From: Phaeosaccion multiseriatum
Taxonomy: Eukaryota; Protista; Ochrophyta, other classes
Length of the DNA: 64,000 bases
NCBI GenBank assembly: GCA_965112735.1
Contig: OZ218950.1
Span: 620,001 to 684,000, forward strand
Direction of reading: 5' to 3'
In this document: in pieces, positions 1 to 64,000 of the stretch
Position numbering within the stretch: position 1 is the first letter of the stretch
Layout: every line of letters begins with the position of its first letter
Position numbers and translations under genes: made by a program
Notes under the pieces: model-generated
Seen by the model: only the letters and a program-made list of their open reading frames with translations
The model's database searches: none
What the model was told of the DNA's origin: nothing

Positions 1-388
1 GCCCTTCAAACAATCCTCCTTGCACCTCCTTCGCGTTTCTTGAAAAGAATATACGCCCACCCCCGTGGACAAGAAGGCTCTTACAGCCCTTCCTTCACTG
101 TCTGTCGTGGTCAAGAGAAGAGAGAGAAGTCGAATGCTTATGTGCCAACTTGAAGGCCTCCAAGCCCGCGCATCGACTGAAGACAAAGGAGGATAGATCC
201 CCTTAGGCCCAGCCCAAGCGGTCTTGGAAAAGAAGAGGACAGAAGGTTGTAAAAGAGAATATTCAAGACCGGGATGTGAGGGGAATACACTTCTTAGGGA
301 GGAGAGGGAGAGAAAGAAGGATGTGTGAAGGCCGGGGCCCAGGAACATGCGATCTAGTTTCAGTTTCAGCTTAGTGGATCTGGACGAG
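1..388 (-). other. 5' flank of a further zinc-finger gene copy lying upstream of the window
   Basis: Nearly identical to 22745-23132, the 5' flank of copy 4, including its diagnostic variant positions. Confidence 0.9.
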
Positions 389-391
389 CAG

Positions 392-557
392 TCGGCTCCA
401 GGCGAGGTTTCTCGGCCCCCCGATAAAGCAGAAGCCTGCGGCGGCCTGCGGCCGAAAGTAAGAAGCCTGCGGCTGGCCTGCGGCCAGAAGCCTGCAAAAA
501 GTAGCGAGAAGCCTGCCAAGTCCCCCATTTTTCTCCCAGCCTGAGAAGCCTGAAGCC
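392..557. mobile_element. Probable truncated left end of a TCG-terminus MITE with internal AGAAGCCTG repeats
   Basis: Not part of the unit. Starts tcggctccaggcgagg, resembling the TIR tcggccctggaagagg at 564. Contains repeated agaagcctg. About 2.2 kb of the unit is missing across it, and no right TIR is seen. Confidence 0.5.
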
Positions 558-563
558 TCTTCC

Positions 564-850
564 TCGGCCCTGGAAGAGGTTACAGTGTGCCCCAGTCATA
601 ATCAGTAATCAGGCCGGCTGGCGCCAATAATCAGTAATCAGGCCGGCTAGCGCCCGTCATAATCAGTAATCAGGCCGGCTGGCGCCGGTCATAATCAGTA
701 ATCAGACCCGGCTGGCGCCGGCCATAATCAGTAATCAGGCCCGGCTGGCGCCATAATCAGTAATCAGGCCGGCTGGCGCCGGCAGTAATCAGTAATCAGG
801 CCGGCTGCGCCGGCCGTAATCAGTAATCTGATAACCTCTTCCAGGGCCGA
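564..850. mobile_element. MITE type 1 (19-bp TIR, 6-bp TSD TCTTCC, internal ~32-bp tandem repeats)
   Basis: tcggccctggaagaggtta (564-582) and taacctcttccagggccga (832-850) are perfect inverted repeats. tcttcc flanks both sides. The empty site gcctcttcccctcc is seen at ~6483. Internal repeats are of the form taatcagtaatcaggccggctggcgcc. Confidence 0.9.
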
Positions 851-1094
851 TCTTCCCCTCCTTCTACGGCTGCTGCTGCTGCTACTACCCCATTCGCCAC
901 CGACGCAGACGTGGATGTCCGCTTGGCTTCCAAGGCTGCCGCCTTCAAACCCCCTCCTCCTTTCTTGCTGGGCTGTTTCTGACTGCGGTAGATGGCAGCA
1001 GATGTGCGCACGAGCACCTCGAGCCATTGGTGCTCCAAGAGGTGGGCTTCAGAGAACTCCGCGAGGGTCTGAATGGCTTGGGCAGCCTCGCCGT
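851..1094 (-). pseudogene. Isolated fragment of gene B exon C
   Basis: Matches ~6486-6730 (QTLAEFSEAHLLEHQWLEVLVRTSAAIYRSQKQ). The splice acceptor is mutated and neighbouring exons are deleted. Confidence 0.85.
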
Positions 1095-1140
1095 ATGGAG
1101 GGACGGAGGGATGGAGGGGGGAGGAGGAGGAGGAGGAGGG

Positions 1141-2077
1141 GGGAAATGTTGGAAGTGGCGGATTGCTATTGGGGATGTTGGAAGGCCTCAGATTAGATGG
1201 TCCGTAAGTCAATGGCCCAGGCCCAGGCAGATACGGTGAGAACGGGTGGCGTAGCTCTCACTATCCAATGTGCGTAGGTGGTCGTTTAGGACGAGCATGC
1301 GATAAGCTGTTAGAGGCAAGGCTGGCTGCTAGGCTGGCTTTGGGGTTGCTGTTACCTTGTCCGTGTGTCTAGTTCCATCCTATCTGTAGGCGACAGCGCA
1401 TGTCGTTTTACACGACGGGGAGGTCGGGGTAGGGCGGGAGCCGGAGCTGGCGCGGATAGTGAAGATGAGGTGGCGTAAGGCCAGCCACAGGGCAGCCACT
1501 CCGGCGCGAGTACTGTGTACGTTGGGCTGTACGGGAGGGCGGCAGTTATCAGACGTGGGAGTGGCTGGGACGATTGGCTCTTGCGGCGCGGAGAGAGGGC
1601 GGCAATAGAGGCATTCGAGGACTCTTTGGCGCCAGGGGCGTTGGACCCGGGAGTACAGCGCAAGCGTGGGCAGCGGTCTAAGCGAGAGCGCACCGTGCGC
1701 GCCATGTTGCACGAGAAGTGGGGGATGGGCATCGCTGCGGAGACGGCGCAACATTTGGGGTTCTAGACCGTGAGGTGGTGGTCGAGGAGGGGGGATAGGT
1801 ATAGGGGATGTTGGAAGGTCACGGGATAGGCATTGGTGGGGATGTTGGAAGGTCACGGGATAGGCATTGGGGATGTTGGAAGGCCTCAGATGAGATGGGC
1901 CGTAAGTCAATGGTCGGTGTGTCCTATATTACGTTGATTCTGAGTGGCAACCAACGGGCCGCTCAGTGTAGGTAAACTTGGTAAGGAGAGCCTAGCTGCA
2001 GGGCTTGCAAACGGCTTCCATCCCGGCTAATATACCGAGTGTTACCACTTGTCGACTCAAGTCGCTTTTACGAAAAG
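1141..2077 (+). mobile_element. Degenerate retroelement 3' fragment with a frameshifted chromodomain, inserted between (GGA)n tracts
   Basis: Absent from other units. Frame from 1508 reads EYCVRWAVREGGSYQTWEWLGRL. ELARIVKMRW precedes it and AAIEAFE follows it in adjacent frames. A 48-bp direct repeat occurs at 1168-1215 and 1866-1913. Confidence 0.45.
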
Positions 2078-2570
2078 AAGGAGGAGGAGGAGGAGGAGGA
2101 GGAGGAGGAGGAGGAGGAGGAGGAGGAGGGGGGGGAAGAGGAGCAGTAGGAGGAAGGAACCGGAGGAGCGATGCGCAACAGCGTGTCTATGGATGATTCA
2201 GGGATTAGTAGCAGCTCCTCGCACTCTCAGGAGGATGCTGGTGCCGGGCCCGTGCTGGGCGGTGCTGACTCGGAGTGAGCCCCTACCTCGCGCGAACGAA
2301 ATCTTGAGCCCTCATTTACACTCTTGTTTGTAAAGAAACTCACCACTGCACGTAGAAATACATCAAAATTCACACACAGCACGTTCATAAGCCCCCAAGT
2401 CACAGTTACTCGGCCCCTTCCACAGCAGTGAAGCGATGTGGGTGGCGACTGTTTTCATCAAGGTCCATCACGTGTATTGACTTACTCTACTCTTCACACC
2501 CACTGTACGAAACAAGCCTCAAGCTTCACCACGGCGAAGGCGATACGGCGGACGGAAGGCCATCGGGTCA

Positions 2571-3859
2571 CTAAATCTCAAGTCCCGAGGTATCAGCAGC
2601 AGGGCCCTCCACACGCACGCATGCTCGCAGCGCCTTCCGTCCGCGTATCTTCTTCTCACTCGCCGTCACCATGCTCTCCTCCAGCACCGCCCACTCCTCC
2701 TTCAGCTTGTCGTCATCATCATCCTCCCCTACTTCTCCTGAGCGATAGCGGTGGTAGGCAGACACAAAGCCTCTGATCGTGCTCTCCAGGCTCGCCCCTT
2801 CCTCTTTGTGCGCACAGCGAGGTGGGGCAGCAGCAACACTTTACTCCGGCTCACAGCCACCACCACGCCATTGGAAAGCTCCCTGTCCCGACGGCCGCAG
2901 AAGGCCGTGGCAGCATCAGCCCCGCTATCTTCCAGCCCTCTCCACAGGCCACAGGGCAGCTGAATCTCATCCCCGACATGAAGCCCCAGCCCCGCAAGCA
3001 AACCCACCCCATTCCCATCCTCCAGTGCCTCCTTCCTCTCCTCCTCTCCCCCAGGCATTGAAGGGGCGCATTTTGCCCTCTTGCTTCCTCTCCCATTGAT
3101 GTCCTCCGCAGCTCCTCGCTTGGGCACAGGCGTACAACGGGCAATCTCCTCCTTCTGCTCCGCTCCCTCCCTCTTCACTCGTGCATGCCTCAGGCACATC
3201 CCACCTTGCTTCCGCTGCTTATCGCACCCCTCAACAGTACACCTCTTCCGCACAGCTCCATGGGCCTGGCAAAGTCCTCCTTGGACCCGCTGCTTGTCGC
3301 ACCCCTCAACAGTACACCTCTTAACGACAGCTCCATGGCCCTGGCAAAGTCCTCCTTGGATCCGCTGCTTGTCGCACCCCTCAACAGTACACCCCTTCCG
3401 CACAGCCCCGTGGGCCAGGCAAAGTCCTCCCTGTTGCGACTGCTTGTTGCACCCCTCCACACTACACCTCTTCACCACAGCTCCATGGCCCTGGCAAAGT
3501 CCCCCCCGCTTCGGGTGCTTGTCGCACCCCTCAACAGTACACCTCTTCACCACAGCCCCGTGCTCAAGGCAAAGTCCTCCTTGGATCCGTACCTTATCGC
3601 ACCCCTCAACAGTACACCTCTTCCGCACAGCTCCATGGCCCTTGCAAAGTCCTCCCTGTTGCGACTGCTTCTCGCAACCCTCAACAGTACACCCCTTCGG
3701 TACCTTCACAGCCCCGTGGGCCAGGCAAAGTCCTCCCTGTTGCGACTGCTTCTCGCACCCCTCAACCGTACACCTCTTCACCACAGCTCCGTGGGCCTGG
3801 CAAAGTCCTCCCTGTCGCGACTGCTTCTCGCACCCCTCAACAGTACATCTCTTCCGCAT
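2571..3859 (-). CDS. WRKY19-like zinc-finger repeat protein, copy 1 (9 repeats; 1-bp deletion in a C-run near 2797 shifts the C-terminus)
   Basis: Nine KRCTVEGC[DE]KxxxQGGLCxxHG units. First ATG at 3859. ctcgcccctt here versus ctcgccccctt in other copies, which could be a real or a sequencing indel. Confidence 0.85.
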
Positions 3860-4376
3860 TCTCACAACTCCGCGCCCTTCAAACAATCCTCCTTGCACCT
3901 CCTTCGCGTTTCTTCAAAACAATACAAGTGCTCCCCCGTGGACAAGAAGGCTCTTACAGCCCTTCCTTCACTGTCTGTCGTGGTCAAGAGAAGAGAGAGA
4001 AGTCGAATGCTTATGTGCCAAGTTCAAGGCCTCCAACCCGCGCATCGGCTGAAGACAAAGGAGGATAGATCCCCTTGCGTCCAGCCCAAGTCTTGGAGAA
4101 GAGGAGGAGAGAAGGTTGTAAAAGAGGATAATCAAAAGAGGGAAGAGAGGGGAAGATATTTCTTAAGGGATGGGAGGGAGAGAAACAAAAAACAAAATGA
4201 AGGCGCTTTATATTTTTCAATTTCAGCGTATTGGATCCTGGACGAGGAGCCCAGCTCGGAGTCCCACAGAGCTCCCCCCCGCAAACACTCTCCGAGGGGT
4301 TCGGGGCTTTACGAGGCCCAAAGACTGAGGACGATACAACGCTTGCCTTGTGTCAAGAACAAGAGCTTCCTCACAA

Positions 4377-5123
4377 CTACTCTTCCGGCTGCCCATCTGC
4401 TGCTACTGCCGCTGTATCACCAACTGCTGTGTCACCACCACTGGCGAGGGCGGCCTTGTGATCATGGAGGTGTATAACGGCCTTCCCGTCGTCCACGTGT
4501 CCCTTCATCAGGCAAATTACCTCCCCATGCGGCCACGTGTTGCTCAGACCGGCCACCAGCTGGGGCAGGATGGGATGGCAGTGGATGGGGATGACGGGAC
4601 CGGGGGGGGGGGGGGGAAGGGGAATCAAAGGGGGGCGGGGGGGGAGGGGCGAAGGAGAGAGAGGATGAGTGCTTTCACTTCGAGGTGGAAGAGAAGGACA
4701 TGGAGGGAGAGAGAGAGAGAGTTATCCCTCCATCATACAACTGCCGACGGCTTAGCGCTAAGCAGGTGGTGATACATAGCATATGTATAGTAGTTGGTGA
4801 TACATTACATGCGCTAACATGAGTCTACCCAGGCTTAAAGAAAGACTACATACCTCGCCAAGGAAGGAGCGCAACGCGGCCCCGCACGTACTTCCCGCGG
4901 GCCATCCACTGCCATCCCCCTCCCCCTTCTCCCCCTCCTCTTCCTCCTCCTGCTCCTCCTCCTCCTCCTCCTCCTCCTCCTCCTCCTCCTCCTCCTCCTC
5001 CTCCCCCGCCCCTGTGTCCACGCTCTCGGTGACCATGGTCTGTCCCCCCGCAGCAACGCTGTCGGCCACACGCGCGAGGGCTTCCCAGAAGTCGAACAGC
5101 GTCAGGACTCCGTTCTGGGGTGG

Positions 5124-5173
<50 letters not shown>

Positions 5174-7533
5174 AGACGACGCATGCCCCATGATTTGCAT
5201 GACATGCATAGATTCATTTAGGTTAGGGGTACAGCAGCAAGAATACTCATGAGGGGAGAAGTAAGGTTCCTCCCTCCCTCCCTCCCTCCCTCCCTCTCTC
5301 CCTCCCTCCCTCCCTCTCTCCCTCTCTCCCTCCCTCCCTCCCTCCCCTCCCTCCCCTCTCCTCCCCTCCCCTCCATCCCTCCCTCCCTCCCTCTCCCTCT
5401 CTCTCTCTCACCTCGTCTCTATCCCTAAGCTCGTCCACCACATAGAGCCTGCTTGCGAGGAAGCACTCCTTGGCCACACTCGGGTCCAAGCGGTCGGGGC
5501 CGATGCCTGCGTGGGCGAGTAAGCTGTGCAGCAGGTGGTGATACAGCAGTCACAGAACACGCACGAGACCAACGTTCAGCATACCATTCGATCCAATCAT
5601 TTCGAAGCAGGGCGAAGCAAGCAAGTGGGCAGGGCAGAGTAGCGATGAGCGGCAGGGGGGATTCAGAGCGGCTCTTTCACAGCTTTCAGAGCACATTCAC
5701 AGTGTCAGAGCCTCAGACTGCTCGACCGAAATGGTCTTGACACAAGCGGTCGCCTAAGGGTTTGAGTTTGAGTGTAAAGGAGGGAAGCGAAGCGGACACT
5801 GACACTGGCCGCTGGACATGACATGAGCACTGACACTGGCAGGCAACTGCCCCGGCCATTCCACGTTCCACTGGCACTGGGCCCTGGCACTGGCCAAGGC
5901 ACTGACACTGGACACTGACCTGCCCCAGTCCGTGAGTGAGAAGCGCTGCAGCACCTTTTTCACCACGCCGCGCCGCCGCCGGTCCATCTTCAGAGATAAA
6001 TTGTTGATAGGGTACACCTGTTGGTGATTCGCCATTCGGTTAGTCATTTGTTGGTTGGCTGGTTGGTCCTTCGGTTGGTGATTCGGATGGTCGCTTGTTT
6101 GTCTTTCGGGGTAAGCAAGTCGGCCTTGTACGGAGGACGCCACAGGATACACACACACACCCATTGACTCACTACCCACCCACCTACTGACTTGCTACAT
6201 ACCTTCCAGAGCGCCTCGACGAGTCCTCCGTGCTCTCTCATCACCTTGTCCTCCCCCCGTGTGTATAGCCTCGCCTCTCGGTAGGCGTCATGGTCGGCCT
6301 TTGCGCTGACGGGAAGGCGCTCCTCCATGCAACACAGCAGAGCTCGCAGGCCCTGCAGAAGGCTGCTTTGGCTCTGACTCTGGCTTGAGGGAGGGAGGCT
6401 GGAGCTGCTGCAGTTGCTGTTGTTGTTGTTGTTGGAGGTTACGATTCCTCCCTCTCCTCCTCCTCCTCCTCCTCCTCCCACTGCCTCTTCCCCTCCTTCT
6501 ACGGCTGCTGCTGCTGCTACTACCCCATTCGCCACCGACGCAGACGTGGATGTCCGGTTGGCTTTCAAGGCTGCCGCCTTCAAACCCCCTCCTCCTTTCT
6601 TGCTGGGCTGTTTCTGACTGCGGTAGATGGCAGCCGATGTGCGCACGAGCACCTCGAGCCATTGGTGCTCCAAGAGGTGGGCTTCAGAGAACTCCGCGAG
6701 GGTCTGAATGTCTTGGGTAGCCTCGCCGTCCTGGAGGGAGGGAAGGATGGAGGGGGGAGGAGGAGGAGGAGGAGGAGGAGGAGGAAGAGGAATGCGCGTG
6801 TAGAAGTGAGAGATTGGCGTTCGTGCGTGCGTGCGTGCGTGCGTGCGTGCGTGGGTCCTGACCTTGTTCATGACTGCGATGAAGACTCTCTCGAGCTCAT
6901 TGGCAAGCTGCTTGGGGGCCTCGGGACACACACACTGCGTGAACAGCAGGAACTGGGGGGGGTATGGCAGTGGATGGGGAGGAGGAGCAGCAGGAGGAGG
7001 AGCAGCAGTTGGTTATAGAGTTCCTTCCTTCCTTCCTTCCTTCCTTCCTTCCTTCCTTCCTTCCTTCCTTCCTTCCTTCCTTCCTTCCTTCCTTCCTTCC
7101 TTCCTTCCTTCTGTCACCTGCTCCCGACCATTTGATGTGCTCCCATCCACTGCCATCCCTCCCCCTGTCCACCCCTCTCCCTCCCTCCCCTCCCTCCCTC
7201 CCCTCCCTCCCCACCCTTCCTTCTCCCTCACCTGCTCGCGACTCAATTGACATGCTCCGGACACCGGCTCGCCCGTAGTGCCCCCTAAGCTCACAAAGTG
7301 ATCAAAGGTACTTAATATCATCTTGAACGAAGCCCTCAGCACCCCCTCCACCTCCATGGACTCCTCCTCCACGGTTGCCTCTCCACTCGAGACGCGCTTG
7401 TTGCCCGACGCCACGAACCTCCACCACCGATCGTGCATCAACACCCGGGACCAGGTCACTGTGAAACGGTGGGCCATGACCCCGTCGGCTCGGTTATACA
7501 CGTCACCCGCGCCTCTCTTGCACCCTCCTCCTC

Positions 7534-7579
<46 letters not shown>

Positions 7580-7919
7580 GTGTGCTGTTGTATCGCCAAC
7601 TGCAGCATCACTAGGTGCCCCTCTGGAGGTGATGCTGTTGCTGGAGGAGTTCTGAGCCGTGGCCTTGCGTTCCAAACCCTTCCCAGGGGGCCCTCTTACG
7701 CCGCCGTTTGTGACACTAGGACCACTGCAAGTAGTGGTCACGTTGTTGTTCGTGCTCGTGTTGGTGATACTCCCACGCCGCAGCAGACCCCCTGTGCCAT
7801 CACTACCCGCCCCTGCTCGTCCGTACATGAGGCCATCCAAGGCCAGCTCCCATGGTCTGTTTGGGTCTCCTCCTCCTGCGATACCCAAGCCGCCCCCCCC
7901 CACTGCTTCGAGACCGCTC
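4377..7919 (-). CDS. Gene B: 5'-truncated 7-exon gene, unknown protein (exons 7919-7232, 6952-6863, 6730-6203, 6017-5920, 5523-5412, 5114-4854, 4559-4377)
   Basis: All six introns are GT-AG and phase-compatible, giving one continuous reading (e.g. ALWK|VYPINN, DWGS|LLAHAG, RDE|NGVLTLFDFWEALARVAD, FLGE|LVAGL...QPEE*). Branch point tgactaac before exon D. The first exon starts at an acceptor with no upstream exon in the unit. Confidence 0.8.
7021..7110. repeat. (CCTT)n intronic microsatellite, representative of the (CA)n, (CCCT)n, (GCGT)n and (GGA)n tracts in gene B introns
   Basis: Seen directly. Tract lengths vary between units. Confidence 0.95.
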
Positions 7920-8067
7920 CTGGGAGGGGGGTGAACTTCAATCGGCCGTCTCTCTTCCCAGGGGGGCACGACAAAGCCGACGAAGGGGCAGGGAGGGGGG
8001 CGTGGCGCTCCCTCCCCACTCTCTCTACTGTCTCTCTTGTTGTGATGAGAGGAAGTCAGAGTGATAG

Positions 8068-8223
8068 AAGGAGCGCAGCGCGGCCCCTTACGTACTTCCC
8101 GCGGGCCATCCGCTGCCATCTCCCTCCCCCTCCTCCTCCCCCTCCTCCCCCGCCCCTGTGTCCATGGTCTATCCCCCCTCAGCAACGCCCACACGGGCGA
8201 GGGATTCGAATGAGCAACAGCGT
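8068..8223 (-). pseudogene. Degenerate intra-unit duplicate of gene B exon F
   Basis: Aligns to ~4863-5102 (gaaggagcgcagcgcggcccc...cccgcccctgtgtcca...cagcaacgc...aacagcgt) with deletions. Present in full-length units. Confidence 0.75.
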
Positions 8224-8612
8224 GTCTATGGATGATTCAGGGATTAGTGGCAGCTCCTCTCACTCTCAGGAGGATGCTGGTGCCGGGCCCGTGCTGGGCG
8301 GTGCTGACTCGGAGTGAGCCCCTACCTCGCGCGAACGAAATCTTGAGCCCTCATTTACACTCTTGTTTGTAAATAAACTCACCACTGCACGTAGAAATAC
8401 ATCACAATTCACACACACCACGTTCATAAGCCCCCAAGTCATAGTTACTCGGCCCCTTCCACAGCAGTGAAGCGATGTGGGTGGGGACTGTTTTCATCAA
8501 GGTCCATCACGTGTATTGACTTACTCCACTCTTCACACCCACTGTACGAACCAAGCCTCAAGCTTCACCACGGCGAAGAAAACGGTGAGGCGGACGGAAG
8601 GCCATCGGGTCA

Positions 8613-9608
8613 CTAAATCCCAAGTCCCGAGGTATCAGCAGCAGGGCCCTCCACACGCACGCACGCTCGCAGCGCCTTCCGTCCGCGCCTCTTCTTCTCA
8701 CTCGCCGTCACCATGCTCTCCTCCAGCACCGCCCACTCCTCCTTCAGCTTGTCGTCATCATCATCCTCCCCTACTTCTCCTGAGCGATAGCGGTGGTAGG
8801 CAGACACAAAGCCTCGGATCGTGCTCTCCAGGCTCGCCCCCTTCCTCTTTGTGCGCACAGCGAGGTGGGGCAGCAGCAACACTTTACTCCGGCCCACAGC
8901 CACCACCACGCCATTCGATAGCTCCCTGCCCCGACGACCGCAGAAGGCCGTGGCAGCATCAGCCCCGCCATCTTCCGGCCCTCTCCACAGGCCACACGGC
9001 AGTTGAATCTCGTCCCCGGCATGAAGCCCCAGCCCCGCAAGCAAACCCACCCCATTTCCATCCTCCAGTGCCTCCTTCCTCTCCTCCCCTCCCCCAGGCA
9101 TTGAAGGGGCGCATTTTGCCCTCTTGCTTCCTCTCCCATTGACGTCCTCCGGAGCTCCTCGCTTGGGCACAGGCGTACGACGAGCAATCTCCTCCTTCTG
9201 CTCCGCTCCCTCCCTCTTCACTCGTGCATGCCTCTGGCACATCCCCCCTTGCTTCCGATGCTTCTCGCACCCCTCAACAGTACACCTCTTCCGTACCACC
9301 ACCGCTCCGTGAGCCACGCAAAGTCCTCCTTGGATCCGCTGCTTCTTGCAACCCTCAACAGTACACCTCTTGGTCACAGCCCCATGCCCTTTGCAAAGTC
9401 CTCCGCGTTGCGACTCCTTCTCGCACCCCTCAACAGTACACCTCTTCCGTACCACCACAGCCCCGTGGCCCTTGCAAAGCCCTTCTCGGACCCGTTGCTT
9501 GTCGCACCCCTCAACAGTACACCTCTTCACCACAGCTCCATGGGCCTGGCAAAGTCCCCCCTGCTTCGGGCGCTTGTCGCAACCCTCAACAGTACATCTC
9601 TTCCGCAT
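8613..9608 (-). CDS. WRKY19-like zinc-finger repeat protein, copy 2 (5 repeats, intact)
   Basis: Open ORF with variable windows RPK, QRV, ESQ, QRI, HRK and the full C-terminal domain. Confidence 0.88.
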   Translation of the reverse strand: MRKRCTVEGCDKRPKQGGLCQAHGAVVKRCTVEGCDKQRVREGLCKGHGAVVVRKRCTVEGCEKESQRGGLCKGHGAVTKRCTVEGCKKQRIQGGLCVAHGAVVVRKRCTVEGCEKHRKQGGMCQRHARVKREGAEQKEEIARRTPVPKRGAPEDVNGRGSKRAKCAPSMPGGGEERKEALEDGNGVGLLAGLGLHAGDEIQLPCGLWRGPEDGGADAATAFCGRRGRELSNGVVVAVGRSKVLLLPHLAVRTKRKGASLESTIRGFVSAYHRYRSGEVGEDDDDDKLKEEWAVLEESMVTASEKKRRGRKALRACVRVEGPAADTSGLGI

Positions 9609-10123
9609 TCTCACAACTCCCCGCCCTTCAAACAATCCTCCTTGCACCTCCTTCGCGTTTCTTCAAAAGAATACAAGTGCTCCCCCGTGGACAAGAAGGC
9701 TCTTACAGTCCTTCCTTCACTGTCTGTCGTGGTGAAGAGGAGAAGAATGCTTATGTGCCAAGTTGAAGGCCTCCAAGCCCGCGCATCGGCTAAGACAAAG
9801 GAGGATAGATCCCCTTGCGTCCAGCCCAAGTCTTGGAGAAGAGGAGGAGAGAAGGTTGTAAAAGAGGATAATCAAAAGAGGGAAGAGAGGGGAAGATATT
9901 TCTTAAGGGATGGGAGGGAGAGAAAGAAGGATGTGTGAAGGCCGGGGCCCAGGAACATCTAGTTTCAGTTTCAGCTTAGTGGCTCTGGACGAGGAGCCCA
10001 GCTCGGAGTCCCACAGAGCTCCCCCCAGCAAACACTCTCCGAGGGGTTCGGGGCTTTACGAGGCCCAAAGACTGAGGACGATACAACGCTTGCCTTGTGT
10101 CAAGAACAAGAGCTTCCTCACAA

Positions 10124-10306
10124 CTACTCTTCCGGCTGCCCATCTGCTGCTACTGCCGCTGTATCACCAACTGCTGTGTCACCACCACTGGCGAGGGCGG
10201 CCTTGTGATCATGGAGGTGTATAACGGCCTTCCCGTCGTCCACGTGTCCCTTCATCAGGCAAATTACCTCCCCGTGCGGCCACGTGTTGCTCAGACCGGC
10301 CACCAG
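10124..10306 (-). pseudogene. Gene B terminal exon only (short 2.5-kb unit)
   Basis: LVAGLSNTWPHGEV...QPEE*. Upstream, the unit jumps at ~10600-10700 from exon F into its degenerate duplicate. Confidence 0.8.
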
Positions 10307-11137
10307 CTGGGGCAGGATGGGATGGCAGTGGATGGGGATGGAGGGGGGGGGGGGGGGGCAAATGGGAAAAAAAGGGGGCGGGGGGGGGGGGGCGAAGGAG
10401 AGAGAGGATGAGTGCTTACACTTCGAGGTGGAAGAGAAGGACATGGAGGGAGAGAGAGATAGAGTTATCCCTCCATCATACAACTGCCGACGGCTTAGCG
10501 CTAAGCAGGTGGTGATACATAGCATATGCATAGTAGATGGAGATACATTACATGCGCTAACATGAGTGTGCCTAGGCTACAGAATGATTACATACCTCTC
10601 GCAGGAAGGAGCGCAGCGCGGCCCCGCACGTACTTCCCTCGGACCATCCACTGCCATCCCCCCCCCCCCCTCCTCCCCCGCCCCTGTGTCCATGGTCTAT
10701 CCCCCCTCAGCAACGCCCACACGGGCGAGGGATTCGAATGAACAACAGCGTGTCTATGGATGATTCAGGGATTAGTAGCAGCTCCTCGCACTCTCAGGAG
10801 GATGCTGGTGCCGGGCCCGTGATGGGCGGTGCTGACTCGGAGTGAGCCCCTACCTCGCGCGAACGAAATCTTGAGCCCTCATTTACACTCTTGTTTGTAA
10901 AGAAGCTCACCACTGCACATAGAAATACATCACAATTCACACACAGCACGTTCATAAGCCTCCAAGTCACAGTTACTCGGCCCCTTCCACAGCAGTGAAG
11001 CGATGTGGGTGGCGACTGTTTTCATCAAGGTCCATCACGTGTATTGACTCACTCCACTCTTCACACCCATTGCACACACCAAGCCTCAAGCTTCACCACG
11101 GCGAAGGCGATACGGCGGACGGAAGGCCATCGGGTCA

Positions 11138-12508
11138 CTAAATCCCAAGTCCCGAGGTATCAGCAGCAGGGCCCTCCACACGCACGCACGCTCGCAGCGC
11201 CTTCCGTCCGCGACTCTTCTTCTCACTCGCCGTCACCATACTCTCCTCCAGCACCGCCCACTCCTCCTTCAGCTTGTCGTCATCATCATCCCCCCCTGCT
11301 CCTCCTGAGCGATAGCGGCGGTAGGCAGACACAAAGCCTCGGATCGTGCTCTCCAGGCTCGCCCCCTTCCTCTTTGTGCGCACAGCGAGGTGGGGCAGCA
11401 GCAACACTTTACTCCGGCCCACAGCCACCACCACGCCATTCGATAGCTCCCTGTCCCGACGGCCGCAGAAGGCCGTGACAGCATCAGCCCCGCCATCTTC
11501 CAGCCCTCTCCACAGGCCACAGGGCACTTGAATCTCGTCCCCGACATGAAGCCCCAGCCCCGCAAGCAAACCCACCCCATTCCCATCCTCCAGTGCCTCC
11601 TTCCTCTCCTCCCCTCCCCCAGCCATTGAAGGGGCGCATTTCGCCCTCTTCCTTCCTCTCCCATTGATGTCCGTCGCAGCTCCTCGCTTGGGCACAGGCG
11701 TACAACGGGCAATCTCCTCCTTCTGCTCCGCTCCCTCCCTCTTCACTCGTGCATGCCTCTTGCACATCCCCCCTTGCTTCCGTTGCTTTTCGCACCCCTC
11801 AACAGTACACCTCTTCCGTACCACCACCGCTCCGTGAGCCACGCAAAGTCCTCCTCGGACCCGTACCTTATCGCACCCCTCAACAGTACACCTCTTCCGC
11901 ACAGCCCCATGGGCCTGGCAAAGTCCTCCCTGCCTCGGGTGCTTGTCGCACCCCTCAACAGTACACCTCTTCACCACAGCTCCATGGCCCTGGCAAAGTC
12001 CCCCCTGCTTCGGGTGCTTGTCGCACCCCTCAACAGTACACCTCTTCACCACAGCCCCGTGCTCAAGGCAAAGTCCTCCTTGGATCCGTACCTTATCGCA
12101 CCCCTCAACAGTACACCTCTTCACCACAGCTCCATGGGCCTGGCAAAGTCCTCCCTGTTGCGACTGCTTCTCGCACCCCTCAATAGTACAACTCTTCACC
12201 ACAGCCCCGTGGGCCTGGCAAAGTCCTCCCTGTCGCGACTGCTTCTCGCACCCCTCAACAGTACACCTCTTCACTACGGCTCCATGGCCCTGGCAAAGTC
12301 CTCCCTGTTGCGACTGCTTCTCGCACCCCTCAACAGTACACCTTTTCGGTACCACCACAGCCCCGTGGGCCTGGCAAAGTCCTCCTTGCTGCCGATGCTT
12401 CTCGCACCCCTCAACATTACACCTCTTCCGCACAGCTCCATGGCCCTGGCAAAGTCCTCCCTGCTTCGGGTGCTTGTCGCAACCCTCAACAGTACACCTC
12501 TTCCGCAT
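11138..12508 (-). CDS. WRKY19-like zinc-finger repeat protein, copy 3 (10 repeats, intact)
   Basis: Open ORF with windows HPK, HRQ, QSQ, QSR, QSQ, VRI, HPK, HPR, VRV, QRK. Confidence 0.88.
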   Translation of the reverse strand: MRKRCTVEGCDKHPKQGGLCQGHGAVRKRCNVEGCEKHRQQGGLCQAHGAVVVPKRCTVEGCEKQSQQGGLCQGHGAVVKRCTVEGCEKQSRQGGLCQAHGAVVKSCTIEGCEKQSQQGGLCQAHGAVVKRCTVEGCDKVRIQGGLCLEHGAVVKRCTVEGCDKHPKQGGLCQGHGAVVKRCTVEGCDKHPRQGGLCQAHGAVRKRCTVEGCDKVRVRGGLCVAHGAVVVRKRCTVEGCEKQRKQGGMCKRHARVKREGAEQKEEIARCTPVPKRGAATDINGRGRKRAKCAPSMAGGGEERKEALEDGNGVGLLAGLGLHVGDEIQVPCGLWRGLEDGGADAVTAFCGRRDRELSNGVVVAVGRSKVLLLPHLAVRTKRKGASLESTIRGFVSAYRRYRSGGAGGDDDDDKLKEEWAVLEESMVTASEKKSRGRKALRACVRVEGPAADTSGLGI

Positions 12509-13010
12509 TCTCACAACTCCGCGCCCTTCAAACAATCCTCCTTGCATCTCCTTCGCGTTTCTTCAAAAGAATACAAGTGCTCCCCCGTGGACAAGAAGGC
12601 TCTTACAGCCCTTCCTTCACTGTCTGTCGTGGTCAAGAGAAGAGAGAGAAGTCGAATGCTTATGTGCCAAGTTCAAGGCCTCCAACCCGCGCATCGGCTG
12701 AAGACAAAGGAGGATAGATCCCCTTGCGTCCAGCCCAAGTCTTGGAGAAGAGGAGGAGAGAAGGTTGTAAAAGAGGGAAGAGAGGGGAATTAAGGGATGG
12801 GAGGGAGAGAAAGAAGGATGTGTGAAGGGCGGGGCCCAGGAACATCTAGTTTCAGTTTCAGCGTATTGGATCTGGACGAGGAGCCCAGCTCGGAGTCCCA
12901 CAGAGCTCCCCCCCGCAAACACTCTCCGAGGGGTTCGGGGCTTTACGAGGCCCAAAGACTGAGGACGATACAACGCTTGCCTTGTGTCAAGAACAAGAGC
13001 TTCCTCACAA

Positions 13011-13800
13011 CTACTCTTCCGGCTGCCCATCTGCTGCTACTGCCGCTGTATCACCAACTGCTGTGTCACCACCACTGGCGAGGGCGGCCTTGTGATCATG
13101 GAGGTGTATAACGGCCTTCCCGTCGTCCACGTGTCCCTTCATCAGGCAAATTACCTCCCCATGCGGCCACGTGTTGCTCAGACCGGACACCAGCTGGGGC
13201 AGGATGGGATGGCAGTGGATGGGGATGACGGGACGGGGGGGGGGGGGCAAAGGGGAAACAACGGGGGGCGGGGTGAGTGCTTTAACTTCGAGGTGGAAGA
13301 GAAGGACATGGAGGGAGAGAGAGAGAGAGTTATCCCTCCATCATACAACTGCCGACGGCTTAGCGCTAAGCAGGTGGTGATACATAGCATATGCATAGTA
13401 GTTGGTGATACATTACATGCGCTAACATGAGTCTACCCAGGCTTAAAGAAAGACTACATACCTCGCCAAGGAAGGAGCGCAGCGCGGCCCCGCACGTACT
13501 TCCCGCGGGCCATCCACTGCCATCCCCCTCCCCCTTCTCCCCCTCCTCTTCCTCCTCCTGCTCCTCCTCCTCCTCCTCCTCCTCCTCCTCCTCCTCCTCC
13601 TCCTCCTCCTCCTCCTCCTCCTCCTCCTCCTCCTCCTCCTCCTCCTCCTCCTCCTCCTCCTCCTCCTCCTCCTCCTCCTCCCCCGCCCCTGTGTCCACGC
13701 TCTCGGTGACCATGGTCTGTCCCCCCGCAGCAACGCTGTCGGCCACACGCGCGAGGGCTTCCCAGAAGTCGAACAGCGTCAGGACTCCGTTCTGGGGCGG

Positions 13801-13864
<64 letters not shown>

Positions 13865-16159
13865 AGACGACGCATGCCCCATGATTTGCATGACATGCAT
13901 AGATTCATTTAGGTTAGGGGTACAGCAGCAAGAATACTCATGAGGGGAGAAGTAAGGTTCCTCCCTCCCTCCCTCCCTCCCTCCCTCCCTCCCTCTCTCC
14001 CTCTCTCCCTCCCTCCCTCCCTCCCCTCCCTCCCCTCTCCTCCCCTCCCCTCCCTCCCTCCCTCCCTCCCTCCCTCTCCCTCTCTCTATCTCACCTCGTC
14101 TCTATCCCTAAGCTCGTCCACCACATAGAGCCTGCTTGCGAGGAAGCACTCCTTGGCCACACTCGGGTCCAAGCGGTCGGGGCCGATGCCTGCGTGGGCG
14201 AGTAAGCTGTACAGCAGGTGGTGATACAGCAGTCACAGAACACGCACGACACCAACGTTCGGCATACCATTCGATCCAATCATTTCGAAGCAGGGCGAAG
14301 CAAGCAAGTGGGCAGGGCAGAGTAGCGATGAGCGGCAGGGGGGATTCAGAGCGGCTCTTTCACAGCTTTCAGAGCACATTCACAGTGTCAGAGCCTCAGA
14401 CTGCTCGACCGAAATGGTCTTGAGACAAGCGGTCGCCTAAGGGTTTGAGTTTGAGTGTAAAGGAGGGAAGCGAAGCGGACACTGACACTGGCCGCTGGAC
14501 ATGACATGAACACTGACACTGGCAGGCAACTGCCCCGGCCATTCCACAGGCACTGGGTCCTGGCACTGGCCAAAGCACTGACACTGGACACTGACCTGCC
14601 CCAGTCCGTGAGTGAGAAGCGCTGCAGCACCTTTTTCACCACGCCGCGCCGCCGCCGGTCCATCTTCAGAGATAAATTGTTGATAGGGTACACCTGTTGG
14701 TCATTCGCCATTCGGTTAGTCATTTGTTGGTTGGCTGGTTGGTCCTTCGGTTGGTGATTCGGGTGGTCGCTTGTTTGTCTTTCGGGGTAAGCAAGTCGGC
14801 CTTGTACGGAGGACGCCACAGGATACACACACACCCATTGACTCACTACCCACCCACCTACTGACTTGCTACATACCTTCCAGAGCGCCTCGACGAGTCC
14901 TCCGTGCTCTCTCATCACCTTGTCCACCCCCCGTGTGTATAGCCTCGCCTCTCGGTAGGCGTCATGGTCGGCCTTTGCGCTGACGGGAAGGCGCTCCTCC
15001 ATGCAACACAGCAGAGCTCGCAGGCCCTGCAGAAGGCTGCTTTGGCTCTGACTCTGGCTTGAGGGAGGGAGGCTGGAGCTGCTGCAGTTGCTGTTGTTGT
15101 TGTTGTTGTTGTTGGAGGTTACGATTCCTCCCTCTCCTCCTCCTCCTCCTCCCACTGCCTCTTCCCCTCCTTCTACGGCTGCTGCTGCTGCTACTACCCC
15201 ATTCGCCACCGACGTAGACGTGGATGTCCGGTTGGCTTTCAAGGCTGCCGCCTTCAAACCCCCTCCTCCTTTCTTGCTGGGCTGTTTCTGACTGCGGTAG
15301 ATGGCAGCAGATGTGCGCACGAGCACCTCGAGCCATTGGGGCTCCAAGAGGTGGGCTTCAGAGAACTCCGCGAGGGTCTGAATGTCTTGGGTAGCCTCGC
15401 CGTCCTGGAGGGAGGGAGGGATGGAGGGGGGAGGAGGAGGAGGAGGAGGAGGAGGAGGAGGAGGAGGAATGCGCGTGTAAAAGTGAGAGATTGGCGTTCG
15501 TGCGTGCGTGCGTGCGTGCGTGCGTGGGTCCTGACCTTGTTCATGACTGCGATGAAGACTCTCTCGAGCTCATTGGCAAGCTGCTTGGGGGCCTCGGGAC
15601 ACACACACTGCGTGAACAGCAGGAACTGGGGGGGGTATGGCAGTGGATGGGGAGGAGGAGCAGCAGGAGGAGGAGCAGCAGTTGGTTATAGAGCAGAGTG
15701 GAAACATACATCCCCTTTCCTTCCTTCCTTCCTTCCTTCCTTCCTTCTGTCACTTGCTCCCGACCATTTGATGTGCTCCCATCCACTGCCATCCCTCCCC
15801 CTGTCCACCCCACTCCCTCCCTCCCTCCCTCTCTCCCCACCCTTCCTTCTCCCTTACCTGCTCGCGACTCAATTGATATGCCCCGGACACCGGCTCGCCC
15901 GTAGTGCCCCCTAAGCTCACAAAGTGATCAAAGGTACTTAATATCATCTTGAACGAAGCCCTCAGCACCCCCTCCACCTCCATGGACTCCTCCTCCACGG
16001 TTGCCTCTCCACTCGAGACGCGCTTGTTGCCCGACGCCACGAACCTCCACCACCGATCGTGCATCAACACCCGGGACCAGGTCACTGTGAAACGGTGGGC
16101 CATGACCCCGTCGGCTCGGTTATACACGTCGCCGGCGCCTCTCTTGCACCCTCCTCCTC

Positions 16160-16195
<36 letters not shown>

Positions 16196-16533
16196 GTGCT
16201 GTTGTATCGCCAACTGCAGCATCACTAGGTGCCCCTCTGGAGGTGATGCTGTTGCTGGAGGAGTTCTGAGCCGTGGCCTTGCGTTCCAAACCCTTCCCAG
16301 GGGGCCCTCTTACGCCGCCGTTTGTGACACTAGGACCACTGCAAGTGGTGGTCACGTTGTTGTTCGTGCTCGTGTTGGTGATACTCCCACGCCGCAGCAG
16401 ACCCCCTGTGCCATCACTACCCGCCCCTGCTCGTCCGTACATGAGGCCATCCAAGGCCAGCTCCCATGGTCTGTTTGGGTCTCCTCCTCCTGCGATACCC
16501 AAGCCTCCCCCCCCCACTGCTTCGAGACCGCTC
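13011..16533 (-). CDS. Gene B copy (7-exon 5'-truncated fragment)
   Basis: Same exons and splice sites as 4377-7919, with a longer poly-Glu (CCT)n tract. Confidence 0.72.
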
Positions 16534-17954
16534 CTGGGAGGGGGGTGAACTTCAATCGGCCGTCTCTCTTCCCAGGGGGGCACGACAAAGCCGACGAAGG
16601 GGCAGGGAGGGGGGCGTGGCGCTCCCTCCCCACTCTCTCTACTGTCTCTCTTGTTGTGATGAGAGGAAGTCAGAGTGATAGAAGGAGCGCAGCGCGGCCC
16701 CGCACGTACTTCCCGCGGGCCATCCGCTGCCATCTCCCTCCCCCTCCTCCTCCCCCTCCTCCCCCGCCCCTGTGTCCATGGTCTATCCCCCCTCAGCAAC
16801 GCCCACACGGGCGAGGGATTCGAATGAACAACAGTGTGTCTATGGATGACTCAGGGATTAGTAGCAGCTCCTCTCACTCTCAGGAGGATGCTGGTGCCGG
16901 GCCCGTGCTGGGCGGTGCTGACTCGGAGTGAGCCCCTACCTCGCGCGAACGAAATCTTGAGCCCTCATTTACACTCTTGTTTGTAAAGAAACTCACCACT
17001 GCACGTGGAAATACATCAAAATTCACACACAGCACATTCAGAAGCTCCCAAGTCTCAGTTACTCGGCCCCTTCCACAGCAGTGAAGCGATGTGGGTGGCG
17101 ACTGTTTTCATCAAGGTCCATCACGTGTATTGACTTACTCTACTCTTCACGCCCATTGCACACACCAAGCCTCAAGCTTCACCACGGCGAAGGCGATACG
17201 GCGGACGGAAGGCCATCGGGTCACTAAATCCCAAGTCCCGAGGTATCAGCAGCAGGGCCCTCCACACGCACGCACGCTCGCAGCGCCTTCCGTCCGCGCC
17301 TCTTCTTCTCACTCGCCGTCACCATGCTCTCCTCCAGCACCGCCCACTCCTCCTTCAGCTTGTCGTCATTATCATCCTCCCCTACTCCTCCTGAGCGAAA
17401 GCGGTGGTAGGCAGACACAAAGCCTCGGATCGTGCTCTCCAGGCTCGCCCCCTTCCTCTTTGTGCGCACAGCGAGGTGGGGCAGCAGCAACACTTTACTC
17501 CGGCCCACAGCCACCACCACGCCGTTCGATAGCTCCCTGTCCCGACGGCCGCAGAAGGCCGTGACAGCATCAGCCCCGCCATCTTCCAGCCCTCTCCACA
17601 GGTCGCAGGGCACTTGAATCTCGTCCCCGACATGAAGCCCCAGCAAGCAAACCCACCCCATTCCCATCCTCCAGTGCCTCCTTCCTCTCCTCCCCTCCCC
17701 CAGCCATTGAAGGGGCGCATTTCGCCCTCTTCCTTCCTCTCCCATTGATGTCCGTCACAGCTCCTCGCTTGGGCACAGGCGTACAACGAGCAATCTCCTC
17801 CTTCTGCTCCGCTCCCTCCCTCTTCACTCGTGCATGCCTCTGGCACATCCCACCTTGCTTCCGAAGCTGCTCGCACCCCTCAACAGTACACCTCTTCGCC
17901 ACAGCTCCATGGGCCAGGCAAAGTCCTCCTCTGACACGATGCTTGTCGCACTCC

Positions 17955-18421
17955 CCCGGCACCGCCCCTCTGACGGTGCCGCGCACACTCCAACCCACCC
18001 GATTCTCTATCTCCCCGCGGTAGATACCAATGGGTATCCCTCGAATATCTCCCCACTGAGTCCACCAGTCCCCCGGGGCGGGTGGGTGGGAGAAGATTCA
18101 CCGCGTTAGCTGCTTTCAGGGCAGCGACTCCTATCCTCACTTCCACTCCACCGCACCACACCACGGACCTCTTATGCCACACCCTCAAGTTTCTAAACCT
18201 CCCCCTCCCTTGCCAGTCCGTGAAAAGTCGTTTTCCCACCGGGGTACGAAAACTCCCCTTTCACGGCCTTCTCGGTCGGGTACCTCCCCACATTCACAAA
18301 TGCCCACACAATAGTATTACAATTAGGTAAAAGGGGGTACTTGCCAGTCGGAAGTTAGAGAGGAGGACGAGTCTTTGCGCACCCGGCACCGCCCCTCTGA
18401 CGGTGCCGCGCACACTCCAAC
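17955..18421 (-). repeat. Ngaro-like split direct repeats (B1-A2-B2) at the 3' end of the first copy; same arrangement at 20387-20882
   Basis: A ~70-bp block gttagagaggaggacgagtctttgcgcacccggcaccgcccctctgacggtgccgcgcacactccaac occurs at ~18353-18421, 20387-20455 and 20813-20882, and partially at 17955-17994. It contains the stem cggcaccg/cggtgccg. Confidence 0.75.
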
Positions 18422-18503
18422 TCAACTGGAATTCCAGTCCCTCAACTCGTCCCTCCGGCTCGCCTCTCCCCCCCATCACCTTCCCCTCCCCCCCACTATC
18501 CCA

Positions 18504-19724
18504 TTACACTCCGCATCCCCAGTCTTTGTCTGCCCCCGCCTCCTTCACCCCCAAACCCTGGTCCCACATCCTCGCCCCCCCTACTGTAACAATATCCCCC
18601 CTTCGCGCTAGTATCTCCGACACCCTATCCGACTCCTGCACGTTCGGCCGGATGTACCGCATGAACGCCTTGCTCTTCCACCTCCCTTCCACTTGAATCG
18701 TCGAATCTGACGCCCCCCTTGCTGCTAGTGTCGTTGCACCCCCAACACGAAAAGAATGCAGCGCATGTCCTGAGGGATCAAGTCCCAAGGCCGACCCCAC
18801 CCTCCTCATCTCCTTCGAGACCTCCGTCCGTTTGAAGCACGTCCAGCCGCCCTTACCCCACCACGCTGACAGTGGCAGCGTGCCCGTGACCTGACCCCTC
18901 CCTTCGCCTTCGTCCTGTAAGTCCAAGACGCGCTGAATAAGCTCCAAGGCCCCTTTTCCCTTGTCCACTCGCCTCCTACACAGCACCGCTCCCACCCTCA
19001 TCTGATCGCCCTTTGACCCTTTGAATCGTATCTCCACCCTGTCCGCCATGTGCCGGTACTTCAATGTGACTCTGCAGCTCCCCTTGAAGAAGTGGAGATC
19101 CTCTCGCGTCAGACCAAAAGTTGGATGGACCTTCCCCGTTTCATCGTAACCCCACAGTTCACTGGCACGTAGCAGAAAGAAGTAGGATAGACCCATACCA
19201 CACCACATTGCCTCCCCTCTCACCCCCACACCCACATTCCCCTCCACTGACTAGAGCATGTCCCACGTGAACGGCTGTCGCACGGTGTTCATCCCCTTGC
19301 TCCCCATCCCCTGTTGCCTCTTCATTCCCTTCTTCGTCGCAGCCACCAGATAATGTGAGGTCGGCAGCTCCACACCCCTCATCATCCGGTGGTAGTACGC
19401 CACTCCCGAGATTTTCGATGCCACCGTGTCGACAGCATCTCCCATCTCCGCGAATCGGTATGCAGCGAACGCCGAAACAATCTCAGCTGCACGACCTTCG
19501 TCCACATTCTTCTCAATCCACACCCCCATCCCCACCGCTTCACAGTACTTCACCCACGCCCTCCAATGTGACGTATATGCTCCTTGAGACCCCGGCGCAA
19601 TTGCTGCTCGTGCATACTGTCGCGCAAGGTCCGTGTACAAAGCTCGTTTGCCTCCTTCCCCAGCTCCAAGCGCCGCCAGCTCCTCCCCCCTTTGCCCCTT
19701 GCTCGTTGATCCTCTGAATTGCAC
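18504..19724 (-). pseudogene. DIRS-type tyrosine recombinase with an in-frame TAG at 19251-19253
   Basis: ORFs 19251-19724 (N-terminal SQGAYTSHWRAWVKYC...) and 18504-19247 (catalytic domain) share one frame. Confidence 0.88.
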
Positions 19725-20260
19725 TCAGATTATCTCCCCTGGCCAACACCGGTGCTCCCTTCTTCTCCCCCTTGATCCCCAACTGAACCACCACCAGCTC
19801 CGCCATCACCACCATCGCCAACAGTTCCAGGAGGTTGATTGACACCCTCCGATGATTGGCCAGCTTGTCTCCACCATCACCCTCCTCCCCCACGAAACGT
19901 CCTTCCATGCTCACTCCGTCGACCTCCTCCATCCCCAACCTCCACCACCAGCCCAGCTCCTCACAATAGCCTCCAATTGCCTGCTTTGATGCGTCCGTGT
20001 ACCACGCCATCACCGAACCACTTCCCACTCTCCAGCGCCACCATCACTTGCCGAAAAGCTGACTTGACATCCAGTTTGCTCAAGACGATGTGCTGCCCCG
20101 GGTATTTCGCCCGAAGACACCACACCAGCTCGATGAGAGCCCGAAGTACCCCGCCGCACAAGCTCTCGGGCAAACTATCCGCCGACGACCGAGCATTGAT
20201 GCTCGCCGCGCCAAAAGTCAGGTTCCGAGCCTTCCCCTCTTCCCACCGTCGCTGCATGCT
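19700..20260 (-). pseudogene. Internally deleted DIRS RT / RNase H remnant
   Basis: LPESLCGGVL...KLDVKSAFRQV is joined by deletion to WYTDASKQAIGGY...INLLELLAMV...GDNLSAI. Confidence 0.8.
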
Positions 20261-20966
20261 AGTCAACACGCCTGAGCTCCCACCCCAATGCCCCCTGCAC
20301 CAGGCCCCTCCCCAGTACCCACTGTACCAAGGCCCACAGACCGCACCCCAATGCTCCCTGCACCATGCCACGCCCCAGTACCGACGAGTTAGAGAGGAGG
20401 ACGAGTCTTTGCGCACCCGGCACCGCCCCTCTGACGGTGCCGCGCACACTCCAACCCACCCGATTCTCTATCTCCCCGCGGTAGGTACCAATGGGTACCC
20501 CTCGAATATCTCCCCACTGAGTCCACCAGTCCCCCGGGGCGGGTGGGTGGGAGAAGATTCACCGCGTTAGCTGCTTTCAGGGCAGCGACTCCTATCCTCA
20601 CTTCCACTCCACCGCACCACACCACGGACCTCTTATGCCACACCCTCAAGTTTCTAAACCTCCCCCTCCCTTGCCAGGCCGTGAAAAGTCGTTTTCCCAC
20701 CGGGGTACGAAAACTCCCCTTTCACGGCCTTCTCGGTCGGGTACCTCCCCCCATTCACAAATGCCCACACAATAGTATTACAATTAGGTAAAAGGGGGTA
20801 CTTGCCAGTCGGAAGTTAGAGAGGAGGACGAGTCTTTGCGCACCCGGCACCGCCCCTCTGACGGTGCCGCGCACACTCCAACTCAACTGGAATTCCAGTC
20901 CCTCAACTCGTCCCTCCGACTCGCCTCTCCCCCCCCATCACCTTCCCCTCCCCCCCCACTATCCCA

Positions 20967-22049
20967 TTACACTCCGCATCCCCAGTCTTTGTCTGCCCCC
21001 GCCTCCCTCACCCCCAAACCCTGGTCCCACGTCCTCGCCCCCCCTACTGTAACGATATCCCCCCTTCGCGCTAGTATCTCCGACACCCTATCCGACTCCT
21101 GCACGTTCGGCCGGATGTACCGCATGAACGCCTTGCTCTTCCACCTCCCTTCCACTTGAATCGTCGAATCTGACGCCCCCCTTGCGGCTAGTGTCGTAGC
21201 ACCCCCAACTCGAAAGGAATGCAGCGCATATCCTGATGGATCAAGTCCCAAGGCCGACACCACCCTCCTCATCTCCTTCGAGACCTCCGTCCGTTTGAAG
21301 CACGTCCAGCCGCCCTTACCCCACCACGCTGACAGTGGCAGCGTGCCCGTGACCTGACCCCTCCCTTCGCCTTCGTCCTGTAAGTCCAAGACGCGCTGAA
21401 TGAGCTCCAATGCCCCTTTTCCCTTGTCCACTCGCCTCCTACACAGCACCGCTCCCACCCTCATCTGATCGCCCTTTGACCCTTTGAATCGTATCTCCAC
21501 CCTGTCCGCCATGTGCCGGTACTTCAACGTGACTCTGCAGCTCCCCTTGAAGAAGTGGAGATCCTCTCGCGTCAGACCAAAAGTTGGATGGACCTTCCCC
21601 GTTTCATCGTAACCCCACAGTTCACTGGCACGTAGCAGCAAGAAGTAGGATAGACCCATTCCACACCACATTGCCTCCCCTCTCACCCCCACACCCACAT
21701 TCCCCTCCACTGACCTCTTCCGTACTACCACAGCTCCATGGGCCTGGCAAAGTCCTCCTTGGACCCGTACCTTATCGCACCCCTCAACAGTACACCTCTT
21801 CCGTACCACCACCGCTCCGTGCCCTTTGCAAAGTCCTACCCGTTGCGACTCCTTCTCGCACCCCTCAACAGTACACCTCTTCCGCACAGCTCCATGGGCC
21901 TGGCAAAGTCCTCCTTGGACCCGTACCTTATCGCACCCCTCAACAGTACACCTCTTCACGACAGCCCCGTGGGCCACGCAAAGTCCTCCTTGGACCCGAT
22001 GCTTGTCGTACACCAGCCAGCAGACAGCGAGACCATCAGCACACAGCAT
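20967..22049 (-). CDS. Chimeric ORF: zinc-finger repeats fused in frame to a complete tyrosine-recombinase catalytic domain
   Basis: Continuous ORF ...AHGAVVVRKR|SVEGNVG...LLRASEL...SKGDQ...YALHSFRVGG...GRWKS...RYIRP. In-frame ATG at 22049. Expression is not shown. Confidence 0.55.
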   Translation of the reverse strand: MLCADGLAVCWLVYDKHRVQGGLCVAHGAVVKRCTVEGCDKVRVQGGLCQAHGAVRKRCTVEGCEKESQRVGLCKGHGAVVVRKRCTVEGCDKVRVQGGLCQAHGAVVVRKRSVEGNVGVGVRGEAMWCGMGLSYFLLLRASELWGYDETGKVHPTFGLTREDLHFFKGSCRVTLKYRHMADRVEIRFKGSKGDQMRVGAVLCRRRVDKGKGALELIQRVLDLQDEGEGRGQVTGTLPLSAWWGKGGWTCFKRTEVSKEMRRVVSALGLDPSGYALHSFRVGGATTLAARGASDSTIQVEGRWKSKAFMRYIRPNVQESDRVSEILARRGDIVTVGGARTWDQGLGVREAGADKDWGCGV

Positions 22050-22321
22050 AGCAACCACAGTTAGTCACGCCTTGTCACCCGCACCACCCACAGTAGGCTA
22101 GTTCACATATCACCTCCACCACCTCACTCCTTCCCACACCCCTTCATCTCCTCCTCCCCCCTTCACTCCCTTCCCATTCCCCATTATCCTCTACTCTACC
22201 ACCCTTACCATCCTCTTCCCCTCCACCTCACGCTCCATCAATACCACACATACACGCATCTACACATGGTTACAACTTACCTCGAGCGCTCCAATACTGA
22301 GCCCATAAGCTCTAATATACA
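22009..22321 (+). mobile_element. Severely 5'-truncated CRE-like non-LTR copy (3' UTR only), TSD TGTCG
   Basis: Identical to ~59986-60298. tgtcg at 22004-22008 and 22322-22326. Confidence 0.92.
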
Positions 22322-23253
22322 TGTCGCACCCCTCCACAGAACACCCCTTCACCACAGCCCCGTGGGCCAGGCAAAGTCCTCCCTGCTTCGGTTGCTTGTC
22401 GCACCCCTCAACAGTACACTTCTTCCGCACAGCTCCATGGGCCACGCAAAGTCCTCCTTGGATCCGCCGCTTGTCGCACCCCTCAACAGTACACCTCTTG
22501 GTCACAGCCCCGTGGGCCACGCAAAGTCCTCCTTGGATCCGCAGCTTGTCGCACCCCTCAACAGTACACCTCTTCACCACAGCTCCATGGCCCTGGCAAA
22601 GTCCTCCTTGGATCCGATGCTTGTCGCACCCCTCAACAGTACAACTTTTCACCACAGCTCCATGGGCCTGGCAAAGTCCTCCCTGTCGCGACTGCTTCTC
22701 GCACCCCTCAACAGTACACCCCTTCCGCATTCTCACAACTCCGCGCCCTTCAAACAATCCTCCTTGCACCTCCTTCGCGTTTCTTCAAAAGCATATACGC
22801 CCACCCCCGTGGACAAGAAGGCTCTTACAGCCCTTCCTTCACTGTCTGTCGTGGTCAAGAGGAGAGAGAGAAGTCGAATGCTTATGTGCCAACTTGAAGG
22901 CCTCCAAGCCCGCGCATCGACTGAAGACAAAGGAGGATAGATCCCCTTAGGCCCAGCCCAAGCGGTCTTGGAAAAGAAGAGGACAGAAGGTTGTAAAAGA
23001 GAATATTCAAGACCGGGATGTGAGGGGAATACACTTCTTAGGGAGGAGAGGGAGAGAAAGAAGGATGTGTGAAGGCCGGGGCCCAGGAACATGCGATCTA
23101 GTTTCAGTTTCAGCTTAGTGGATCTGGACGAGGAGCTCAGCTCGGAGTCCCACAGAGCAAACACTCCCGACGGGTTCTTGGGGCTTTACGAGGCCCAAAG
23201 ACTGAGGACGATACAACGCTTGCCTTGTGTCAAGAACAAGAGCTTCCTCACGA

Positions 23254-24132
23254 CTACTCTTCCGGCTGCCCATCTGCTGCTACTGCCGCTGTATCACCAA
23301 CTGCTGTGTCACCACCACTGGCGAGGGCGGCCTTGTGATCATGGAGGTGTATAACGGCCTTCCCGTCGTCCACGTGTCCCTTCATCAGGCAAATTACCTC
23401 CCCGTGCGGCCACGTGTTGCTCAGACCGGCCACCAGCTGGGGCAGGATGGGATGGCAGTGGATGGGGATGGAGGGGGGGGGGGGGCAAAGGGGAAATAAA
23501 GGGGGGCGGGGGGGGAGGGGCGAAGGAGAGAGAGAGTGAGTGCTTTAACTTCGAGGTGGAAGAGAAGGACATGGAGGGAGAGAGAGAGAGAGTTATCCCT
23601 CCATCATACAACTGCCGACGGCTTAACGCTAAGCAGCTGGTGATACATAGCATATGCATAGTAGTTGGTGATACATTACATGCGCTAACATGAGTCTACC
23701 CAGGCTTAAAGAAAGACTACATACCTCGCCAAGGAAGGAGTGCAGCGCGGCCCCGCACGTACTTCCCGCGGGCCATCCACTGCCATCCCCCTCCCCCTTC
23801 TCCCCCTCCTCTTCCTCCTCCTCCTCCTCCTCCTCCTCCTCCTCCTCCTCCTCCTCCTCCTCCTCCTCCTCCTCCTCCTCCTCCTCCTCCTCCTCCTCCT
23901 CCTCCTCCTCCTCCTCCTCCTCCTCCTCCTCCTCCTCCTCCTCCTCCTCCTCCTCCTCCTCCTCCTGCTCCTCCTCCTCCTCCTCCTCCTCCTCCTCCTC
24001 CTCCTCCTCCTCCCCCGCCCCTGTGTCCACGCTCTCGGTGACCATGGTCTGTCCCCCCGCAGCAACGCTGTCGGCCACACGCGCGAGGGCTTCCCAGAAG
24101 TCGAACAGCGTCAGGACTCCGTTCTGGGGTGG

Positions 24133-24202
<70 letters not shown>

Positions 24203-26557
24203 AGACGACGCATGCCCCATGATTTGCATGACATGCATAGATTCATTTAGGTTAGGGGTACAGCAGCAAGAATACTCATGAGGGGAGAAGTAAGGTTCCT
24301 CCCTCCCTCCCTCCCTCCCTCCCTCCCTCCCTCTCTCCCTCCCTCCCTCCCTCCCTCCCTCCCTCCCTCCCTCCCTCCCTCCCCCCCCCCCCCCTCTCCC
24401 TCTCTCTCTCTCACCTCGTCTCTATCCCTAAGCTCGTCCACCACATAGAGCCTGCTTGCGAGGAAGCACTCCTTGGCCACACTCGGGTCCAAGCGGTCGG
24501 GGCTGATGCCTGCGTGGGCGAGTAAGCTGTGCAGCAGGTGGTGATACAGCAGTCACAGAACACGCACGACACCAACGTTCAGCATACCATTCGATCCAAT
24601 CATTCCGAAGCAGGGCGAAGCAAGCAAGTGGGCAGGGCAGAGTAGCGATGAGCGGCAGGGGGGATTCAGAGCGGCTCTTTCACAGCTTTCAGAGCACATT
24701 CACAGTGTCAGAGCCTCAGACTGCTCGACCGAAATGGTCTTGAGACAAGCGGTCGCCTAGGTTTGAGTTTGAGTTTAAAGGAGGGAAGCGAAGCGGACAC
24801 TGACACTAGCCGCTGGACATGACATGAGCACTGACACTGGCAGGCAACTGCCCCGGCCATTCCACGTTCCACTGGCACTGGGTCCTGGCACTGGCCAAGG
24901 CACTGACACTGGACACTGACCTGCCCCAGTCCGTGAGTGAGAAGCGCTGCAGCACCTTTTTCACCACGCCGCGCCGCCGCCGGTCCATCTTCAGAGATAA
25001 ATTGTTGATAGGGTACACCTGTTGGTCATTCGCCATTCGGTTAGTCATTTGTTGGTTGGCTGGTTGGTCCTTCGGTTGGTGATTCGGGTGGTCGCTTGTT
25101 TGTCTTTCGGGGTAAGCAAGTCGGCCTTGTACGGAGGACGCCACAGGATACACACACACACACCCATTGACTCACTACCCACCCACCTACTGACTTGCTA
25201 CATACCTTCCAGAGCGCCTCGACGAGTCCTCCGTGCTCTCTCATCACCTTGTCCACCCCCCGTGTGTATAGCCTCGCCTCTCGGTAGGCGTCATGGTCGG
25301 CCTTTGCGCTGACGGGAAGGCGCTCCTCCATGCAACACAGCAGAGCTCGCAGGCCCTGCAGAAGGCTGCTTTGGCTCCGACTCTGGCTTGAGGGAGGGAG
25401 GCTGGAGCTGCTGCAGTTGTTGTTGTTGTTGTTGTTGTTGGAGGTTACGATTCCTCCCTCTCCTCCTCCTCCTCCTCCCACTGCCTCTTCCCCTCCTTCT
25501 ACGGCTGCTGCTGCTGCTACTACCCCATTCGCCACCGACGTAGACGTGGATGTCCGGTTGGCTTTCAAGGCTGCCGCCTTCAAACCCCCTCCTCCTTTCT
25601 TGCTGGGCTGTTTCTGACTGCGGTAGATGGCAGCAGATGTGCGCACGAGCACCTCGAGCCATTGGGGCTCCAAGAGGTGGGCTTCAGAGAACTCCGCGAG
25701 GGTCTGAATGTCTTGGGTAGCCTCGCCGTCCTGGAGGGAGGGAGGGATGGAGGGGGGAGGAGGAGGAGGAGGAGGAGGAGGAATGCGCGTGTAAAAGTGA
25801 GAGATTGGCGTTCGTGCGTGCGTGCGTGCGTGCGTGCGTGGGTCCTGACCTTGTTCATGACTGCGATGAAGACTCTCTCGAGCTCATTGGCAAGCTGCTT
25901 GGGGGCCTCGGGACACACACACTGCGTGAACAGCAGGAACTGGGGGGGGTATGGCAGTGGATGGGGAGGAGGAGCAGCAGGAGGAGGAGCAGCAGTTGGT
26001 TATAGAGCAGAGTGGAAACATCCCCTTTCCTTCCTTCCTTCCTTCCATCCTTCCTTCCTTCCTTCCTTCCTTCCTTCCTTCCTTCCTTCCTTCCTTCCTT
26101 CCTTCCTTCCTTCCTTCCTTCCTTCCTTTCTTCTGTCACTTGCTCCCGACCATTTGATGTGCTCCCATCCACTGCCATCCCTCCCCCTGTCCACCCCACC
26201 CCTCTCCCTCCCTCCCTCCCTCCCTCTCTCCCCACCCTTCCTTCTCCCTCACCTGCTCGCGACTCAATTGATATGCCCCGGACACCGGCTCGCCCGTAGT
26301 GCCCCCTAAGCTCACAAAGTGATCAAAGGTACTTAATATCATCTTGAACGAAGCCCTCAGCACCCCCTCCACCTCCATGGACTCCTCCTCCACGGTTGCC
26401 TCTCCACTCGAGACGCGCTTGTTGCCCGACGCCATGAACCTCCACCACCGATCGTGCATCAACACCCGGGACCAGGTCACTGTGAAACGGTGGGCCATGA
26501 CCCCGTCGGCTCGGTTATACACGTCACCCGCGCCTCTCTTGCACCCTCCTCCTCCTC

Positions 26558-26605
<48 letters not shown>

Positions 26606-26937
26606 GTGCTGTTGTATCGCCAACTGCAGCATCACTAGGTGCCCCTCTGGAGGTGATGCTGTTGCTGGAGGAGTTCTGAGCCGTGGCCTTGCGTTCCAAA
26701 CCCTTCCCAGGGGGCCCTCTTACGCCGCCGTTTGTGACACTAGGACCACTGCAAGTAGTGGTCACATTTTTCCTCGTGTTGGTGATACTCCCACGCCGTA
26801 GCAGACCCCCTGTGCCATCACTACCCGCCTCTGCTCGTCCGTACATGAGGCCATCCAAGGCCAGCTCCCATGGTCTGTTTGGGTCTCCTCCTCCTGCGAT
26901 ACCCAAGCCTCCCCCCCCCACTGCTTCGAGACCGCTC
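23254..26937 (-). CDS. Gene B copy with a very long (CCT)n poly-Glu tract
   Basis: Same exon structure. The (CCT)n tract spans ~23805-24012. Confidence 0.7.
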
Positions 26938-28684
26938 CTGGGAGGGGGGTGAACTTCAATCGGCCGTCTCTCTTCCCAGGGGGGCACGACAAAGCCGACG
27001 AAGGGGCAGGGAGGGGGGCGTGGCGCTCCCTCCCCACTCTCTCTACTGTCTCTCTTGTTGTGATGAGAGGAAGTCAGAGTGATAGAAGGAGCGCAGCGCG
27101 GCCCCGCACGTACTTCCCGCGGGCCATCCGCTGCCATCTCCCTCCCCCTCCTCCTCCCCCTCCTCCCCCGCCCCTGTGTCCATGGTCTATCCCCCCTCAG
27201 CAACGCCCACACGGGCGAGGGATTCGAATGAACAACAGCGTGTCTATGGATGACTCAGGGATTAGTGGCAGCTCCTCTCACTCTCAGGAGGATGCTGGTG
27301 CCGGGCCCGAGCTGGGCGGTCCTGACTCGGAGTGAGCCCCTACCTCGCGCGAACGAAATCTTGAGCCCTCATTTACACTCTTGTTTGTAAACTCACTACT
27401 GCACGTGGAAATACATGAAAATTCACACACAGCACGTTCATAAGCCCCCAAGTCACAGTTATTCGGCCCCTTCCACAGCAGTGAAGCGATGTGGGTGGCG
27501 ACTGTTTTCATCAAGGCCCATCACGTGTATTGACTTACTCTACTCTTCACACCCACTGTACGAACCAAGCCTCAAGCTTCACCACGGCGAAGAAAACGGT
27601 GAGGCGGACTAGCTGAGGCCATCGGGTCACTAAATCCCAAGTCCCGAGGTATCAGCAGCAGGGCCCTCCACACGCACGCACGCTCGCAGCGCCTTCCGTC
27701 CGCGCCTCTTCTTCTCACTCGCCGTCACCATGCTCTCCTCCAGCACCGCCCACTCCTCCTTCAGCTTGTCGTCATCATCATCCTCCCGTACTTCTCCTGA
27801 GCGATAGCGGTGGTAGGCAGACACAAAGCCTCGGATCGTGCTCTCCAGGCTCGCCCCCTTCCTCTTTGTGCGCACAGCGAGGTGGGGCATCAGCAACACT
27901 TTACTCCGGCCCACAGCCACCACCACGCCATTCGATAGCTCCCTGCCCCGACGGCCGCAGAAGGCCGTGGCAGCTTCAGCCCCGCCATCTTCCAGCCCTC
28001 TCCACAGGTCACAGGGCAGTTGAATCTCGTCCCCGGCATGAAGCCCCAGCCCCGCAAGCAAACCCACCCCATTCCCATCCTCCAGTGCCTCCTTCCTCTC
28101 CTCCCCTCCCCCAGCCATTGAAGGGGCGCATTTTGCCCTCTTGCTTCCTCTCCCATTGATGTCCTCCGCAGCTCCTCGCTTGGGCACAGGCGTACAACGG
28201 GCAATCTCCTCCTTCTGCTCCGCTCCCTCCCTCTTCACTCGTGCATGCCTCTTGCACATCCCATCTAGCTTCCGTTGCTTTTCGCACCCCTCAACAGTAC
28301 ACCTCTTCCGTACCACCACCGCTCCGTGAGCCAGGCAAAGTCCTCCCTGTCGCGACTGCTTGTCGCACCCCTCAACAGTACACCTCTTCACCACAGCTCC
28401 ATGGCCCTGGCAAAGTCCTCCTTGGATTCGCTGCTTGTCGCACCCCTCAACAGTACACCCCTTCACCACAGCTCCATGGGCCTGGCAAAGTCCTCCTTGG
28501 ACCCGCCGCTTGTCGCACCCCTCAACAGTACACCCCTTCACCACAGCCCCGTGCCCTTTGCAAAGTCCTCCCTGTTGCGACTCCTTCTCGCACCCCTCCA
28601 CAGTACACTTCTTCCGCACAGCTCCATGGCCCTTGCAAAGTCCTCCCTGTTGCGAATGCTTCTCGCACCCCTCAACAGTACACC

Positions 28685-28870
28685 TGTTGCGATATCTCCT
28701 CTACGATGACAGGGACAAGCTAGAGTAGTGTCAACTCGTGTATTAATAATACCTACTGAGAGATGCGTTCAAGGAAGTGATGGCCGTGGCCATACATGAA
28801 CATCGATATCCACATCGATATTGTACGTCGATATAGTGCTCAGTCACAAATGGCGATACTTATCACAACA
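28685..28870 (-). repeat. Copia 3' LTR (186 bp)
   Basis: Identical by eye to 33903-34088. A short purine tract aggaggg precedes it on the minus strand. Confidence 0.95.
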
Positions 28871-29007
28871 CCCTCCTATGACTGAATCACTATCTCTCTT
28901 GATAGCTGACACTCTACCACAAACACGATGAGGAAACACCTGACTTGCCCTAAAACCCCCCCGAGACAAAGTCCTGAAAACCTCATACTAAAACTACTGA
29001 ACTAAAA

Positions 29008-32000
29008 CTAGTCCCCCCCTTTCCTGTCTCCCTTCTTGAGCATCTGCCCCGCCAGACCGCTGTGTACCTGAGGTGCCAATGCCTTGGTCATGATGTCCCC
29101 AAGCTGGTCCTTTGTGCTGATGTACTGAAACCGAACGTGTCCCTTGTCCACGTGGTACTGCAGGAAATGATAACGAATGTCGATGTGACGTACGCGCTTG
29201 GTGCCCGCGTTGCCATTTGCCATCTGAATGCACCCTTGATTGTCCTCGTGCACAATCGACTCCGTCATGTTGGCTCCTGGAAACAGAAACTCCAGAATCC
29301 CTCTGTGAAACAGCAACTCCTTCACTGCTTCCGCTGCGGCCATGTACTCACTCTCCATAGAGCACTGTGCTATGACCTTAAATAGTGTTGCCTTGTGAGC
29401 AATCACTCCCCCGCCGAATGTCACGACGTATCCCCCTGAGCTCCTGCGCCTGTCGACGTCATCTGCCCAGCTCGAGTCTGCGTATGCCTCCAGATGAAGC
29501 CCCGCCTCTCGATCAAACTCAATTCCCAAGTCTAAACTACCTCTAAAGTACCCGAAAATGCGCTGCAATGCTGCCCAGTGTCGAGGCCCCGGCCTCTTCA
29601 TAAAACGAGCACACTGCATGATGGCGAAGGATACATCAAGCCTCACCCAGTTGGCAACCCATAGGATTGACCCTACCGCTGAGCAGTATGGTTTGTCCTG
29701 CATGAATTCCTCCTCCTCTGTGGTGCTTGGCTCCATACCCACTGACAAATGTACCCCCTGCTCTGCTGGTGAGCCGTACACAGGTACCTCCGTCATGTCG
29801 AACTTCTCAAGCATCGCTCTAAGATACCCTCCTAGCGAAAGCCTGAGCTGTCCCGCCTCGAATGCGTAGTCAACTTCAACTCCCAGAAATTTCCCCACAT
29901 TCGACCCCAAACGCTTCAACTTGAAACGCTCGTCAATCTCCTTGAAAGTGCAGTCAATGAGATTTCCCTCCCCTGACCCTCCTAGGTCGTCTACATATAG
30001 AATGATGAGCCCTATTAGCTCCCCCTCCTCGAACCTGGCGAACAGACACGGATCCACTGGGCACTGTACCCACCCCATTGCGAGTAGAAATGCCACCACT
30101 GTCTCGTTCCACCTCTTGGGAGACTGATGAAGACCGTACAGACTCTTCAACAGCCTCAGCACCTTCCCGAACTTTCTCATGCCCTCTGGTGCTCTAATGT
30201 ACACGTACTCCCCCTCATGCAGAGGTGCATGCAGGAAAGCCGTCTCCACATCTGCAAACTCCAATACCCACTTCTTCTGGCACGTGATAGCAAAGAACAT
30301 CTTCATCGTCGAGCTCCCCACCACTGGTGCAAAGGTATCAAAGTAATCCTCCCCCTCGATCTGCTCGTTCCCCATCACGACAAATCGACACTTGAGCCTA
30401 TCCACAAGTCCCCCAGTCACCTTTGCTCTGAATAGCATGACTGTATGCAGCACATTCATCCCCTCTTGATAATCAACCTCCTCCCATACCTGGCGTTGCT
30501 CGATCGCGTTGAGCTCTGCCCAGTACGCCTCCGTCCATTGCTCCGCGTACTCTCCTGCTTGAGCCTGGGCCAGAGACCGCGGTATCGGTACCTCGCTCTC
30601 CTTTAGGCCTGGCATCAGAAAGAGTGGGCCTAGTATGGAGGAGACAGCATGTCAGTGCTTGCCGCTACGCGTGCGGCCCAGGCTGGGATCGTGGCCCCAG
30701 TCGTGCTCCTTGGCTCCCTTGTCGCCATCTTTGGCCACCTCGTATGTCCAGAGTTTGCCTCTCTCTGGCGGCTCAGCCTGCTGCGTTGGCTCTTCCTGCT
30801 GCTGCTCTGCCTGTTGCTGCTCTGCCTGCTGCTGCTGCTGCTCTTGCTGCTCTACTTGCTGTTTCTGCTGCTCTCTCTGTTGCTGCTTTGCCGTCTGCTC
30901 CCTCTGTTGCCGCTCGGCGTGCTGACGTCGCTCCAGGCCTTCTCCTTCGAGTTGTAACTTCTCCACGAACTCTCGGGTGAGAACCTGTTCCCAGCGTGAT
31001 GTCTGTTGCTGCTGTGGGGCTGGCTGTGCCTCCTCTAATCTCGTGTTCCATGTGACGGTTCCACTCTTGGTCCCGCCCCCACCTCCCCCGCTCGCGCTAC
31101 TGCTGCTGCTCCTGCTGCTGCTCCTGCTGCTGCTCCTGCTGCTGCTCCCGCTGCTCGAGGGCTGGTCCTCGTCCTCGCTGTCATCCTCCTTCTCCGCTGT
31201 CTCTGGTAGCTTCCCCTTCTCCACGTGACTCCCGAACACCGTGCCGTCGTGTCTGCGGTTCGTCACGAATGTGTAGGACGAGCTGGAGATGAACCGCTTC
31301 TGTGAAGGGATGTAGAAAAGGAGACAGGCTGATCTGTGGTTGGGGCTCTGTCCCACGTACACTGCCGAGTGCGTCTTGTCGTTGTGCCACTGCTTGTGCT
31401 TCTTGTTGCCCACCCGCACCTTCGCCTGCTCTCCGAAGATGTGTAGGTGCTGTAGGTCAGGCTTGCGCTTGAAATACAGCTCGTAGGGGGACTGCTGCTG
31501 CCCCCTCCTGCACCTGGTGTTGTAGAGAAGCTGCGCCAACTTGTACGCTACGAACCTCAGCTGCTTCGAGTGCTCCTCCAGCTTCGCCTCCTCAATGAAA
31601 AGAATAGACATTCGCGCCAGCTCCTTGTGTCGAGCCTCGTTCAGTCCGTTCTGCGCTTGACAATTGGGGTCCGTCAGCTTGACCTCAATGCCCTGGGAGT
31701 AGAGCATCTTCTTCGCTGCCTTCGTCTTGATGAGCTCCGATCCGTTGTCTGCTGACAGACACTGCACCTTGTACCCCGCTGTCCTCTCCCCTGGAATGAA
31801 TACTGTGGTGTTGAGGTCGTCATACACGCTCTGGAAGTGCGCCTCCGTCTTTCCCCCCACCTTCCTGCACCAGCCCATACCCGTGTGCGGGCAGCACGCC
31901 TGCAACACGTGCTCTCCTTCGAGAGGAATGGTGTCGAGCGTTACCTGTGCCAGCGGTGCCTTGGGGTAGTCGATGAACTGCTTACTCTGAGCTGCCTTCG

Positions 32001-33789
32001 TCATCTTCACCTCTGCGCAAGTCTTGCACGGCGCCCTCTTCCCGCACAGTGTCACGCCCTCCAGCTTGGCCTGTCGCCGTAGTTCTTGATCGTTGCGGTG
32101 GCCCTTCTTGCAGTGGTAAGTCATGTAATCACTCCACTGCTCCGTGGCCTCCTCGATCTTGAATTGTAGCATGTCAAGCCCCAGCTCTGGGTCCTGCGTC
32201 GTGTGCACCGTCTCTGGTGCGTCTGCTGAGGGGCCGAAATAGACTGGCTTCCCCGCTGGCCTTGCGCTCCCCCCAGTAGGTCTGAGAGGTTCTTCTCTGC
32301 AAAAATGCAGAAAGGTACGTCTGGCGACACCACTACCTCCAGCCCCTTCAGTCCTCTTTTGCCGTCGTTGGAGACGTAGCTGATGTTCACCTTCCCTTTG
32401 CCCATTATCTGCGCGTGCGACTTGCCGTCTGCGAGTTGCACTAAACTCTGATGAGCGCAGAAATCGTACAGTCCATCCAAGTTGGGCCACACATTGAGCG
32501 CCGATCCGCTGTCTGCGAGCCCCTGCCGTGTGCCATCCGCCCCCGACTTCAGCTTGGACATATGGTAGAGAGAATGGCCGCTCCCCCTCTCCTGTAGCGT
32601 CCACGGAATGCTGAAAATGGCGCTGGTGGAGCCTTCCACATGCTCGCCATCTTTCTTCTTCCTGCTGTTTGGGCAGTCTGCACGCTGGTGCCCCGGCTTG
32701 TGGCAGTTGAAACACAGCTCCTCCTTGGACGGACACGTCGTCCGCATGTGCCCCTTTCTCCCACACCTGTAACAGCGTGTGTTGGACCGATCTTTCTCTC
32801 CTGCCCCTGTGGTGGTCTGTCTACCCCCCTGCTGGTTGCTGTGTCTTCTGCCTTTGCTGGTAAATGTGGAAAAGGCCCCGCTCAAGGTCCTCTCCCGCCT
32901 CCCTCGCTTGCGCTTGGAGGTCACTGTCAAACCGCTGCACTTGCTGTTTGAACCGATTAAACTCGTCCTCTGTCTCTACCGAATGACCGTGCACTTGGCC
33001 GAACGACTCCCATCTCTGCCCCATACGCCTGAGGAACTTGTCCTTGATGATGGAGTAGGACATAGGAAGCTGCTCCTCCGTCATCAACACGTTGAGTTGG
33101 AGAAACTTGTTGAGGTAGGCAAGTCCCGTCTCCCCCACCCCTGGCCTCAGATCGTGCATCTCGGAGGTGAGAAACTCTTGTCGCTGTGACTGCGTGCTCC
33201 CCATCACTGCCTCCTTGATTGCCTGCATCAATAGTACCAGGTCCACTTGGAACCGCGCTGTGCGAGTGCGTTCTTCTATGGCATCCCTCATGTCCGAGGG
33301 AATGGCCTCCAAAATCTTGAGGCCCGTCTGTTGGTACAGACTGAACGTCAGGGCATACTTAGAGTCCCGGGAGGCGTCGTCTGCGTTGGGGATCTTATCA
33401 CTATCCACCAAGAATGCCTTTGCCCCCATCCCCCCTATGTGATCCGTGACCGCTCGCATAAATCGCAAGAGAGGCATCACTCCCTCCGATTCCAACTTCT
33501 TGTCAAACTCATTGTTCTTCGGCTTGAACGTGAGTTCTAGCAGCTGCTGTGCTGTACTCCCCCCCCCGCTGGGGGTCACTGTTCCTCCGACTGAGGAGAT
33601 AGTGACTGGTGCTGCGGCCGCTGCCGTGGGCACTCCTTGCTGTGTGATGTGTTTGGCCAACGCTGCCGCTATCATCTTTTCCATCATTTCAGCCATCTGC
33701 TGCTGTGCGTCTCCTTCTATCGCGGAACTCGCACTGACGGGCGCCGCTGCGTCCGCCTTTTCAACGCCTTCTTCTTCCGCGCCTGGCAT
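29008..33789 (-). CDS. Copia gag-pol polyprotein, broken by two frameshifts (~32830-32900 and ~32275) and an in-frame TGA at 30652-30654
   Basis: ORF pieces 32821-33789 (gag), 32121-32930 (knuckles, protease), 30652-32766 (integrase) and 29008-30615 (RT-RH). The last two are in the same frame. Confidence 0.88.
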
Positions 33790-33902
33790 GGCTAACGAAA
33801 GGACTCCTTCTCTCTCACTTGAGTTATCCGACCAAAACTCGCCTGTGTGCCGTCGCCGACTACGTAGAACCAGCTAGCTGTGAAGTGTCGCGACAGCTGT
33901 CG

Positions 33903-34088
33903 TGTTGCGATATCTCCTCTACGATGACAGGGACAAGCTAGAGTAGTGTCAACTCGTGTATTAATAATACCTACTGAGAGATGCGTTCAAGGAAGTGATG
34001 GCCGTGGCCATACATGAACATCGATATCCACATCGATATTGTACGTCGATATAGTGCTCAGTCACAAATGGCGATACTTATCACAACA
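33903..34088 (-). repeat. Copia 5' LTR (186 bp)
   Basis: Identical by eye to 28685-28870. Confidence 0.95.
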
Positions 34089-34775
34089 ACACCTCTTCCG
34101 TACCACCACAGCACCGTGGGCCACGCAAAGTCCTCCTTGGACCCGATGCTTGTCGCACCCCTCAACAGTACACCTCTTCATCACAGCTCCATGGCCCTTG
34201 CAAAGTCCTCCCCGTTGCGAATGCTTCTCGCACCCCTCAACAGTACATCTCTTCCGCATTCTCACAACTCCGCGCCCTTCAAACAATCCTCCTTGCACCT
34301 CCTTCGCGTTTCTTCAAAAGAATACAAGTGCTCCCCCGTGGACAAGAAGGCTCTTACAGCCCTTCCTTCACTGTCTGTCGTGGTCAAGAGAAGAGAGAGA
34401 AGTCGAATGCTTATGTGCCAAGTTGAAGGCCTCCAACCCGCGCATCGGCTGAAGACAAAGGAGGATAGATCCCCTTGCGTCCAGCCCAAGCGGTCTTGGA
34501 GAAGAGGAGGAGAGAAGGTTGTAAAAGAGGATAATCAAAAGAGGGAAGAGAGGGGAAGATATTTCTTAAGGGATGGGAGGGAGAGAAAGAAGGATGGGTG
34601 AAGGGGGGGAATCGGAAATCGAGTTTCAGTTTCAGCGTATTGGATCTGGACGAGGAGCCCAGCTCGGAGTCCCACAGAGCAAACACTCCCGACGGGTTCT
34701 TGGGGCTTTACGAGGCCCAAGGACTGAGGACGATACAATGCTTGCTTTGTGTCAAGAACAAGAGCTTCCTCACGA

Positions 34776-35491
34776 CTACTCTTCCGGCTGCCCATCTGCT
34801 GCTACTGCCGCTGTATCACCAACTGCTGTATCACCACCACTGGCGAGGGCGGCCTTGTGATCATGGAGGTGTATAACGGCCTTCCCGTCGTCCACGTGTC
34901 CCTTCATCAGGCAAATTACCTCCCCATGGGGCCACGTGTTGCTCAGACCGGCCACCAGCTGGGGCAGGATGGGATGGCAGTGGATGGGGATGACGGGACG
35001 GGGGGGGGGGGGGGCAAAGGGGAAACAAAGGGGGGCGGGGGGGGGGGGGCGAAGGAGAGAGAGGATGAGTGCTTTCACTTCGAGGTGGAAGAGAAGGAAA
35101 TGGAGGGAGAGAGAGATAGAGTTATCCCTCCATCATACAACTGCCGACGGCTTAGCGCTAAGCAGGTGGTGATACATAGCATATGCATAGTAGTTGGTGA
35201 TACATTACATGCGCTAACATGAGTCTACCCAGGCTTAAAGAAAGACTACATACCTCGCCAAGGAAGGAGCGCAGCGCGGCCCCGCACGTACTTCCCGCGG
35301 GCCATCCACTGCCATCCCCCTCCCCCTTCTCCCCCTCCTCCTCCTCTTCCTCCTCCTCCTCCTCCTCCCCCGCCCCTGTGTCCACGCTCTCGGTGACCAT
35401 GGTCTGTCCCCCCGCAGCAACGCTGTCGGCCACACGCGCGAGGGCTTCCCAGAAGTCGAACAGCGTCAGGATTCCGTTCTGGGGTGGGCAA

Positions 35492-35525
<34 letters not shown>

Positions 35526-35708
35526 AGACGACGCATGCCCCATGATTTGCATGACATGCATAGATTCATTGAGGTTAGGGGTACAGCAGGGGTTGGTGAT
35601 ACAGCAGCAAGAATACTCATGAGGGGAGAAGGAAGGTTCCTCCCTCCCTCCCTCCCTCCCTCTCTCCCTCTCTCCCTCCCTCCCCTCCCTCCCTCCCTCC
35701 CTCCCTCC

Positions 35709-35746
<38 letters not shown>

Positions 35747-37214
35747 TCGTCTCTATCCCTAAGCTCGTCCACCACATAGAGCCTGCTTGCGAGGAAGCAC
35801 TCCTTGGCCACACTCGGGTCCAAGCGGTCGGGGCCGATGCCTGCGTGGGCGAGTAAGCTGTGCAGCAGGTGGTGATACAGCAGTCACAGAACACGCACGA
35901 CACCAACGTTCCAACGTTCAGCGTACCATTCGATCCAATCATTTCGAAGCAGGGCGAAGCAAGCAAGTGGGCAGGGCAGAGTAGCGATGAGCGGCAGGGG
36001 GGATTCAGAGCGGCTCTTTCACAGCTTTCAGAGCACATTCACAGTGTCAGAGCCTCAGACTGCTCGACCGAAATGGTCTTGAGACAAGCGGTCGCCTAAG
36101 GGTTTGAGTTTGAGTTTAAAGGAGGGAAGCGAAGCGGACACTGACACTGGCCGCTGGACATGACATGAGCACTGACACTGGCAGGCAACTGCCCCGGCCA
36201 TTCCACGTTCCACTGGCACTGGCCAAGGCACTGACACTGGACACTGACCTGCCCCAGTCCGTGAGTGAGAAGCGCTGCAGCACCTTTTTCACCACGCCGC
36301 GCCGCCGCCGGTCCATCTTCAGAGATAAATTGTTGATAGGGTACACCTGTTGGCCATTCGCCATTCGGTTAGTCATTTGTTGGTTGGCTGGTTGGTCCTT
36401 CGGTTGGTGATTCGGATGGTCGCTTGTTTGTCTTTCGGGGTAAGCAAGTCGGCCTTGTACGGAGGACGCCACAGGATACACACACACACACCCATTGACT
36501 CACTACCCACCCACCTACTGACTTGCTACATACCTTCCAGAGCGCCTCGACCAGTCCTCCGTGCTCTCTCATCACCTTGTCCACCCCCCGTGTGTATAGC
36601 CTCGCCTCTCGGTAGGCGTCATGGTCGGCCTTTGCGCTGACGGGAAGGCGCTCCTCCATGCAACACAGCAGAGCTCGCAGGCCCTGCAGAAGGCTGCTTT
36701 GGCTCTGACTCTGGCTTGAGGGAGGGAGGCTGGAGCTGCTGCAGTTGCTGTTGTTGTTGTTGTTGTTGTTGTTGGAGGTTACGATTCCTCCCTCTCCTCC
36801 TCCTCCTCCTCCCACTGCCTCTTCCCCTCCTTCTACGGCTGCTGCTGCTGCTACTACCCCATTCGCCACCGACGTAGACGTGGATGTCCGGTTGGCTTTC
36901 AAGGCTGCCGCCTTCAAACCCCCTCCTCCTTTCTTGCTGGGCTGTTTCTGACTGCGGTAGATGGCAGCAGATGTGCGCACGAGCACCTCGAGCCATTGGT
37001 GCTCCAAGAGGTGGGCTTCAGAGAACTCCGCGAGGGTCTGAATGTCTTGGGTAGCCTCGCCGTCCTGGAGGGAGGGAGGGATGGAGGGGGGAGGAGGAGG
37101 AGGAGGAGGAGGAGGAGGAGGAGGAGGAGGAGGAGGAGGAGGAGGAGGACGAGGAGGAGGAGGAGGAGGAGGAGGAGGAGGAATGCGCGTGTAAAAGTGA
37201 GAGATTGGCGTTCG

Positions 37215-37254
<40 letters not shown>

Positions 37255-38282
37255 TGGGTCCTGACCTTGTTCATGACTGCGATGAAGACTCTCTCGAGCT
37301 CATTGGCAAGCTGCTTGGGGGCCTCGGGACACACACACTGCGTGAACAGCAGGAACTGGGGGGGGTATGGCAGTGGATGGGGAGGAGGAGCAGCAGGAGG
37401 AGGAGCAGCAGTTGGTTATAGAGCAGAGTGGAAACATACATCCCCTTTCCTTCCTTCCTTCCTTCCTTCCTTCCTTCCTTCCTTCCTTCCTTCCTTCCTT
37501 CCTTCCTTCCTTCCTTCCTTCTGTCACTTGCTCCCGACCATTTGATGTGCTCCCATCCACTGCCATCCCTCCCCCTGTCCACCCCTCTCCCTCCCTCCCT
37601 CCCTCTCTCCCCACCCTTCCTTCTCCCTCACCTGCTCGCGACTCAATTGATATGCCCCGGACACCGGCTCGCCCGTAGTGCCCCCTAAACTCGCTCATCT
37701 TGAACGAAGCCCTCAGCACCCCCTCCACCTCCATGGACTCCTCCTCCACGGTTGCCTCTCCACTCGAGACGCGCTTGTTGCCCGACGCCACGAACCTCCA
37801 CCACCGATCGTGCATCAACACCCGGGACCAGGTCACTGTGAAACGGTGGGCCATGACCCCGTCGGCTCGGTTATACACGTCGCCCGCGCCTCTCTTGCAC
37901 CCTCCTCCTCCTCCTCCTCCTCCTGCTGCTGCTGCTGCTGCTGCTGCTTGTGCTGTTGTATCGCCAACTGCAGCATCACTAGGTGCCCCTCTGGAGGTGA
38001 TGCTGTTGCTGGAGGAGTTCTGAGCCGTGGCCTTGCGTTCCAAACCCTTCCCAGGGGCCCCTCTTACGCCGCTGTTTGTGACACTAGGACCACTGCAAGT
38101 AGTGGTCACGTTTCGTGCTCGTGTTGGTGATACTCCCACGCCGCAGCAGACCCCCTGTGCCATCACTACCCGCCCCTGCTCGTCCGTACATGAGGCCATC
38201 CAAGGCCAGCTCCCATGGTCTGTTTGGGTCTCCTCCTCCTGCGATACCCAAGCCGCCCCCCCCCACTGCTTCGAGACCGCTC
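34776..38282 (-). pseudogene. Gene B copy with frameshifting deletions in exon A
   Basis: About 23 bp are missing at ~37693 and about 5 bp at ~38111 relative to other copies. Confidence 0.75.
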
Positions 38283-38975
38283 CTGGGAGGGGGGTGAACT
38301 TCAATCGGCCGTCTCTCTTCCCAGGGGGGCACGACAAAGCCGACGAAGGGGCAGGGAGGGGGGCGTGGCGCTCCCTCCCCACTCTCTCTACTGTCTCTCT
38401 TGTTGTGATGAGAGGAAGTCAGAGTGATAGAAGGAGCGCAGCGCGGCCCCTTACGTACTTCCCGCGGGCCATCCGCTGCCATCTCCCTCCCCCTCCTCCT
38501 CCCCCTCCTCCCCCGCCCCTGTGTCCATGGTCTATCCCCCCTCAGCAACGCCCACACGGGCGACGGATTCGAATGAACAACAGCGGGTCTATGGATGGTT
38601 CAGGGATTAGTAGCAGCTCCTCGCACTCTCAGGAGGATGCTGGTGCCGGGCCCGTGCTGGGCGGTGCTGACTCGGAGTGAGCCCCTACCTCGCGCGAACG
38701 AAACCTTGAGCCCTCATTTACACTCTTGTTTGTAAAGAAGCTCACCACTGCACATAGAAATACATCCAAATTCACACACGCCACGTTCATAAGCCCCCAA
38801 GTCACCGTTACTCGGCCCCTTCCACCGCAGTGAAGCGATGTGGGTGGCGACTGTTTTCATCAAGGTCCATCACGTGTATTGACTTACTGTACTCTTCACA
38901 CCCACTGTACGAACCAAGCCTCAAGCTTCACCACGGCGAAGAAAACGGTGAGGCGGACGGAAGGCCATCGGGTCA

Positions 38976-39890
38976 CTAAATCCCAAGTCCCGAGCTATCA
39001 GCAGCAGGGCCCTCCACACGCACGCACGCTCGCAGCGCCTTCCGTCCGCGCCTCTTATTCTCACTCGCCGTCACCATGCTCTCCTCCAGCACCGTCCACT
39101 CCTCCTTCAGCTTGTCGTCATCATCATCCTCCCCTACTTCTCCTGAGCGATAGCGGTGGTAGGCAGACACAAAGCCTCGGATCGTGCTCTCCAGGCTCGC
39201 CCCCTTCCTCTTTGTGCGCACAGCGAGGTGGGGCAGCAGCAACACTTTACTCCGGCCCACAGCCACCACCACGCCATTCGATAGCTCCCTGCCCCGACGG
39301 CCGCAGAAGGCCGTGGCAGCATCAGCCCCGCCATCTTCCAGCCCTCTCCACAGGTCGCAGGGCAGTTGAATCTCGTCCCAGACATGAAGCCCCAGCCCCG
39401 CAAGCAAACCCACCCCATTCCCATCCTCCAGTGCCTCCTTCCTCTCCTCCCCTCCCCCAGGCATTGAAGGGGCGCATTTTGCCCTCTTGCTTCCTCTCTC
39501 ATTGATGTCCTCCGCAGCTCCTCGCTTGGGCACAGGCGTACACGGGGCAATATCCTCCTTCTGCTCCGCTCCCTCCCTCTTCACTCGTGCATGCCTCTTG
39601 CACATCCCACCTTGCTTCCGTTGCTTCTCGCACCCCTCAACAGTACACCTTTTCGGTACCACCACAGCCCCGTGGGCCACGCAAAGTCCTCCCTGTCGCG
39701 ACTGCTTCTCGCACCCCTCAACAGTACACCCCTTCACCACAGCCCCGTGGGCCTGGCAAAGTCCTCCCTGTCGCGACTGCTTCTCGCACCCCTCAACATT
39801 ACACCTCTTCCGCACAGCTCCATGGGCCTGGCAAAGTCCTCCCTGCTTCGGGTACTTGTCGCACCCCTCAACAGTACATCTCTTCCGCAT
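38976..39890 (-). CDS. WRKY19-like zinc-finger repeat protein, copy 6 (4 repeats, intact)
   Basis: Windows YPK, QSR, QSR, QRK and the full C-terminal domain. Confidence 0.88.
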   Translation of the reverse strand: MRKRCTVEGCDKYPKQGGLCQAHGAVRKRCNVEGCEKQSRQGGLCQAHGAVVKGCTVEGCEKQSRQGGLCVAHGAVVVPKRCTVEGCEKQRKQGGMCKRHARVKREGAEQKEDIAPCTPVPKRGAAEDINERGSKRAKCAPSMPGGGEERKEALEDGNGVGLLAGLGLHVWDEIQLPCDLWRGLEDGGADAATAFCGRRGRELSNGVVVAVGRSKVLLLPHLAVRTKRKGASLESTIRGFVSAYHRYRSGEVGEDDDDDKLKEEWTVLEESMVTASENKRRGRKALRACVRVEGPAADSSGLGI

Positions 39891-40327
39891 TCTCACAACT
39901 CCGCGCCCTTCAAACAATCCTCCTTGCACCTCCTTCGCGTTTCTTCAAAAGAATACAAGTGCTCCCCCGTGGACAAGAAGGCTCTTAAAGCCCTTCCTTC
40001 ACTGTCTGTCGTGGTCAAGAGAAGAGAGAGAAGTCGAATGCTTATGTGCCAAGTTCAAGGCCTCCAACCCGCGCATCGGCTGAAGACAAAGGAGGATAGA
40101 TCCCCTTGCGTCCAGCCCAAGTCTTGGAGAAGAGGAGGAGAGAAGGTTGTAAAAGAGGATAATCAAAAGAGGGAAGAGAGGGGAAGATATTTCTTAAGGG
40201 ATGGGAGGGAGAGAAACAAAAAAAAATGAAAGGCGCTTTATATTTTTCAATTTCAGCGTATTGGATCTGGACGAGGAGCCCAGCTCGGAGTCCCACAGAG
40301 CTCCCCCCCGCAAACACTCTCCGAGGG

Positions 40328-40569
40328 TCGACCCCTGACACACTATCCGCTATCGCCGGCGCCAGCCGGCGCGCTATCCGCTATCGGCCGGCGCCAGCGG
40401 GCACGCTATCCGCTATCGGCCGGCGCCAGCCGGCGCGCTATCCGCTATCGGCCGGCGCCAGCCGGCACGCTATCCGCTATCGGCCGGCGCCAGCCGGCAC
40501 GCTATCCGCTATTGGCCGCGGCCGATAGCGCGCTATCGAGAATGTGGGCGATAGTGTGTCAGGGGTCGA
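40328..40569. mobile_element. MITE type 2 (19-bp TIR, 6-bp TSD CGAGGG, 32-bp internal repeats)
   Basis: tcgacccctgacacactat / atagtgtgtcaggggtcga. cgaggg on both sides. The empty site tccgaggggttcg is present in other units (e.g. ~4291). Confidence 0.93.
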
Positions 40570-40655
40570 CGAGGGGTTCGGGGCTTTACGAGGCCCAAAG
40601 ACTGAGAGGACGATACAACGCTTGCCTTGTGTCAAGAATAAGAGCTTCCTCACAA

Positions 40656-42440
40656 CTACTCTTCCGGCTGCCCATCTGCTGCTACTGCCGCTGTATCACC
40701 AACTGCTGTGTCACCACCACTGGCGAGGGCGGCCTTGTGATCATGGAGGTGTATAACGGCCTTCCCGTCGTCCACGTGTCCCTTCATCAGGCAAATTACC
40801 TCCCCATGCGGCCACGTGTTGCTCAGACCGGCCACCAGCTGGGGCAGGATGGGATGGCAGTGGATGGGGATGACGGGACGGGGGGGGAGGGGCGAAGGAG
40901 AGAGAGGATGAGTGCTTTCACTTCGAGGTGGAAGAGAAGGACATGGAGGGAGAGAGAGATAGAGTTATCCCTCCATCATACAACTGCCGACGGCTTAGCG
41001 CTAAGCAGGTGGTGATACATAGCATATGCATAGTAGTTGGTGATACATTACATGCGCTAACATGAGTCTACCCAGGCTTAAAGAAAGACTACATACCTCG
41101 CCAAGGAAGGAGCGCAGCGCGGCCCCGCACGTACTTCCCGCGGGCCATCCACTGCCATCCCCCTCCCCCTTCTCCTCCTCCTCCTCCTCCTCCTCCTCCT
41201 CCTCCTCCTCCTCCTCCTCCTCCTCCTCCTCCTCCTCCTCCTCCTCCTCCTCCTCCTCCTCCTCCTCCTCCTCCTCCCCCGCCCCTGTGTCCACGCTCTC
41301 GGTGACCATGGTCTGTCCCCCCGCAGCAACGCTGTCGGCCACACGCGCGAGGGCTTCCCAGAAGTCGAACAGCGTCAGGACTCCGTTCTGGGGTGGGCAA
41401 ACACACACACACACACACACGTGCGCACAGACGACGCATGCCCCATGATTTACATGACATGCATAGATTCATTGAGGTTAGGGGTACAGCAGGGGTTGGT
41501 GATACAGCAGCAAGAATACTCATGAGGGGAGAAGTAAGGTTCCTCCCTCCCTCCCTCCCTCCCTCCCTCCCTCCCTCTCTCCCTCTCTCCCTCCCTCCCT
41601 CCCTCCCCTCCCTCCCTCCCCTCCCTCCCCCCCCCCCCTCTCTCTCTCTCTCTCTCACCTCGTCTCTATCCCTAAGCTCGTCCACCACATAGAGCCTGCT
41701 TGCGAGGAAGCACTCCTTGACCACACTCGGGTCCAAGCGGTCGGGGCCGATGCCTGCGTGGGCGAGTAAGCTGTGCAGCAGGTGGTGATACAGCAGTCAC
41801 AGAACACGCACGACACCCACGTTCAGCATACCATTCGATCCAATCATTTCGAAGCAGGGCGAAGCAAGCAAGTGGGCAGGGCAGAGTAGCGATCAGCGGC
41901 AGGGGGGATTCAGAGCGGCTCTTTCACAGCTTTCAGAGCACATTCACAGTGTCAGAGCCTCAGACTGCTCGACGGAAATGGTCTTGAGACAAGCGGTCGC
42001 CTAAGGGTTTGAGTTTGAGTTTAAAGGAGGGAAGCGAAGCGGACACTGACACTGGCCGCTGGACATGACATGAGCACTGACACTGGCAGGCAACTGCCCC
42101 GGCCATTCCACTGGCACTGGGTCCTGGCACTGGCCAAGGCACTGACACTGGACACTGACCTGCCCCAGTCCGTGAGTGAGAAGCGCTGCAGCACCTTTTT
42201 CACCACGCCGCGCCGCCGCCGGTCCATCTTCAGAGATAAATTGTTGATAGGGTACACCTATTGGTCATTCGCCATTCGGTTAGTCATTTGTTGGTTGGCT
42301 GGTTGGTCCTTCGGTTGGTGATTCGGGTGGTCGCTTGTTTGTCTTTCGGGGTAAGCAAGTCGGCCTTGTACGGAGGACGCCACAGGATACACACACACAC
42401 ACCCATTGACTCACTACCCACCCACCTACTGACTTGCTAT
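40656..42440 (-). pseudogene. Partial gene B (last four exons) from a sub-unit duplication
   Basis: Sequence restarts at ~42456 with the region downstream of the gene B stop. Short filler at ~42440-42455. Confidence 0.8.
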
Positions 42441-42633
42441 ACATCGGCAATCCAACCCAGGAACATACGATTTAGTTTCAGTTTCAGCTTATTGGATCTG
42501 GACGAGGAGCCCAGCTCGGAGTCCCACAGAGCTCCCCCCCGCAAACACTTGAGGGGTTCGGGGCTTTACGAGGCCCAAAGACTGAGGACGATACAACGCT
42601 TGCCTTGTGTCAAGAACAAGAGCTTCCTCACAA

Positions 42634-43555
42634 CTACTCTTCCGGCTGCCCATCTGCTGCTACTGCCGCTGTATCACCAACTGCTGTGTCACCACCACTG
42701 GCGAGGGCGGCCTTGTGATCATGGAGGTGTATAACGGCCTTCCCATCGTCCACGTGTCCCTTCATCTGGCAAATTACCTCCCCATGCGGCCACGTGTTGC
42801 TCAGACCGGCCACCAGCTGGGGCAGGATGGGATGGCAGTGGATGGGGATGACGGGAGGGGGGGGGAGGGGCGAAGGAGAGAGAGGATGAGTGCTTTCACT
42901 TCGAGGTGGAAGAGAAGGACATGGAGGGAGAGAGAGAGAGAGTTATCCCTCCATCATACAACTGCCGACGGCTTAGCGCTAAGCAGGTGGTGATACATAG
43001 CATATGCATAGTCGTTGGTGATACATTACATGCGCTAACATGAGTCTACCCAGGCTTAAAGAAAGACTACATACCTCGCCAAGGAAGGAGCGCAGCGCGG
43101 CCCCGCACGTACTTCCCGCGGGCCATCCACTGCCATCCCCCTCCCCCTTCTCCCCCTCCTCTTCCTCCTCCTGCTCCTCCTCCTCCTCTTCCTCCTCCTG
43201 CTCCTCCCCCGCCCCCGTGTCCACGCTCTCGGTGACCATGGTCTGTCCCCCCGCAGCAACGCTGTCGGCCACACGCGCGAGGGCTTCCCAGAAGTCGAAC
43301 AGCGTCAGGACTCCGTTCTGGGGTGGGCAAACACACACACACACACACACACGTGCGCACAGACGACGCATGCCCCATGATTTGCATGACATGCATAGAT
43401 TCATTTAGGTTAGGGGTACAGCAGCAGTTGGTGATACAGCAGCAAGAATACTCATGAGGGGAGAAGTAAGGTTCCTCCCTCCCTCCCTCCCTCCCTCCCT
43501 CCCTCTCTCCCTCTCTCCCTCCCTCCCCTCCCTCCCTCCCTCCCTCCCTCCCTCC

Positions 43556-43586
<31 letters not shown>

Positions 43587-44982
43587 ACCTCGTCTCTATC
43601 TCTAAGCTCGTCCACCACATAGAGCCTGCTTGCGAGGAAGCACTCCTTGGCCACACTCGGGTCCAAGCGGTCGGGGCCGATGCCTGCGTGGGCGAGTAAG
43701 CTGTGCAGCAGGTGGTGATACAGCAGTCACAGAACACGCACGACACCAACGTTCCAACGTTCAGCGTACCATTCGATCCAATCATTTCGAAGCAGGGCGA
43801 AGCAAGCAAGTGGGCAGGGCAGAGTAGCGATGAGCGGCAGGGGGGATTCAGAGCGGCTCTTTCACAGCTTTCAGAGCACATTCACAGTGTCAGAGCCTCA
43901 GACTGCTCGACCGAAATGGTCTTGAGACAAGCGGTCGCCTAAGGGTTTGAGTTTGAGCTTAAAGGAGGGAAGCGAAGCGGACACTGACACTGGCCGCTGG
44001 GCATGACATGAGCACTGACACTGGCAGGCAACTGCCCCGGCCATTCCACGTTCCACTGGCACTGGCCATAGCACTGACACTGGACACTGACCTGCCCCAG
44101 TCCGTGAGTGAGAAGCGCTGCAGCACCTTTTTCACCACGCCGCGCCGCCGCCGGTCCATCTTCAGAGATAAATTGTTGATAGGGTACACCTGTTGGTCAT
44201 TCGCCATTCGGTTAGTCATTTGTTGGTTGGCTGGTTGGTCCTTCGGTTGGTGATTCGGGTGGTCGCTTGTTTGTCTTTCGGGGTAAGCAAGTCGGCCTTG
44301 TACGGAGGACGCCACAGGATACACACACACACACCCATTGACTCACTACCCACCCACCTACTGACTTGCTACATACCTTCCAGAGCGCCTCGACGAGTCC
44401 TCCGTGCTCTCTCATCACCTTGTCCACCCCCCGTGTGTATAGCCTCGCCTCTCGGTAGGCGTCATGGTCGGCCTTTGCGCTGACGGGAAGGCGCTCCTCC
44501 ATGCAACACAGCAGAGCTCGCAGGCCCTGCAGAAGGCTGCTTTGGCTCTGACTCTGGCTTGAGGGAGGGAGGCTGGAGCTGCTGCAGTTGCTGTTGTTGT
44601 TGTTGTTGGAGGTTACGATTCCTCCCTCTCCTCCTCCTCCTCCTCCCACTGCCTCTTCCCCTCCTTCTACGGCTGCTGCTGCTGCTACTACCCCATTCGC
44701 CACCGACGTAGACGTGGATGTCCGGTTGGCTTTCAAGGCTGCCGCCTTCAAACCCCCTCCTCCTTTCTTGCTGGGCTGTTTCTGACTGCGGTAGATGGCA
44801 GCAGATGTGCGCACGAGCACCTCGAGCCATTGGGGCTCCAAGAGGTGGGCTTCAGAGAACTCCGCGAGGGTCTGAATGTCTTGGGTAGCCTCGCCGTCCT
44901 GGAGGGAGGGAGGGATGGAGGGGGGAGGAGGAGGAGGAGGAGGAGGAGGAATGCGCGTGTAAAAGTGAGAGATTGGCGTTCG

Positions 44983-45014
<32 letters not shown>

Positions 45015-46072
45015 TGGGTCCTGACCTTGTTCATGACTGCGATGAAGACTCTCTCGAGCTCATTGGCAAGCTGCTTGGGGGCCTCGGGACACACACACTG
45101 CGTGAACAGCAGGAACTGGGGGGGGTATGGCAGTGGATGGGGAGGAGGAGCAGCAGGAGGAGGAGCAGCAGTTGGTTATAGAGCAGAGTGGAAACATCCC
45201 CTTTCCTTCCATCCTTCCTTCCTTCCTTCCTTCCTTCCTTCCTTCCTTCCTTCCTTTCTTTCTTTCTTCTGTCACTTGCTCCCGACCATTTGATGTGCTC
45301 CCATCCACTGCCATCCCTCCCCCTGTCCACCCCTCTCCCTCCCTCCCTCCCTCCCTCACTCTCTCCCCACCCTTCCTTCTCCCTCACCTGCTCGCGACTC
45401 AATTGATATGCCCCGGACACCGGCTCGCCCGTAGTGCCCCCTAAGCTCACAAAGTGATCAAAGGTACTTAAAATCATCTTGAACGAAGCCCTCAGCACCC
45501 CCTCCACCTCCATGGACTCCTCCTCCACGGTTGCCTCTCCACTCGAGACGCGCTTGTTGCCCGACGCCACGAACCTCCACCACCGATCGTGCATCAACAC
45601 CCGGGACCAGGTCACTGTGAAACGGTGGGCCATGACCCCGTCGGCTCGGTTATACACGTCACCCGCGCCTCTCTTGCACCCTCCTCCTCCTCCTCCTCCT
45701 CCTCCTCCTCCTCCTCCTGCTGCTGCTGCTGCTTGTGCTGTTGTATCGCCAACTGCAGCATCACTAGGTGCCCCTCTGGAGGTGATGCTGTTGCTGGAGG
45801 AGTTCTGAGCCGTGGCCTTGCGTTCCAAACCCTTCCCAGGGGCCCCTCTTACGCCGCCGTTTGTGACACTAGGACCACTGCAAGTAGTGGTCACGTTGTT
45901 GTTCGTGCTCGTGTTGGTGATACTCCCACGCCGCAGCAGACCCCCTGTGCCATCACTACCCGCCCCTGCTCGTCCGTACATGAGGCCATCCAAGGCCAGC
46001 TCCCATGGTCTGTTTGGGTCTCCTCCTCCTGCGATACCCAAGCCGCCCCCCCCCACTGCTTCGAGACCGCTC
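42634..46072 (-). CDS. Gene B copy
   Basis: Same exons and splice sites as 4377-7919. Confidence 0.7.
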
Positions 46073-46781
46073 CTGGGAGGGGGGTGAACTTCAATCGGCC
46101 GTCTCTCTTCCCAGGGGGGCACGACAAAGCCGACGAAGGGGCAGGGAGGGGGGCGTGGCGCTCCCTCCCCACTCTCTCTACTGTCTCTCTTGTTGTGATG
46201 AGAGGAAGTCAGAGTGATAGAAGGAGCGCAGCGCGGCCCCTTACGTACTTCCCGCGGGCCATCCGCTGCCATCTCCCTCCCCCTCCTCCTCCCCCTCCTC
46301 CCCCGCCCCTGTGTCCATGGTCTATCCCCCCTCAGCAACGCCCACACGTGCGAGGGATTCGAATGAACAACAGCGGGTCTATGGATGACTCAGGGATTAG
46401 TAGCAGCTCCTCGCACTCTCAGGAGGATGCTGGTGTTGGGCCCGAGCTGGGCGGTCCTGACTCGGAGTGAGCCCCTACCTCGCGCGAACGAAACTTTAAA
46501 CCTTGAGCCCTCATTTACACTCTTGTTTGTAAAGAAGCTCACCAAGAAACTCACCACTGCACGTAGAAATACATCAAAATTCACACACAGCACGTTCATA
46601 AGCCCCCAAGTCTCAGTTACTCGGCCCCTTCCACAGCAGTGAAGCGATGTGGGTGGCGACTGTTTTCATCAAGGTCCATCACGTGTATTGACTTACTCTA
46701 CTCTTCACGCCCATTGCACACACCAAGCCTCAAGCTTCACCACGGCGAAGGCGATACGGCGGACGGAAGGCCATCGGGTCA

Positions 46782-47921
46782 CTAAATCCCAAGTCCCGAG
46801 GTATCAGCAGCAGGGCCCTCCACACGCACGCACGCTCGCAGCGCCTTCCGTCCGCGACTCTTCTTCTCACTCGCCGTCACCATGCTCTCCTCCAGCACCG
46901 TCCACTCCTCCTTCAGCTTGTCGTCATCATCATCCTTCCCTACTTCTCCTGAGCGATAGCGGTGGTAGGCAGACACAAAGCCTCGGATCGTGCTCTCCAG
47001 GCTCGCCCCCTTCCTCTTTGTGCGCACAGCGAGGTGGGGCAGCAGCAACACTTTACTCCGGCCCACAGCCACCACCACGCCATTCGATAGCTCCCTGCCC
47101 CGACGGCCGCAGAAGGCCGTGGCAGCATCAGCCCCGCCATCTTCCAGCCCTCTCCACAGGTCACACGGCAGTTGAATCTCGTCCCCGACATGAAGCCCCA
47201 GCCCCGCAAGCAAACCCACCCCATTCCCATCCTCCAGTGCCTCCTTCCTCTCCTCCCCTCCCCCAGGCATTGAAGGGGCGCATTTTGCCCTCTTGCTTCC
47301 TCTCCCATTGATGTCCTCCGCAGCTCCTCGCTTGGGCACAGGCGTACAACGGGCAATCTCCTCCTTCTGCTCCGCTCCCTCCCTCTTCACTCGTGCATGC
47401 CTCTTGCACATCCCACCTTGCTGCCGTTGCTTGTCGCACCCCTCAACAGTACACCCCTTCACCACAGCCCCATGCCCAACGCAAAGTCCTCCCTGTTTCG
47501 ACTGCTTCTCGCACCCCTCAACAGTACACCTCTTCACCACAGCCCCGTGGGCCAGGCAAAGTCCTCCTTGGACCCGATGCTTGTCGCACCCCTCAACAGT
47601 ACACATCTTCCGCACAGCTCCATGGGCCTGGCAAAGTCCTCCCTGTCGCGACTGCTTGTCGCACCCCTCAACAGTACACCTTTTCGGTACCACCACAGCC
47701 CCGTGGGCCACGCAAAGTCCTCCCTGTCGCGACTGCTTCTCGCACCCCTCAACAGTACACCCCTTCACCACAGCCCCGTGGGCCTGGCAAAGTCCTCCCT
47801 GTCGCGACTGCTTCTCGCACCCCTCAACATTACACCTCTTCCGCACAGCTCCATGGGCCTGGCAAAGTCCTCCCTGCTTCGGGTACTTGTCGCACCCCTC
47901 AACAGTACATCTCTTCCGCAT
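46782..47921 (-). CDS. WRKY19-like zinc-finger repeat protein, copy 7 (7 repeats, intact)
   Basis: Windows YPK, QSR, QSR, QSR, HRV, QSK, QRQ. Confidence 0.88.
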   Translation of the reverse strand: MRKRCTVEGCDKYPKQGGLCQAHGAVRKRCNVEGCEKQSRQGGLCQAHGAVVKGCTVEGCEKQSRQGGLCVAHGAVVVPKRCTVEGCDKQSRQGGLCQAHGAVRKMCTVEGCDKHRVQGGLCLAHGAVVKRCTVEGCEKQSKQGGLCVGHGAVVKGCTVEGCDKQRQQGGMCKRHARVKREGAEQKEEIARCTPVPKRGAAEDINGRGSKRAKCAPSMPGGGEERKEALEDGNGVGLLAGLGLHVGDEIQLPCDLWRGLEDGGADAATAFCGRRGRELSNGVVVAVGRSKVLLLPHLAVRTKRKGASLESTIRGFVSAYHRYRSGEVGKDDDDDKLKEEWTVLEESMVTASEKKSRGRKALRACVRVEGPAADTSGLGI

Positions 47922-48358
47922 TCTCACAACTCCGCGCCCTTCAAACAATCCTCCTTGCACCTCCTTCGCGCTTCTTCAAAAGAATACAAGTGCTCCCCCG
48001 TGGACAAGAAGGCTCTTACAGCCCTTCCTTCACTGTCTGTCGTGGTCAAGAGAAGAGAGAGAAGTCGAATGCTTATGTGCCAAGTTCAAGGCCTCCAACC
48101 CGCGCATCGGCTGAAGACAAAGGAGGATAGATCCCCTTGCGTCCAGCCCAAGTCTTGGAGAAGAGGAGGAGAGAAGGTTGTAAAAGAGGATAATCAAAAG
48201 AGGGAAGAGAGGGGAAGATATTTCTTAAGGGATGGGAGGGAGAGAAACAAAAAAAAATGAAAGGCGCTTTATATTTTTCAATTTCAGCGTATTGGATCTG
48301 GACGAGGAGCCCAGCTCGGAGTCCCACAGAGCTCCCCCCCGCAAACACTCTCCGAGGG

Positions 48359-48543
48359 TCGACCCCTGACACACTATCCGCTATCCGCTATCGCCGGCGC
48401 CAGCCGGCGCGCTATCCGCTATCGGCCGGCGCCAGCCGGCACGCTATCCGCTATCGGCCGGCGCCAGCCGGCACGCTATCCGCTATTGGCCGCGGCCGAT
48501 AGCGCGCTATCGAGAATGTGGGCGATAGTGTGTCAGGGGTCGA
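48359..48543. mobile_element. MITE type 2, second copy at the orthologous site with fewer internal repeats
   Basis: Same TIRs and cgaggg TSD as 40328-40569; 185 bp versus 242 bp. Confidence 0.93.
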
Positions 48544-48629
48544 CGAGGGGTTCGGGGCTTTACGAGGCCCAAAGACTGAGAGGACGATACAACGCTTGCC
48601 TTGTGTCAAGAATAAGAGCTTCCTCACAA

Positions 48630-51059
48630 CTACTCGTCCGGCTGCCCATCTGCTGCTACTGCCGCTGTATCACCAACTGCTGTGTCACCACCACTGGCGA
48701 GGGCGGCCTTGTGATCATGGAGGTGTATAACGGCCTTCCCGTCGTCCACGTGTCCCTTCATCAGGCAAATTACCTCCCCATGCGGCCACTTGTTGCTCAG
48801 ACCGGCCACCAGCTGGGGCAGGATGGGATGGCAGTGGATGAGGATGACGGGACGGGGGGGGAGGGGCGAAGGAGAGAGAGGATGAGTGCTTTCACTTCGA
48901 GGTGGAAGAGAAGGACATGGAGGGAGAGAGAGATAGAGTTATCCCTCCATCATACAACTGCCGACGGCTTAGCGCTAAGCAGGTGGTGATACATAGCATA
49001 TGCATAGTAGTTGGTGATACATTACATGCGCTAACATGAGTCTACCCAGGCTTAAAGAAAGACTACATACCTCGCCAAGGAAGGAGCGCAGCGCGGCCCC
49101 GCACGTACTTCCCGCGGGCCATCCACTGCCATCCCCCTCCCCCTTCTCCTCCTCCTCCTCCTCCTCCTCCTCCTCCTCCTCCTCCTCCTCCTCCTCCTCC
49201 TCCTCCTCCTCCTCCTCCTCCTCCTCCTCCTCCTCCTCCTCCTCCTCCTCCTCCTCCTCCTCCTCCTCCTCCTCCTCCTCCTCCTCCTCCTCCTCCTCCC
49301 CCGCCCCTGTGTCCACGCTCTCGGTGACCATGGTCTGTCCCCCCGCAGCAACGCTGTCGGCCACACTCGCGAGGGCTTCCCAGAAGTCGAACAGCGTCAG
49401 GACTCCGTTCTGGGGTGGGCAAACACACACACACACACACACACGTGCGCACAGACGACGCATGCCCCATGATTTGCATGACATGCATAGATTCATTGAG
49501 GTTAGGGGTACAGCAGGGGTTGGTGATACAGCAGCAAGAATATTCATGAGGGGAGAAGTAAGGTTCCTCCCTCCCTCCCTCCCTCCCTCCCTCTCTCCCT
49601 CTCTCACTCCCTCCCTCCCTCCCCTCCCTCCCTCCCCTCCCTCCCCCCCCCCCCTCTCTCTCTCTCTCTCTCACCTCGTCTCTATCCCTAAGCTCGTCCA
49701 CCACATAGAGCCTGCTTGCGAGGAAGCACTCCTTGGCCACACTCGGGTCCAAGCGGTCGGGGCCGATGCCTGCGTGGGCGAGTAAGCTGTGCAGCAGGTG
49801 GTGATACAGCAGTCACAGAACACGCACGACACCCACGTTCAGCATACCATTCGATCCAATCATTTCGAAGCAGGGCGAAGCAAGCAAGTGGGCAGGGCAG
49901 AGTAGCGATCAGCGGCAGGGGGGATTCAGAGCGGCTCTTTCACAGCTTTCAGAGCACATTCACAGTGTCAGAGCCTCAGACTGCTCGACGGAAATGGTCT
50001 TGAGACAAGCGGTCGCCTAAGGGTTTGAGTTTGAGTGTAAAGGAGGGAAGCGAAGCGGACACTGACACTGGCCGCTGGGCATGACATGAGCACTGACACT
50101 GGCAGGCAACTGCCCCGGCCATTCCACGTTCCACTGGCACTGGCCATAGCACTGACACTGGACACTGACCTGCCCCAGTCCGTGAGTGAGAAGCGCTGCA
50201 GCACCTTTTTCACCACGCCGCGCCGCCGCCGGTCCATCTTCAGAGATAAATTGTTGATAGGGTACACCTGTTGGTCATTCGCCATTCGGTTAGTCATTTG
50301 TTGGTTGGCTGGTTGGTCCTTCGGTTGGTGATTCGGGTGGTCGCTTGTTTGTCTTTCGGGGTAAGCAAGTCGGCCTTGTACGGAGGACGCCACAGGATAC
50401 ACACACACACACCCATTGACTCACTACCCACCCACCTACTGACTTGCTACATACCTTCCAGAGCGCCTCGACGAGTCCTCCGTGCTCTCTCATCACCTTG
50501 TCCACCCCCCGTGTGTATAGCCTCGCCTCTCGGTAGGCGTCATGGTCGGCCTTTGCGCTGACGGGAAGGCGCTCCTCCATGCAACACAGCAGAGCTCGCA
50601 GGCCCTGCAGAAGGCTGCTTTGGCTCTGACTCTGGCTTGAGGGAGGGAGGCTGGAGCTGCTGCAGTTGCTGTTGTTGTTGTTGTTGTTGGAGGTTACGAT
50701 TCCTCCCTCTCCTCCTCCTCCTCCTCCCACTGCCTCTTCCCCTCCTTCTACGGCTGCTGCTGCTGCTACTACCCCATTCGCCACCGACGTAGACGTGGAT
50801 GTCCGGTTGGCTTTCAAGGCTGCCGCCTTCAAACCCCCTCCTCCTTTCTTGCTGGGCTGTTTCTGACTGCGGTAGATGGCAGCAGATGTGCGCACGAGCA
50901 CCTCGAGCCATTGGGGCTCCAAGAGGTGGGCTTCAGAGAACTCCGCGAGGGTCTGAATGTCTTGGGTAGCCTCGCCGTCCTGGAGGGAGGGAGGGATGGA
51001 GGGGGGAGGAGGAGGAGGAGGAGGAGGAGGAGGAATGCGCGTGTAAAAGTGAGAGATTG

Positions 51060-51090
<31 letters not shown>

Positions 51091-52099
51091 TGGGTCCTGA
51101 CCTTGTTCATGACTGCGATGAAGACTCTCTCGAGCTCATTGGCAAGCTGCTTGGGGGCCTCGGGACACACACACTGCGTGAACAGCAGGAACTGGGGGGG
51201 GTATGGCAGTGGATGGGGAGGAGGAGCAGCAGGAGGAGGAGCAGCAGTTGGTTATAGAGCAGAGTGGAAACATCCCCTTTCCTTCCTTCCTTCCTTCCTT
51301 TCTTCTGTCACTTGCTCCCGACCATTTGATGTGCTCCCATCCACTGCCATCCCTCCCCCTGTCCACCCCTCTCCCTCCCTCCCTCCCTCTCTCCCCACCC
51401 TTCCTTCTCCCTCACCTGCTCGCGACTCAATTGATATGCCCCGGACACCGGCTCGCCCGTAGTGCCCCCTAAGCTCACAAAGTGATCAAAGGTACTTAAT
51501 ATCATCTTGAACGAAGCCCTCAGCACCCCCTCCACCTCCATGGACTCCTCCTCCACGGTTGCCTCTCCACTCGAGACGCGCTTGTTGCCCGACGCCACGA
51601 ACCTCCACCACCGATCGTGCATCAACACCCGGGACCAGGTCACTGTGAAACGGTGGGCCATGACCCCGTCGGCTCGGTTATACACGTCACCCGCGCCTCT
51701 CTTGCACCCTCCTCCTCCTCCTCCTCCTCCTCCTCCTCCTCCTCCTGCTGCTGCTGCTGCTTGTGCTGTTGTATCGCCAACTGCAGCATCACTAGGTGCC
51801 CCTCTGGAGGTGATGCTGTTGCTGGAGGAGTTCTGAGCCGTGGCCTTGCGTTCCAAACCCTTCCCAGGGGCCCTCTTGCGCCGCCATTTGTGACAATAGG
51901 ACCACTGCAAGTAGTGGTCACGTTGTTGTTCGTGCTCGTGTTGGTGATACTCCCACGCCGCAGCAGACCCCCTGTGCCATCACTACCCGCCCCTGCTCGT
52001 CCGTACATGAGGCCATCCAAGGCCAGCTCCCATGGTCTGTTTGGGTCTCCTCCTCCTGCGATACCCAAGCCGCCCCCCCCCACTGCTTCGAGACCGCTC
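48630..52099 (-). pseudogene. Gene B copy with a 1-bp deletion in exon A (~51868)
   Basis: cccaggggccctc here versus cccagggggccctc elsewhere. This is a homopolymer and may be a sequencing error. Confidence 0.65.
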
Positions 52100-52740
52100 C
52101 TGGGAGGGGGGTGAACTTCAATCGGCCGTCTCTCTTCCCAGGGGGGCACGACAAAGCCGACGAAGGGGCAGGGAGGGGGGCGTGGCGCTCCCTCCCCACT
52201 CTCTCTACTGTCTCTCTTGTTGTGATGAGAGGAAGTCAGAGTGATAGAAGGAGCGCAGCGCGGCCCCTTACGTACTTCCCGCGGGCCATCCGCTGCCATC
52301 TCCCTCCCCCTCCTCCTCCCCCTCCTCCCCCGCCCCTGTGTCCATGGTCTATCCCCCCTCAGCAACGCCCACACGGGCGACGGATTCGAACGAGCAACAG
52401 CGTGTCTATGGATGATTCAGGGATTAGTAGCAGCTCCTCGCACTCTCAGGAGGATGCTGCGAACGAAATCTTGAGCCCTCATTTACACTCTTGTTTGTAA
52501 AGAAACTCACCACTGCACGTAGAAATACATCAAAATTCACACACAGCACGTTCATAAGCCCCCAAGTCACAGTTATTCGGCCCCTTCCACAGCAGTGAAG
52601 CGATGTGGGTGGCGACTGTTTTCATCAAGGTCCATCACGTGTATTGACTTACTCTACTCTTCACACCCATTGCACACACCAAGCATCAAGCTTCACCACG
52701 GCGAAGAAAACGGTGAGGCGGACGGAAGGCCATCGGGTCA

Positions 52741-53552
52741 CTAAATCCCAAGTCCCGAGCTATCAGCAGCAGGGCCCTCCACACGCACGCACGCTCGCAG
52801 CGCCTTCCGTCCGCGCCTCTTCTTCTCACTCGCCGTCACCATGCTCTCCTCCAGCACCGCCCACTCCTCCTTCAGCTTGTCGCCATCATCATCTTCCCCT
52901 ACTTCTCCTGAGCGATAGCGGTGGTAGGCAGACACAAAGCCTCGGATCGTGCTCTCCAGGCTCGCCCCCTTCCTCTTTGTGCGCACAGCGAGGTGGGGCA
53001 GCAGCAACACTTTACTCCGGCCCACAGCCACCACCACGCCATTCGATAGCTCCCTGCCCCGACGGCCGCAGAAGGCCGTGGCAGCTTCAGCCCCGCCATC
53101 TTCCAGCCCTCTCCACAGGTCACACGGCAGTTGAATCTCGTCCTCGACATGAAGCCCCAGCCCCGAAAGCAAACCCACCCCATTCCCATCCTCCAGTGCC
53201 TCCTTCCTCTCCTCCCCTCCCCCAGGCATTGAAGGGGCGCATTTTGCCCTCTTGCTTCCTCTCCCATTGATGTCCTCCGCAGCTCCTCGCTTGGGCACAG
53301 GCGTACAACGGGCAATCTCCTCCTTCTGCTCCGCTCCCTCCCTCTTCACTCGTGCATGCCTCTTGCACATCCCATCTAGCTTCCGTTGCTTTTCGCACCC
53401 CTCAACAGTACACCTCTTCCGCACAGCTCCATGGGCCTGGCAAAGTCCTCCTTGGACCCGTACCTTATCGCACCCCTCAACAGTACACCTCTTCACCACC
53501 GCTCCGTGAGCCAGGCAAAGTCCTCCTTGGACCCGTACCTTATCGCACCCCT
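52741..53552 (-). pseudogene. Zinc-finger gene copy 8, 3' part, interrupted by CRE-like insertions
   Basis: C-terminal domain plus about 3 repeats. Further single repeats at 60299-60380 and 61329-61410. Confidence 0.88.
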
Positions 53553-56500
53553 AGCACCCCCCTTCTTTTTTTCTGCTTAAGACAGGGCCACCATGGAAGG
53601 GGACGACAGGGGGGCCACGCGGCCCCCCGGAGCCCAGGAGACACCAGCAAACCTCACAGCAACCCAGCAGGAGCCACCTATGAGCCGCGATCAGCAGCGG
53701 CTCGAAAGAAGGGAGAGACGGGCAGCGGCAGCAGCAATTCGCCAAACACCAGCACGGGAAGGCGTGCCCACCCCCATCACGGCTCCACCAGCGGCCGCAG
53801 CACCCCGCAACACCCTCCCGCAGGACCCACAGCTCCCACCAGCACTCACGGAACCCACAGCAACAGCAGCGGAAGCCCACCCCCAGCAGCAGCAACCACA
53901 ACCGATCTCAACGACACGGCAACAAACAGCACCAGCCGCCAGGAGATCTACCACGCCCGCCAGCGAGACAACAGGCCCTACAACAGCACCACCCCCCACA
54001 GCGACCAGCCCAGCACCCATGCAGCCAACCACGAGGCCAAGGGGACGAAGCAGGACCCCCCGAGCACGCAGCCCGGAAAGGCCAACCGCCACTTTCCGAG
54101 CCTCAGATCCAGCCCAAACCACCAACGCGTCAACTCACAGAAACGCACACGGGATCACAGAGCAAATCGTCTCCATCCTCCAAGACGAATACGAAGACAC
54201 CCACCTCACAGCCACGACCCCCATACGGCAACACCCGAACCTCTTCTTCAACGAACAAGCGCCAGCATCCGCCAGCCGACGCATCAGCGCTGAGTTCGCA
54301 AGCCTAAACCTCACCGCGACGGAACTGACCCACCACAACACGGCCGAGGCCATCGCCGACCTCGTACGACCACCCCCCACGACGCACGAGGAAGAGACAG
54401 CATCACTCGAAACAGACACGCATGGACACGCACCAACGACATGGAGCAACACCATACGCCACCAGCGCGACGCGGCGCTCCCGCCTACCAACTCGCACTT
54501 CTATATGCCCCTCCTCAGACAAGCTCTAAGGAGCGGAGGCCCCCCCACCACCCCCGGAAGACCACATGGGGGAGGAGATTACCCCCTTGGATGGCAACAG
54601 ATCGTAGAGGCCTATGCCCACACGCTCGCAGGCCAAGAGATCACCTCCAACGAGTTGGTCAACGACTACATCACCGCCTCACGACAGGAGGAACTCATCG
54701 CGGTATTACCCGACGTCCAAGCCATCGTTGAGCGCTACGGCCACGCCCTACGCGACCACACCAACAACACCACCACCTCCCCCTTCGCCAACACCATGGC
54801 CACACCGTGGTGGGCGCCGGGGCAAGCCCTCGCCCTACGCACGAGACAGGCCCCCCGGGGAACCGCACCAGGACCGCCACCACCCCCGCCCAAAGCGACG
54901 CAACCACACCCAGCCCACCAACACCGGAGGACAACCCCAACAACGCCCGAGTGTACCGAAGACACCCCGACAATGGAAACATTCAAGGGGGCATCCTCTG
55001 CAACTTTGGCGAATGCCACGACACCTTCGTCACGGTAGGCAACACAAGAGACCGCCTCATCAGGCACCAGTCGAGCCACCACCCGAACCGCGGCAGAGAG
55101 TGGGACCGATGGATGCGCGAACACCACCCCCAGGCCGCGTCAATCCTGTGGTACCGCGCCAACGGCCCACAGAGCGGACCACAGAATAATACGTACCAGC
55201 TCCGGGACTGCACAAGTGGATGCGGCAACCTGGCCCACCGAAACTCCGGCAGATCCTTCCTTACCCGCTTCCCGCAATCAGGCCTACGACAACCCCTATG
55301 CAACGCCTGCATACGAGCACACGAAGCCGCAAGCCTACCAGCACCGCCAACCATCCAACGAGCTCGAAGCATGCCCCCACCGACAAGAGCAGGTGGGACA
55401 GACACTACACGAGAGCACGACCAGGAGGGAGGAGGGAGAGGAGAGCGAGCGGGACACAGGGAGGGGGACGAGGAGACCGCGAAGGAAGAGTAGTAGCAGG
55501 GGGGGAAGAGGGCGAAAACAGCAGAGGCGGAGGAGAGCGCCCAGCACTGGCACGGGAAGCAGCGGCAGAAGGAGGGGAAGGGCAAGCAGCGGGAGGAGGT
55601 GACGAAGGAGAAGGAGGAGGCGACCCCACCAACAACGAGGAGCTACCCAACTGCCCGGTGTGTATGGAACCGCTCACTGGCCAAGCACAAGTCGCCATGC
55701 ACGAAGGCGAACATCACGTGCACAACCACTGCGCATTGGGAGTCATGAGCAGGTACCCCAACCGCAACGACCACCTCTGCCCCTACTGCCGCAACCCCTG
55801 CTACCGGCACACGATCGAGCAGGCCATCACAGCACAAGGAGGGAGAGCTATGGGCCGCGCAAGGGATCGCCTAGCGAGGGAGCGCAGAGAGTCGCATCAG
55901 CAGCACGCGCAGGCCAGCCAAGGGCGACGCCGCCAGTCCCAGCCACCCCCCACCACCCGACACACACCCCCACCCCAACCTACCGCCCCCCCAGCCCCGA
56001 TATGCTGCATATGCATGTCAGACGCGGACCCCCCTTTCATCGCACCAACCACGGAGTGGCCAGTACGCACCCGACGCTGCCAACACACCGTTCACCCCGC
56101 GTGCCTCCTTCACCACCTGAACGACCAAGCCACACTGAGGAGAGCCAACCAGCAGCCCGTCATACCACCAGGCAACCTCCCCTGCCCCGCGCAAGGCTGC
56201 ATGGCTGGCTACCAAGCTCAACGAGCCATCCCCGCCCTCAGGACCATCCTCACCCAAGGCAACGCAGCATCGGCCTACCAAGGCCCCCTCAACGACCTCG
56301 AGAACGCCTATCTAGGCCCAGACCCAAACGAGGACCCGTCGCGTACGGCAACGCCCCAGCACACGACAGCAACGGCCAGGCTCAACCCGTACCAACCCAC
56401 CACCCCCACGGGCAGAGGAGGAGGGCGAGGGCACGCGGAAGGAGGAGGAGGAGGAGGAGGAGGAGGAGCAATCGCAGCAGCGCCAAGTGGAGTAGAAGGA

Positions 56501-59500
56501 GGAAGAGGAGGACGAGGGAGGGGGAAGGAAACGGACAAGGAGCAGCAGCAGAGAGGGGACCTCAGAGAGAAAGGGCAGGGGGAGATAGCACACGCACGCA
56601 AGGAACCACAGCAGCAGCAGCGAGACGAGGGGGAGGAGGACGGAGCAGAGGCCAAGGAGGTAGCGGCGGGGACGGAGGGGACGGAGAAGGGCCAGCCAAC
56701 GACGATACACCCGAGGAAGGATGGCCCATGCAGCACCCAAACGTCCTCCGCCTAGGGGCCCTGGACCCGCAGGGTACCATCCTCTCAACACTCGTGTTTG
56801 AGACAGTAGCGCAGTGCAACCCCCGCCACGTCAGCTCGATTATCAGCTTACAGCAAAGAGCGCTCAACAACTGGAACAGGGCGCTGAGGGCCCACAAGAA
56901 CGGCCCCACCGACGCCACCCTCCACACCCTTCTGGCATGGGATGTCTTCCACCACCTCCTCCCTGCCATGCTCTTCTCTAAAGACGGAGCCTACAGCCGC
57001 CAGCAGCGGATACAGATGGTCCTCGACCTCGACATCGCCCCACTCGCACAAGCAGCGATAGCCACAGCACACGCACGCCGCCCACCACCCCCAGCACAGG
57101 CACAGACAGAGGAGCGACGGAGAGAAACCTGCGCCCACCTGCTCACCAAACCCGGAGGCCTGCACAAGGCCGCGGCGAGGCTCAGCACAAAGAGCAGAGA
57201 CGGCCACCTCCCTCCCACACACGAGACCTTTAGACGCCTCCAGCAAGCGCACGTCGACGAGAGCCTCGAAGAGATCAACACAGCAGCAGCAGCAGCCAGG
57301 GAGTACGCCAGAACCCAGGTGCAGGAGCACCCCGAGAATGGCAACGACGTCACCAGAGAGGAGATCAGCACAGCCATGCTGCTGACCTACCGGAGGGTCA
57401 ACTTCTGGAAGGGCCAAGGAGCAGACGGGCGCAGGGCGAGCCACGTCAAGTACCCCCGGACAGCCCCCAGGAGTACGCAATCGTGGAGGCTCTGACTGAC
57501 ACCTACGAGCTGCTCCGAACGGGGGACACTCCACTGCCTCCACAGCTCGCCAAACGGTGGTTCAGCACCAGCGCCGCAGCCCTCGGCGAGAAAGCGCGTC
57601 CTGTGACATCCCCCAACCTCTACCGCAGCCTCGTGGAGAGCTGTCACATGAAGCTCATCGCGGACAGGGTGGGCCCAGAGCTCAGAAGCGCAGGACAGCT
57701 AGCGGTAGCGGTCAGAGGCGGAGGGGAAACACACGCCGCAGCAGCCCAGCTAGCGCACGATGCCGGCAAAACCGTCGTGCTGCATGACATCACCAAGGCC
57801 TACACCCGCGTGTCGCGTGCCAGAGGCGTCCTAGCCTCAGGAGCACTCCCTACCATCGACCCAGCAGGCATCAACTACGCCATCGCCAGCCTCTCCCACG
57901 CCTCCGCCCACAACGCCCTCACACCAGACGGCACCCAGACCATCCACCAGAGCTCCGGAGTCAACCAAGGAGCACCAGAAGGGCCTCTCATGTTCGCAGC
58001 CGCCATCCACCCAGTGCTGAAAGTTCAGAACACAGCCGACACCGCAGCGAACCGCCCCACCATCTCCGCCTACGCAGACGACCTCATGGACCAGCTGGAA
58101 CCCGACGCACCCCTACAGACCTACGCCCCACGCCATGCCCATCTCCAAGCCCAATTCCGAGGCTTGGGCCTCGAGTTCAACGAGAGGAAAACGGTTTACC
58201 TCATGGGCAAAGGCAAGCAGCCAACACAGGCTGACAGGGACCACGCCCAACGGCAGGGCGCCACACTAGCCACCGAGGGTACCGTGGTAGCCGGCATCCC
58301 CGTCGGCACGGAGGAGTACATCGAAGAGTACCTCCGCAACATCCTCGGCCAAGAAGACCCCAGGGGCTACCTCCAACTCGCCAAACACTGCAGCGAGTGG
58401 GACAACACCCAGGCGGCCACCCTCGTCCTCCTCCAATGCCTCCCAGCCAGGCTCACACACCTGGCGAGAGCCATTGACCCCTCCATCTTCCGACGCGCCC
58501 TCGGCAGCAGGGCAGACCGCACCAACAGAGCGACAATGGCCCACATCATGCGACTCCCCGATGCCCCCCCTCTGGAGCAGGCCGCAGATGCACAAGAGGA
58601 GCCATGGACGGAGACACAGCGCCTACAAATGCATACGGCACGGCGCTTCGGCGGCCTCGGCCTCACCAGCCTCCACGACATCGCCCCAGCAGCATACCTT
58701 GGCAACAAGATGCTCACCCTCCCCCCCCTGCTCAGCCGCACCGCACGCCGGGAAGGCTCCCAAGAGAGCGCCCTACCGGACCAGCTGTTCACCAACGGAG
58801 CCCTCAAGAGCGTCGCCGACAGCGTCAACCTCCTGCACGAGGAGGGGGTCCCTGAGGCCCCCCTCATCCAAGCAGTGGGTCAGGCACAGTTCGACGAGGC
58901 CCGCTCACGCGTACTCGAGCCGCCTGACCACCAAGCCCAGGACACAGCGCGACGCAACGTGCGCAGGAGCCATCAGGCAGGCCGTCAACCGACCCACGGC
59001 GTCCAGAAGGCCCTCACCACCTTCATCCACAAACGCCGCCATGAGGAGCTGACGCAGAGCATCGCCACCATCGACGTCACACCGGCAGAGGCACAGAGGG
59101 GAGAGGAGACACAGGAAATGGCAACAGCCCGACTCCACTCACAGCGAGGAAGGGGCGCCATGGCCTTCCTCGGAGCGCTCCCCCACGGCCACAACACCAT
59201 GGCCCCCGCAGAATGGACCATGGCCCTTCGTCGCAACCTCGGTGTCAACACGCCATACGCGGACCCGCCCCCACCCTGCCTTGGCACAGGCTGCGCCCGC
59301 ACGGCAAGCACTACCCACGCCACCATCTGCCCCCGCACCGGCCTCCACAACCACACACACCACCTCCTCGTCAAGGCCTTCGGGAGGATGATGCACAGCG
59401 TGGGCATTGGAGGAGCACGTGTAGAGGACCAGACCTGCTTCGACGGCCCCACGGGCACCCGAGCAGGCCGAGACCTACGCATGGACCTGACCTATCCCGC

Positions 59501-60298
59501 AGGTAGCTTCCCGGGAGCGGACGCACCCCTGCGGAGAAACCTCCTCTGCGACATCACCGTCACCAACCCCACCGCCCCCACTCACGTGGGACGGGCCTCC
59601 ACCACGCCAGGCCACGCAGCAGCCGCCGCCGAAGAACGCAAGCGCACCCACTACCTGGGCAGTTTTCTGCCCGGGACTTCAACCCTGAAGTGCATTGCAA
59701 TCGAGACGTACGGCAGACTGGGCCACCAAACGGACGAGCTCATCGAGGCGATGGCCATCCACAAGGCATCAAGAGGGCTCGGCCCCGCAGCGGCGGCAGC
59801 CACGGGCCCCATCAAGGGCCTCCTGCGCCAACAACTGTCCCTCGCCCTTCAACGCGCCCTCTCACAGCGGGAGATCAGGTATGGCACCCTCCTTCGAGCC
59901 ACCATGACGCAGCACGAAGCAGCAGAAACCCTCGACTGGGGGCTCATGGGAGCCATCGACGGAGCGGCCGCCTGAGGAGCAGGAGTACACCAGCCAGCAG
60001 ACAGCGAGACCATCAGCACACAGCATAGCAACCACAGTTAGTCACGCCTTGTCACCCGCACCACCCACAGTAGGCTAGTTCACATATCACCTCCACCACC
60101 TCACTCCTTCCCACACCCCTTCATCTCCTCCTCCCCCCTTCACTCCCTTCCCATTCCCCATTATCCTCTACTCTACCACCCTTACCATCCTCTTCCCCTC
60201 CACCTCACGCTCCATCAATACCACACATACACGCATCTACACATGGTTACAACTTACCTCGAGCGCTCCAATACTGAGCCCATAAGCTCTAATATACA
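53553..60298 (+). mobile_element. Apparently full-length CRE-clade non-LTR retrotransposon with restriction-like endonuclease (RLE)
   Basis: RT motifs GQGADG, KARPV, QLAVAVRGG, HDITKAY, GVNQGAPEGP, YADD (58071), AGIPVG. A C-x4-C..H..C knuckle is followed by RMD...DITV...K...Y...ETYGRLG. Flanked by tcgcacccct (53543-53552 and 60301-60310). No poly(A) tail. Confidence 0.92.
53593..59975 (+). CDS. Single long ORF of the CRE-like element (C2H2 finger, two RING-H2-like fingers, RT, RLE), broken by about 4 frameshifts
   Basis: gccaccATGG start. Overlapping ORFs 53593-55038, 54807-55493, 55220-56755, 55660-57495 and 57483-59975. The shift at ~57455 is absent in the copy at 61551 (C6 instead of C5). 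Confidence 0.8.
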
Positions 60299-60380
60299 TC
60301 TCGCACCCCTCAACAGTACACCTCTTCACCACAGCTCCGTGGGCCTGGCAAAGTCCTCCTTGGATCCGATGCTTGTCGCA

Positions 60381-61328
60381 CCACACACACCACCTCCTCG
60401 TCAAGGCCTTCGGGAGGATGATGCACAGCGTGGGCATTGGAGGAGCACGTGTAGAGGACCAGACCTGCTTCGACGGCCCCACGGGCACCCGAGCAGGCCG
60501 AGACCTACGCATGGACCTGACCTATCCCGCAGGTAGCTTCCCGGGAGCGGACGCACCCCTGCGGAGAAACCTCCTCTGCGACATCACCGTCACCAACCCC
60601 ACCGCCCCCACTCACGTGGGACGGGCCTCCACCACGCCAGGCCACGCAGCAGCCGCCGCCGAAGAACGCAAGCGCACCCACTACCTGGGCAGTTTTCTGC
60701 CCGGGACTTCAACCCTGAAGTGCATTGCAATCGAGACGTACGGCAGACTGGGCCACCAAACGGACGAGCTCATCGAGGCGATGGCCATCCACAAGGCATC
60801 AAGAGGGCTCGGCCCCGCAGCGGCGGCAGCCACGGGCCCCATCAAGGGCCTCCTGCGCCAACAACTGTCCCTCGCCCTTCAACGCGCCCTCTCACAGCGG
60901 GAGATCAGGTATGGCACCCTCCTTCGAGCCACCATGACGCAGCACGAAGCAGCAGAAACCCTCGACTGGGGGCTCATGGGAGCCATCGACGGAGCGGCCG
61001 CCTGAGGAGCAGGAGTACACCAGCCAGCAGACAGCGAGACCATCAGCACACAGCATAGCAACCACAGTTAGTCACGCCTTGTCACCCGCACCACCCACAG
61101 TAGGCTAGTTCACATATCACCTCCACCACCTCACTCCTTCCCACACCCCTTCATCTCCTCCTCCCCCCTTCACTCCCTTCCCATTCCCCATTATCCTCTA
61201 CTCTACCACCCTTACCATCCTCTTCCCCTCCACCTCACGCTCCATCAATACCACACATACACGCATCTACACATGGTTACAACTTACCTCGAGCGCTCCA
61301 ATACTGAGCCCATAAGCTCTAATATACA
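60381..61328 (+). mobile_element. CRE-like 3' segment (RLE + 3' UTR)
   Basis: Identical to 59351-60298. Confidence 0.92.
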
Positions 61329-61412
61329 TCTCGCACCCCTCAACAGTACACCTCTTCACCACAGCTCCGTGGGCCTGGCAAAGTCCTCCTTGGATCCGAT
61401 GCTTGTCGCACC

Positions 61413-64000
61413 ACACAGGTGCAGGAGCACCCCGAGAATGGCAACGACGTCACCAGAGAGGAGATCAGCACAGCCATGCTGCTGACCTACCGGAGGGTCA
61501 ACTTCTGGAAGGGCCAAGGAGCAGACGGGCGCAGGGCGAGCCACGTCAAGTACCCCCCGGACAGCCCCCAGGAGTACGCAATCGTGGAGGCTCTGACTGA
61601 CACCTACGAGCTGCTCCGAACGGGGGACACTCCACTGCCTCCACAGCTCGCCAAACGGTGGTTCAGCACCAGCGCCGCAGCCCTCGGCGAGAAAGCGCGT
61701 CCTGTGACATCCCCCAACCTCTACCGCAGCCTCGTGGAGAGCTGTCACATGAAGCTCATCGCGGACAGGGTGGGCCCAGAGCTCAGAAGCGCAGGACAGC
61801 TAGCGGTAGCGGTCAGAGGCGGAGGGGAAACACACGCCGCAGCAGCCCAGCTAGCGCACGATGCCGGCAAAACCGTCGTGCTGCATGACATCACCAAGGC
61901 CTACACCCGCGTGTCGCGTGCCAGAGGCGTCCTAGCCTCAGGAGCACTCCCTACCATCGACCCAGCAGGCATCAACTACGCCATCGCCAGCCTCTCCCAC
62001 GCCTCCGCCCACAACGCCCTCACACCAGACGGCACCCAGACCATCCACCAGAGCTCCGGAGTCAACCAAGGAGCACCAGAAGGGCCTCTCATGTTCGCAG
62101 CCGCCATCCACCCAGTGCTGAAAGTTCAGAACACAGCCGACACCGCAGCGAACCGCCCCACCATCTCCGCCTACGCAGACGACCTCATGGACCAGCTGGA
62201 ACCCGACGCACCCCTACAGACCTACGCCCCACGCCATGCCCATCTCCAAGCCCAATTCCGAGGCTTGGGCCTCGAGTTCAACGAGAGGAAAACGGTTTAC
62301 CTCATGGGCAAAGGCAAGCAGCCAACACAGGCTGACAGGGACCACGCCCAACGGCAGGGCGCCACACTTGCCACCGAGGGTACCGTGGTAGCCGGCATCC
62401 CCGTCGGCACGGAGGAGTACATCGAAGAGTACCTCCGCAACATCCTCGGCCAAGAAGACCCCAGGGGCTACCTCCAACTCGCCAAACACTGCAGCGAGTG
62501 GGACAACACCCAGGCGGCCACCCTCGTCCTCCTCCAATGCCTCCCAGCCAGGCTCACACACCTGGCGAGAGCCATTGACCCCTCCATCTTCCGACGCGCC
62601 CTCGGCAGCAGGGCAGACCGCACCAACAGAGCGACAATGGCCCACATCATGCGACTCCCCGATGCCCCCCTCTGGAGCAGGCCGCAGATGCACAAGAGGA
62701 GCCATGGACGGAGACACAGCGCCTACAAATGCATACGGCACGGCGCTTCGGCGGCCTCGGCCTCACCAGCCTCCACGACATCGCCCCAGCAGCATACCTT
62801 GGCAACAAGATGCTCACCCTCCCCCCTGCTCAGCCGCACCGCACGCCGGGAAGGCTCCCAAGAGAGCGCCCTACCGGACCAGCTGTTCACCAACGGAGCC
62901 CTCAAGAGCGTCGCCGACAGCGTCAACCTCCTGCACGAGGAGGGGGTCCCTGAGGCCCCCCTCATCCAAGCAGTGGGTCAGGCACAGTTCGACGAGGCCC
63001 GCTCACGCGTACTCGAGCCGCCTGACCACCAAGCCCAGGACACAGCGCGACGCAACGTGCGCAGGAGCCATCAGGCAGGCCGTCAACCGACCCACGGCGT
63101 CCAGAAGGCCCTCACCACCTTCATCCACAAACGCCGCCATGAGGAGCTGACGCAGAGCATCGCCACCATCGACGTCACACCGGCAGAGGCACAGAGGGGA
63201 GAGGAGACACAGGAAATGGCAACAGCCCGACTCCACTCACAGCGAGGAAGGGGCGCCATGGCCTTCCTCGGAGCGCTCCCCCACGGCCACAACACCATGG
63301 CCCCCGCAGAATGGACCATGGCCCTTCGTCGCAACCTCGGTGTCAACACGCCATACGCGGACCCGCCCCCACCCTGCCTTGGCACAGGCTGCGCCCGCAC
63401 GGCAAGCACTACCCACGCCACCATCTGCCCCCGCACCGGCCTCCACAACCACACACACCACCTCCTCGTCAAGGCCTTCGGGAGGATGATGCACAGCGTG
63501 GGCATTGGAGGAGCACGTGTAGAGGACCAGACCTGCTTCGACGGCCCCACGGGCACCCGAGCAGGCCGAGACCTACGCATGGACCTGACCTATCCCGCAG
63601 GTAGCTTCCCGGGAGCGGACGCACCCCTGCGGAGAAACCTCCTCTGCGACATCACCGTCACCAACCCCACCGCCCCCACTCACGTGGGACGGGCCTCCAC
63701 CACGCCAGGCCACGCAGCAGCCGCCGCCGAAGAACGCAAGCGCACCCACTACCTGGGCAGTTTTCTGCCCGGGACTTCAACCCTGAAGTGCATTGCAATC
63801 GAGACGTACGGCAGACTGGGCCACCAAACGGACGAGCTCATCGAGGCGATGGCCATCCACAAGGCATCAAGAGGGCTCGGCCCCGCAGCGGCGGCAGCCA
63901 CGGGCCCCATCAAGGGCCTCCTGCGCCAACAACTGTCCCTCGCCCTTCAACGCGCCCTCTCACAGCGGGAGATCAGGTATGGCACCCTCCTTCGAGCCAC
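61413..64000 (+). mobile_element. 5'-truncated CRE-like copy (RT + RLE), runs off the window
   Basis: Matches from ~57316 onward. The 5' junction follows gcttgtcgcacc. Confidence 0.93.

What the first reader, a model, noticed from the sequence alone, without database searches (positions are those of the whole stretch)
2571..53552. Tandem zinc-finger genes with a PRDM9/TALE-like hypervariable repeat code
Seen: copies carry 9, 5, 10, ~11, 8, 4, 7 and at least 3 repeats. The scaffold KRCTVEGC[DE]K-xxx-QGGLCxxHG is nearly fixed. The three residues after K vary (QSR, QSQ, VRI, HPK, QRI, QRV, QRK, RPK, ESQ, HRQ, HRV, YPK, LRI, RRI, QSK...), and the same modules recur in different order in different copies. 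Flanks and the C-terminal domain are nearly identical. Inference: the repeats are modular specificity units, possibly for nucleic acid, shuffled by unequal exchange to give each paralog a different recognition sequence. This could be a TE-recognition or recombination-targeting repertoire. WRKY19-like repeats are known from plants and oomycetes, but I know of no established recognition code for them.
Basis: partly seen in the sequence, partly recalled or inferred. Interest (0 to 1): 0.8.

Follow-up and report, generated by a model that had tools for sequence, protein, structure and literature searches.

The report
Fast-changing zinc-finger array gene family
An alga carries dozens of neighbouring gene copies that are nearly identical, except that each has a different string of small zinc fingers varying at about seven positions; this pattern suggests a set of modular, probably DNA-reading, proteins, but neither binding nor expression has been shown.

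Summary
The window holds eight minus-strand genes in ~5.5 kb tandem units that are 90-97% identical. Each starts with 4-10 copies of a 25-residue C-x4-C-x9-C-x2-H finger (Pfam Zf_WRKY19), then an NLS-like linker and a ~145-residue domain with no detectable relatives elsewhere. Four genes are intact, one is frameshifted and three are split by mobile elements.

Variation sits at finger positions 7, 9, 10, 11, 17, 18 and 23. pN/pS there is 1.4-1.7, against 0.12-0.18 in the scaffold. One hundred finger pairs with identical scaffold DNA still differ at about 6 of the 21 variable-codon bases. Genes whose C-terminal DNA differs by 1-2% have about 90% different arrays. In an unrelated four-finger orthologue group, positions 9, 10, 11 and 17 are fixed within a finger and differ between fingers.

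So the evolutionary pattern resembles PRDM9 and KRAB zinc-finger genes and is real. Nucleic-acid binding is only inferred, from the basic arrays, the NLS-like motif and relatives fused to GIY-YIG or HNH nucleases. Expression could not be tested. A TE-recognition or recombination role has no direct support.

The genome has at least 63 stop-free copies in several clusters. This scan noted the same family before on other stretches of this genome (s1-360297, s1-336308, s1-338424).

The parts
2729..3859 (-). Gene 1: ATG at 3859, 9 fingers (array about 3241-3847), C-terminal domain frameshifted near 2800. Probably a pseudogene, or an assembly indel.
   Evidence: the C-terminal match is split into two frames at window about 2574-2810 and 2789-3184
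8613..9608 (-). Gene 2: intact ORF of 331 aa with 5 fingers.
11138..12508 (-). Gene 3: intact ORF of 456 aa with 10 fingers. Zf_WRKY19 E = 2.8e-59.
16829..22784 (-). Gene 4, broken. The 5' array runs 22784-22323 (5 fingers plus an interrupted one). A 315-bp insertion follows at about 22007-22322. Three more fingers lie at 22006-21715, then a tyrosine-recombinase element at 17956-21714. The rest of the gene (17955-16829) is itself frameshifted.
27630..34313 (-). Gene 5, broken. Two fingers (34313-34062) and 6 fingers plus the C-terminal domain (28700-27630) are separated by a Copia-type LTR retrotransposon (28701-34061, 5-bp target duplication GGTGT).
   Evidence: (RVT_2 E = 2e-42)
38976..39890 (-). 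Gene 6: intact ORF of 304 aa with 4 fingers.
46782..47921 (-). Gene 7: intact ORF of 379 aa with 7 fingers. Its first three fingers are the same as in gene 6.
52741..53552 (-). Gene 8, truncated: C-terminal domain plus at least 3 fingers. The array is cut at 53552/53553 by a non-LTR retrotransposon lying on the + strand.
38979..39590 (-). Example of the C-terminal part: a bipartite NLS-like motif (KR-x10-SKRAK) and a ~145-aa orphan domain, conserved at 61-65% between the C1 and C13 subfamilies.

Best explanation
These are members of a young, expanding and decaying family of probably nuclear proteins. Each protein is an array of minimal Cys3-His zinc fingers (Pfam Zf_WRKY19: knuckle, beta-hairpin, short helix), capped by a conserved last finger and followed by an NLS-like linker and a lineage-specific C-terminal domain. 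Shown here: the finger scaffold is kept nearly identical at the DNA level and is under purifying selection. About seven positions, on the hairpin after Lys8 (9-11), in the turn between Cys16 and His19 (17-18), at position 7 and in the linker (23), are hypervariable and change mostly non-synonymously. Finger number and order turn over much faster than the rest of the gene. Inferred: the arrays are rebuilt by unequal crossing-over and short-tract gene conversion among tandem paralogues drawing on an old pool of finger variants. The variable residues are the ligand-contacting ones. The ligand is most likely DNA (less likely RNA), read modularly so that each paralogue has its own target. The C-terminal domain would act as an effector or oligomerisation module.
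For: The domain assignment is strong: Zf_WRKY19 scores 196.9 bits against a cut-off of 27, with C1, C6, C16 and H19 invariant in 156 fingers. Entropy is concentrated at positions 7, 9-11, 17, 18 and 23 in two subfamilies whose C-terminal parts are 61-65% identical. pN/pS at variable codons is 1.44 (bootstrap 1.26-1.62) and 1.71 (1.51-1.96), against 0.12 and 0.18 in the scaffold. One hundred finger pairs with identical 54-nt scaffolds differ at about 5.8 of 21 variable-codon bases. Gene pairs with 1-2% C-terminal DNA divergence have a normalised array edit distance of 0.90. Identical units occur at shifted positions and higher-order periods of 150-231 nt are present. In 22 four-finger orthologues from other organisms, positions 9, 10, 11 and 17 have within-finger entropy of 0.00-0.32 but differ between fingers. 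The AF2 model of four fingers has pLDDT 84.7. The arrays are basic, with pI 9.2-9.7 and net charge +12 to +25, and the bipartite NLS-like motif is conserved in both subfamilies. An ATG with A at -3 lies four codons before the first Cys in both subfamilies, although the upstream sequences are unrelated. Finger relatives are fused to GIY-YIG nuclease domains (P0088, P0107) and lie under HNH endonuclease annotations in phages. One array also passes the Pfam cut-off for the CxC6 cluster of KDZ transposases. At least 63 stop-free C-terminal domains sit in clusters on C1, C8, C13 and C2.
Against: No binding data exist for this finger class, and no paper names the domain. No RNA run held the stretch, and the runs that were laid are DNA contigs, so expression is untested. 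Four of the eight genes in the window are broken. C-terminal dN/dS within the C1 cluster is 0.79, close to neutral. There is no significant structural match to any DNA-binding finger. The best single-finger look-alike is an A20-type ubiquitin-binding finger, and that match is not significant. The nuclease-fusion relatives are distant, at 25-40% identity driven largely by the Cys pattern. pN/pS was computed pairwise by Nei-Gojobori on recombining, non-independent repeats, not with a site model. Synonymous diversity is also raised inside the variable codons (pS 0.23 where the scaffold pS is 0). This fits an old reassorted variant pool at least as well as ongoing positive selection.
Confidence: 0.5

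Rival explanations
1. The arrays are protein-recognition arrays. Each finger would be an A20-like treble-clef module that binds ubiquitin or another protein surface, and the hypervariable family would be a repertoire for variable protein targets, for instance viral proteins.
For: The best single-finger structural look-alikes are A20-type fingers: 3vux_G at rmsd 0.7 A over 22 residues (TM 0.54 by target) and 2eqf. The ligand spacing C-x4-C-x9-C-x2-H is close to the A20 pattern C-x2-4-C-x11-C-x2-C (from my own knowledge). Hypervariable, clustered families near contig ends are typical of recognition repertoires.
Against: The Foldseek E-values of 4-6.7 are not significant, and no zf-A20 Pfam hit appeared at E <= 0.01. 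The strongly basic arrays and NLS-like motif and the nuclease fusions of relatives point to nucleic acid instead.
Confidence: 0.15
2. The family is mostly decaying tandem DNA. It would be amplified as part of a 5.5-kb segmental repeat in a TE-rich region near a contig end. The variable positions would then be merely unconstrained surface residues, with no paralogue-specific function.
For: Whole units, spacers included, are 90-97% identical. C-terminal dN/dS within C1 is 0.79. Four of eight copies are broken by TEs or a frameshift. No RNA evidence was found.
Against: Scaffold pN/pS is 0.12-0.18 in the same fingers. At least 63 copies have stop-free C-terminal domains. The same variable positions recur in the C13 subfamily, which has 2.4-kb spacing, and dN/dS there is 0.35. 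The variable positions are the most conserved, finger-specific ones in an orthologue group, so they are not unconstrained by nature. pN/pS above 1 exceeds what neutrality gives.
Confidence: 0.2
3. The gene belongs to, or derives from, a mobile element, with the fingers serving as a DNA-binding module like the CxC clusters of KDZ transposases. The clusters would then reflect element amplification.
For: One array scores 48.5 bits on Pfam CxC6 against a cut-off of 27.5. Copies occur on several contigs and in both orientations.
Against: No transposase, integrase or RT belongs to the unit itself. Those present are separate insertions with their own junctions. Copies are arranged head to tail in clusters with subfamily-specific scaffolds, which fits tandem duplication rather than dispersal. 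The CxC6 hit overlaps two Zf_WRKY19 fingers and is probably the same motif.
Confidence: 0.07

Closest known systems
PRDM9 and KRAB-type C2H2 zinc-finger array genes of animals
   Same: Both have tandem minisatellite-like finger arrays whose scaffold is homogenised at the DNA level. Both have a few hypervariable, mostly non-synonymous positions per finger and rapid change in finger number and order. The KRAB zinc-finger genes are also clustered, tandemly duplicated paralogues with birth-and-death turnover.
   Different: The finger class differs: 25 aa, Cys3-His, C-x4-C-x9-C-x2-H, with no zf-C2H2 Pfam hit and a best PDB profile E of 0.14. There is no KRAB, SET or SSXRD domain; the C-terminal domain has no detectable relatives. 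The host is an alga. DNA binding and a target class are unproven.
Pfam PF24906 Zf_WRKY19 proteins of oomycetes, diatoms and plants ('WRKY19-like zinc finger domain-containing', 'loricrin-like')
   Same: The finger is the same, scoring far above the Pfam cut-off. It is arrayed with a 25-residue period in many of these proteins.
   Different: The closest public proteins are at most 56% identical over the array, and none carries this C-terminal domain. I found no report of tandem paralogue clusters with hypervariable positions. For example, the four-finger group has fixed, orthologously conserved fingers.
TAL effector repeats
   Same: Near-identical tandem protein repeats with a short hypervariable slot, and arrays that differ in length and order between paralogues.
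   Different: TALE repeats are 33-35-aa helical hairpins without zinc and carry a proven one-repeat-one-base code. Here the fold is a zinc knuckle and no code is known. The variable slot spans about seven positions in two clusters, not two residues.
Homing endonucleases with modular DNA-binding tails (GIY-YIG, HNH)
   Same: Distant relatives of this finger occur as 4-5-finger arrays on GIY-YIG proteins (P0088, P0107) and next to or within HNH endonuclease genes of phages. In enzymes of this kind, such a tail is usually the DNA-binding part.
   Different: The window's genes have no nuclease domain, and similarity to those fingers is low.

Membership tests
Pfam PF24906 Zf_WRKY19 | Profile HMM score above the curated gathering cut-off (27 bits) | tested here: met
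   196.9 bits, E = 2.8e-59, 10 stretches for window:11138-12562:-. At least 909 candidate fingers in the genome, and all 150 that were scored pass the cut-off.
Pfam PF24906 Zf_WRKY19 | Invariant Cys-Cys-Cys-His ligand set with spacing C-x4-C-x9-C-x2-H | tested here: met
   C1, C6, C16 and H19 are invariant in the 106 + 50 canonical fingers, which were themselves selected by a pattern requiring these four ligands. They are also invariant in the alignment with 26 outside proteins.
Pfam PF24906 Zf_WRKY19 | Zinc binding by each finger | not testable with these tools
   The AF2 model is confident (pLDDT 84.7), but it has no metal and I could not read its coordinates.
PRDM9 / KRAB-ZFP type arrays | Classical C2H2 finger (C-x2-4-C-x12-H-x3-5-H, beta-beta-alpha) | tested here: not met
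   No zf-C2H2 Pfam hit. Best PDB profile hits to C2H2 arrays have E = 0.14-1.2. Foldseek E >= 0.67.
PRDM9 / KRAB-ZFP type arrays | KRAB, SET or SSXRD effector domain | tested here: not met
   No Pfam family for the C-terminal part. No homologues in two sequence searches.
PRDM9 / KRAB-ZFP type arrays | Homogenised scaffold with hypervariable, positively selected contact positions and rapid array turnover (the evolutionary mode, not membership) | tested here: met
TAL effector repeats | 33-35-aa helical repeat with a two-residue RVD and a one-repeat-one-base code | tested here: not met
   The repeat is 25 aa with a zinc-knuckle secondary structure. A code cannot be tested here.
A20-type zinc finger | C-x2-4-C-x11-C-x2-C treble clef; significant profile or fold match | tested here: inconclusive
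   Single-finger Foldseek matches (3vux_G rmsd 0.7 A over 22 aa; 2eqf) have E = 4-6.7. There is no Pfam zf-A20 hit. The spacing is x9 and the last ligand is His.
CxC6 cluster of KDZ transposases (PF18721) | Score above cut-off and linkage to a KDZ transposase | tested here: not met
   The score is met in one array (48.5 against 27.5 bits), but the hit overlaps Zf_WRKY19 fingers. No transposase was found in the unit ORFs tested.

The most novel reading that the evidence does not exclude
An algal lineage has independently evolved a programmable, modular DNA-recognition system on a minimal 25-residue Cys3-His finger. Residues 9-11 and 17-18 would specify the target, and dozens of paralogues near contig ends would be kept diverse by recombination and selection. 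The family could serve as a genome-defence or targeting repertoire analogous to KRAB zinc-finger proteins or PRDM9. Several mobile-element families would in turn use its invariant scaffold codons as their landing site.
Probability: 0.2. Interest if true: 0.85.

Novelty: new variant of a known kind. Interest (0 to 1): 0.62.

Why it matters
Rapidly diversifying finger arrays are so far described mainly for animal C2H2 proteins. Here the same evolutionary mode appears on a different, much smaller and unstudied zinc finger in an alga. If the variable residues do read DNA, this would be a second natural modular zinc-based recognition scaffold. Its positions to test are already defined (9-11 and 17-18), and more than 60 natural variants are available to decode it. 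It would also give a function to the widespread Zf_WRKY19 domain of oomycetes, diatoms and plants, for which I found no published characterisation. If the family proves silent, it is still a clear case of concerted evolution combined with site-specific TE attack on a coding repeat.

Tried and rejected
1. C-terminal domain. A word-based homologue search, a profile HMM search of 1.84 billion representatives, Pfam and the ESM Atlas feature search (best scores 0.89-0.90, unrelated families) gave nothing. AF2 on an 11-row alignment gave pLDDT 34, which is unusable.

2. Fold of the finger array. Foldseek against PDB gave no hit at E <= 0.001. VIA-align wide gave no chain with Z >= 2. The PDB profile search gave only weak C2H2 hits.

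3. Expression. The run search of kind rna returned four runs of one sample, none on record as RNA. Their contigs reach 221 kb, so they are DNA. The corrected 2.8-kb request showed only short unitigs. The higher summed depth over the CDS reflects copy number.

4. Loose ends at 39006-39009. I first considered a splice site. Their sequence translates to RSGLEL*, the C-terminus of the other subfamily, so they come from paralogues and are not a splice junction.

5. The 315-bp insert at 22007-22322. I considered an AT-AC intron or an introner, because it begins AT, ends AC and holds a GAG|GTAAGT site. I rejected both: no in-frame splice restores the finger, there is a 3-bp duplication (GAC), and an uninserted paralogue of one insertion exists (L019 7686-9134 against L020 3172-4947).

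6. The plus-strand ORFs over the arrays (for example 3185-4477) are low-complexity mirror frames with no conserved Cys/His pattern. I did not run them against Pfam.

I could therefore not read the C8 and C2 clusters, or the longer ORFs that carry distant relatives of the C-terminal domain (for example C13:570303-570845 in a 1312-aa open frame).

8. Spacer ORFs of the 5.5-kb unit (6044-6931, 4758-5165, 5754-6179, 7013-8194, all minus strand) gave no Pfam family above noise.
Full report
**What is there**

The window is G000:C1:620001-684000 of a 67-Mb, 22-contig genome with about 59% G+C. Earlier notes of this scan call the organism a stramenopile alga; I did not test that.

A six-frame motif scan found 47 fingers, all on the minus strand and spaced 75 nt apart (occasionally 81 nt). 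They fall into ten array segments, and Tandem Repeats Finder reports the same arrays.

A self-comparison shows that the arrays sit in a ~5.5-kb unit repeated head to tail at 90-97% identity.

Stop-to-stop translation gives eight genes:
- Four are intact: 8613-9608, 11138-12508, 38976-39890 and 46782-47921, with 5, 10, 4 and 7 fingers.
- One has a frameshifted C-terminus: 2729-3859, with 9 fingers.
- Three are interrupted by mobile elements.

**Gene anatomy**

Each protein starts MRKRC, and the ATG has an A at -3. The 61-65%-identical subfamily on contig C13 also has an ATG four codons before its first Cys (MPGVC). Its upstream sequence is unrelated, so I take this ATG as the start.

The fingers are 25 residues long (a few are 27) with the pattern C-x4-C-x9-C-x2-H. 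Pfam recognises them as Zf_WRKY19 (PF24906) at 196.9 bits against a cut-off of 27.

The last finger of every intact gene is a conserved cap (GGMC..HARVKRE). It is followed by a bipartite NLS-like motif (KR-x10-SKRAK) that is conserved in both subfamilies, and then by a ~145-residue domain.

That domain has no relative that I could detect. The word-based search found none, and a profile search of 1.84 billion representative proteins returned zero hits. It has no Pfam family, the Atlas features were uninformative and the AF2 model is unusable at pLDDT 34.

Within this genome there are at least 63 stop-free copies of the domain. About 36 lie on C1 between 80 and 770 kb, 11 on C13, 14 on C8 and 2-3 on C2. 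Weaker matches lie inside longer open frames that I could not fetch.

The finger itself is used widely in this genome. There are at least 909 candidate fingers, many in other large open frames.

**Is the variation special?**

I pooled 106 canonical fingers from the C1 cluster (the window plus eighteen 10-kb samples) and 50 from the C13 cluster.

- Shannon entropy is zero or near zero at most positions. It is high at positions 7, 9, 10, 11, 17, 18 and 23 in C1, and at 9, 10, 11, 17 and 23 in C13.
- Nei-Gojobori pN/pS summed over all finger pairs is 1.44 at the variable codons against 0.12 in the scaffold in C1. In C13 it is 1.71 against 0.18.
- Bootstrap intervals are 1.26-1.62 and 1.51-1.96 for the variable codons, against 0.09-0.16 and 0.14-0.22 for the scaffold.
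- The scaffold is almost monomorphic at the codon level, for example TGT 105/106, GAG 106/106 and CTT 103/106.
- One hundred finger pairs whose 54 scaffold bases are identical still differ at about 5.8 of the 21 variable-codon bases.

Two caveats apply. The pairs are not independent and the repeats recombine, so this is not a formal site model. Synonymous diversity is also raised inside the variable codons, which fits an old, reassorted pool of variants at least as well as fresh positive selection.

**Are they modules?**

Positions 7, 10 and 11 are tightly linked (mutual information z = 8-28). They define three classes: E-xS[QRK], D-xR[VI] and D-xPK. Positions 17, 18 and 23 assort nearly freely with them.

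This gives 29 distinct triplets but 80 distinct seven-position variable haplotypes among 106 fingers. The picture is therefore richer than a handful of modules being shuffled.

**Array turnover**

- Gene pairs whose C-terminal DNA differs by only 1-2% have a normalised array edit distance of 0.90.
- Identical 75-nt units occur at different array positions in different genes.
- Genes 38976-39890 and 46782-47921 share their first three fingers and then diverge.
- Higher-order periods of 150, 225 and 231 nt indicate block duplications.

This is what unequal crossing-over and gene conversion among tandem paralogues would produce.

**Do the variable positions matter functionally?**

Among the public relatives of the array there is a group of 22 proteins with four fixed fingers. 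In that group, positions 9, 10, 11 and 17 have within-finger entropy of 0.14, 0.32, 0.00 and 0.07. Their consensus residues nevertheless differ between fingers (RNVQ, VVAA, VKVI, ISIK). Position 7 is unconstrained there, with entropy 2.22.

The positions that are hypervariable here are therefore the ones that define finger identity where the array is stable.

The AF2 model of four fingers is confident (pLDDT 84.7). Its secondary structure places positions 9-11 in a hairpin after the Cys knuckle and 17-18 in the short helical turn between Cys16 and His19.

**What is the ligand?**

This is inference only.

In favour of nucleic acid:
- The arrays have pI 9.2-9.7 and a net charge of +12 to +25, and the NLS-like motif is conserved.
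- Two relatives carry GIY-YIG nuclease domains beside 4-5 fingers (P0088, P0107).
- Phage matches to the finger part lie under HNH endonuclease or Cys-rich protein annotations.
- One array also passes the cut-off of the CxC6 cluster known from KDZ transposases.

Against:
- There is no significant match to any solved DNA-binding finger.
- The best single-finger look-alike is an A20-type ubiquitin-binding finger, though that match is itself not significant.
- No paper in the library names this domain.

**Are the genes alive?**

Scaffold pN/pS of 0.12-0.18 and the many stop-free copies argue for function. C-terminal dN/dS is 0.35 within C13 and 0.53 between subfamilies, but 0.79 within the very young C1 cluster, where dS is about 0.04. 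Half of the window's copies are broken.

This is birth-and-death evolution with a high death rate.

Expression could not be tested. The only runs holding the stretch are DNA contigs of a single sample, and no RNA run was returned. I kept read laying under 6,000 letters.

**Comparison and verdict**

In evolutionary mode the family works like PRDM9 and the KRAB zinc-finger genes. It is not a member of those families: the finger is not C2H2, and there is no KRAB or SET domain. It is a member of Pfam Zf_WRKY19.

The TALE analogy holds only at the level of near-identical repeats with a variable slot. A TE-recognition or recombination-targeting role has no direct support here.

I rate it a new variant of a known kind. 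The same family was noted earlier in this scan on other stretches of the same genome (s1-360297, s1-336308, s1-338424), and my results agree with those notes.

Noticed in passing
window 22007-22322, 17956-21714, 53553 onward; also L004, L006, L009, L012, L014, L015, L017, L020: Three different mobile elements sit within the same nine bases (GAG GGG TGC GAC, codons 4-7) of a finger. They are a ~315-bp element with a 3-bp GAC duplication, a tyrosine-recombinase element and a non-LTR retrotransposon. The ~315-bp element's junction (...EGC[DE]MYIRAYGLSIGALEVSCNHV*) recurs in 9 arrays of the 264 kb sampled, behind different fingers and in both subfamilies. One uninserted paralogue exists (L019 7686-9134 against L020 3172-4947). 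These look like independent, site-specific insertions into the invariant scaffold. Other notes of this scan cover this.
   Followed up: partly
window 28701-34061: A Copia-type LTR retrotransposon (RVT_2 E = 2e-42, ORFs of 535, 704 and 322 aa) is inserted at codon 1 of a finger. It has a 5-bp target duplication GGTGT and TG...CA ends, and its long ORFs are open, so it looks young.
   Followed up: partly
window 17955-19251 and 20416-21714: Two 1.3-kb direct repeats (98.3% identical) bound the tyrosine-recombinase element. Each carries a weak Phage_integrase match, and the upstream one is fused in frame to three host fingers (ORF 20967-22064).
   Followed up: partly
window 53553-64000: Non-LTR retrotransposon copies on the + strand carry a RING finger (zf-RING_2, E = 2e-6) upstream of the reverse transcriptase. 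Segments at 57313-59902 and 61413-64000 are 99.8% identical, and a 1,038-bp tandem duplication is exact.
   Followed up: no
window 40339-40518, 48379-48492, 597-828: A 32-nt tandem repeat (3.6-7.4 copies) lies about 450 bp upstream of the start codons of some finger genes. Its copy number varies between units. It could be a promoter-proximal element or simply a minisatellite.
   Followed up: no
window 4000-8600 and the equivalent part of each unit: The spacer of the 5.5-kb unit is rich in microsatellites ((TCC)n, (CCTC)n, (TTCC)n, (AC)n). It holds minus-strand ORF pieces with non-repetitive stretches (6044-6931, 7013-8194, 4758-5165) that have no Pfam family. The C13 subfamily lacks this spacer, with genes 2.4 kb apart.
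   Followed up: partly
G000:C13:570303-570845, C13:316097-316570, C2:5709498-5709863: Weak matches (E = 1e-13 to 1e-15) to the orphan C-terminal domain lie inside much longer open frames (1312, 688 and 406 aa). They might reveal what the domain does.
   Followed up: no

Follow-up and report, generated by a model that had tools for sequence, protein, structure and literature searches.

An in-frame fusion of zinc fingers and a tyrosine recombinase in the alga Phaeosaccion multiseriatum, probably an accidental by-product of retroelement insertion

Background

When a mobile element joins an array of zinc fingers to the part of a tyrosine recombinase (YR) that holds the catalytic residues, in a single open reading frame, is the result a gene or merely an open frame? 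The question is raised by a locus in the alga Phaeosaccion multiseriatum, where the reading frame of a WRKY19-type finger array on the minus strand continues into the catalytic part of a recombinase. The original prediction for this DNA saw in it a natural mimic of engineered zinc-finger recombinases and allowed, as a fallback, for a chance in-frame product without function. Our analysis of the locus leads us to regard the fusion frame as an accident, produced when a retroelement inserted into a gene copy that is redundant, and most probably not as a functional gene. Coordinates throughout are positions of the window, the whole 64,000-nt stretch of DNA that was analysed.

Engineered zinc-finger recombinases draw their catalytic part from serine recombinases (Gin, Hin, Tn3 resolvase), whose catalytic domains are modular by nature, and pair it with C2H2 fingers that have a known DNA code. 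The catalytic domain of a tyrosine recombinase normally needs its own N-terminal domain to clamp the DNA and to build the synapse. Like the engineered proteins, the algal fusion would have fingers guide a recombinase, but its enzyme part comes from a tyrosine recombinase and its fingers are of the WRKY19 type, whose DNA binding is putative; the analogy is accordingly a loose one.

The closest natural analogues of the architecture are found elsewhere. WOC and ZMYM2/3/4 (DUF3504) arose by domestication of Crypton recombinases (Kojima and Jurka 2011, PMC3212892), and share with the fusion the order of N-terminal zinc fingers and a C-terminal YR-derived domain. These genes are ancient, conserved across animals and expressed, and their catalytic Y and R have been lost (PMC3212892). 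The fusion, in contrast, is a single young locus with intact catalytic residues, and its YR part comes from a retroelement rather than from a Crypton.

Results and discussion

The fusion reading frame

The open reading frame at 20967..22058 (minus strand) encodes 363 amino acids from a GTG codon, or 360 from an ATG at 22049. Three and a half WRKY19-type fingers are followed in it by the YR catalytic region (20967..21713, minus strand; 248 codons and a stop), which is also the start of a longer repeat, referred to here as P. The passage from fingers to recombinase lies at 21714/21713 and reads ...AVVVRKR, then SVEGNVG...; both the in-frame transition, which the original prediction had placed at about 21713, and the open 360-residue version from ATG 22049 are thereby confirmed. 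That the frame would continue at this point has a chance of 1 in 3; in the two alternative frames, stops follow after 9 and 29 codons. The 360-residue frame starts within antisense sequence of a CRE-like element, and no entry was found when its exact product was looked up in the records.

The CRE-like sequence is the 5'-truncated 3' end (313 bp) of a non-LTR retrotransposon, located at 22009..22321 (plus strand), where it interrupts the finger array and divides five upstream fingers from the remainder. It is 97% identical to 59985-60382 and 61015-61412, the CRE sense strand being the plus strand. As had been proposed for a later CRE arrival, it is flanked by a target-site duplication (TSD), the 5-bp CGACA at 22322-22326 and 22004-22008 (minus strand). 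If the fragment and one TSD copy (318 bp) are left out, 482 codons without an internal stop are obtained; this reading begins MRKGCT at 22730 and comprises 481 amino acids with nine finger motif matches, exactly the nine-finger version that had been put forward.

The insert that carries the fused recombinase also holds a 'sister' copy of the recombinase region (17955-19251). Homology between the fusion copy and the sister starts at G21714/T21713, directly past a TAG at 19253-19251 in the sister, in accordance with the claim that the break sits just beyond the sister's nonsense codon. Other genomic copies read CAA (glutamine) at this codon, and a second sample has CAA only, so the TAG is a private nonsense change. 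The position of the break, 1 nt from the sister's TAG where other copies read CAA, is a coincidence that we counted against an accidental origin. A splice origin of the junction was also considered, the finger (AAGAG|GT) and the sister (CTCTAG|) being donor-like and acceptor-like, and was rejected because the junction carries a base more than a canonical splice would leave.

The interrupted zinc-finger gene

The finger half of the fusion belongs to a tandem gene family on the minus strand, with at least nine members at a period of 5.5-8 kb and an identity of 92-97%. Six paralogues have open frames of 322-474 amino acids, which start MRK(R/G)CTVEGC, contain 4-10 fingers and, in each of the six, carry a conserved C-terminal tail of about 200 residues. 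The fingers of the fusion locus are repeated C-x4-C...C-x2-H units, assigned by Pfam to Zf_WRKY19 (PF24906) with 71.1 and 116.4 bits against a cut-off of 27.

Three pieces of the interrupted member can be delimited. Its 5' part (22322..22730, minus strand) holds the ATG at 22730 and five WRKY19-type fingers (Pfam 4.2e-34 for ORF 22260..22769); the remaining fingers, one partial and three more, occupy 21714..22008 (minus strand; Zf_WRKY19, 6.6e-20) and end ...VVVRKR. From the alignment of the six paralogues, the stranded 3' part (17224..17954, minus strand) contains the rest of the interrupted finger, one more finger, the terminal finger and the conserved tail, from which the insert separates the host gene. 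The frame of this tail is shifted by a private 5-bp deletion after 17645, found in this copy alone among the seven aligned. On these comparisons, the interrupted host appears to be a redundant gene copy in decay.

The finger repeat collects three classes of retroelement. Besides the YR element, these are CRE-like elements, with further non-LTR copies from 53553 onward, and a Copia element at 28700-34090 (TSD GGTGT).

The recombinase-bearing insert

The insert that brought in the recombinase spans 17955-21713 (minus strand), and in its 3,759 bp a unit of 2,461 bp is present 1.53 times. On the minus strand the order is P, Q, P', with P and P' spaced by 2461/2463 bp and 98.3% identical. P (21713 to 20416) consists of the YR catalytic region and 551 bp of non-coding sequence (20416..20966, minus strand), in which repeat comparison identified a 72-nt repeat, R, at 20814-20885. 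Q (19251..20415, minus strand) is the unique part of the unit and ends in the TAG at 19253-19251. It contains the rest of a second copy of R (R2, 20387-20458), a reverse transcriptase (RT) fragment (20206-19997), an RNase H fragment (20013-19705) and the YR N-terminal domain (19724-19254), as located by tblastn with ORF2 and ORF3 of L001, a related metagenomic element. P' (17955..19250, minus strand), the sister copy, comprises a YR catalytic region (19250-18507), R at 18353-18424 and, at its end, the first 43 nt of a further R copy (17997-17955). The four R copies are spaced by 427 and 2034, and R holds a 7-bp inverted repeat around a 9-nt spacer, an arrangement resembling a recombinase site.

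L001 provides a measure of what the unit lacks. It encodes an ORF1 of 355 amino acids, a 722-residue ORF in which YVDD and an RNase H motif are found, and a YR ORF of 343 amino acids that overlaps the RT/RNase H frame; Atlas neighbours carry RVT_1. Apart from the YR N-terminal domain, the similarity of Q to L001 is confined to residues 163-241 and 517-613 of the 722-residue frame, and by the same comparison ORF1 and the RT core (YVDD) are absent from the 2,461-bp unit. The RT and RNase H remnants had no match in Pfam and are recognised only through L001. Since ORF1 and the RT core are missing, the insert is, to judge from its sequence, a dead deletion derivative of a DIRS-order YR retrotransposon.

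In common with DIRS-order elements (Ngaro-, PAT- and VIPER-like; PMC6681497), the insert retains RT, RNase H and YR remnants in the order seen in L001, together with candidate A-type repeats. It differs from intact members of the order in being a 2.46-kb deletion derivative, present as 1.53 units, with non-terminal ends and with B1/B2 not found. Ngaro-like split direct repeats have A1 at the 5' end and B1, A2 and B2 at the 3' end (PMC6681497); the R copies are compatible with A1/A2 of this pattern, and no B1/B2 pair was detected by eye or by repeat search. 'Ngaro' is thus at most a plausible label for the element. An LTR-like reading of P-Q-P' was discarded, as TG...CA ends, a purine tract before P' and a TSD are all lacking.

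Mode of entry

Upstream of the insert the finger stops at ...GGAAGAG, and downstream it is picked up at GG(A)GTGCGAC, so that 12-15 bp of the target finger have been lost; no TSD surrounds the insert at 17955-21713. Neither end of the insert is an element terminus, the 5' end lying in the linker of the recombinase gene and the 3' end 43 nt into the 72-nt R. The 5' junction displays a 2-nt microhomology (GT). At the 3' junction, the continuation of R and the finger at the break share the 7-nt identity GGGTGCG, for which about 3% of unit positions qualify, and the joint is not seamless, containing 4 extra or mutated bases. Because the flanks are the halves of one finger and are collinear with the paralogues, 21713 would be the original insertion junction, not the end of a later large deletion.

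The two ends correspond to different positions of the unit, which rules out that the element's recombinase made the insert in a single exchange. Simple integration of a monomeric or multimeric circle by the YR was rejected on the same ground, and survives only as part of a two-step history. There, a multimeric circle would have been integrated at R by its own YR, and about 1.16 kb plus a few finger bases would have been deleted later, in frame by chance. Circles are the presumed integrating form of DIRS-type elements (PMC6681497), R with its inverted repeat and spacer resembles a recombinase site, and the finger holds a similar GAGGGG/TGCG stretch; yet the right junction falls outside the spacer and is not seamless as YR exchange predicts, the insert ends differ in unit position, and two events are needed where one suffices. 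We consider this history unlikely.

Under the accidental origin that we prefer, a piece of a YR element landed inside one finger of one member of the tandem family, its 5' end falling in frame by chance. Multimeric, more-than-unit-length RNA or cDNA would have entered by end-joining or by target-primed reverse transcription, and not through the element's own recombinase. The point of entry may have been a break made by the endonuclease of a CRE-like element, whose target this finger is. Within the finger unit, the 3' junction of the insert and the 5' junction of the full-length CRE copy are 1 nt apart. The recombinase half, young and still open, gave rise to the frame of zinc fingers and YR catalytic region. 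Since the insertion, the cut-off tail has gained its frameshift, and the CRE fragment later split the upstream fingers.

A more specific version of this entry, in which the RNA of the YR retrotransposon was copied in by the endonuclease and reverse transcriptase of a CRE-like element at its target site, must be called doubtful. Its appeal lies in the likeness to trans-mobilisation by non-LTR machinery (processed-pseudogene-like insertions, R2/CRE-type target-primed capture), with which the insert shares 5' truncation, an arbitrary 3' start by short identity and a small target deletion. It departs from non-LTR capture in that there is no poly(A), a more-than-unit-length template is required, the orientation is opposite to that of the CRE copies and the 3' junction is unseamless; the last two points were counted against the priming model.

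An assembly artefact, whether a mis-join at 21713 or a collapsed or expanded repeat behind P-Q-P', is in our judgement very unlikely. The region is crowded with nested 75-bp repeats and retroelements, and the patchy differences between P and P' could reflect polishing with reads of other copies. Moreover, the Logan contigs listed are too short to bridge 21713, and support for the junction therefore comes from the assembly and from internal consistency, namely that the two flanks are halves of one finger. However, finger and element share 2 nt only, leaving an assembler nothing on which to mis-join, and the flanks of the insert rebuild that finger, less the lost bases, collinearly with the paralogues. 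No joint or loose end at 21713/21714 occurs among the contigs shown, and read depth is present in 30 of 30 bins for X1, X2 and X4. Among the short read contigs listed, none has a joint that skips exactly 22009-22321, or the 318 bp that include one TSD copy.

The recombinase half

In alignments with 7, and then 36, database relatives, LLRASE, GSKGDQ, HSFRVGG, GRW and FMRYIR of the fused half fall on the R, K, H, R, W and Y columns that are almost invariant in the family, in support of the claim that the catalytic R, K, H-x-x-R, W and Y have been kept. The family profile matches Cre residues 280-339 (E=1e-7), a segment that covers H289, R292, W315 and Y324. With Pfam PF00589, the fused YR scores 16.3 bits and the sister 17.5 bits, both below the gathering cut-off of 27.1; the family is divergent, and the homologues P0004 and P0007 likewise miss this cut-off. 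Xer, Cre and lambda Int are structural matches (Z of about 15) of the AlphaFold model of full-length P0004, which has a pLDDT of 84. With the nearly invariant columns, the match to Cre and the P0004 model, the assignment of the fused half as a recombinase is sound.

What the fusion has discarded is equally telling. The fusion point corresponds to residue 102 of P0004, and isolated catalytic domains of solved structure (lambda Int core, XerD C-domain, P2 Int, Flp, topoisomerase IB) have their alignments to the model start at residues 88-93; helix 97-102, the first of the catalytic domain, is therefore lost. The break had been predicted to remove the YR N-terminal domain. The whole of that domain is indeed gone, and with it the first catalytic helix, so that the fused frame falls short of the two-domain YR fold. 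A fusion protein, if made, would be without its clamp-forming N-terminal domain as well as this helix, and is unlikely to recombine DNA.

Divergence between the two copies

The coding parts of P and P' differ by 10 synonymous and 5 non-synonymous changes, which gives a dN/dS of 0.15 (p=6e-4). Taken at face value, this ratio means purifying selection, and it was counted against an accidental origin along with the retention of every catalytic residue. At 5.8%, synonymous divergence exceeds the non-coding divergence of the P/P' repeat (about 0.9%) some sixfold, and a stretch of 74 bp (21259-21186) holds 7 of the 15 coding differences. From read contigs it is evident that the genome contains additional copies of this family, some of them with the P state at P/P' differences, and three of the five amino-acid differences of the fused copy show a state shared by other genomic copies. 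For the second sample (X5), no contigs specific to P were shown.

A comparison of the fused YR with free copies had been suggested as a check; that with the sister yielded the low ratio that selection would give, but selection in place was rejected as its main cause, since synonymous divergence far exceeds non-coding divergence and the differences are clustered. The value of 0.15 is best explained by divergence before insertion, while the element was mobile, by conversion from other copies, or by polishing with reads of other copies.

Relatives, expression and function

A HMMER scan of 1.84 billion representatives returned 7,293 hits, from which 155 proteins were retrieved (the best 150 together with the hits of the first search). 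None of these 155 best retrieved proteins contains both domains, 119 being finger-only and 36 YR-only, and the seven hits of a word search were YR-only as well; the combination of fingers and integrase domain that was to be sought in the databases therefore has no counterpart in this set. No RNA run holding the stretch was found, so the junction has gained no RNA support, which is weak evidence. Compared with domesticated YR genes of the ZMYM/WOC kind, the fusion is without a relative of shared architecture among the 155 and, more weakly, without an RNA run that holds it.

Could the chimera nonetheless be an expressed and selected gene, in which the finger array has taken the place of the recombinase's DNA-binding domain and directs cleavage or recombination, or binding only? 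We hold this to be highly improbable. Its two halves are in frame, but the nine-finger frame is broken by the CRE fragment and the 360-residue version begins in antisense CRE sequence; all catalytic residues are retained, but the first catalytic helix and the entire N-domain are missing. The low dN/dS would favour it, were it not that the synonymous excess over non-coding sequence and the clustering of the differences fit conversion or pre-insertion divergence. Natural proteins with zinc fingers and a YR-derived part do exist in ZMYM2/3/4 and WOC (PMC3212892), yet these domesticated examples have lost catalytic residues and are conserved across phyla, the opposite of the pattern seen here, where neither a two-domain protein among the 155 best retrieved nor an RNA run holding the stretch came to light. 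Still less credible is the proposal that the fused gene, or an allele elsewhere in the population that is free of CRE, is expressed as a working tyrosine recombinase or nickase under zinc-finger guidance, which would amount to natural retargeting of a YR by a variable array of fingers.

The dead element, the broken and decayed host copy, the lost helix and the lack of architecture relatives among the 155 best retrieved proteins favour the fallback of the original prediction, a chance in-frame product without function. The same points, along with the lack of an RNA run that holds the stretch, speak against its principal claim of a natural mimic of engineered zinc-finger recombinases.

Conclusions

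The fusion frame resembles other gene fusions made by transposable elements (exonisation, gene-TE fusion pseudogenes), in which a chance frame extends a host exon and the redundant copy decays. It differs from the typical case in that the element part is the catalytic half of a YR with all active-site residues, and the host part a tandem finger array. In one respect it is ordinary, a further in-frame fusion of gene and transposon in a redundant, insertion-riddled family, and nothing indicates that it is used. For genome engineering, a functioning finger-guided tyrosine recombinase would, if true, be of importance; nothing at the locus supports one. The frame does exemplify the raw material for proteins that combine a DNA-binding array with a recombinase, as in ZMYM/WOC. 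The more instructive part is the mode of insertion: the anatomy of the insert bears on how YR retroelements enter genomes without their own recombinase, and on why the finger repeat of this alga gathers three classes of retroelement.

Structure and termini of the YR element

The insert in the zinc-finger gene, 1.53 units of a defective DIRS-order tyrosine recombinase (YR) retrotransposon at 17955-21713, carries four occurrences of a 72-nt repeat, R (17955-17997, 18353-18424, 20387-20458 and 20814-20885). Within R lies a 7-bp inverted repeat, GGCACCG / CGGTGCC, whose arms are separated by the 9-nt spacer TCAGAGGGG; this structure could be the recombination site of the element or, alternatively, an RNA 3'-end hairpin. 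The insert terminates 3 nt beyond the inverted repeat, and a similar GTCAG..GAGGGG opens it at its 5' end.

The metagenomic contig L001 (JGI 3300045993; 1-5435) holds a related element that looks complete and is flanked by CAG/CAA repeats. Its ORFs encode ORF1 (355 aa), an RT/RNase H (722 aa) and a YR (343 aa), the last of these overlapping the preceding RT/RNase H ORF by 4 nt. Pfam RVT_1 gives no match to the 722-aa RT/RNase H ORF, though the YVDD motif is present.

Where the sister copy has its in-frame TAG codon (19251-19253), 1 nt from the boundary of homology between the two copies in the insert (P and P'), other copies of the YR element in the genome have CAA (Gln). At this same codon CAA accounts for about half of the read depth in sample S1 and for all of it in sample S2, and paired variants occur nearby at 19282/19284 and 19314.

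The interrupted gene and the inter-gene spacers

The interrupted zinc-finger gene carries a private 5-bp deletion at 17644-17645, within the conserved C-terminal tail, which shifts the frame; the missing bases are GCGGG in all six of the paralogues compared. In the copy fused to the YR, one finger (21826-21900) reads ESQRVGLC: the first Gly of its GGLC motif, conserved elsewhere, is changed to Val, which may point to relaxed constraint. The inter-gene spacer at 23629-24250 and its paralogous counterpart at 13470-14100 contain long microsatellites, both GAG/GAA (poly-Glu) and (GT)n, which give rise to spurious long ORFs in all frames.

Other retroelements in the finger arrays

The CRE fragment at 22009-22321, taken with its flank (22008-22405), matches at 97% head-to-tail repeats within 59350-61417, each consisting of a CRE 3' end and an 84-bp finger piece (59350-60387 and 60380-61417 are 100% identical). 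The 5' junctions of CRE fall at slightly differing finger bases, directly following TGTCG, TGTCGCACC or TCGCACCCCT. A different zinc-finger array is interrupted by a Ty1/Copia-type LTR retrotransposon (28700-34090) with a 5-bp TSD, GGTGT, and LTRs that start with TGTTG and end with CAACA; its ORFs of 322, 704 and 535 aa include among their products an integrase and an RT with YVDD. By position in the finger unit, the Copia insertion point is a few bases from the 5' junction of the YR element. Three classes of retroelement are inserted into zinc-finger arrays of the window.

Follow-up and report, generated by a model that had tools for sequence, protein, structure and literature searches.

The window, the whole 64,000-nt stretch of DNA that was analysed, contains clusters of zinc-finger genes interrupted by copies of a retrotransposon. 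The host repeat is the Pfam domain Zf_WRKY19 (PF24906), a 25-aa zinc-finger unit encoded by 75 bp. Host ORFs carry 7-10 of these repeats each and match PF24906 above the cut-off, with E values of 5.6e-53 to 2.4e-59. The genes are arranged in tandem units of 6-8 kb which are 90-96% identical. The intact gene included in Table 1 has an empty target in each of its ten repeats. Across 37 repeat units, codons 11-18 (CTVEGC[DE]K) hold the most conserved nucleotides, third positions included; the variable positions of the repeat are 2, 3, 8, 10, 17 and 19-21. A copia-type pol (29008-32766) and an integrase-like chimera (20967-22058) also lie within the zinc-finger clusters.

Table 1. Positions in the window of the host genes, the element copies and the parts of copy A.
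Feature	Position	Strand	Description
Intact host gene, example	11138..12547	-	469 aa; ten 25-aa Zf_WRKY19 repeats, PF24906 E 2.4e-59
Copy D	22008..22321	+	314-bp 3' fragment; 100% identity to A; in another zinc-finger array
Leftover 3' part of host gene cut by copy A	52741..53499	-	Zf_WRKY19 repeats and conserved C-terminal tail
Upstream target copy of A	53541..53552	+	tatcgcacccct; one arm of the target-site duplication
Ten extra bases at 5' junction of copy A	53553..53562	+	agcacccccc; like the CACCCC part of the target
Copy A	53563..60298	+	full length, ~6.74 kb; short 5' UTR, ORF1, ORF2, 3' UTR
ORF1 as read in copy A	53593..55038	+	481 aa
ORF2 N-terminal part	55220..56755	+	two RING-like zinc modules; Pfam zf-RING_2, E 1.9e-6
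ORF2 N-terminal extension	56690..57495	+	between RING-like modules and RT; conserved in distant relatives
Reverse transcriptase core	57684..58205	+	YADD; Pfam RVT_1, E 2.2e-7; folds like R2 and LINE-1 RTs
CCHC zinc knuckle	59277..59330	+	C-x4-C-x7-H-x3-C, upstream of the nuclease; 14-sequence alignment
Predicted restriction-like endonuclease	59424..59654	+	PD-(D/E)xK-type; invariant columns, structural match to R2
3' UTR	59976..60298	+	pyrimidine- and A-rich, G-poor; fixed end ...GCTCTAATATACA
Zinc-finger repeat unit between A and B	60299..60379	+	81 bp; starts with target tctcgcacccct
Copy B	60380..61328	+	5'-truncated, 949 bp; 100% identity to tail of A
Copy C	61413..64000, beyond window	+	5'-truncated; 99.8% identity to A

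A BLAST search of the window with copy A returned exactly four copies (A-D) and none elsewhere, as the original prediction had it. When the reverse complement was read against the host frame, every copy was antisense to the host ORF, again in line with the earlier claim. On rechecking, each of the three 3' ends visible in the window (22321, 60298 and 61328) was found to read TAATATACA, which in copy A is the end of the 3' UTR and carries no poly(A), and to continue as T[G/C]TCGCACCCCTC. The motif adjoining all three is T-N-T-C-R-C-A-C-C-C-C-T. This 12-mer target occurs 52 times in the window, 52/52 on the + strand, and the chance of three 3' ends falling on target positions is ~7e-11 (128,000 strand-positions). 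The host coding strand at the junction reads 5'-GAGGGGTG(C/T)GA(C/G)A^AG (reverse complement ...GAG GGG TGC GA(C/G) A^AG). The cut site is A^AG within a Lys codon, and the motif is the antisense of E-G-C-(D/E)-K.

The 5' junctions placed earlier at 22008, 53552, 60380 and 61412 also held on recheck. At copy D (start 22008) the target duplication tgtcg lies upstream, its final g possibly being element sequence; copy B (60380) is preceded by tgtcgc(acc) and copy C (~61413) by tgtcgcacc. The 3' end of copy C lies past the window edge, at C1:684396. The 12-mer class of the upstream target copy of A recurs at 60299, after the 3' end of A. The canonical 5' end of this copy begins at 53563, and the ten extra bases in front of it may come from the flank of the donor copy or may have been added during 5' joining. 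Other full-length copies show 3-4 C, then TTCTTTTTTT, at the 5' start. A 255-nt loose end at 53550 (run X2) was considered as a second same-site element and rejected, as it is the interior of another repeat which is also found at 18626 and 21089.

At least three of the window insertions had been taken as apparently independent, and this stands in part. B and C are distinct events, with different truncation points, but both lie in one 4,098-bp duplicated unit. This higher-order unit comprises B, C and identical 81-bp repeat units (60299-60379 and 61329-61409), and at least three repeats of it run past the window end (C1:680149-693544). Thus, some of the same-site copies are segmental duplicates.

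Copy A has three frame breaks at homopolymer runs, which may be real or assembly errors. The break in a C-run near 57452 is present neither in copy C nor in read contigs. The RING-like part of copy A is out of frame with the remaining ORF2; in another genomic copy the RING-like part, RT and RLE lie in one uninterrupted ORF2 of 1,745 codons. Broken frames were searched piecewise or read from natural copies, without a consensus or repaired element sequence. ORF1 matched no Pfam family, and no similarity was detected between it and the ORF lying upstream in one distant relative. One C2H2-like pattern of uncertain status is seen in the ORF1/ORF2 overlap. Pfam gave no CCHH/Myb DNA-binding module like that of R2 at the N-terminus, and the RING-like modules alone were found in the N-terminal part of ORF2.

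The conserved residues were read from an alignment of 14 sequences with 24-30% identity. D199 and D200 of the YADD motif are invariant, as is C599 of the zinc knuckle, whose C604, H612 and C616 are kept in at least 90% of the sequences. The nuclease residues are E648, D668 (RMDL), D690 (DITV), K720 and Y724, of which E, D, D and K are invariant. An AF2 model of the ORF2 protein (pLDDT 80) had seven best PDB matches, all of them R2 proteins (Foldseek E 1e-12). VIA Z values against R2 proteins were 15-18 over 560-610 residues, and residues 42-810 of the model aligned to R2 494-1169 (Z 18.4), through the C-terminal nuclease. The sequence of the RT core is equally close to LINE-1 and R2, the two kinds of element represented in the PDB set. 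The invariant CCHC, D, D and K residues and the full-length structural match to R2 point to a restriction-like endonuclease, as originally predicted. No Exo_endo_phos match for an AP-type endonuclease was obtained in any ORF segment (Pfam, E<=1). The element has no LTRs, its ends being not repeated and flanked solely by target duplications of 5-12 nt. The hallmarks of TPRT are present, namely the fixed 3' end, variable 5' truncation and target-site duplication. The last 120 nt of the 3' UTR showed no significant fold (z -1.6), and Rfam over 53000-61500 gave no ribozyme or other family.

HMMER searches with the element protein yielded 876 relatives, all metagenome or transcriptome proteins, and the ten best in a cluster look-up bore no informative names. 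A word-indexed protein search with a single ORF gave one weak match; with the 14-sequence profile it gave seven, two from Closterium ('unnamed protein product') and the others uninformative. Matches in the ESM Atlas were only to 'hypothetical protein, RVT_1' clusters, and a metagenome scan with the single protein found no relative. The contig flanks of three distant relatives (L051-L053) contained no zinc-finger motif. The CRE-clade label given earlier is a guess for this element, towards which the two-ORF layout is weakly suggestive. The element itself was found in two samples from two studies; in run X2 the contig depth was ~10-fold higher over its 3' half than over its 5' half, a contig-derived value that is indicative only.

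The 67-Mb genome was searched with the terminal 14-mer of the 3' end of the element. It gave 113 matches, ~8 of them apparently unrelated, leaving ~105 true 3' ends. At least 10 nt of the target motif followed ~88 of the ~105, so that the great majority of copies share their 3' flank motif and do not have unrelated flanks. The 3' end is joined at one fixed phosphodiester bond, just 5' of T-N-T-C-R-C-A-C-C-C-C-T on the element strand, and the occupied motif was found in three or four repeat subfamilies, on contigs C1, C8, C13 and C2. Target duplications measure 5-12 nt, all starting at the junction T. Truncation at the 5' end is frequent, with truncated copies ranging from 33 to 949 bp, and the 5' joints show microhomology or a few extra bases. 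Some elements stand head to tail in tandem, spaced by the duplicated 10-12 nt alone. Genome-wide, Zf_WRKY19 had at least 150 scored matches and 909 candidates; there are 317 exact 18-mer target sites, ~49 of them occupied (15%). The genome-wide junctions bear out the central inference of the original prediction, that an RLE non-LTR retrotransposon inserts site-specifically, and always antisense, in the zinc-finger coding repeat.

Rare off-target copies occupy look-alike sites of the form T-C-T-C-R-C. These sites are TCTCGCTG on C11, T(A/C)TCACACAT on C5 and a (CA)n run on C13, and one off-target full-length copy is flanked by the 12-bp TCTCACACAATA. The look-alike bases must have pre-existed at these sites, because they are part of the target duplication. 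Every junction examined lay in a zinc-finger repeat or a look-alike site, and none at the 28S rDNA site. An older subfamily, ending in TATAAA and 87-92% identical, uses the same target site. The element is young: identity to A is 100% for B and D and 99.8% for C, an intact ORF2 exists elsewhere, and the element is present in two samples. The copies are 99-100% identical.

The element is thus very probably a young, likely still active, two-ORF R2-like non-LTR retrotransposon that is site-specific for codons of the zinc-finger repeat. The same distribution might have come from a few ancestral insertions spread by segmental or tandem duplication or gene conversion, with no specificity of an endonuclease. 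Duplication does operate here, as seen from the 6-8 kb host units, the repeated 4,098-bp unit with its identical 81-bp spacers, and flanks common to C1:180065/197611 and to C8:1587860/1731607. However, 65 junctions have 56 distinct 100-nt flanks, and 5' truncation falls at more than 25 different points, each with its own target duplication. The same junction is also used on four contigs, in subfamilies whose repeat units differ along their whole length, and the off-target copies lie in unrelated DNA, at look-alike cores. Segmental duplication therefore cannot account for the pattern, and descent from one duplicated insertion is extremely improbable. There is hardly any greater merit in supposing that insertion is random or regionally biased and that selection spares only copies in redundant zinc-finger arrays. 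Eight dispersed long-ORF Zf_WRKY19 genes contain three exact 12-mer sites, 3/3 empty, which indicates that selection or context also matters. Selection, though, cannot put ~88 junctions on one bond of a 75-bp unit in a single orientation; the near-identity of the copies leaves little time for purging, and off-target copies too begin at T-C-T-C-R-C.

Two further alternatives concern how the site is chosen and what it is. Some R2 and NeSL elements have been proposed to find their site by base pairing between RNA and target. Here, too, pairing by the RNA of the element, or by a transcript that reads through, could take the place of protein-DNA recognition. Target-like CACCCC.../CCCC bases precede the 5' end of A and of one off-target full-length copy, which suggests that transcripts may carry some flanking target. 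The 3' end of the element is nevertheless unlike the sequence upstream of the nick (...CCGCTGCT), and the off-target bases after the 3' end belong to the target duplication and so are not RNA-borne; pairing as the determinant of the site is highly unlikely. It is less far-fetched, if still rather unlikely, that the description of the element holds and that its host genes are not working protein genes but repeats in decay or of a selfish kind, the target being effectively a minisatellite. Microsatellite targets are already known for RLE elements, the occupancy of exact sites is very high, and other transposons (the copia-type pol and the integrase-like chimera) lie in the clusters. The non-repeat tails of six window paralogues have a dN/dS of ~0.8-2.7, that is, around or above 1, but on only 1-6 synonymous substitutions, too few for a meaningful ratio. 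Against decay, the C-terminal tails keep 210 open codons in 6/6 window paralogues, with no stop or indel. None of the 37 units departs from the Zn ligands or the G/E/K positions, whereas codons 4-7 vary at their third positions; the repeat is a curated Pfam domain, found in long dispersed ORFs of the genome as well.

For a retrotransposon specific for these codons, a mechanism can be proposed largely by analogy with R2. The ORF2 protein would read a core of some 8-12 bp in the DNA and nick the host-coding strand at the fixed site. From the nick, cDNA synthesis would be primed directly at the 3' end of the RNA, ...UAAUAUACA, without poly(A) and without target homology, and the second strand would be cut at a variable distance, 5-12 nt away. 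The target would be the stretch of the repeat that varies least at the DNA level, and tandem gene clusters would supply hundreds of copies of it. With so many copies of the target, insertions would destroy single paralogues and the family would survive.

A more speculative view, to which only a low probability can be given, is that the target is more than a safe haven and that the tandemly amplified zinc-finger family consists of rapidly evolving DNA-binding proteins, which might act to repress transposons. The element would be in conflict with them, disrupting paralogues and driving their birth and death. The target core is invariant even at synonymous sites; the specificity positions around it diversify, and the tails have dN/dS >=1. 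If this view were right, the element would home to the one stretch of the finger (the Zn-ligand/E-G-C-(D/E)-K core) that the host cannot alter without losing the fold, and the modules of the element itself, RING-like and zinc, would form a compact unit reading 8-12 bp of DNA and open to re-aiming.

Site-specific RLE retrotransposons are textbook examples of parasites that keep to a 'safe harbour', and new tools for gene insertion are based on them. RNA genes, other transposons, simple repeats and telomeres make up the targets listed for RLE elements (PMC4640811). The present element turns the RLE machinery on codons, those for the part of a repeated protein domain that does not vary, and shows that a multicopy protein-domain repeat can act as the harbour. 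Full-text literature searches found no published description of a zinc-finger codon target. The hundreds of graded target variants, together with the off-target look-alikes, form a natural system from which a recognition code (core T-C-T-C-R-C) could be read. Through the element, the turnover of a large family of zinc-finger genes is also directly linked to a transposon. Its great distance from R2 and its unusual RING-like modules widen the known protein diversity of such elements.

Structurally, R2 matches the element best and is the only match over the full length (Z 18), with RT, CCHC knuckle and C-terminal restriction-like endonuclease in the same order. Both have a precise 3' junction, variable or truncated 5' junctions and a multicopy target. 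The target of R2 is 28S rDNA, whereas that of the element is protein-coding zinc-finger codons. R2 has a single ORF and an N-terminus with CCHH and Myb motifs; the element has two ORFs and RING-like modules, with CCHH and Myb not detected. The two proteins are ~15% identical, with sequence similarity confined to the RT core. The HDV-like ribozyme of R2 was not found in the element by Rfam, and the two differ in target duplications, which are 5-12 nt in the element.

The CRE clade, comprising CRE1/CRE2, SLACS and CZAR of trypanosomatids and MoTeR and Cnl1 of fungi, is likewise RLE-type, and its members are strictly specific for a site that is repeated in tandem. The element resembles the clade in its RLE type and tandem-repeat target, and SLACS and CZAR in its two ORFs. 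CRE-clade elements, however, enter spliced-leader RNA genes or telomeric repeats, and the element enters the EGC(D/E)K codons of Zf_WRKY19. NeSL/Utopia, R4/Dong and HERO are also of the RLE type and insert at specific sequences that exist in many copies (PMC4640811). None of their targets is a protein-coding repeat, unlike that of the element, and the RNase H domain of oomycete Utopia was not detected in it.

The nearest precedents for the target are the trypanosome hot spots RHS/ingi and MASP/TcTREZO. PMC6967402 names the RHS genes as a hot spot for ingi/RIME and L1Tc and places TcTREZO in MASP genes, citing Bringaud 2002, 2006 and Souza 2007. On that account, a protein-coding multigene family is the preferred landing site of a retroelement, as it is for the element. 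The specificity of ingi/L1Tc is described as 'relative site-specificity' in the title of Bringaud et al. 2006, as cited in PMC6967402. ingi/L1Tc use an AP-type endonuclease, whereas the element is RLE-type, joins one exact bond, and does so always antisense in a short domain repeat that occurs many times per gene.

The genome holding the window comprises 67 Mb in 22 contigs with roughly 59% GC. Direct reading of three regions, together with BLAST of the full copy, identified exactly four element copies in the window (G000:C1:620001-684000), all on the + strand, in agreement with the original prediction that no element lies elsewhere in the array. Every visible 3′ end reads ...GCTCTAATATACA and is followed by T[G/C]TCGCACCCCTC. 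The junction falls at GA(C/G) A^AG, and the predicted position inside the Lys codon of G-C-(D/E)-K in the host repeat is thus confirmed. The 5′ junctions were indeed located a few nucleotides downstream in the same target: a partial motif precedes each 5′ end (tgtcg at D, tatcgcacccct at A, tgtcgc(acc) at B and tgtcgcacc at C), and these partial motifs are target-site duplications of 5-12 nt at all four copies. The 12-mer target is present 52 times in the window, always on the + strand, and three of the 52 are occupied at the 5′ side.

Features of the element, its insertion sites and the host genes. Plain numbers are window positions; C1 to C14 are contigs of the assembly (G000) and L046 is a locus on C13 holding a natural element copy.
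Feature	Location	Strand	Remarks
Copy A, full-length reference	53563 (canonical 5′ end) to 60298 (3′ end)	+	
Copy B	60380-61328	+	949 bp; 100% identical to tail of A
Copy C	~61413 to past window end	+	99.8% identical to A
Copy D	22008-22321	+	314 bp; 100% identical to A
5′ UTR of copy A	53563-53592		~30 nt; TTCTTTTTTT CTGCTTAAGACAGGGCCACC; near-perfect Kozak context at its end
ORF1 of copy A	53593-55038		No family found
Two RING-like zinc modules, ORF2 N-terminal part	55220-56755; also L046:3085-5784:-		Pfam zf-RING_2, E 1.9e-6
Paralogues with tails compared	8613-9647, 11138-12547, 27630-28619, 38976-39929, 46782-47960, 52741-53499	-	
Target motif in repeat subfamily	C1		TCTCGCACCCCTCAACAGTAC
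Target motif in repeat subfamily	C8		TCTCACACCCCTCCACAGTAC
Target motif in repeat subfamily	C13		TTTCACACCCCTCGACAGAAC
Target motif	C2		A few instances
Off-target copy	C11		Both flanks TCTCGCTG
Off-target copy	C5		Flank T(A/C)TCACACAT
Off-target copy	C13		Within (CA)n run reading TCACACAC
Off-target full-length copy	C5		Perfect 12-bp duplication TCTCACACAATA; inserted beside older 18-bp fragment
Older-subfamily sites	C4:4785461-4785591, C13:1603520-1605482, C3:1463383, C14:3048084, C5:95193-102375, C8:1525249, C1:452668		

More than 40 near-identical copies of the 3′-terminal 150 nt are present genome-wide. When the terminal 14-mer and 21 flanking nt were used as a search pattern, 113 places matched; at about 8 of them the flank begins with C or G, and these are apparently unrelated. 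About 88 of the remaining ~105 3′ ends run on into at least 10 nt of T-N-T-C-R-C-A-C-C-C-C-T, so that mostly unrelated 3′ flanks are excluded. Copies at the same site could instead have arisen by segmental duplication of a single insertion, and part of the array has done so. A higher-order tandem repeat of 4,098 bp combines a 949-bp and a 2,985-bp truncated copy with the same 81-bp zinc-finger unit after each; the whole repeat (B, C and two 81-bp units) is present at least three times at G000:C1:680149-693544, starting at window position 60149, and a few other junction pairs have flanks in common. Against this, 56 distinct flank clusters were obtained among 65 junctions with 100 nt of flank (grouped at five or fewer mismatches), and the truncated copies, 33 to 949 bp long, come in at least 25 different lengths and are each flanked by a separate duplication. 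The distinct flanks and the varied truncations and duplications exclude duplication of a single insertion as the explanation; the predicted independence of the insertions thus stands, apart from the repeats of the 4,098-bp unit and those few pairs. Head-to-tail tandems with only 10-12 nt of target between them are common (e.g. C8:2181763, C8:1571974, C1:692589).

A minority of copies lies outside the zinc-finger repeats. At these off-target copies the target-like bases 3′ of the element end are always part of the duplication: they already belonged to the site when the element inserted and were not brought by the RNA. The same duplications would fix the first nick directly 5′ of T-C-T-C-R-C, and about 6-8 target bases appear, from these sequences, to be enough for insertion at low frequency. 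The element 3′ end does not resemble the sequence lying 5′ of the nick, and we therefore infer that the site would be chosen through protein-DNA recognition and not RNA pairing. Duplications always start at the same T and stop 5-12 nt later; these variable ends point to an imprecise second-strand cut or 5′ joining. The 5′ joints of B and D show microhomology. Extra 5′ bases (agcacccccc at A; CCCC at the off-target full-length C5 copy) seem to resemble the donor-flank target, a hint that transcription may start a few bases ahead of the element.

An older subfamily, 87-92% identical to copy A and with the TATAAA-ending 3′ end TAATATAAA, is likewise mostly followed by the T-N-T-C-R-C... motif, frequently where the repeat has decayed to remnants; some copies (C4:855955, C4:2128018) lack the motif downstream. 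The shared junction suggests that the specificity has outlasted at least one subfamily turnover. Tandem repeats of 32 bp (CGCTATCCGCTATCGGCCGGCGCCAGCCGG-like) recur in array units (window 597-828, 40339-40518 and 48379-48492), and the flanks of an old divergent element copy on C12 (79-86% identity) are similar to them.

Units of 6-8 kb, 90-96% identical, follow one another in tandem along the window, each holding one zinc-finger gene on the - strand. On the + strand, the 75-bp repeat runs antisense to the 25-aa unit C-x2-H-G-A-V-x-K-x-C-T-V-E-G-C-(D/E)-K-x5-G-G-L, and the host repeats match Pfam Zf_WRKY19 with E values of 1e-53 to 1e-59. Codons were compared across 37 cleanly spaced repeat units on the - strand of the window. 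No variation occurs at any Zn ligand or at the G/E/K positions in the 37 units (e.g. 11767-12503, -). Third positions differ in codons 4-7 (H-G-A-V) despite the invariant residues, and codons 11-18 (CTVEGC[DE]K), especially 11-16 (C-T-V-E-G-C), are near-invariant even at synonymous third positions. The element target thus coincides with the most constant DNA of the repeat unit, where conservation is additionally seen at the DNA level. Exact 18-mer sites number 317 genome-wide, and by our own count ~49 (15%) bear an element end. In the Zf_WRKY19 genes with long ORFs that are dispersed elsewhere in the genome, codons are varied, the 12-mer is rare (3 sites in 8 genes) and element copies are absent.

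The 210-codon non-repeat tails are open in six of six window paralogues. Their pairwise dN/dS of 0.8-2.7, calculated on just 1-6 synonymous differences, could reflect relaxed or diversifying selection, or too little data. One array unit contains a copia-type LTR-retrotransposon pol (window 29008-32766, -; Pfam RVT_2, E 2e-42; SH3_retrovirus). Another repeat family is found twice in the window (18480-18720, 20940-21180) and at G000:C15:285518; it adjoins a zinc-finger/integrase-like chimeric ORF (20967-22058) with a weak Phage_integrase match.

ORF2 of copy A is in three pieces in different frames. The frame breaks match positions (54882, 56519 and 57452) where a run differs by one base in length from the public-run contigs, and copy C likewise differs from A at 57452; the breaks may be real or assembly homopolymer errors. 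Another natural copy, on C13, has an uninterrupted ORF2 of 1,745 codons in the -1 frame relative to ORF1, whose end it overlaps. ORF2 encodes two RING-like modules, a conserved N-terminal extension, RT (Pfam RVT_1), a CCHC knuckle and a nuclease domain. RING-like modules are unusual in a non-LTR retrotransposon protein; two cysteine columns of the first are invariant across four distant relatives. A C2H2-like pattern, C-x4-C-x16-H-x3-H, precedes the first ATG of ORF2 in the same frame (L046:5440-5540:-), within the ~330-nt ORF1/ORF2 overlap, and its translation would need frameshifting. No promoter, ribozyme, AP endonuclease, Myb or RNase H was detected in the element, which sits antisense in the host gene.

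An exhaustive HMMER search retrieved 876 relatives, none with an informative name, the best being 29-34% identical across the whole RT-to-C-terminus. In a 14-sequence alignment (24-30% identity), YADD, C599/C604/H612/C616, H626, E648, D668 (RMDL), D690 (DITV), K720 and Y724 are invariant or nearly so, and these columns form the CCHC plus PD-(D/E)xK pattern of restriction-like endonucleases (RLE). Sequence comparison alone places the RT core about equally close to LINE-1 and R2, and a single-sequence search barely detected R2 (E 0.17). The AlphaFold model (pLDDT 80, pTM 0.81) was compared with known structures. Its seven best PDB matches in Foldseek are R2 proteins (E 1e-12 to 1e-7, ~800-column alignments). 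A second structural alignment to R2 gave Z 15-18 over 560-610 residues (model 42-810 with R2 494-1169), and RT-only matches, with Z of 14 at most, are clearly below these. The conserved residues and the fold matches show an R2-like architecture with an RLE, a likeness in architecture and not a clade placement; CRE, the clade named in the original prediction, is a candidate.

The junctions, the CCHC and PD-(D/E)xK residues and the R2 fold matches together uphold the central claim of the original prediction. The element is a genuine non-LTR retrotransposon of the RLE type, young and site-specific, that lands in the invariant EGC(D/E)K codons of a zinc-finger domain repeated in tandem. A description of the element or its target was not found in full-text literature searches, nor do recent reviews of R2 (PMC13580325, PMC13586686) contribute anything about protein-coding targets. 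Elements of the CRE, R2, R4 and NeSL groups mostly insert at specific targets (PMC4640811). The nearest landing sites in protein gene families are those described in trypanosomes (PMC6967402), namely RHS for ingi/RIME and L1Tc, and MASP genes for TcTREZO. There, ingi and L1Tc are AP-endonuclease elements described as having 'relative site-specificity', whereas the element here is RLE-type. The type of system is already known, and what is new is the target class, the exactness within coding sequence and a divergent protein with RING-like modules.
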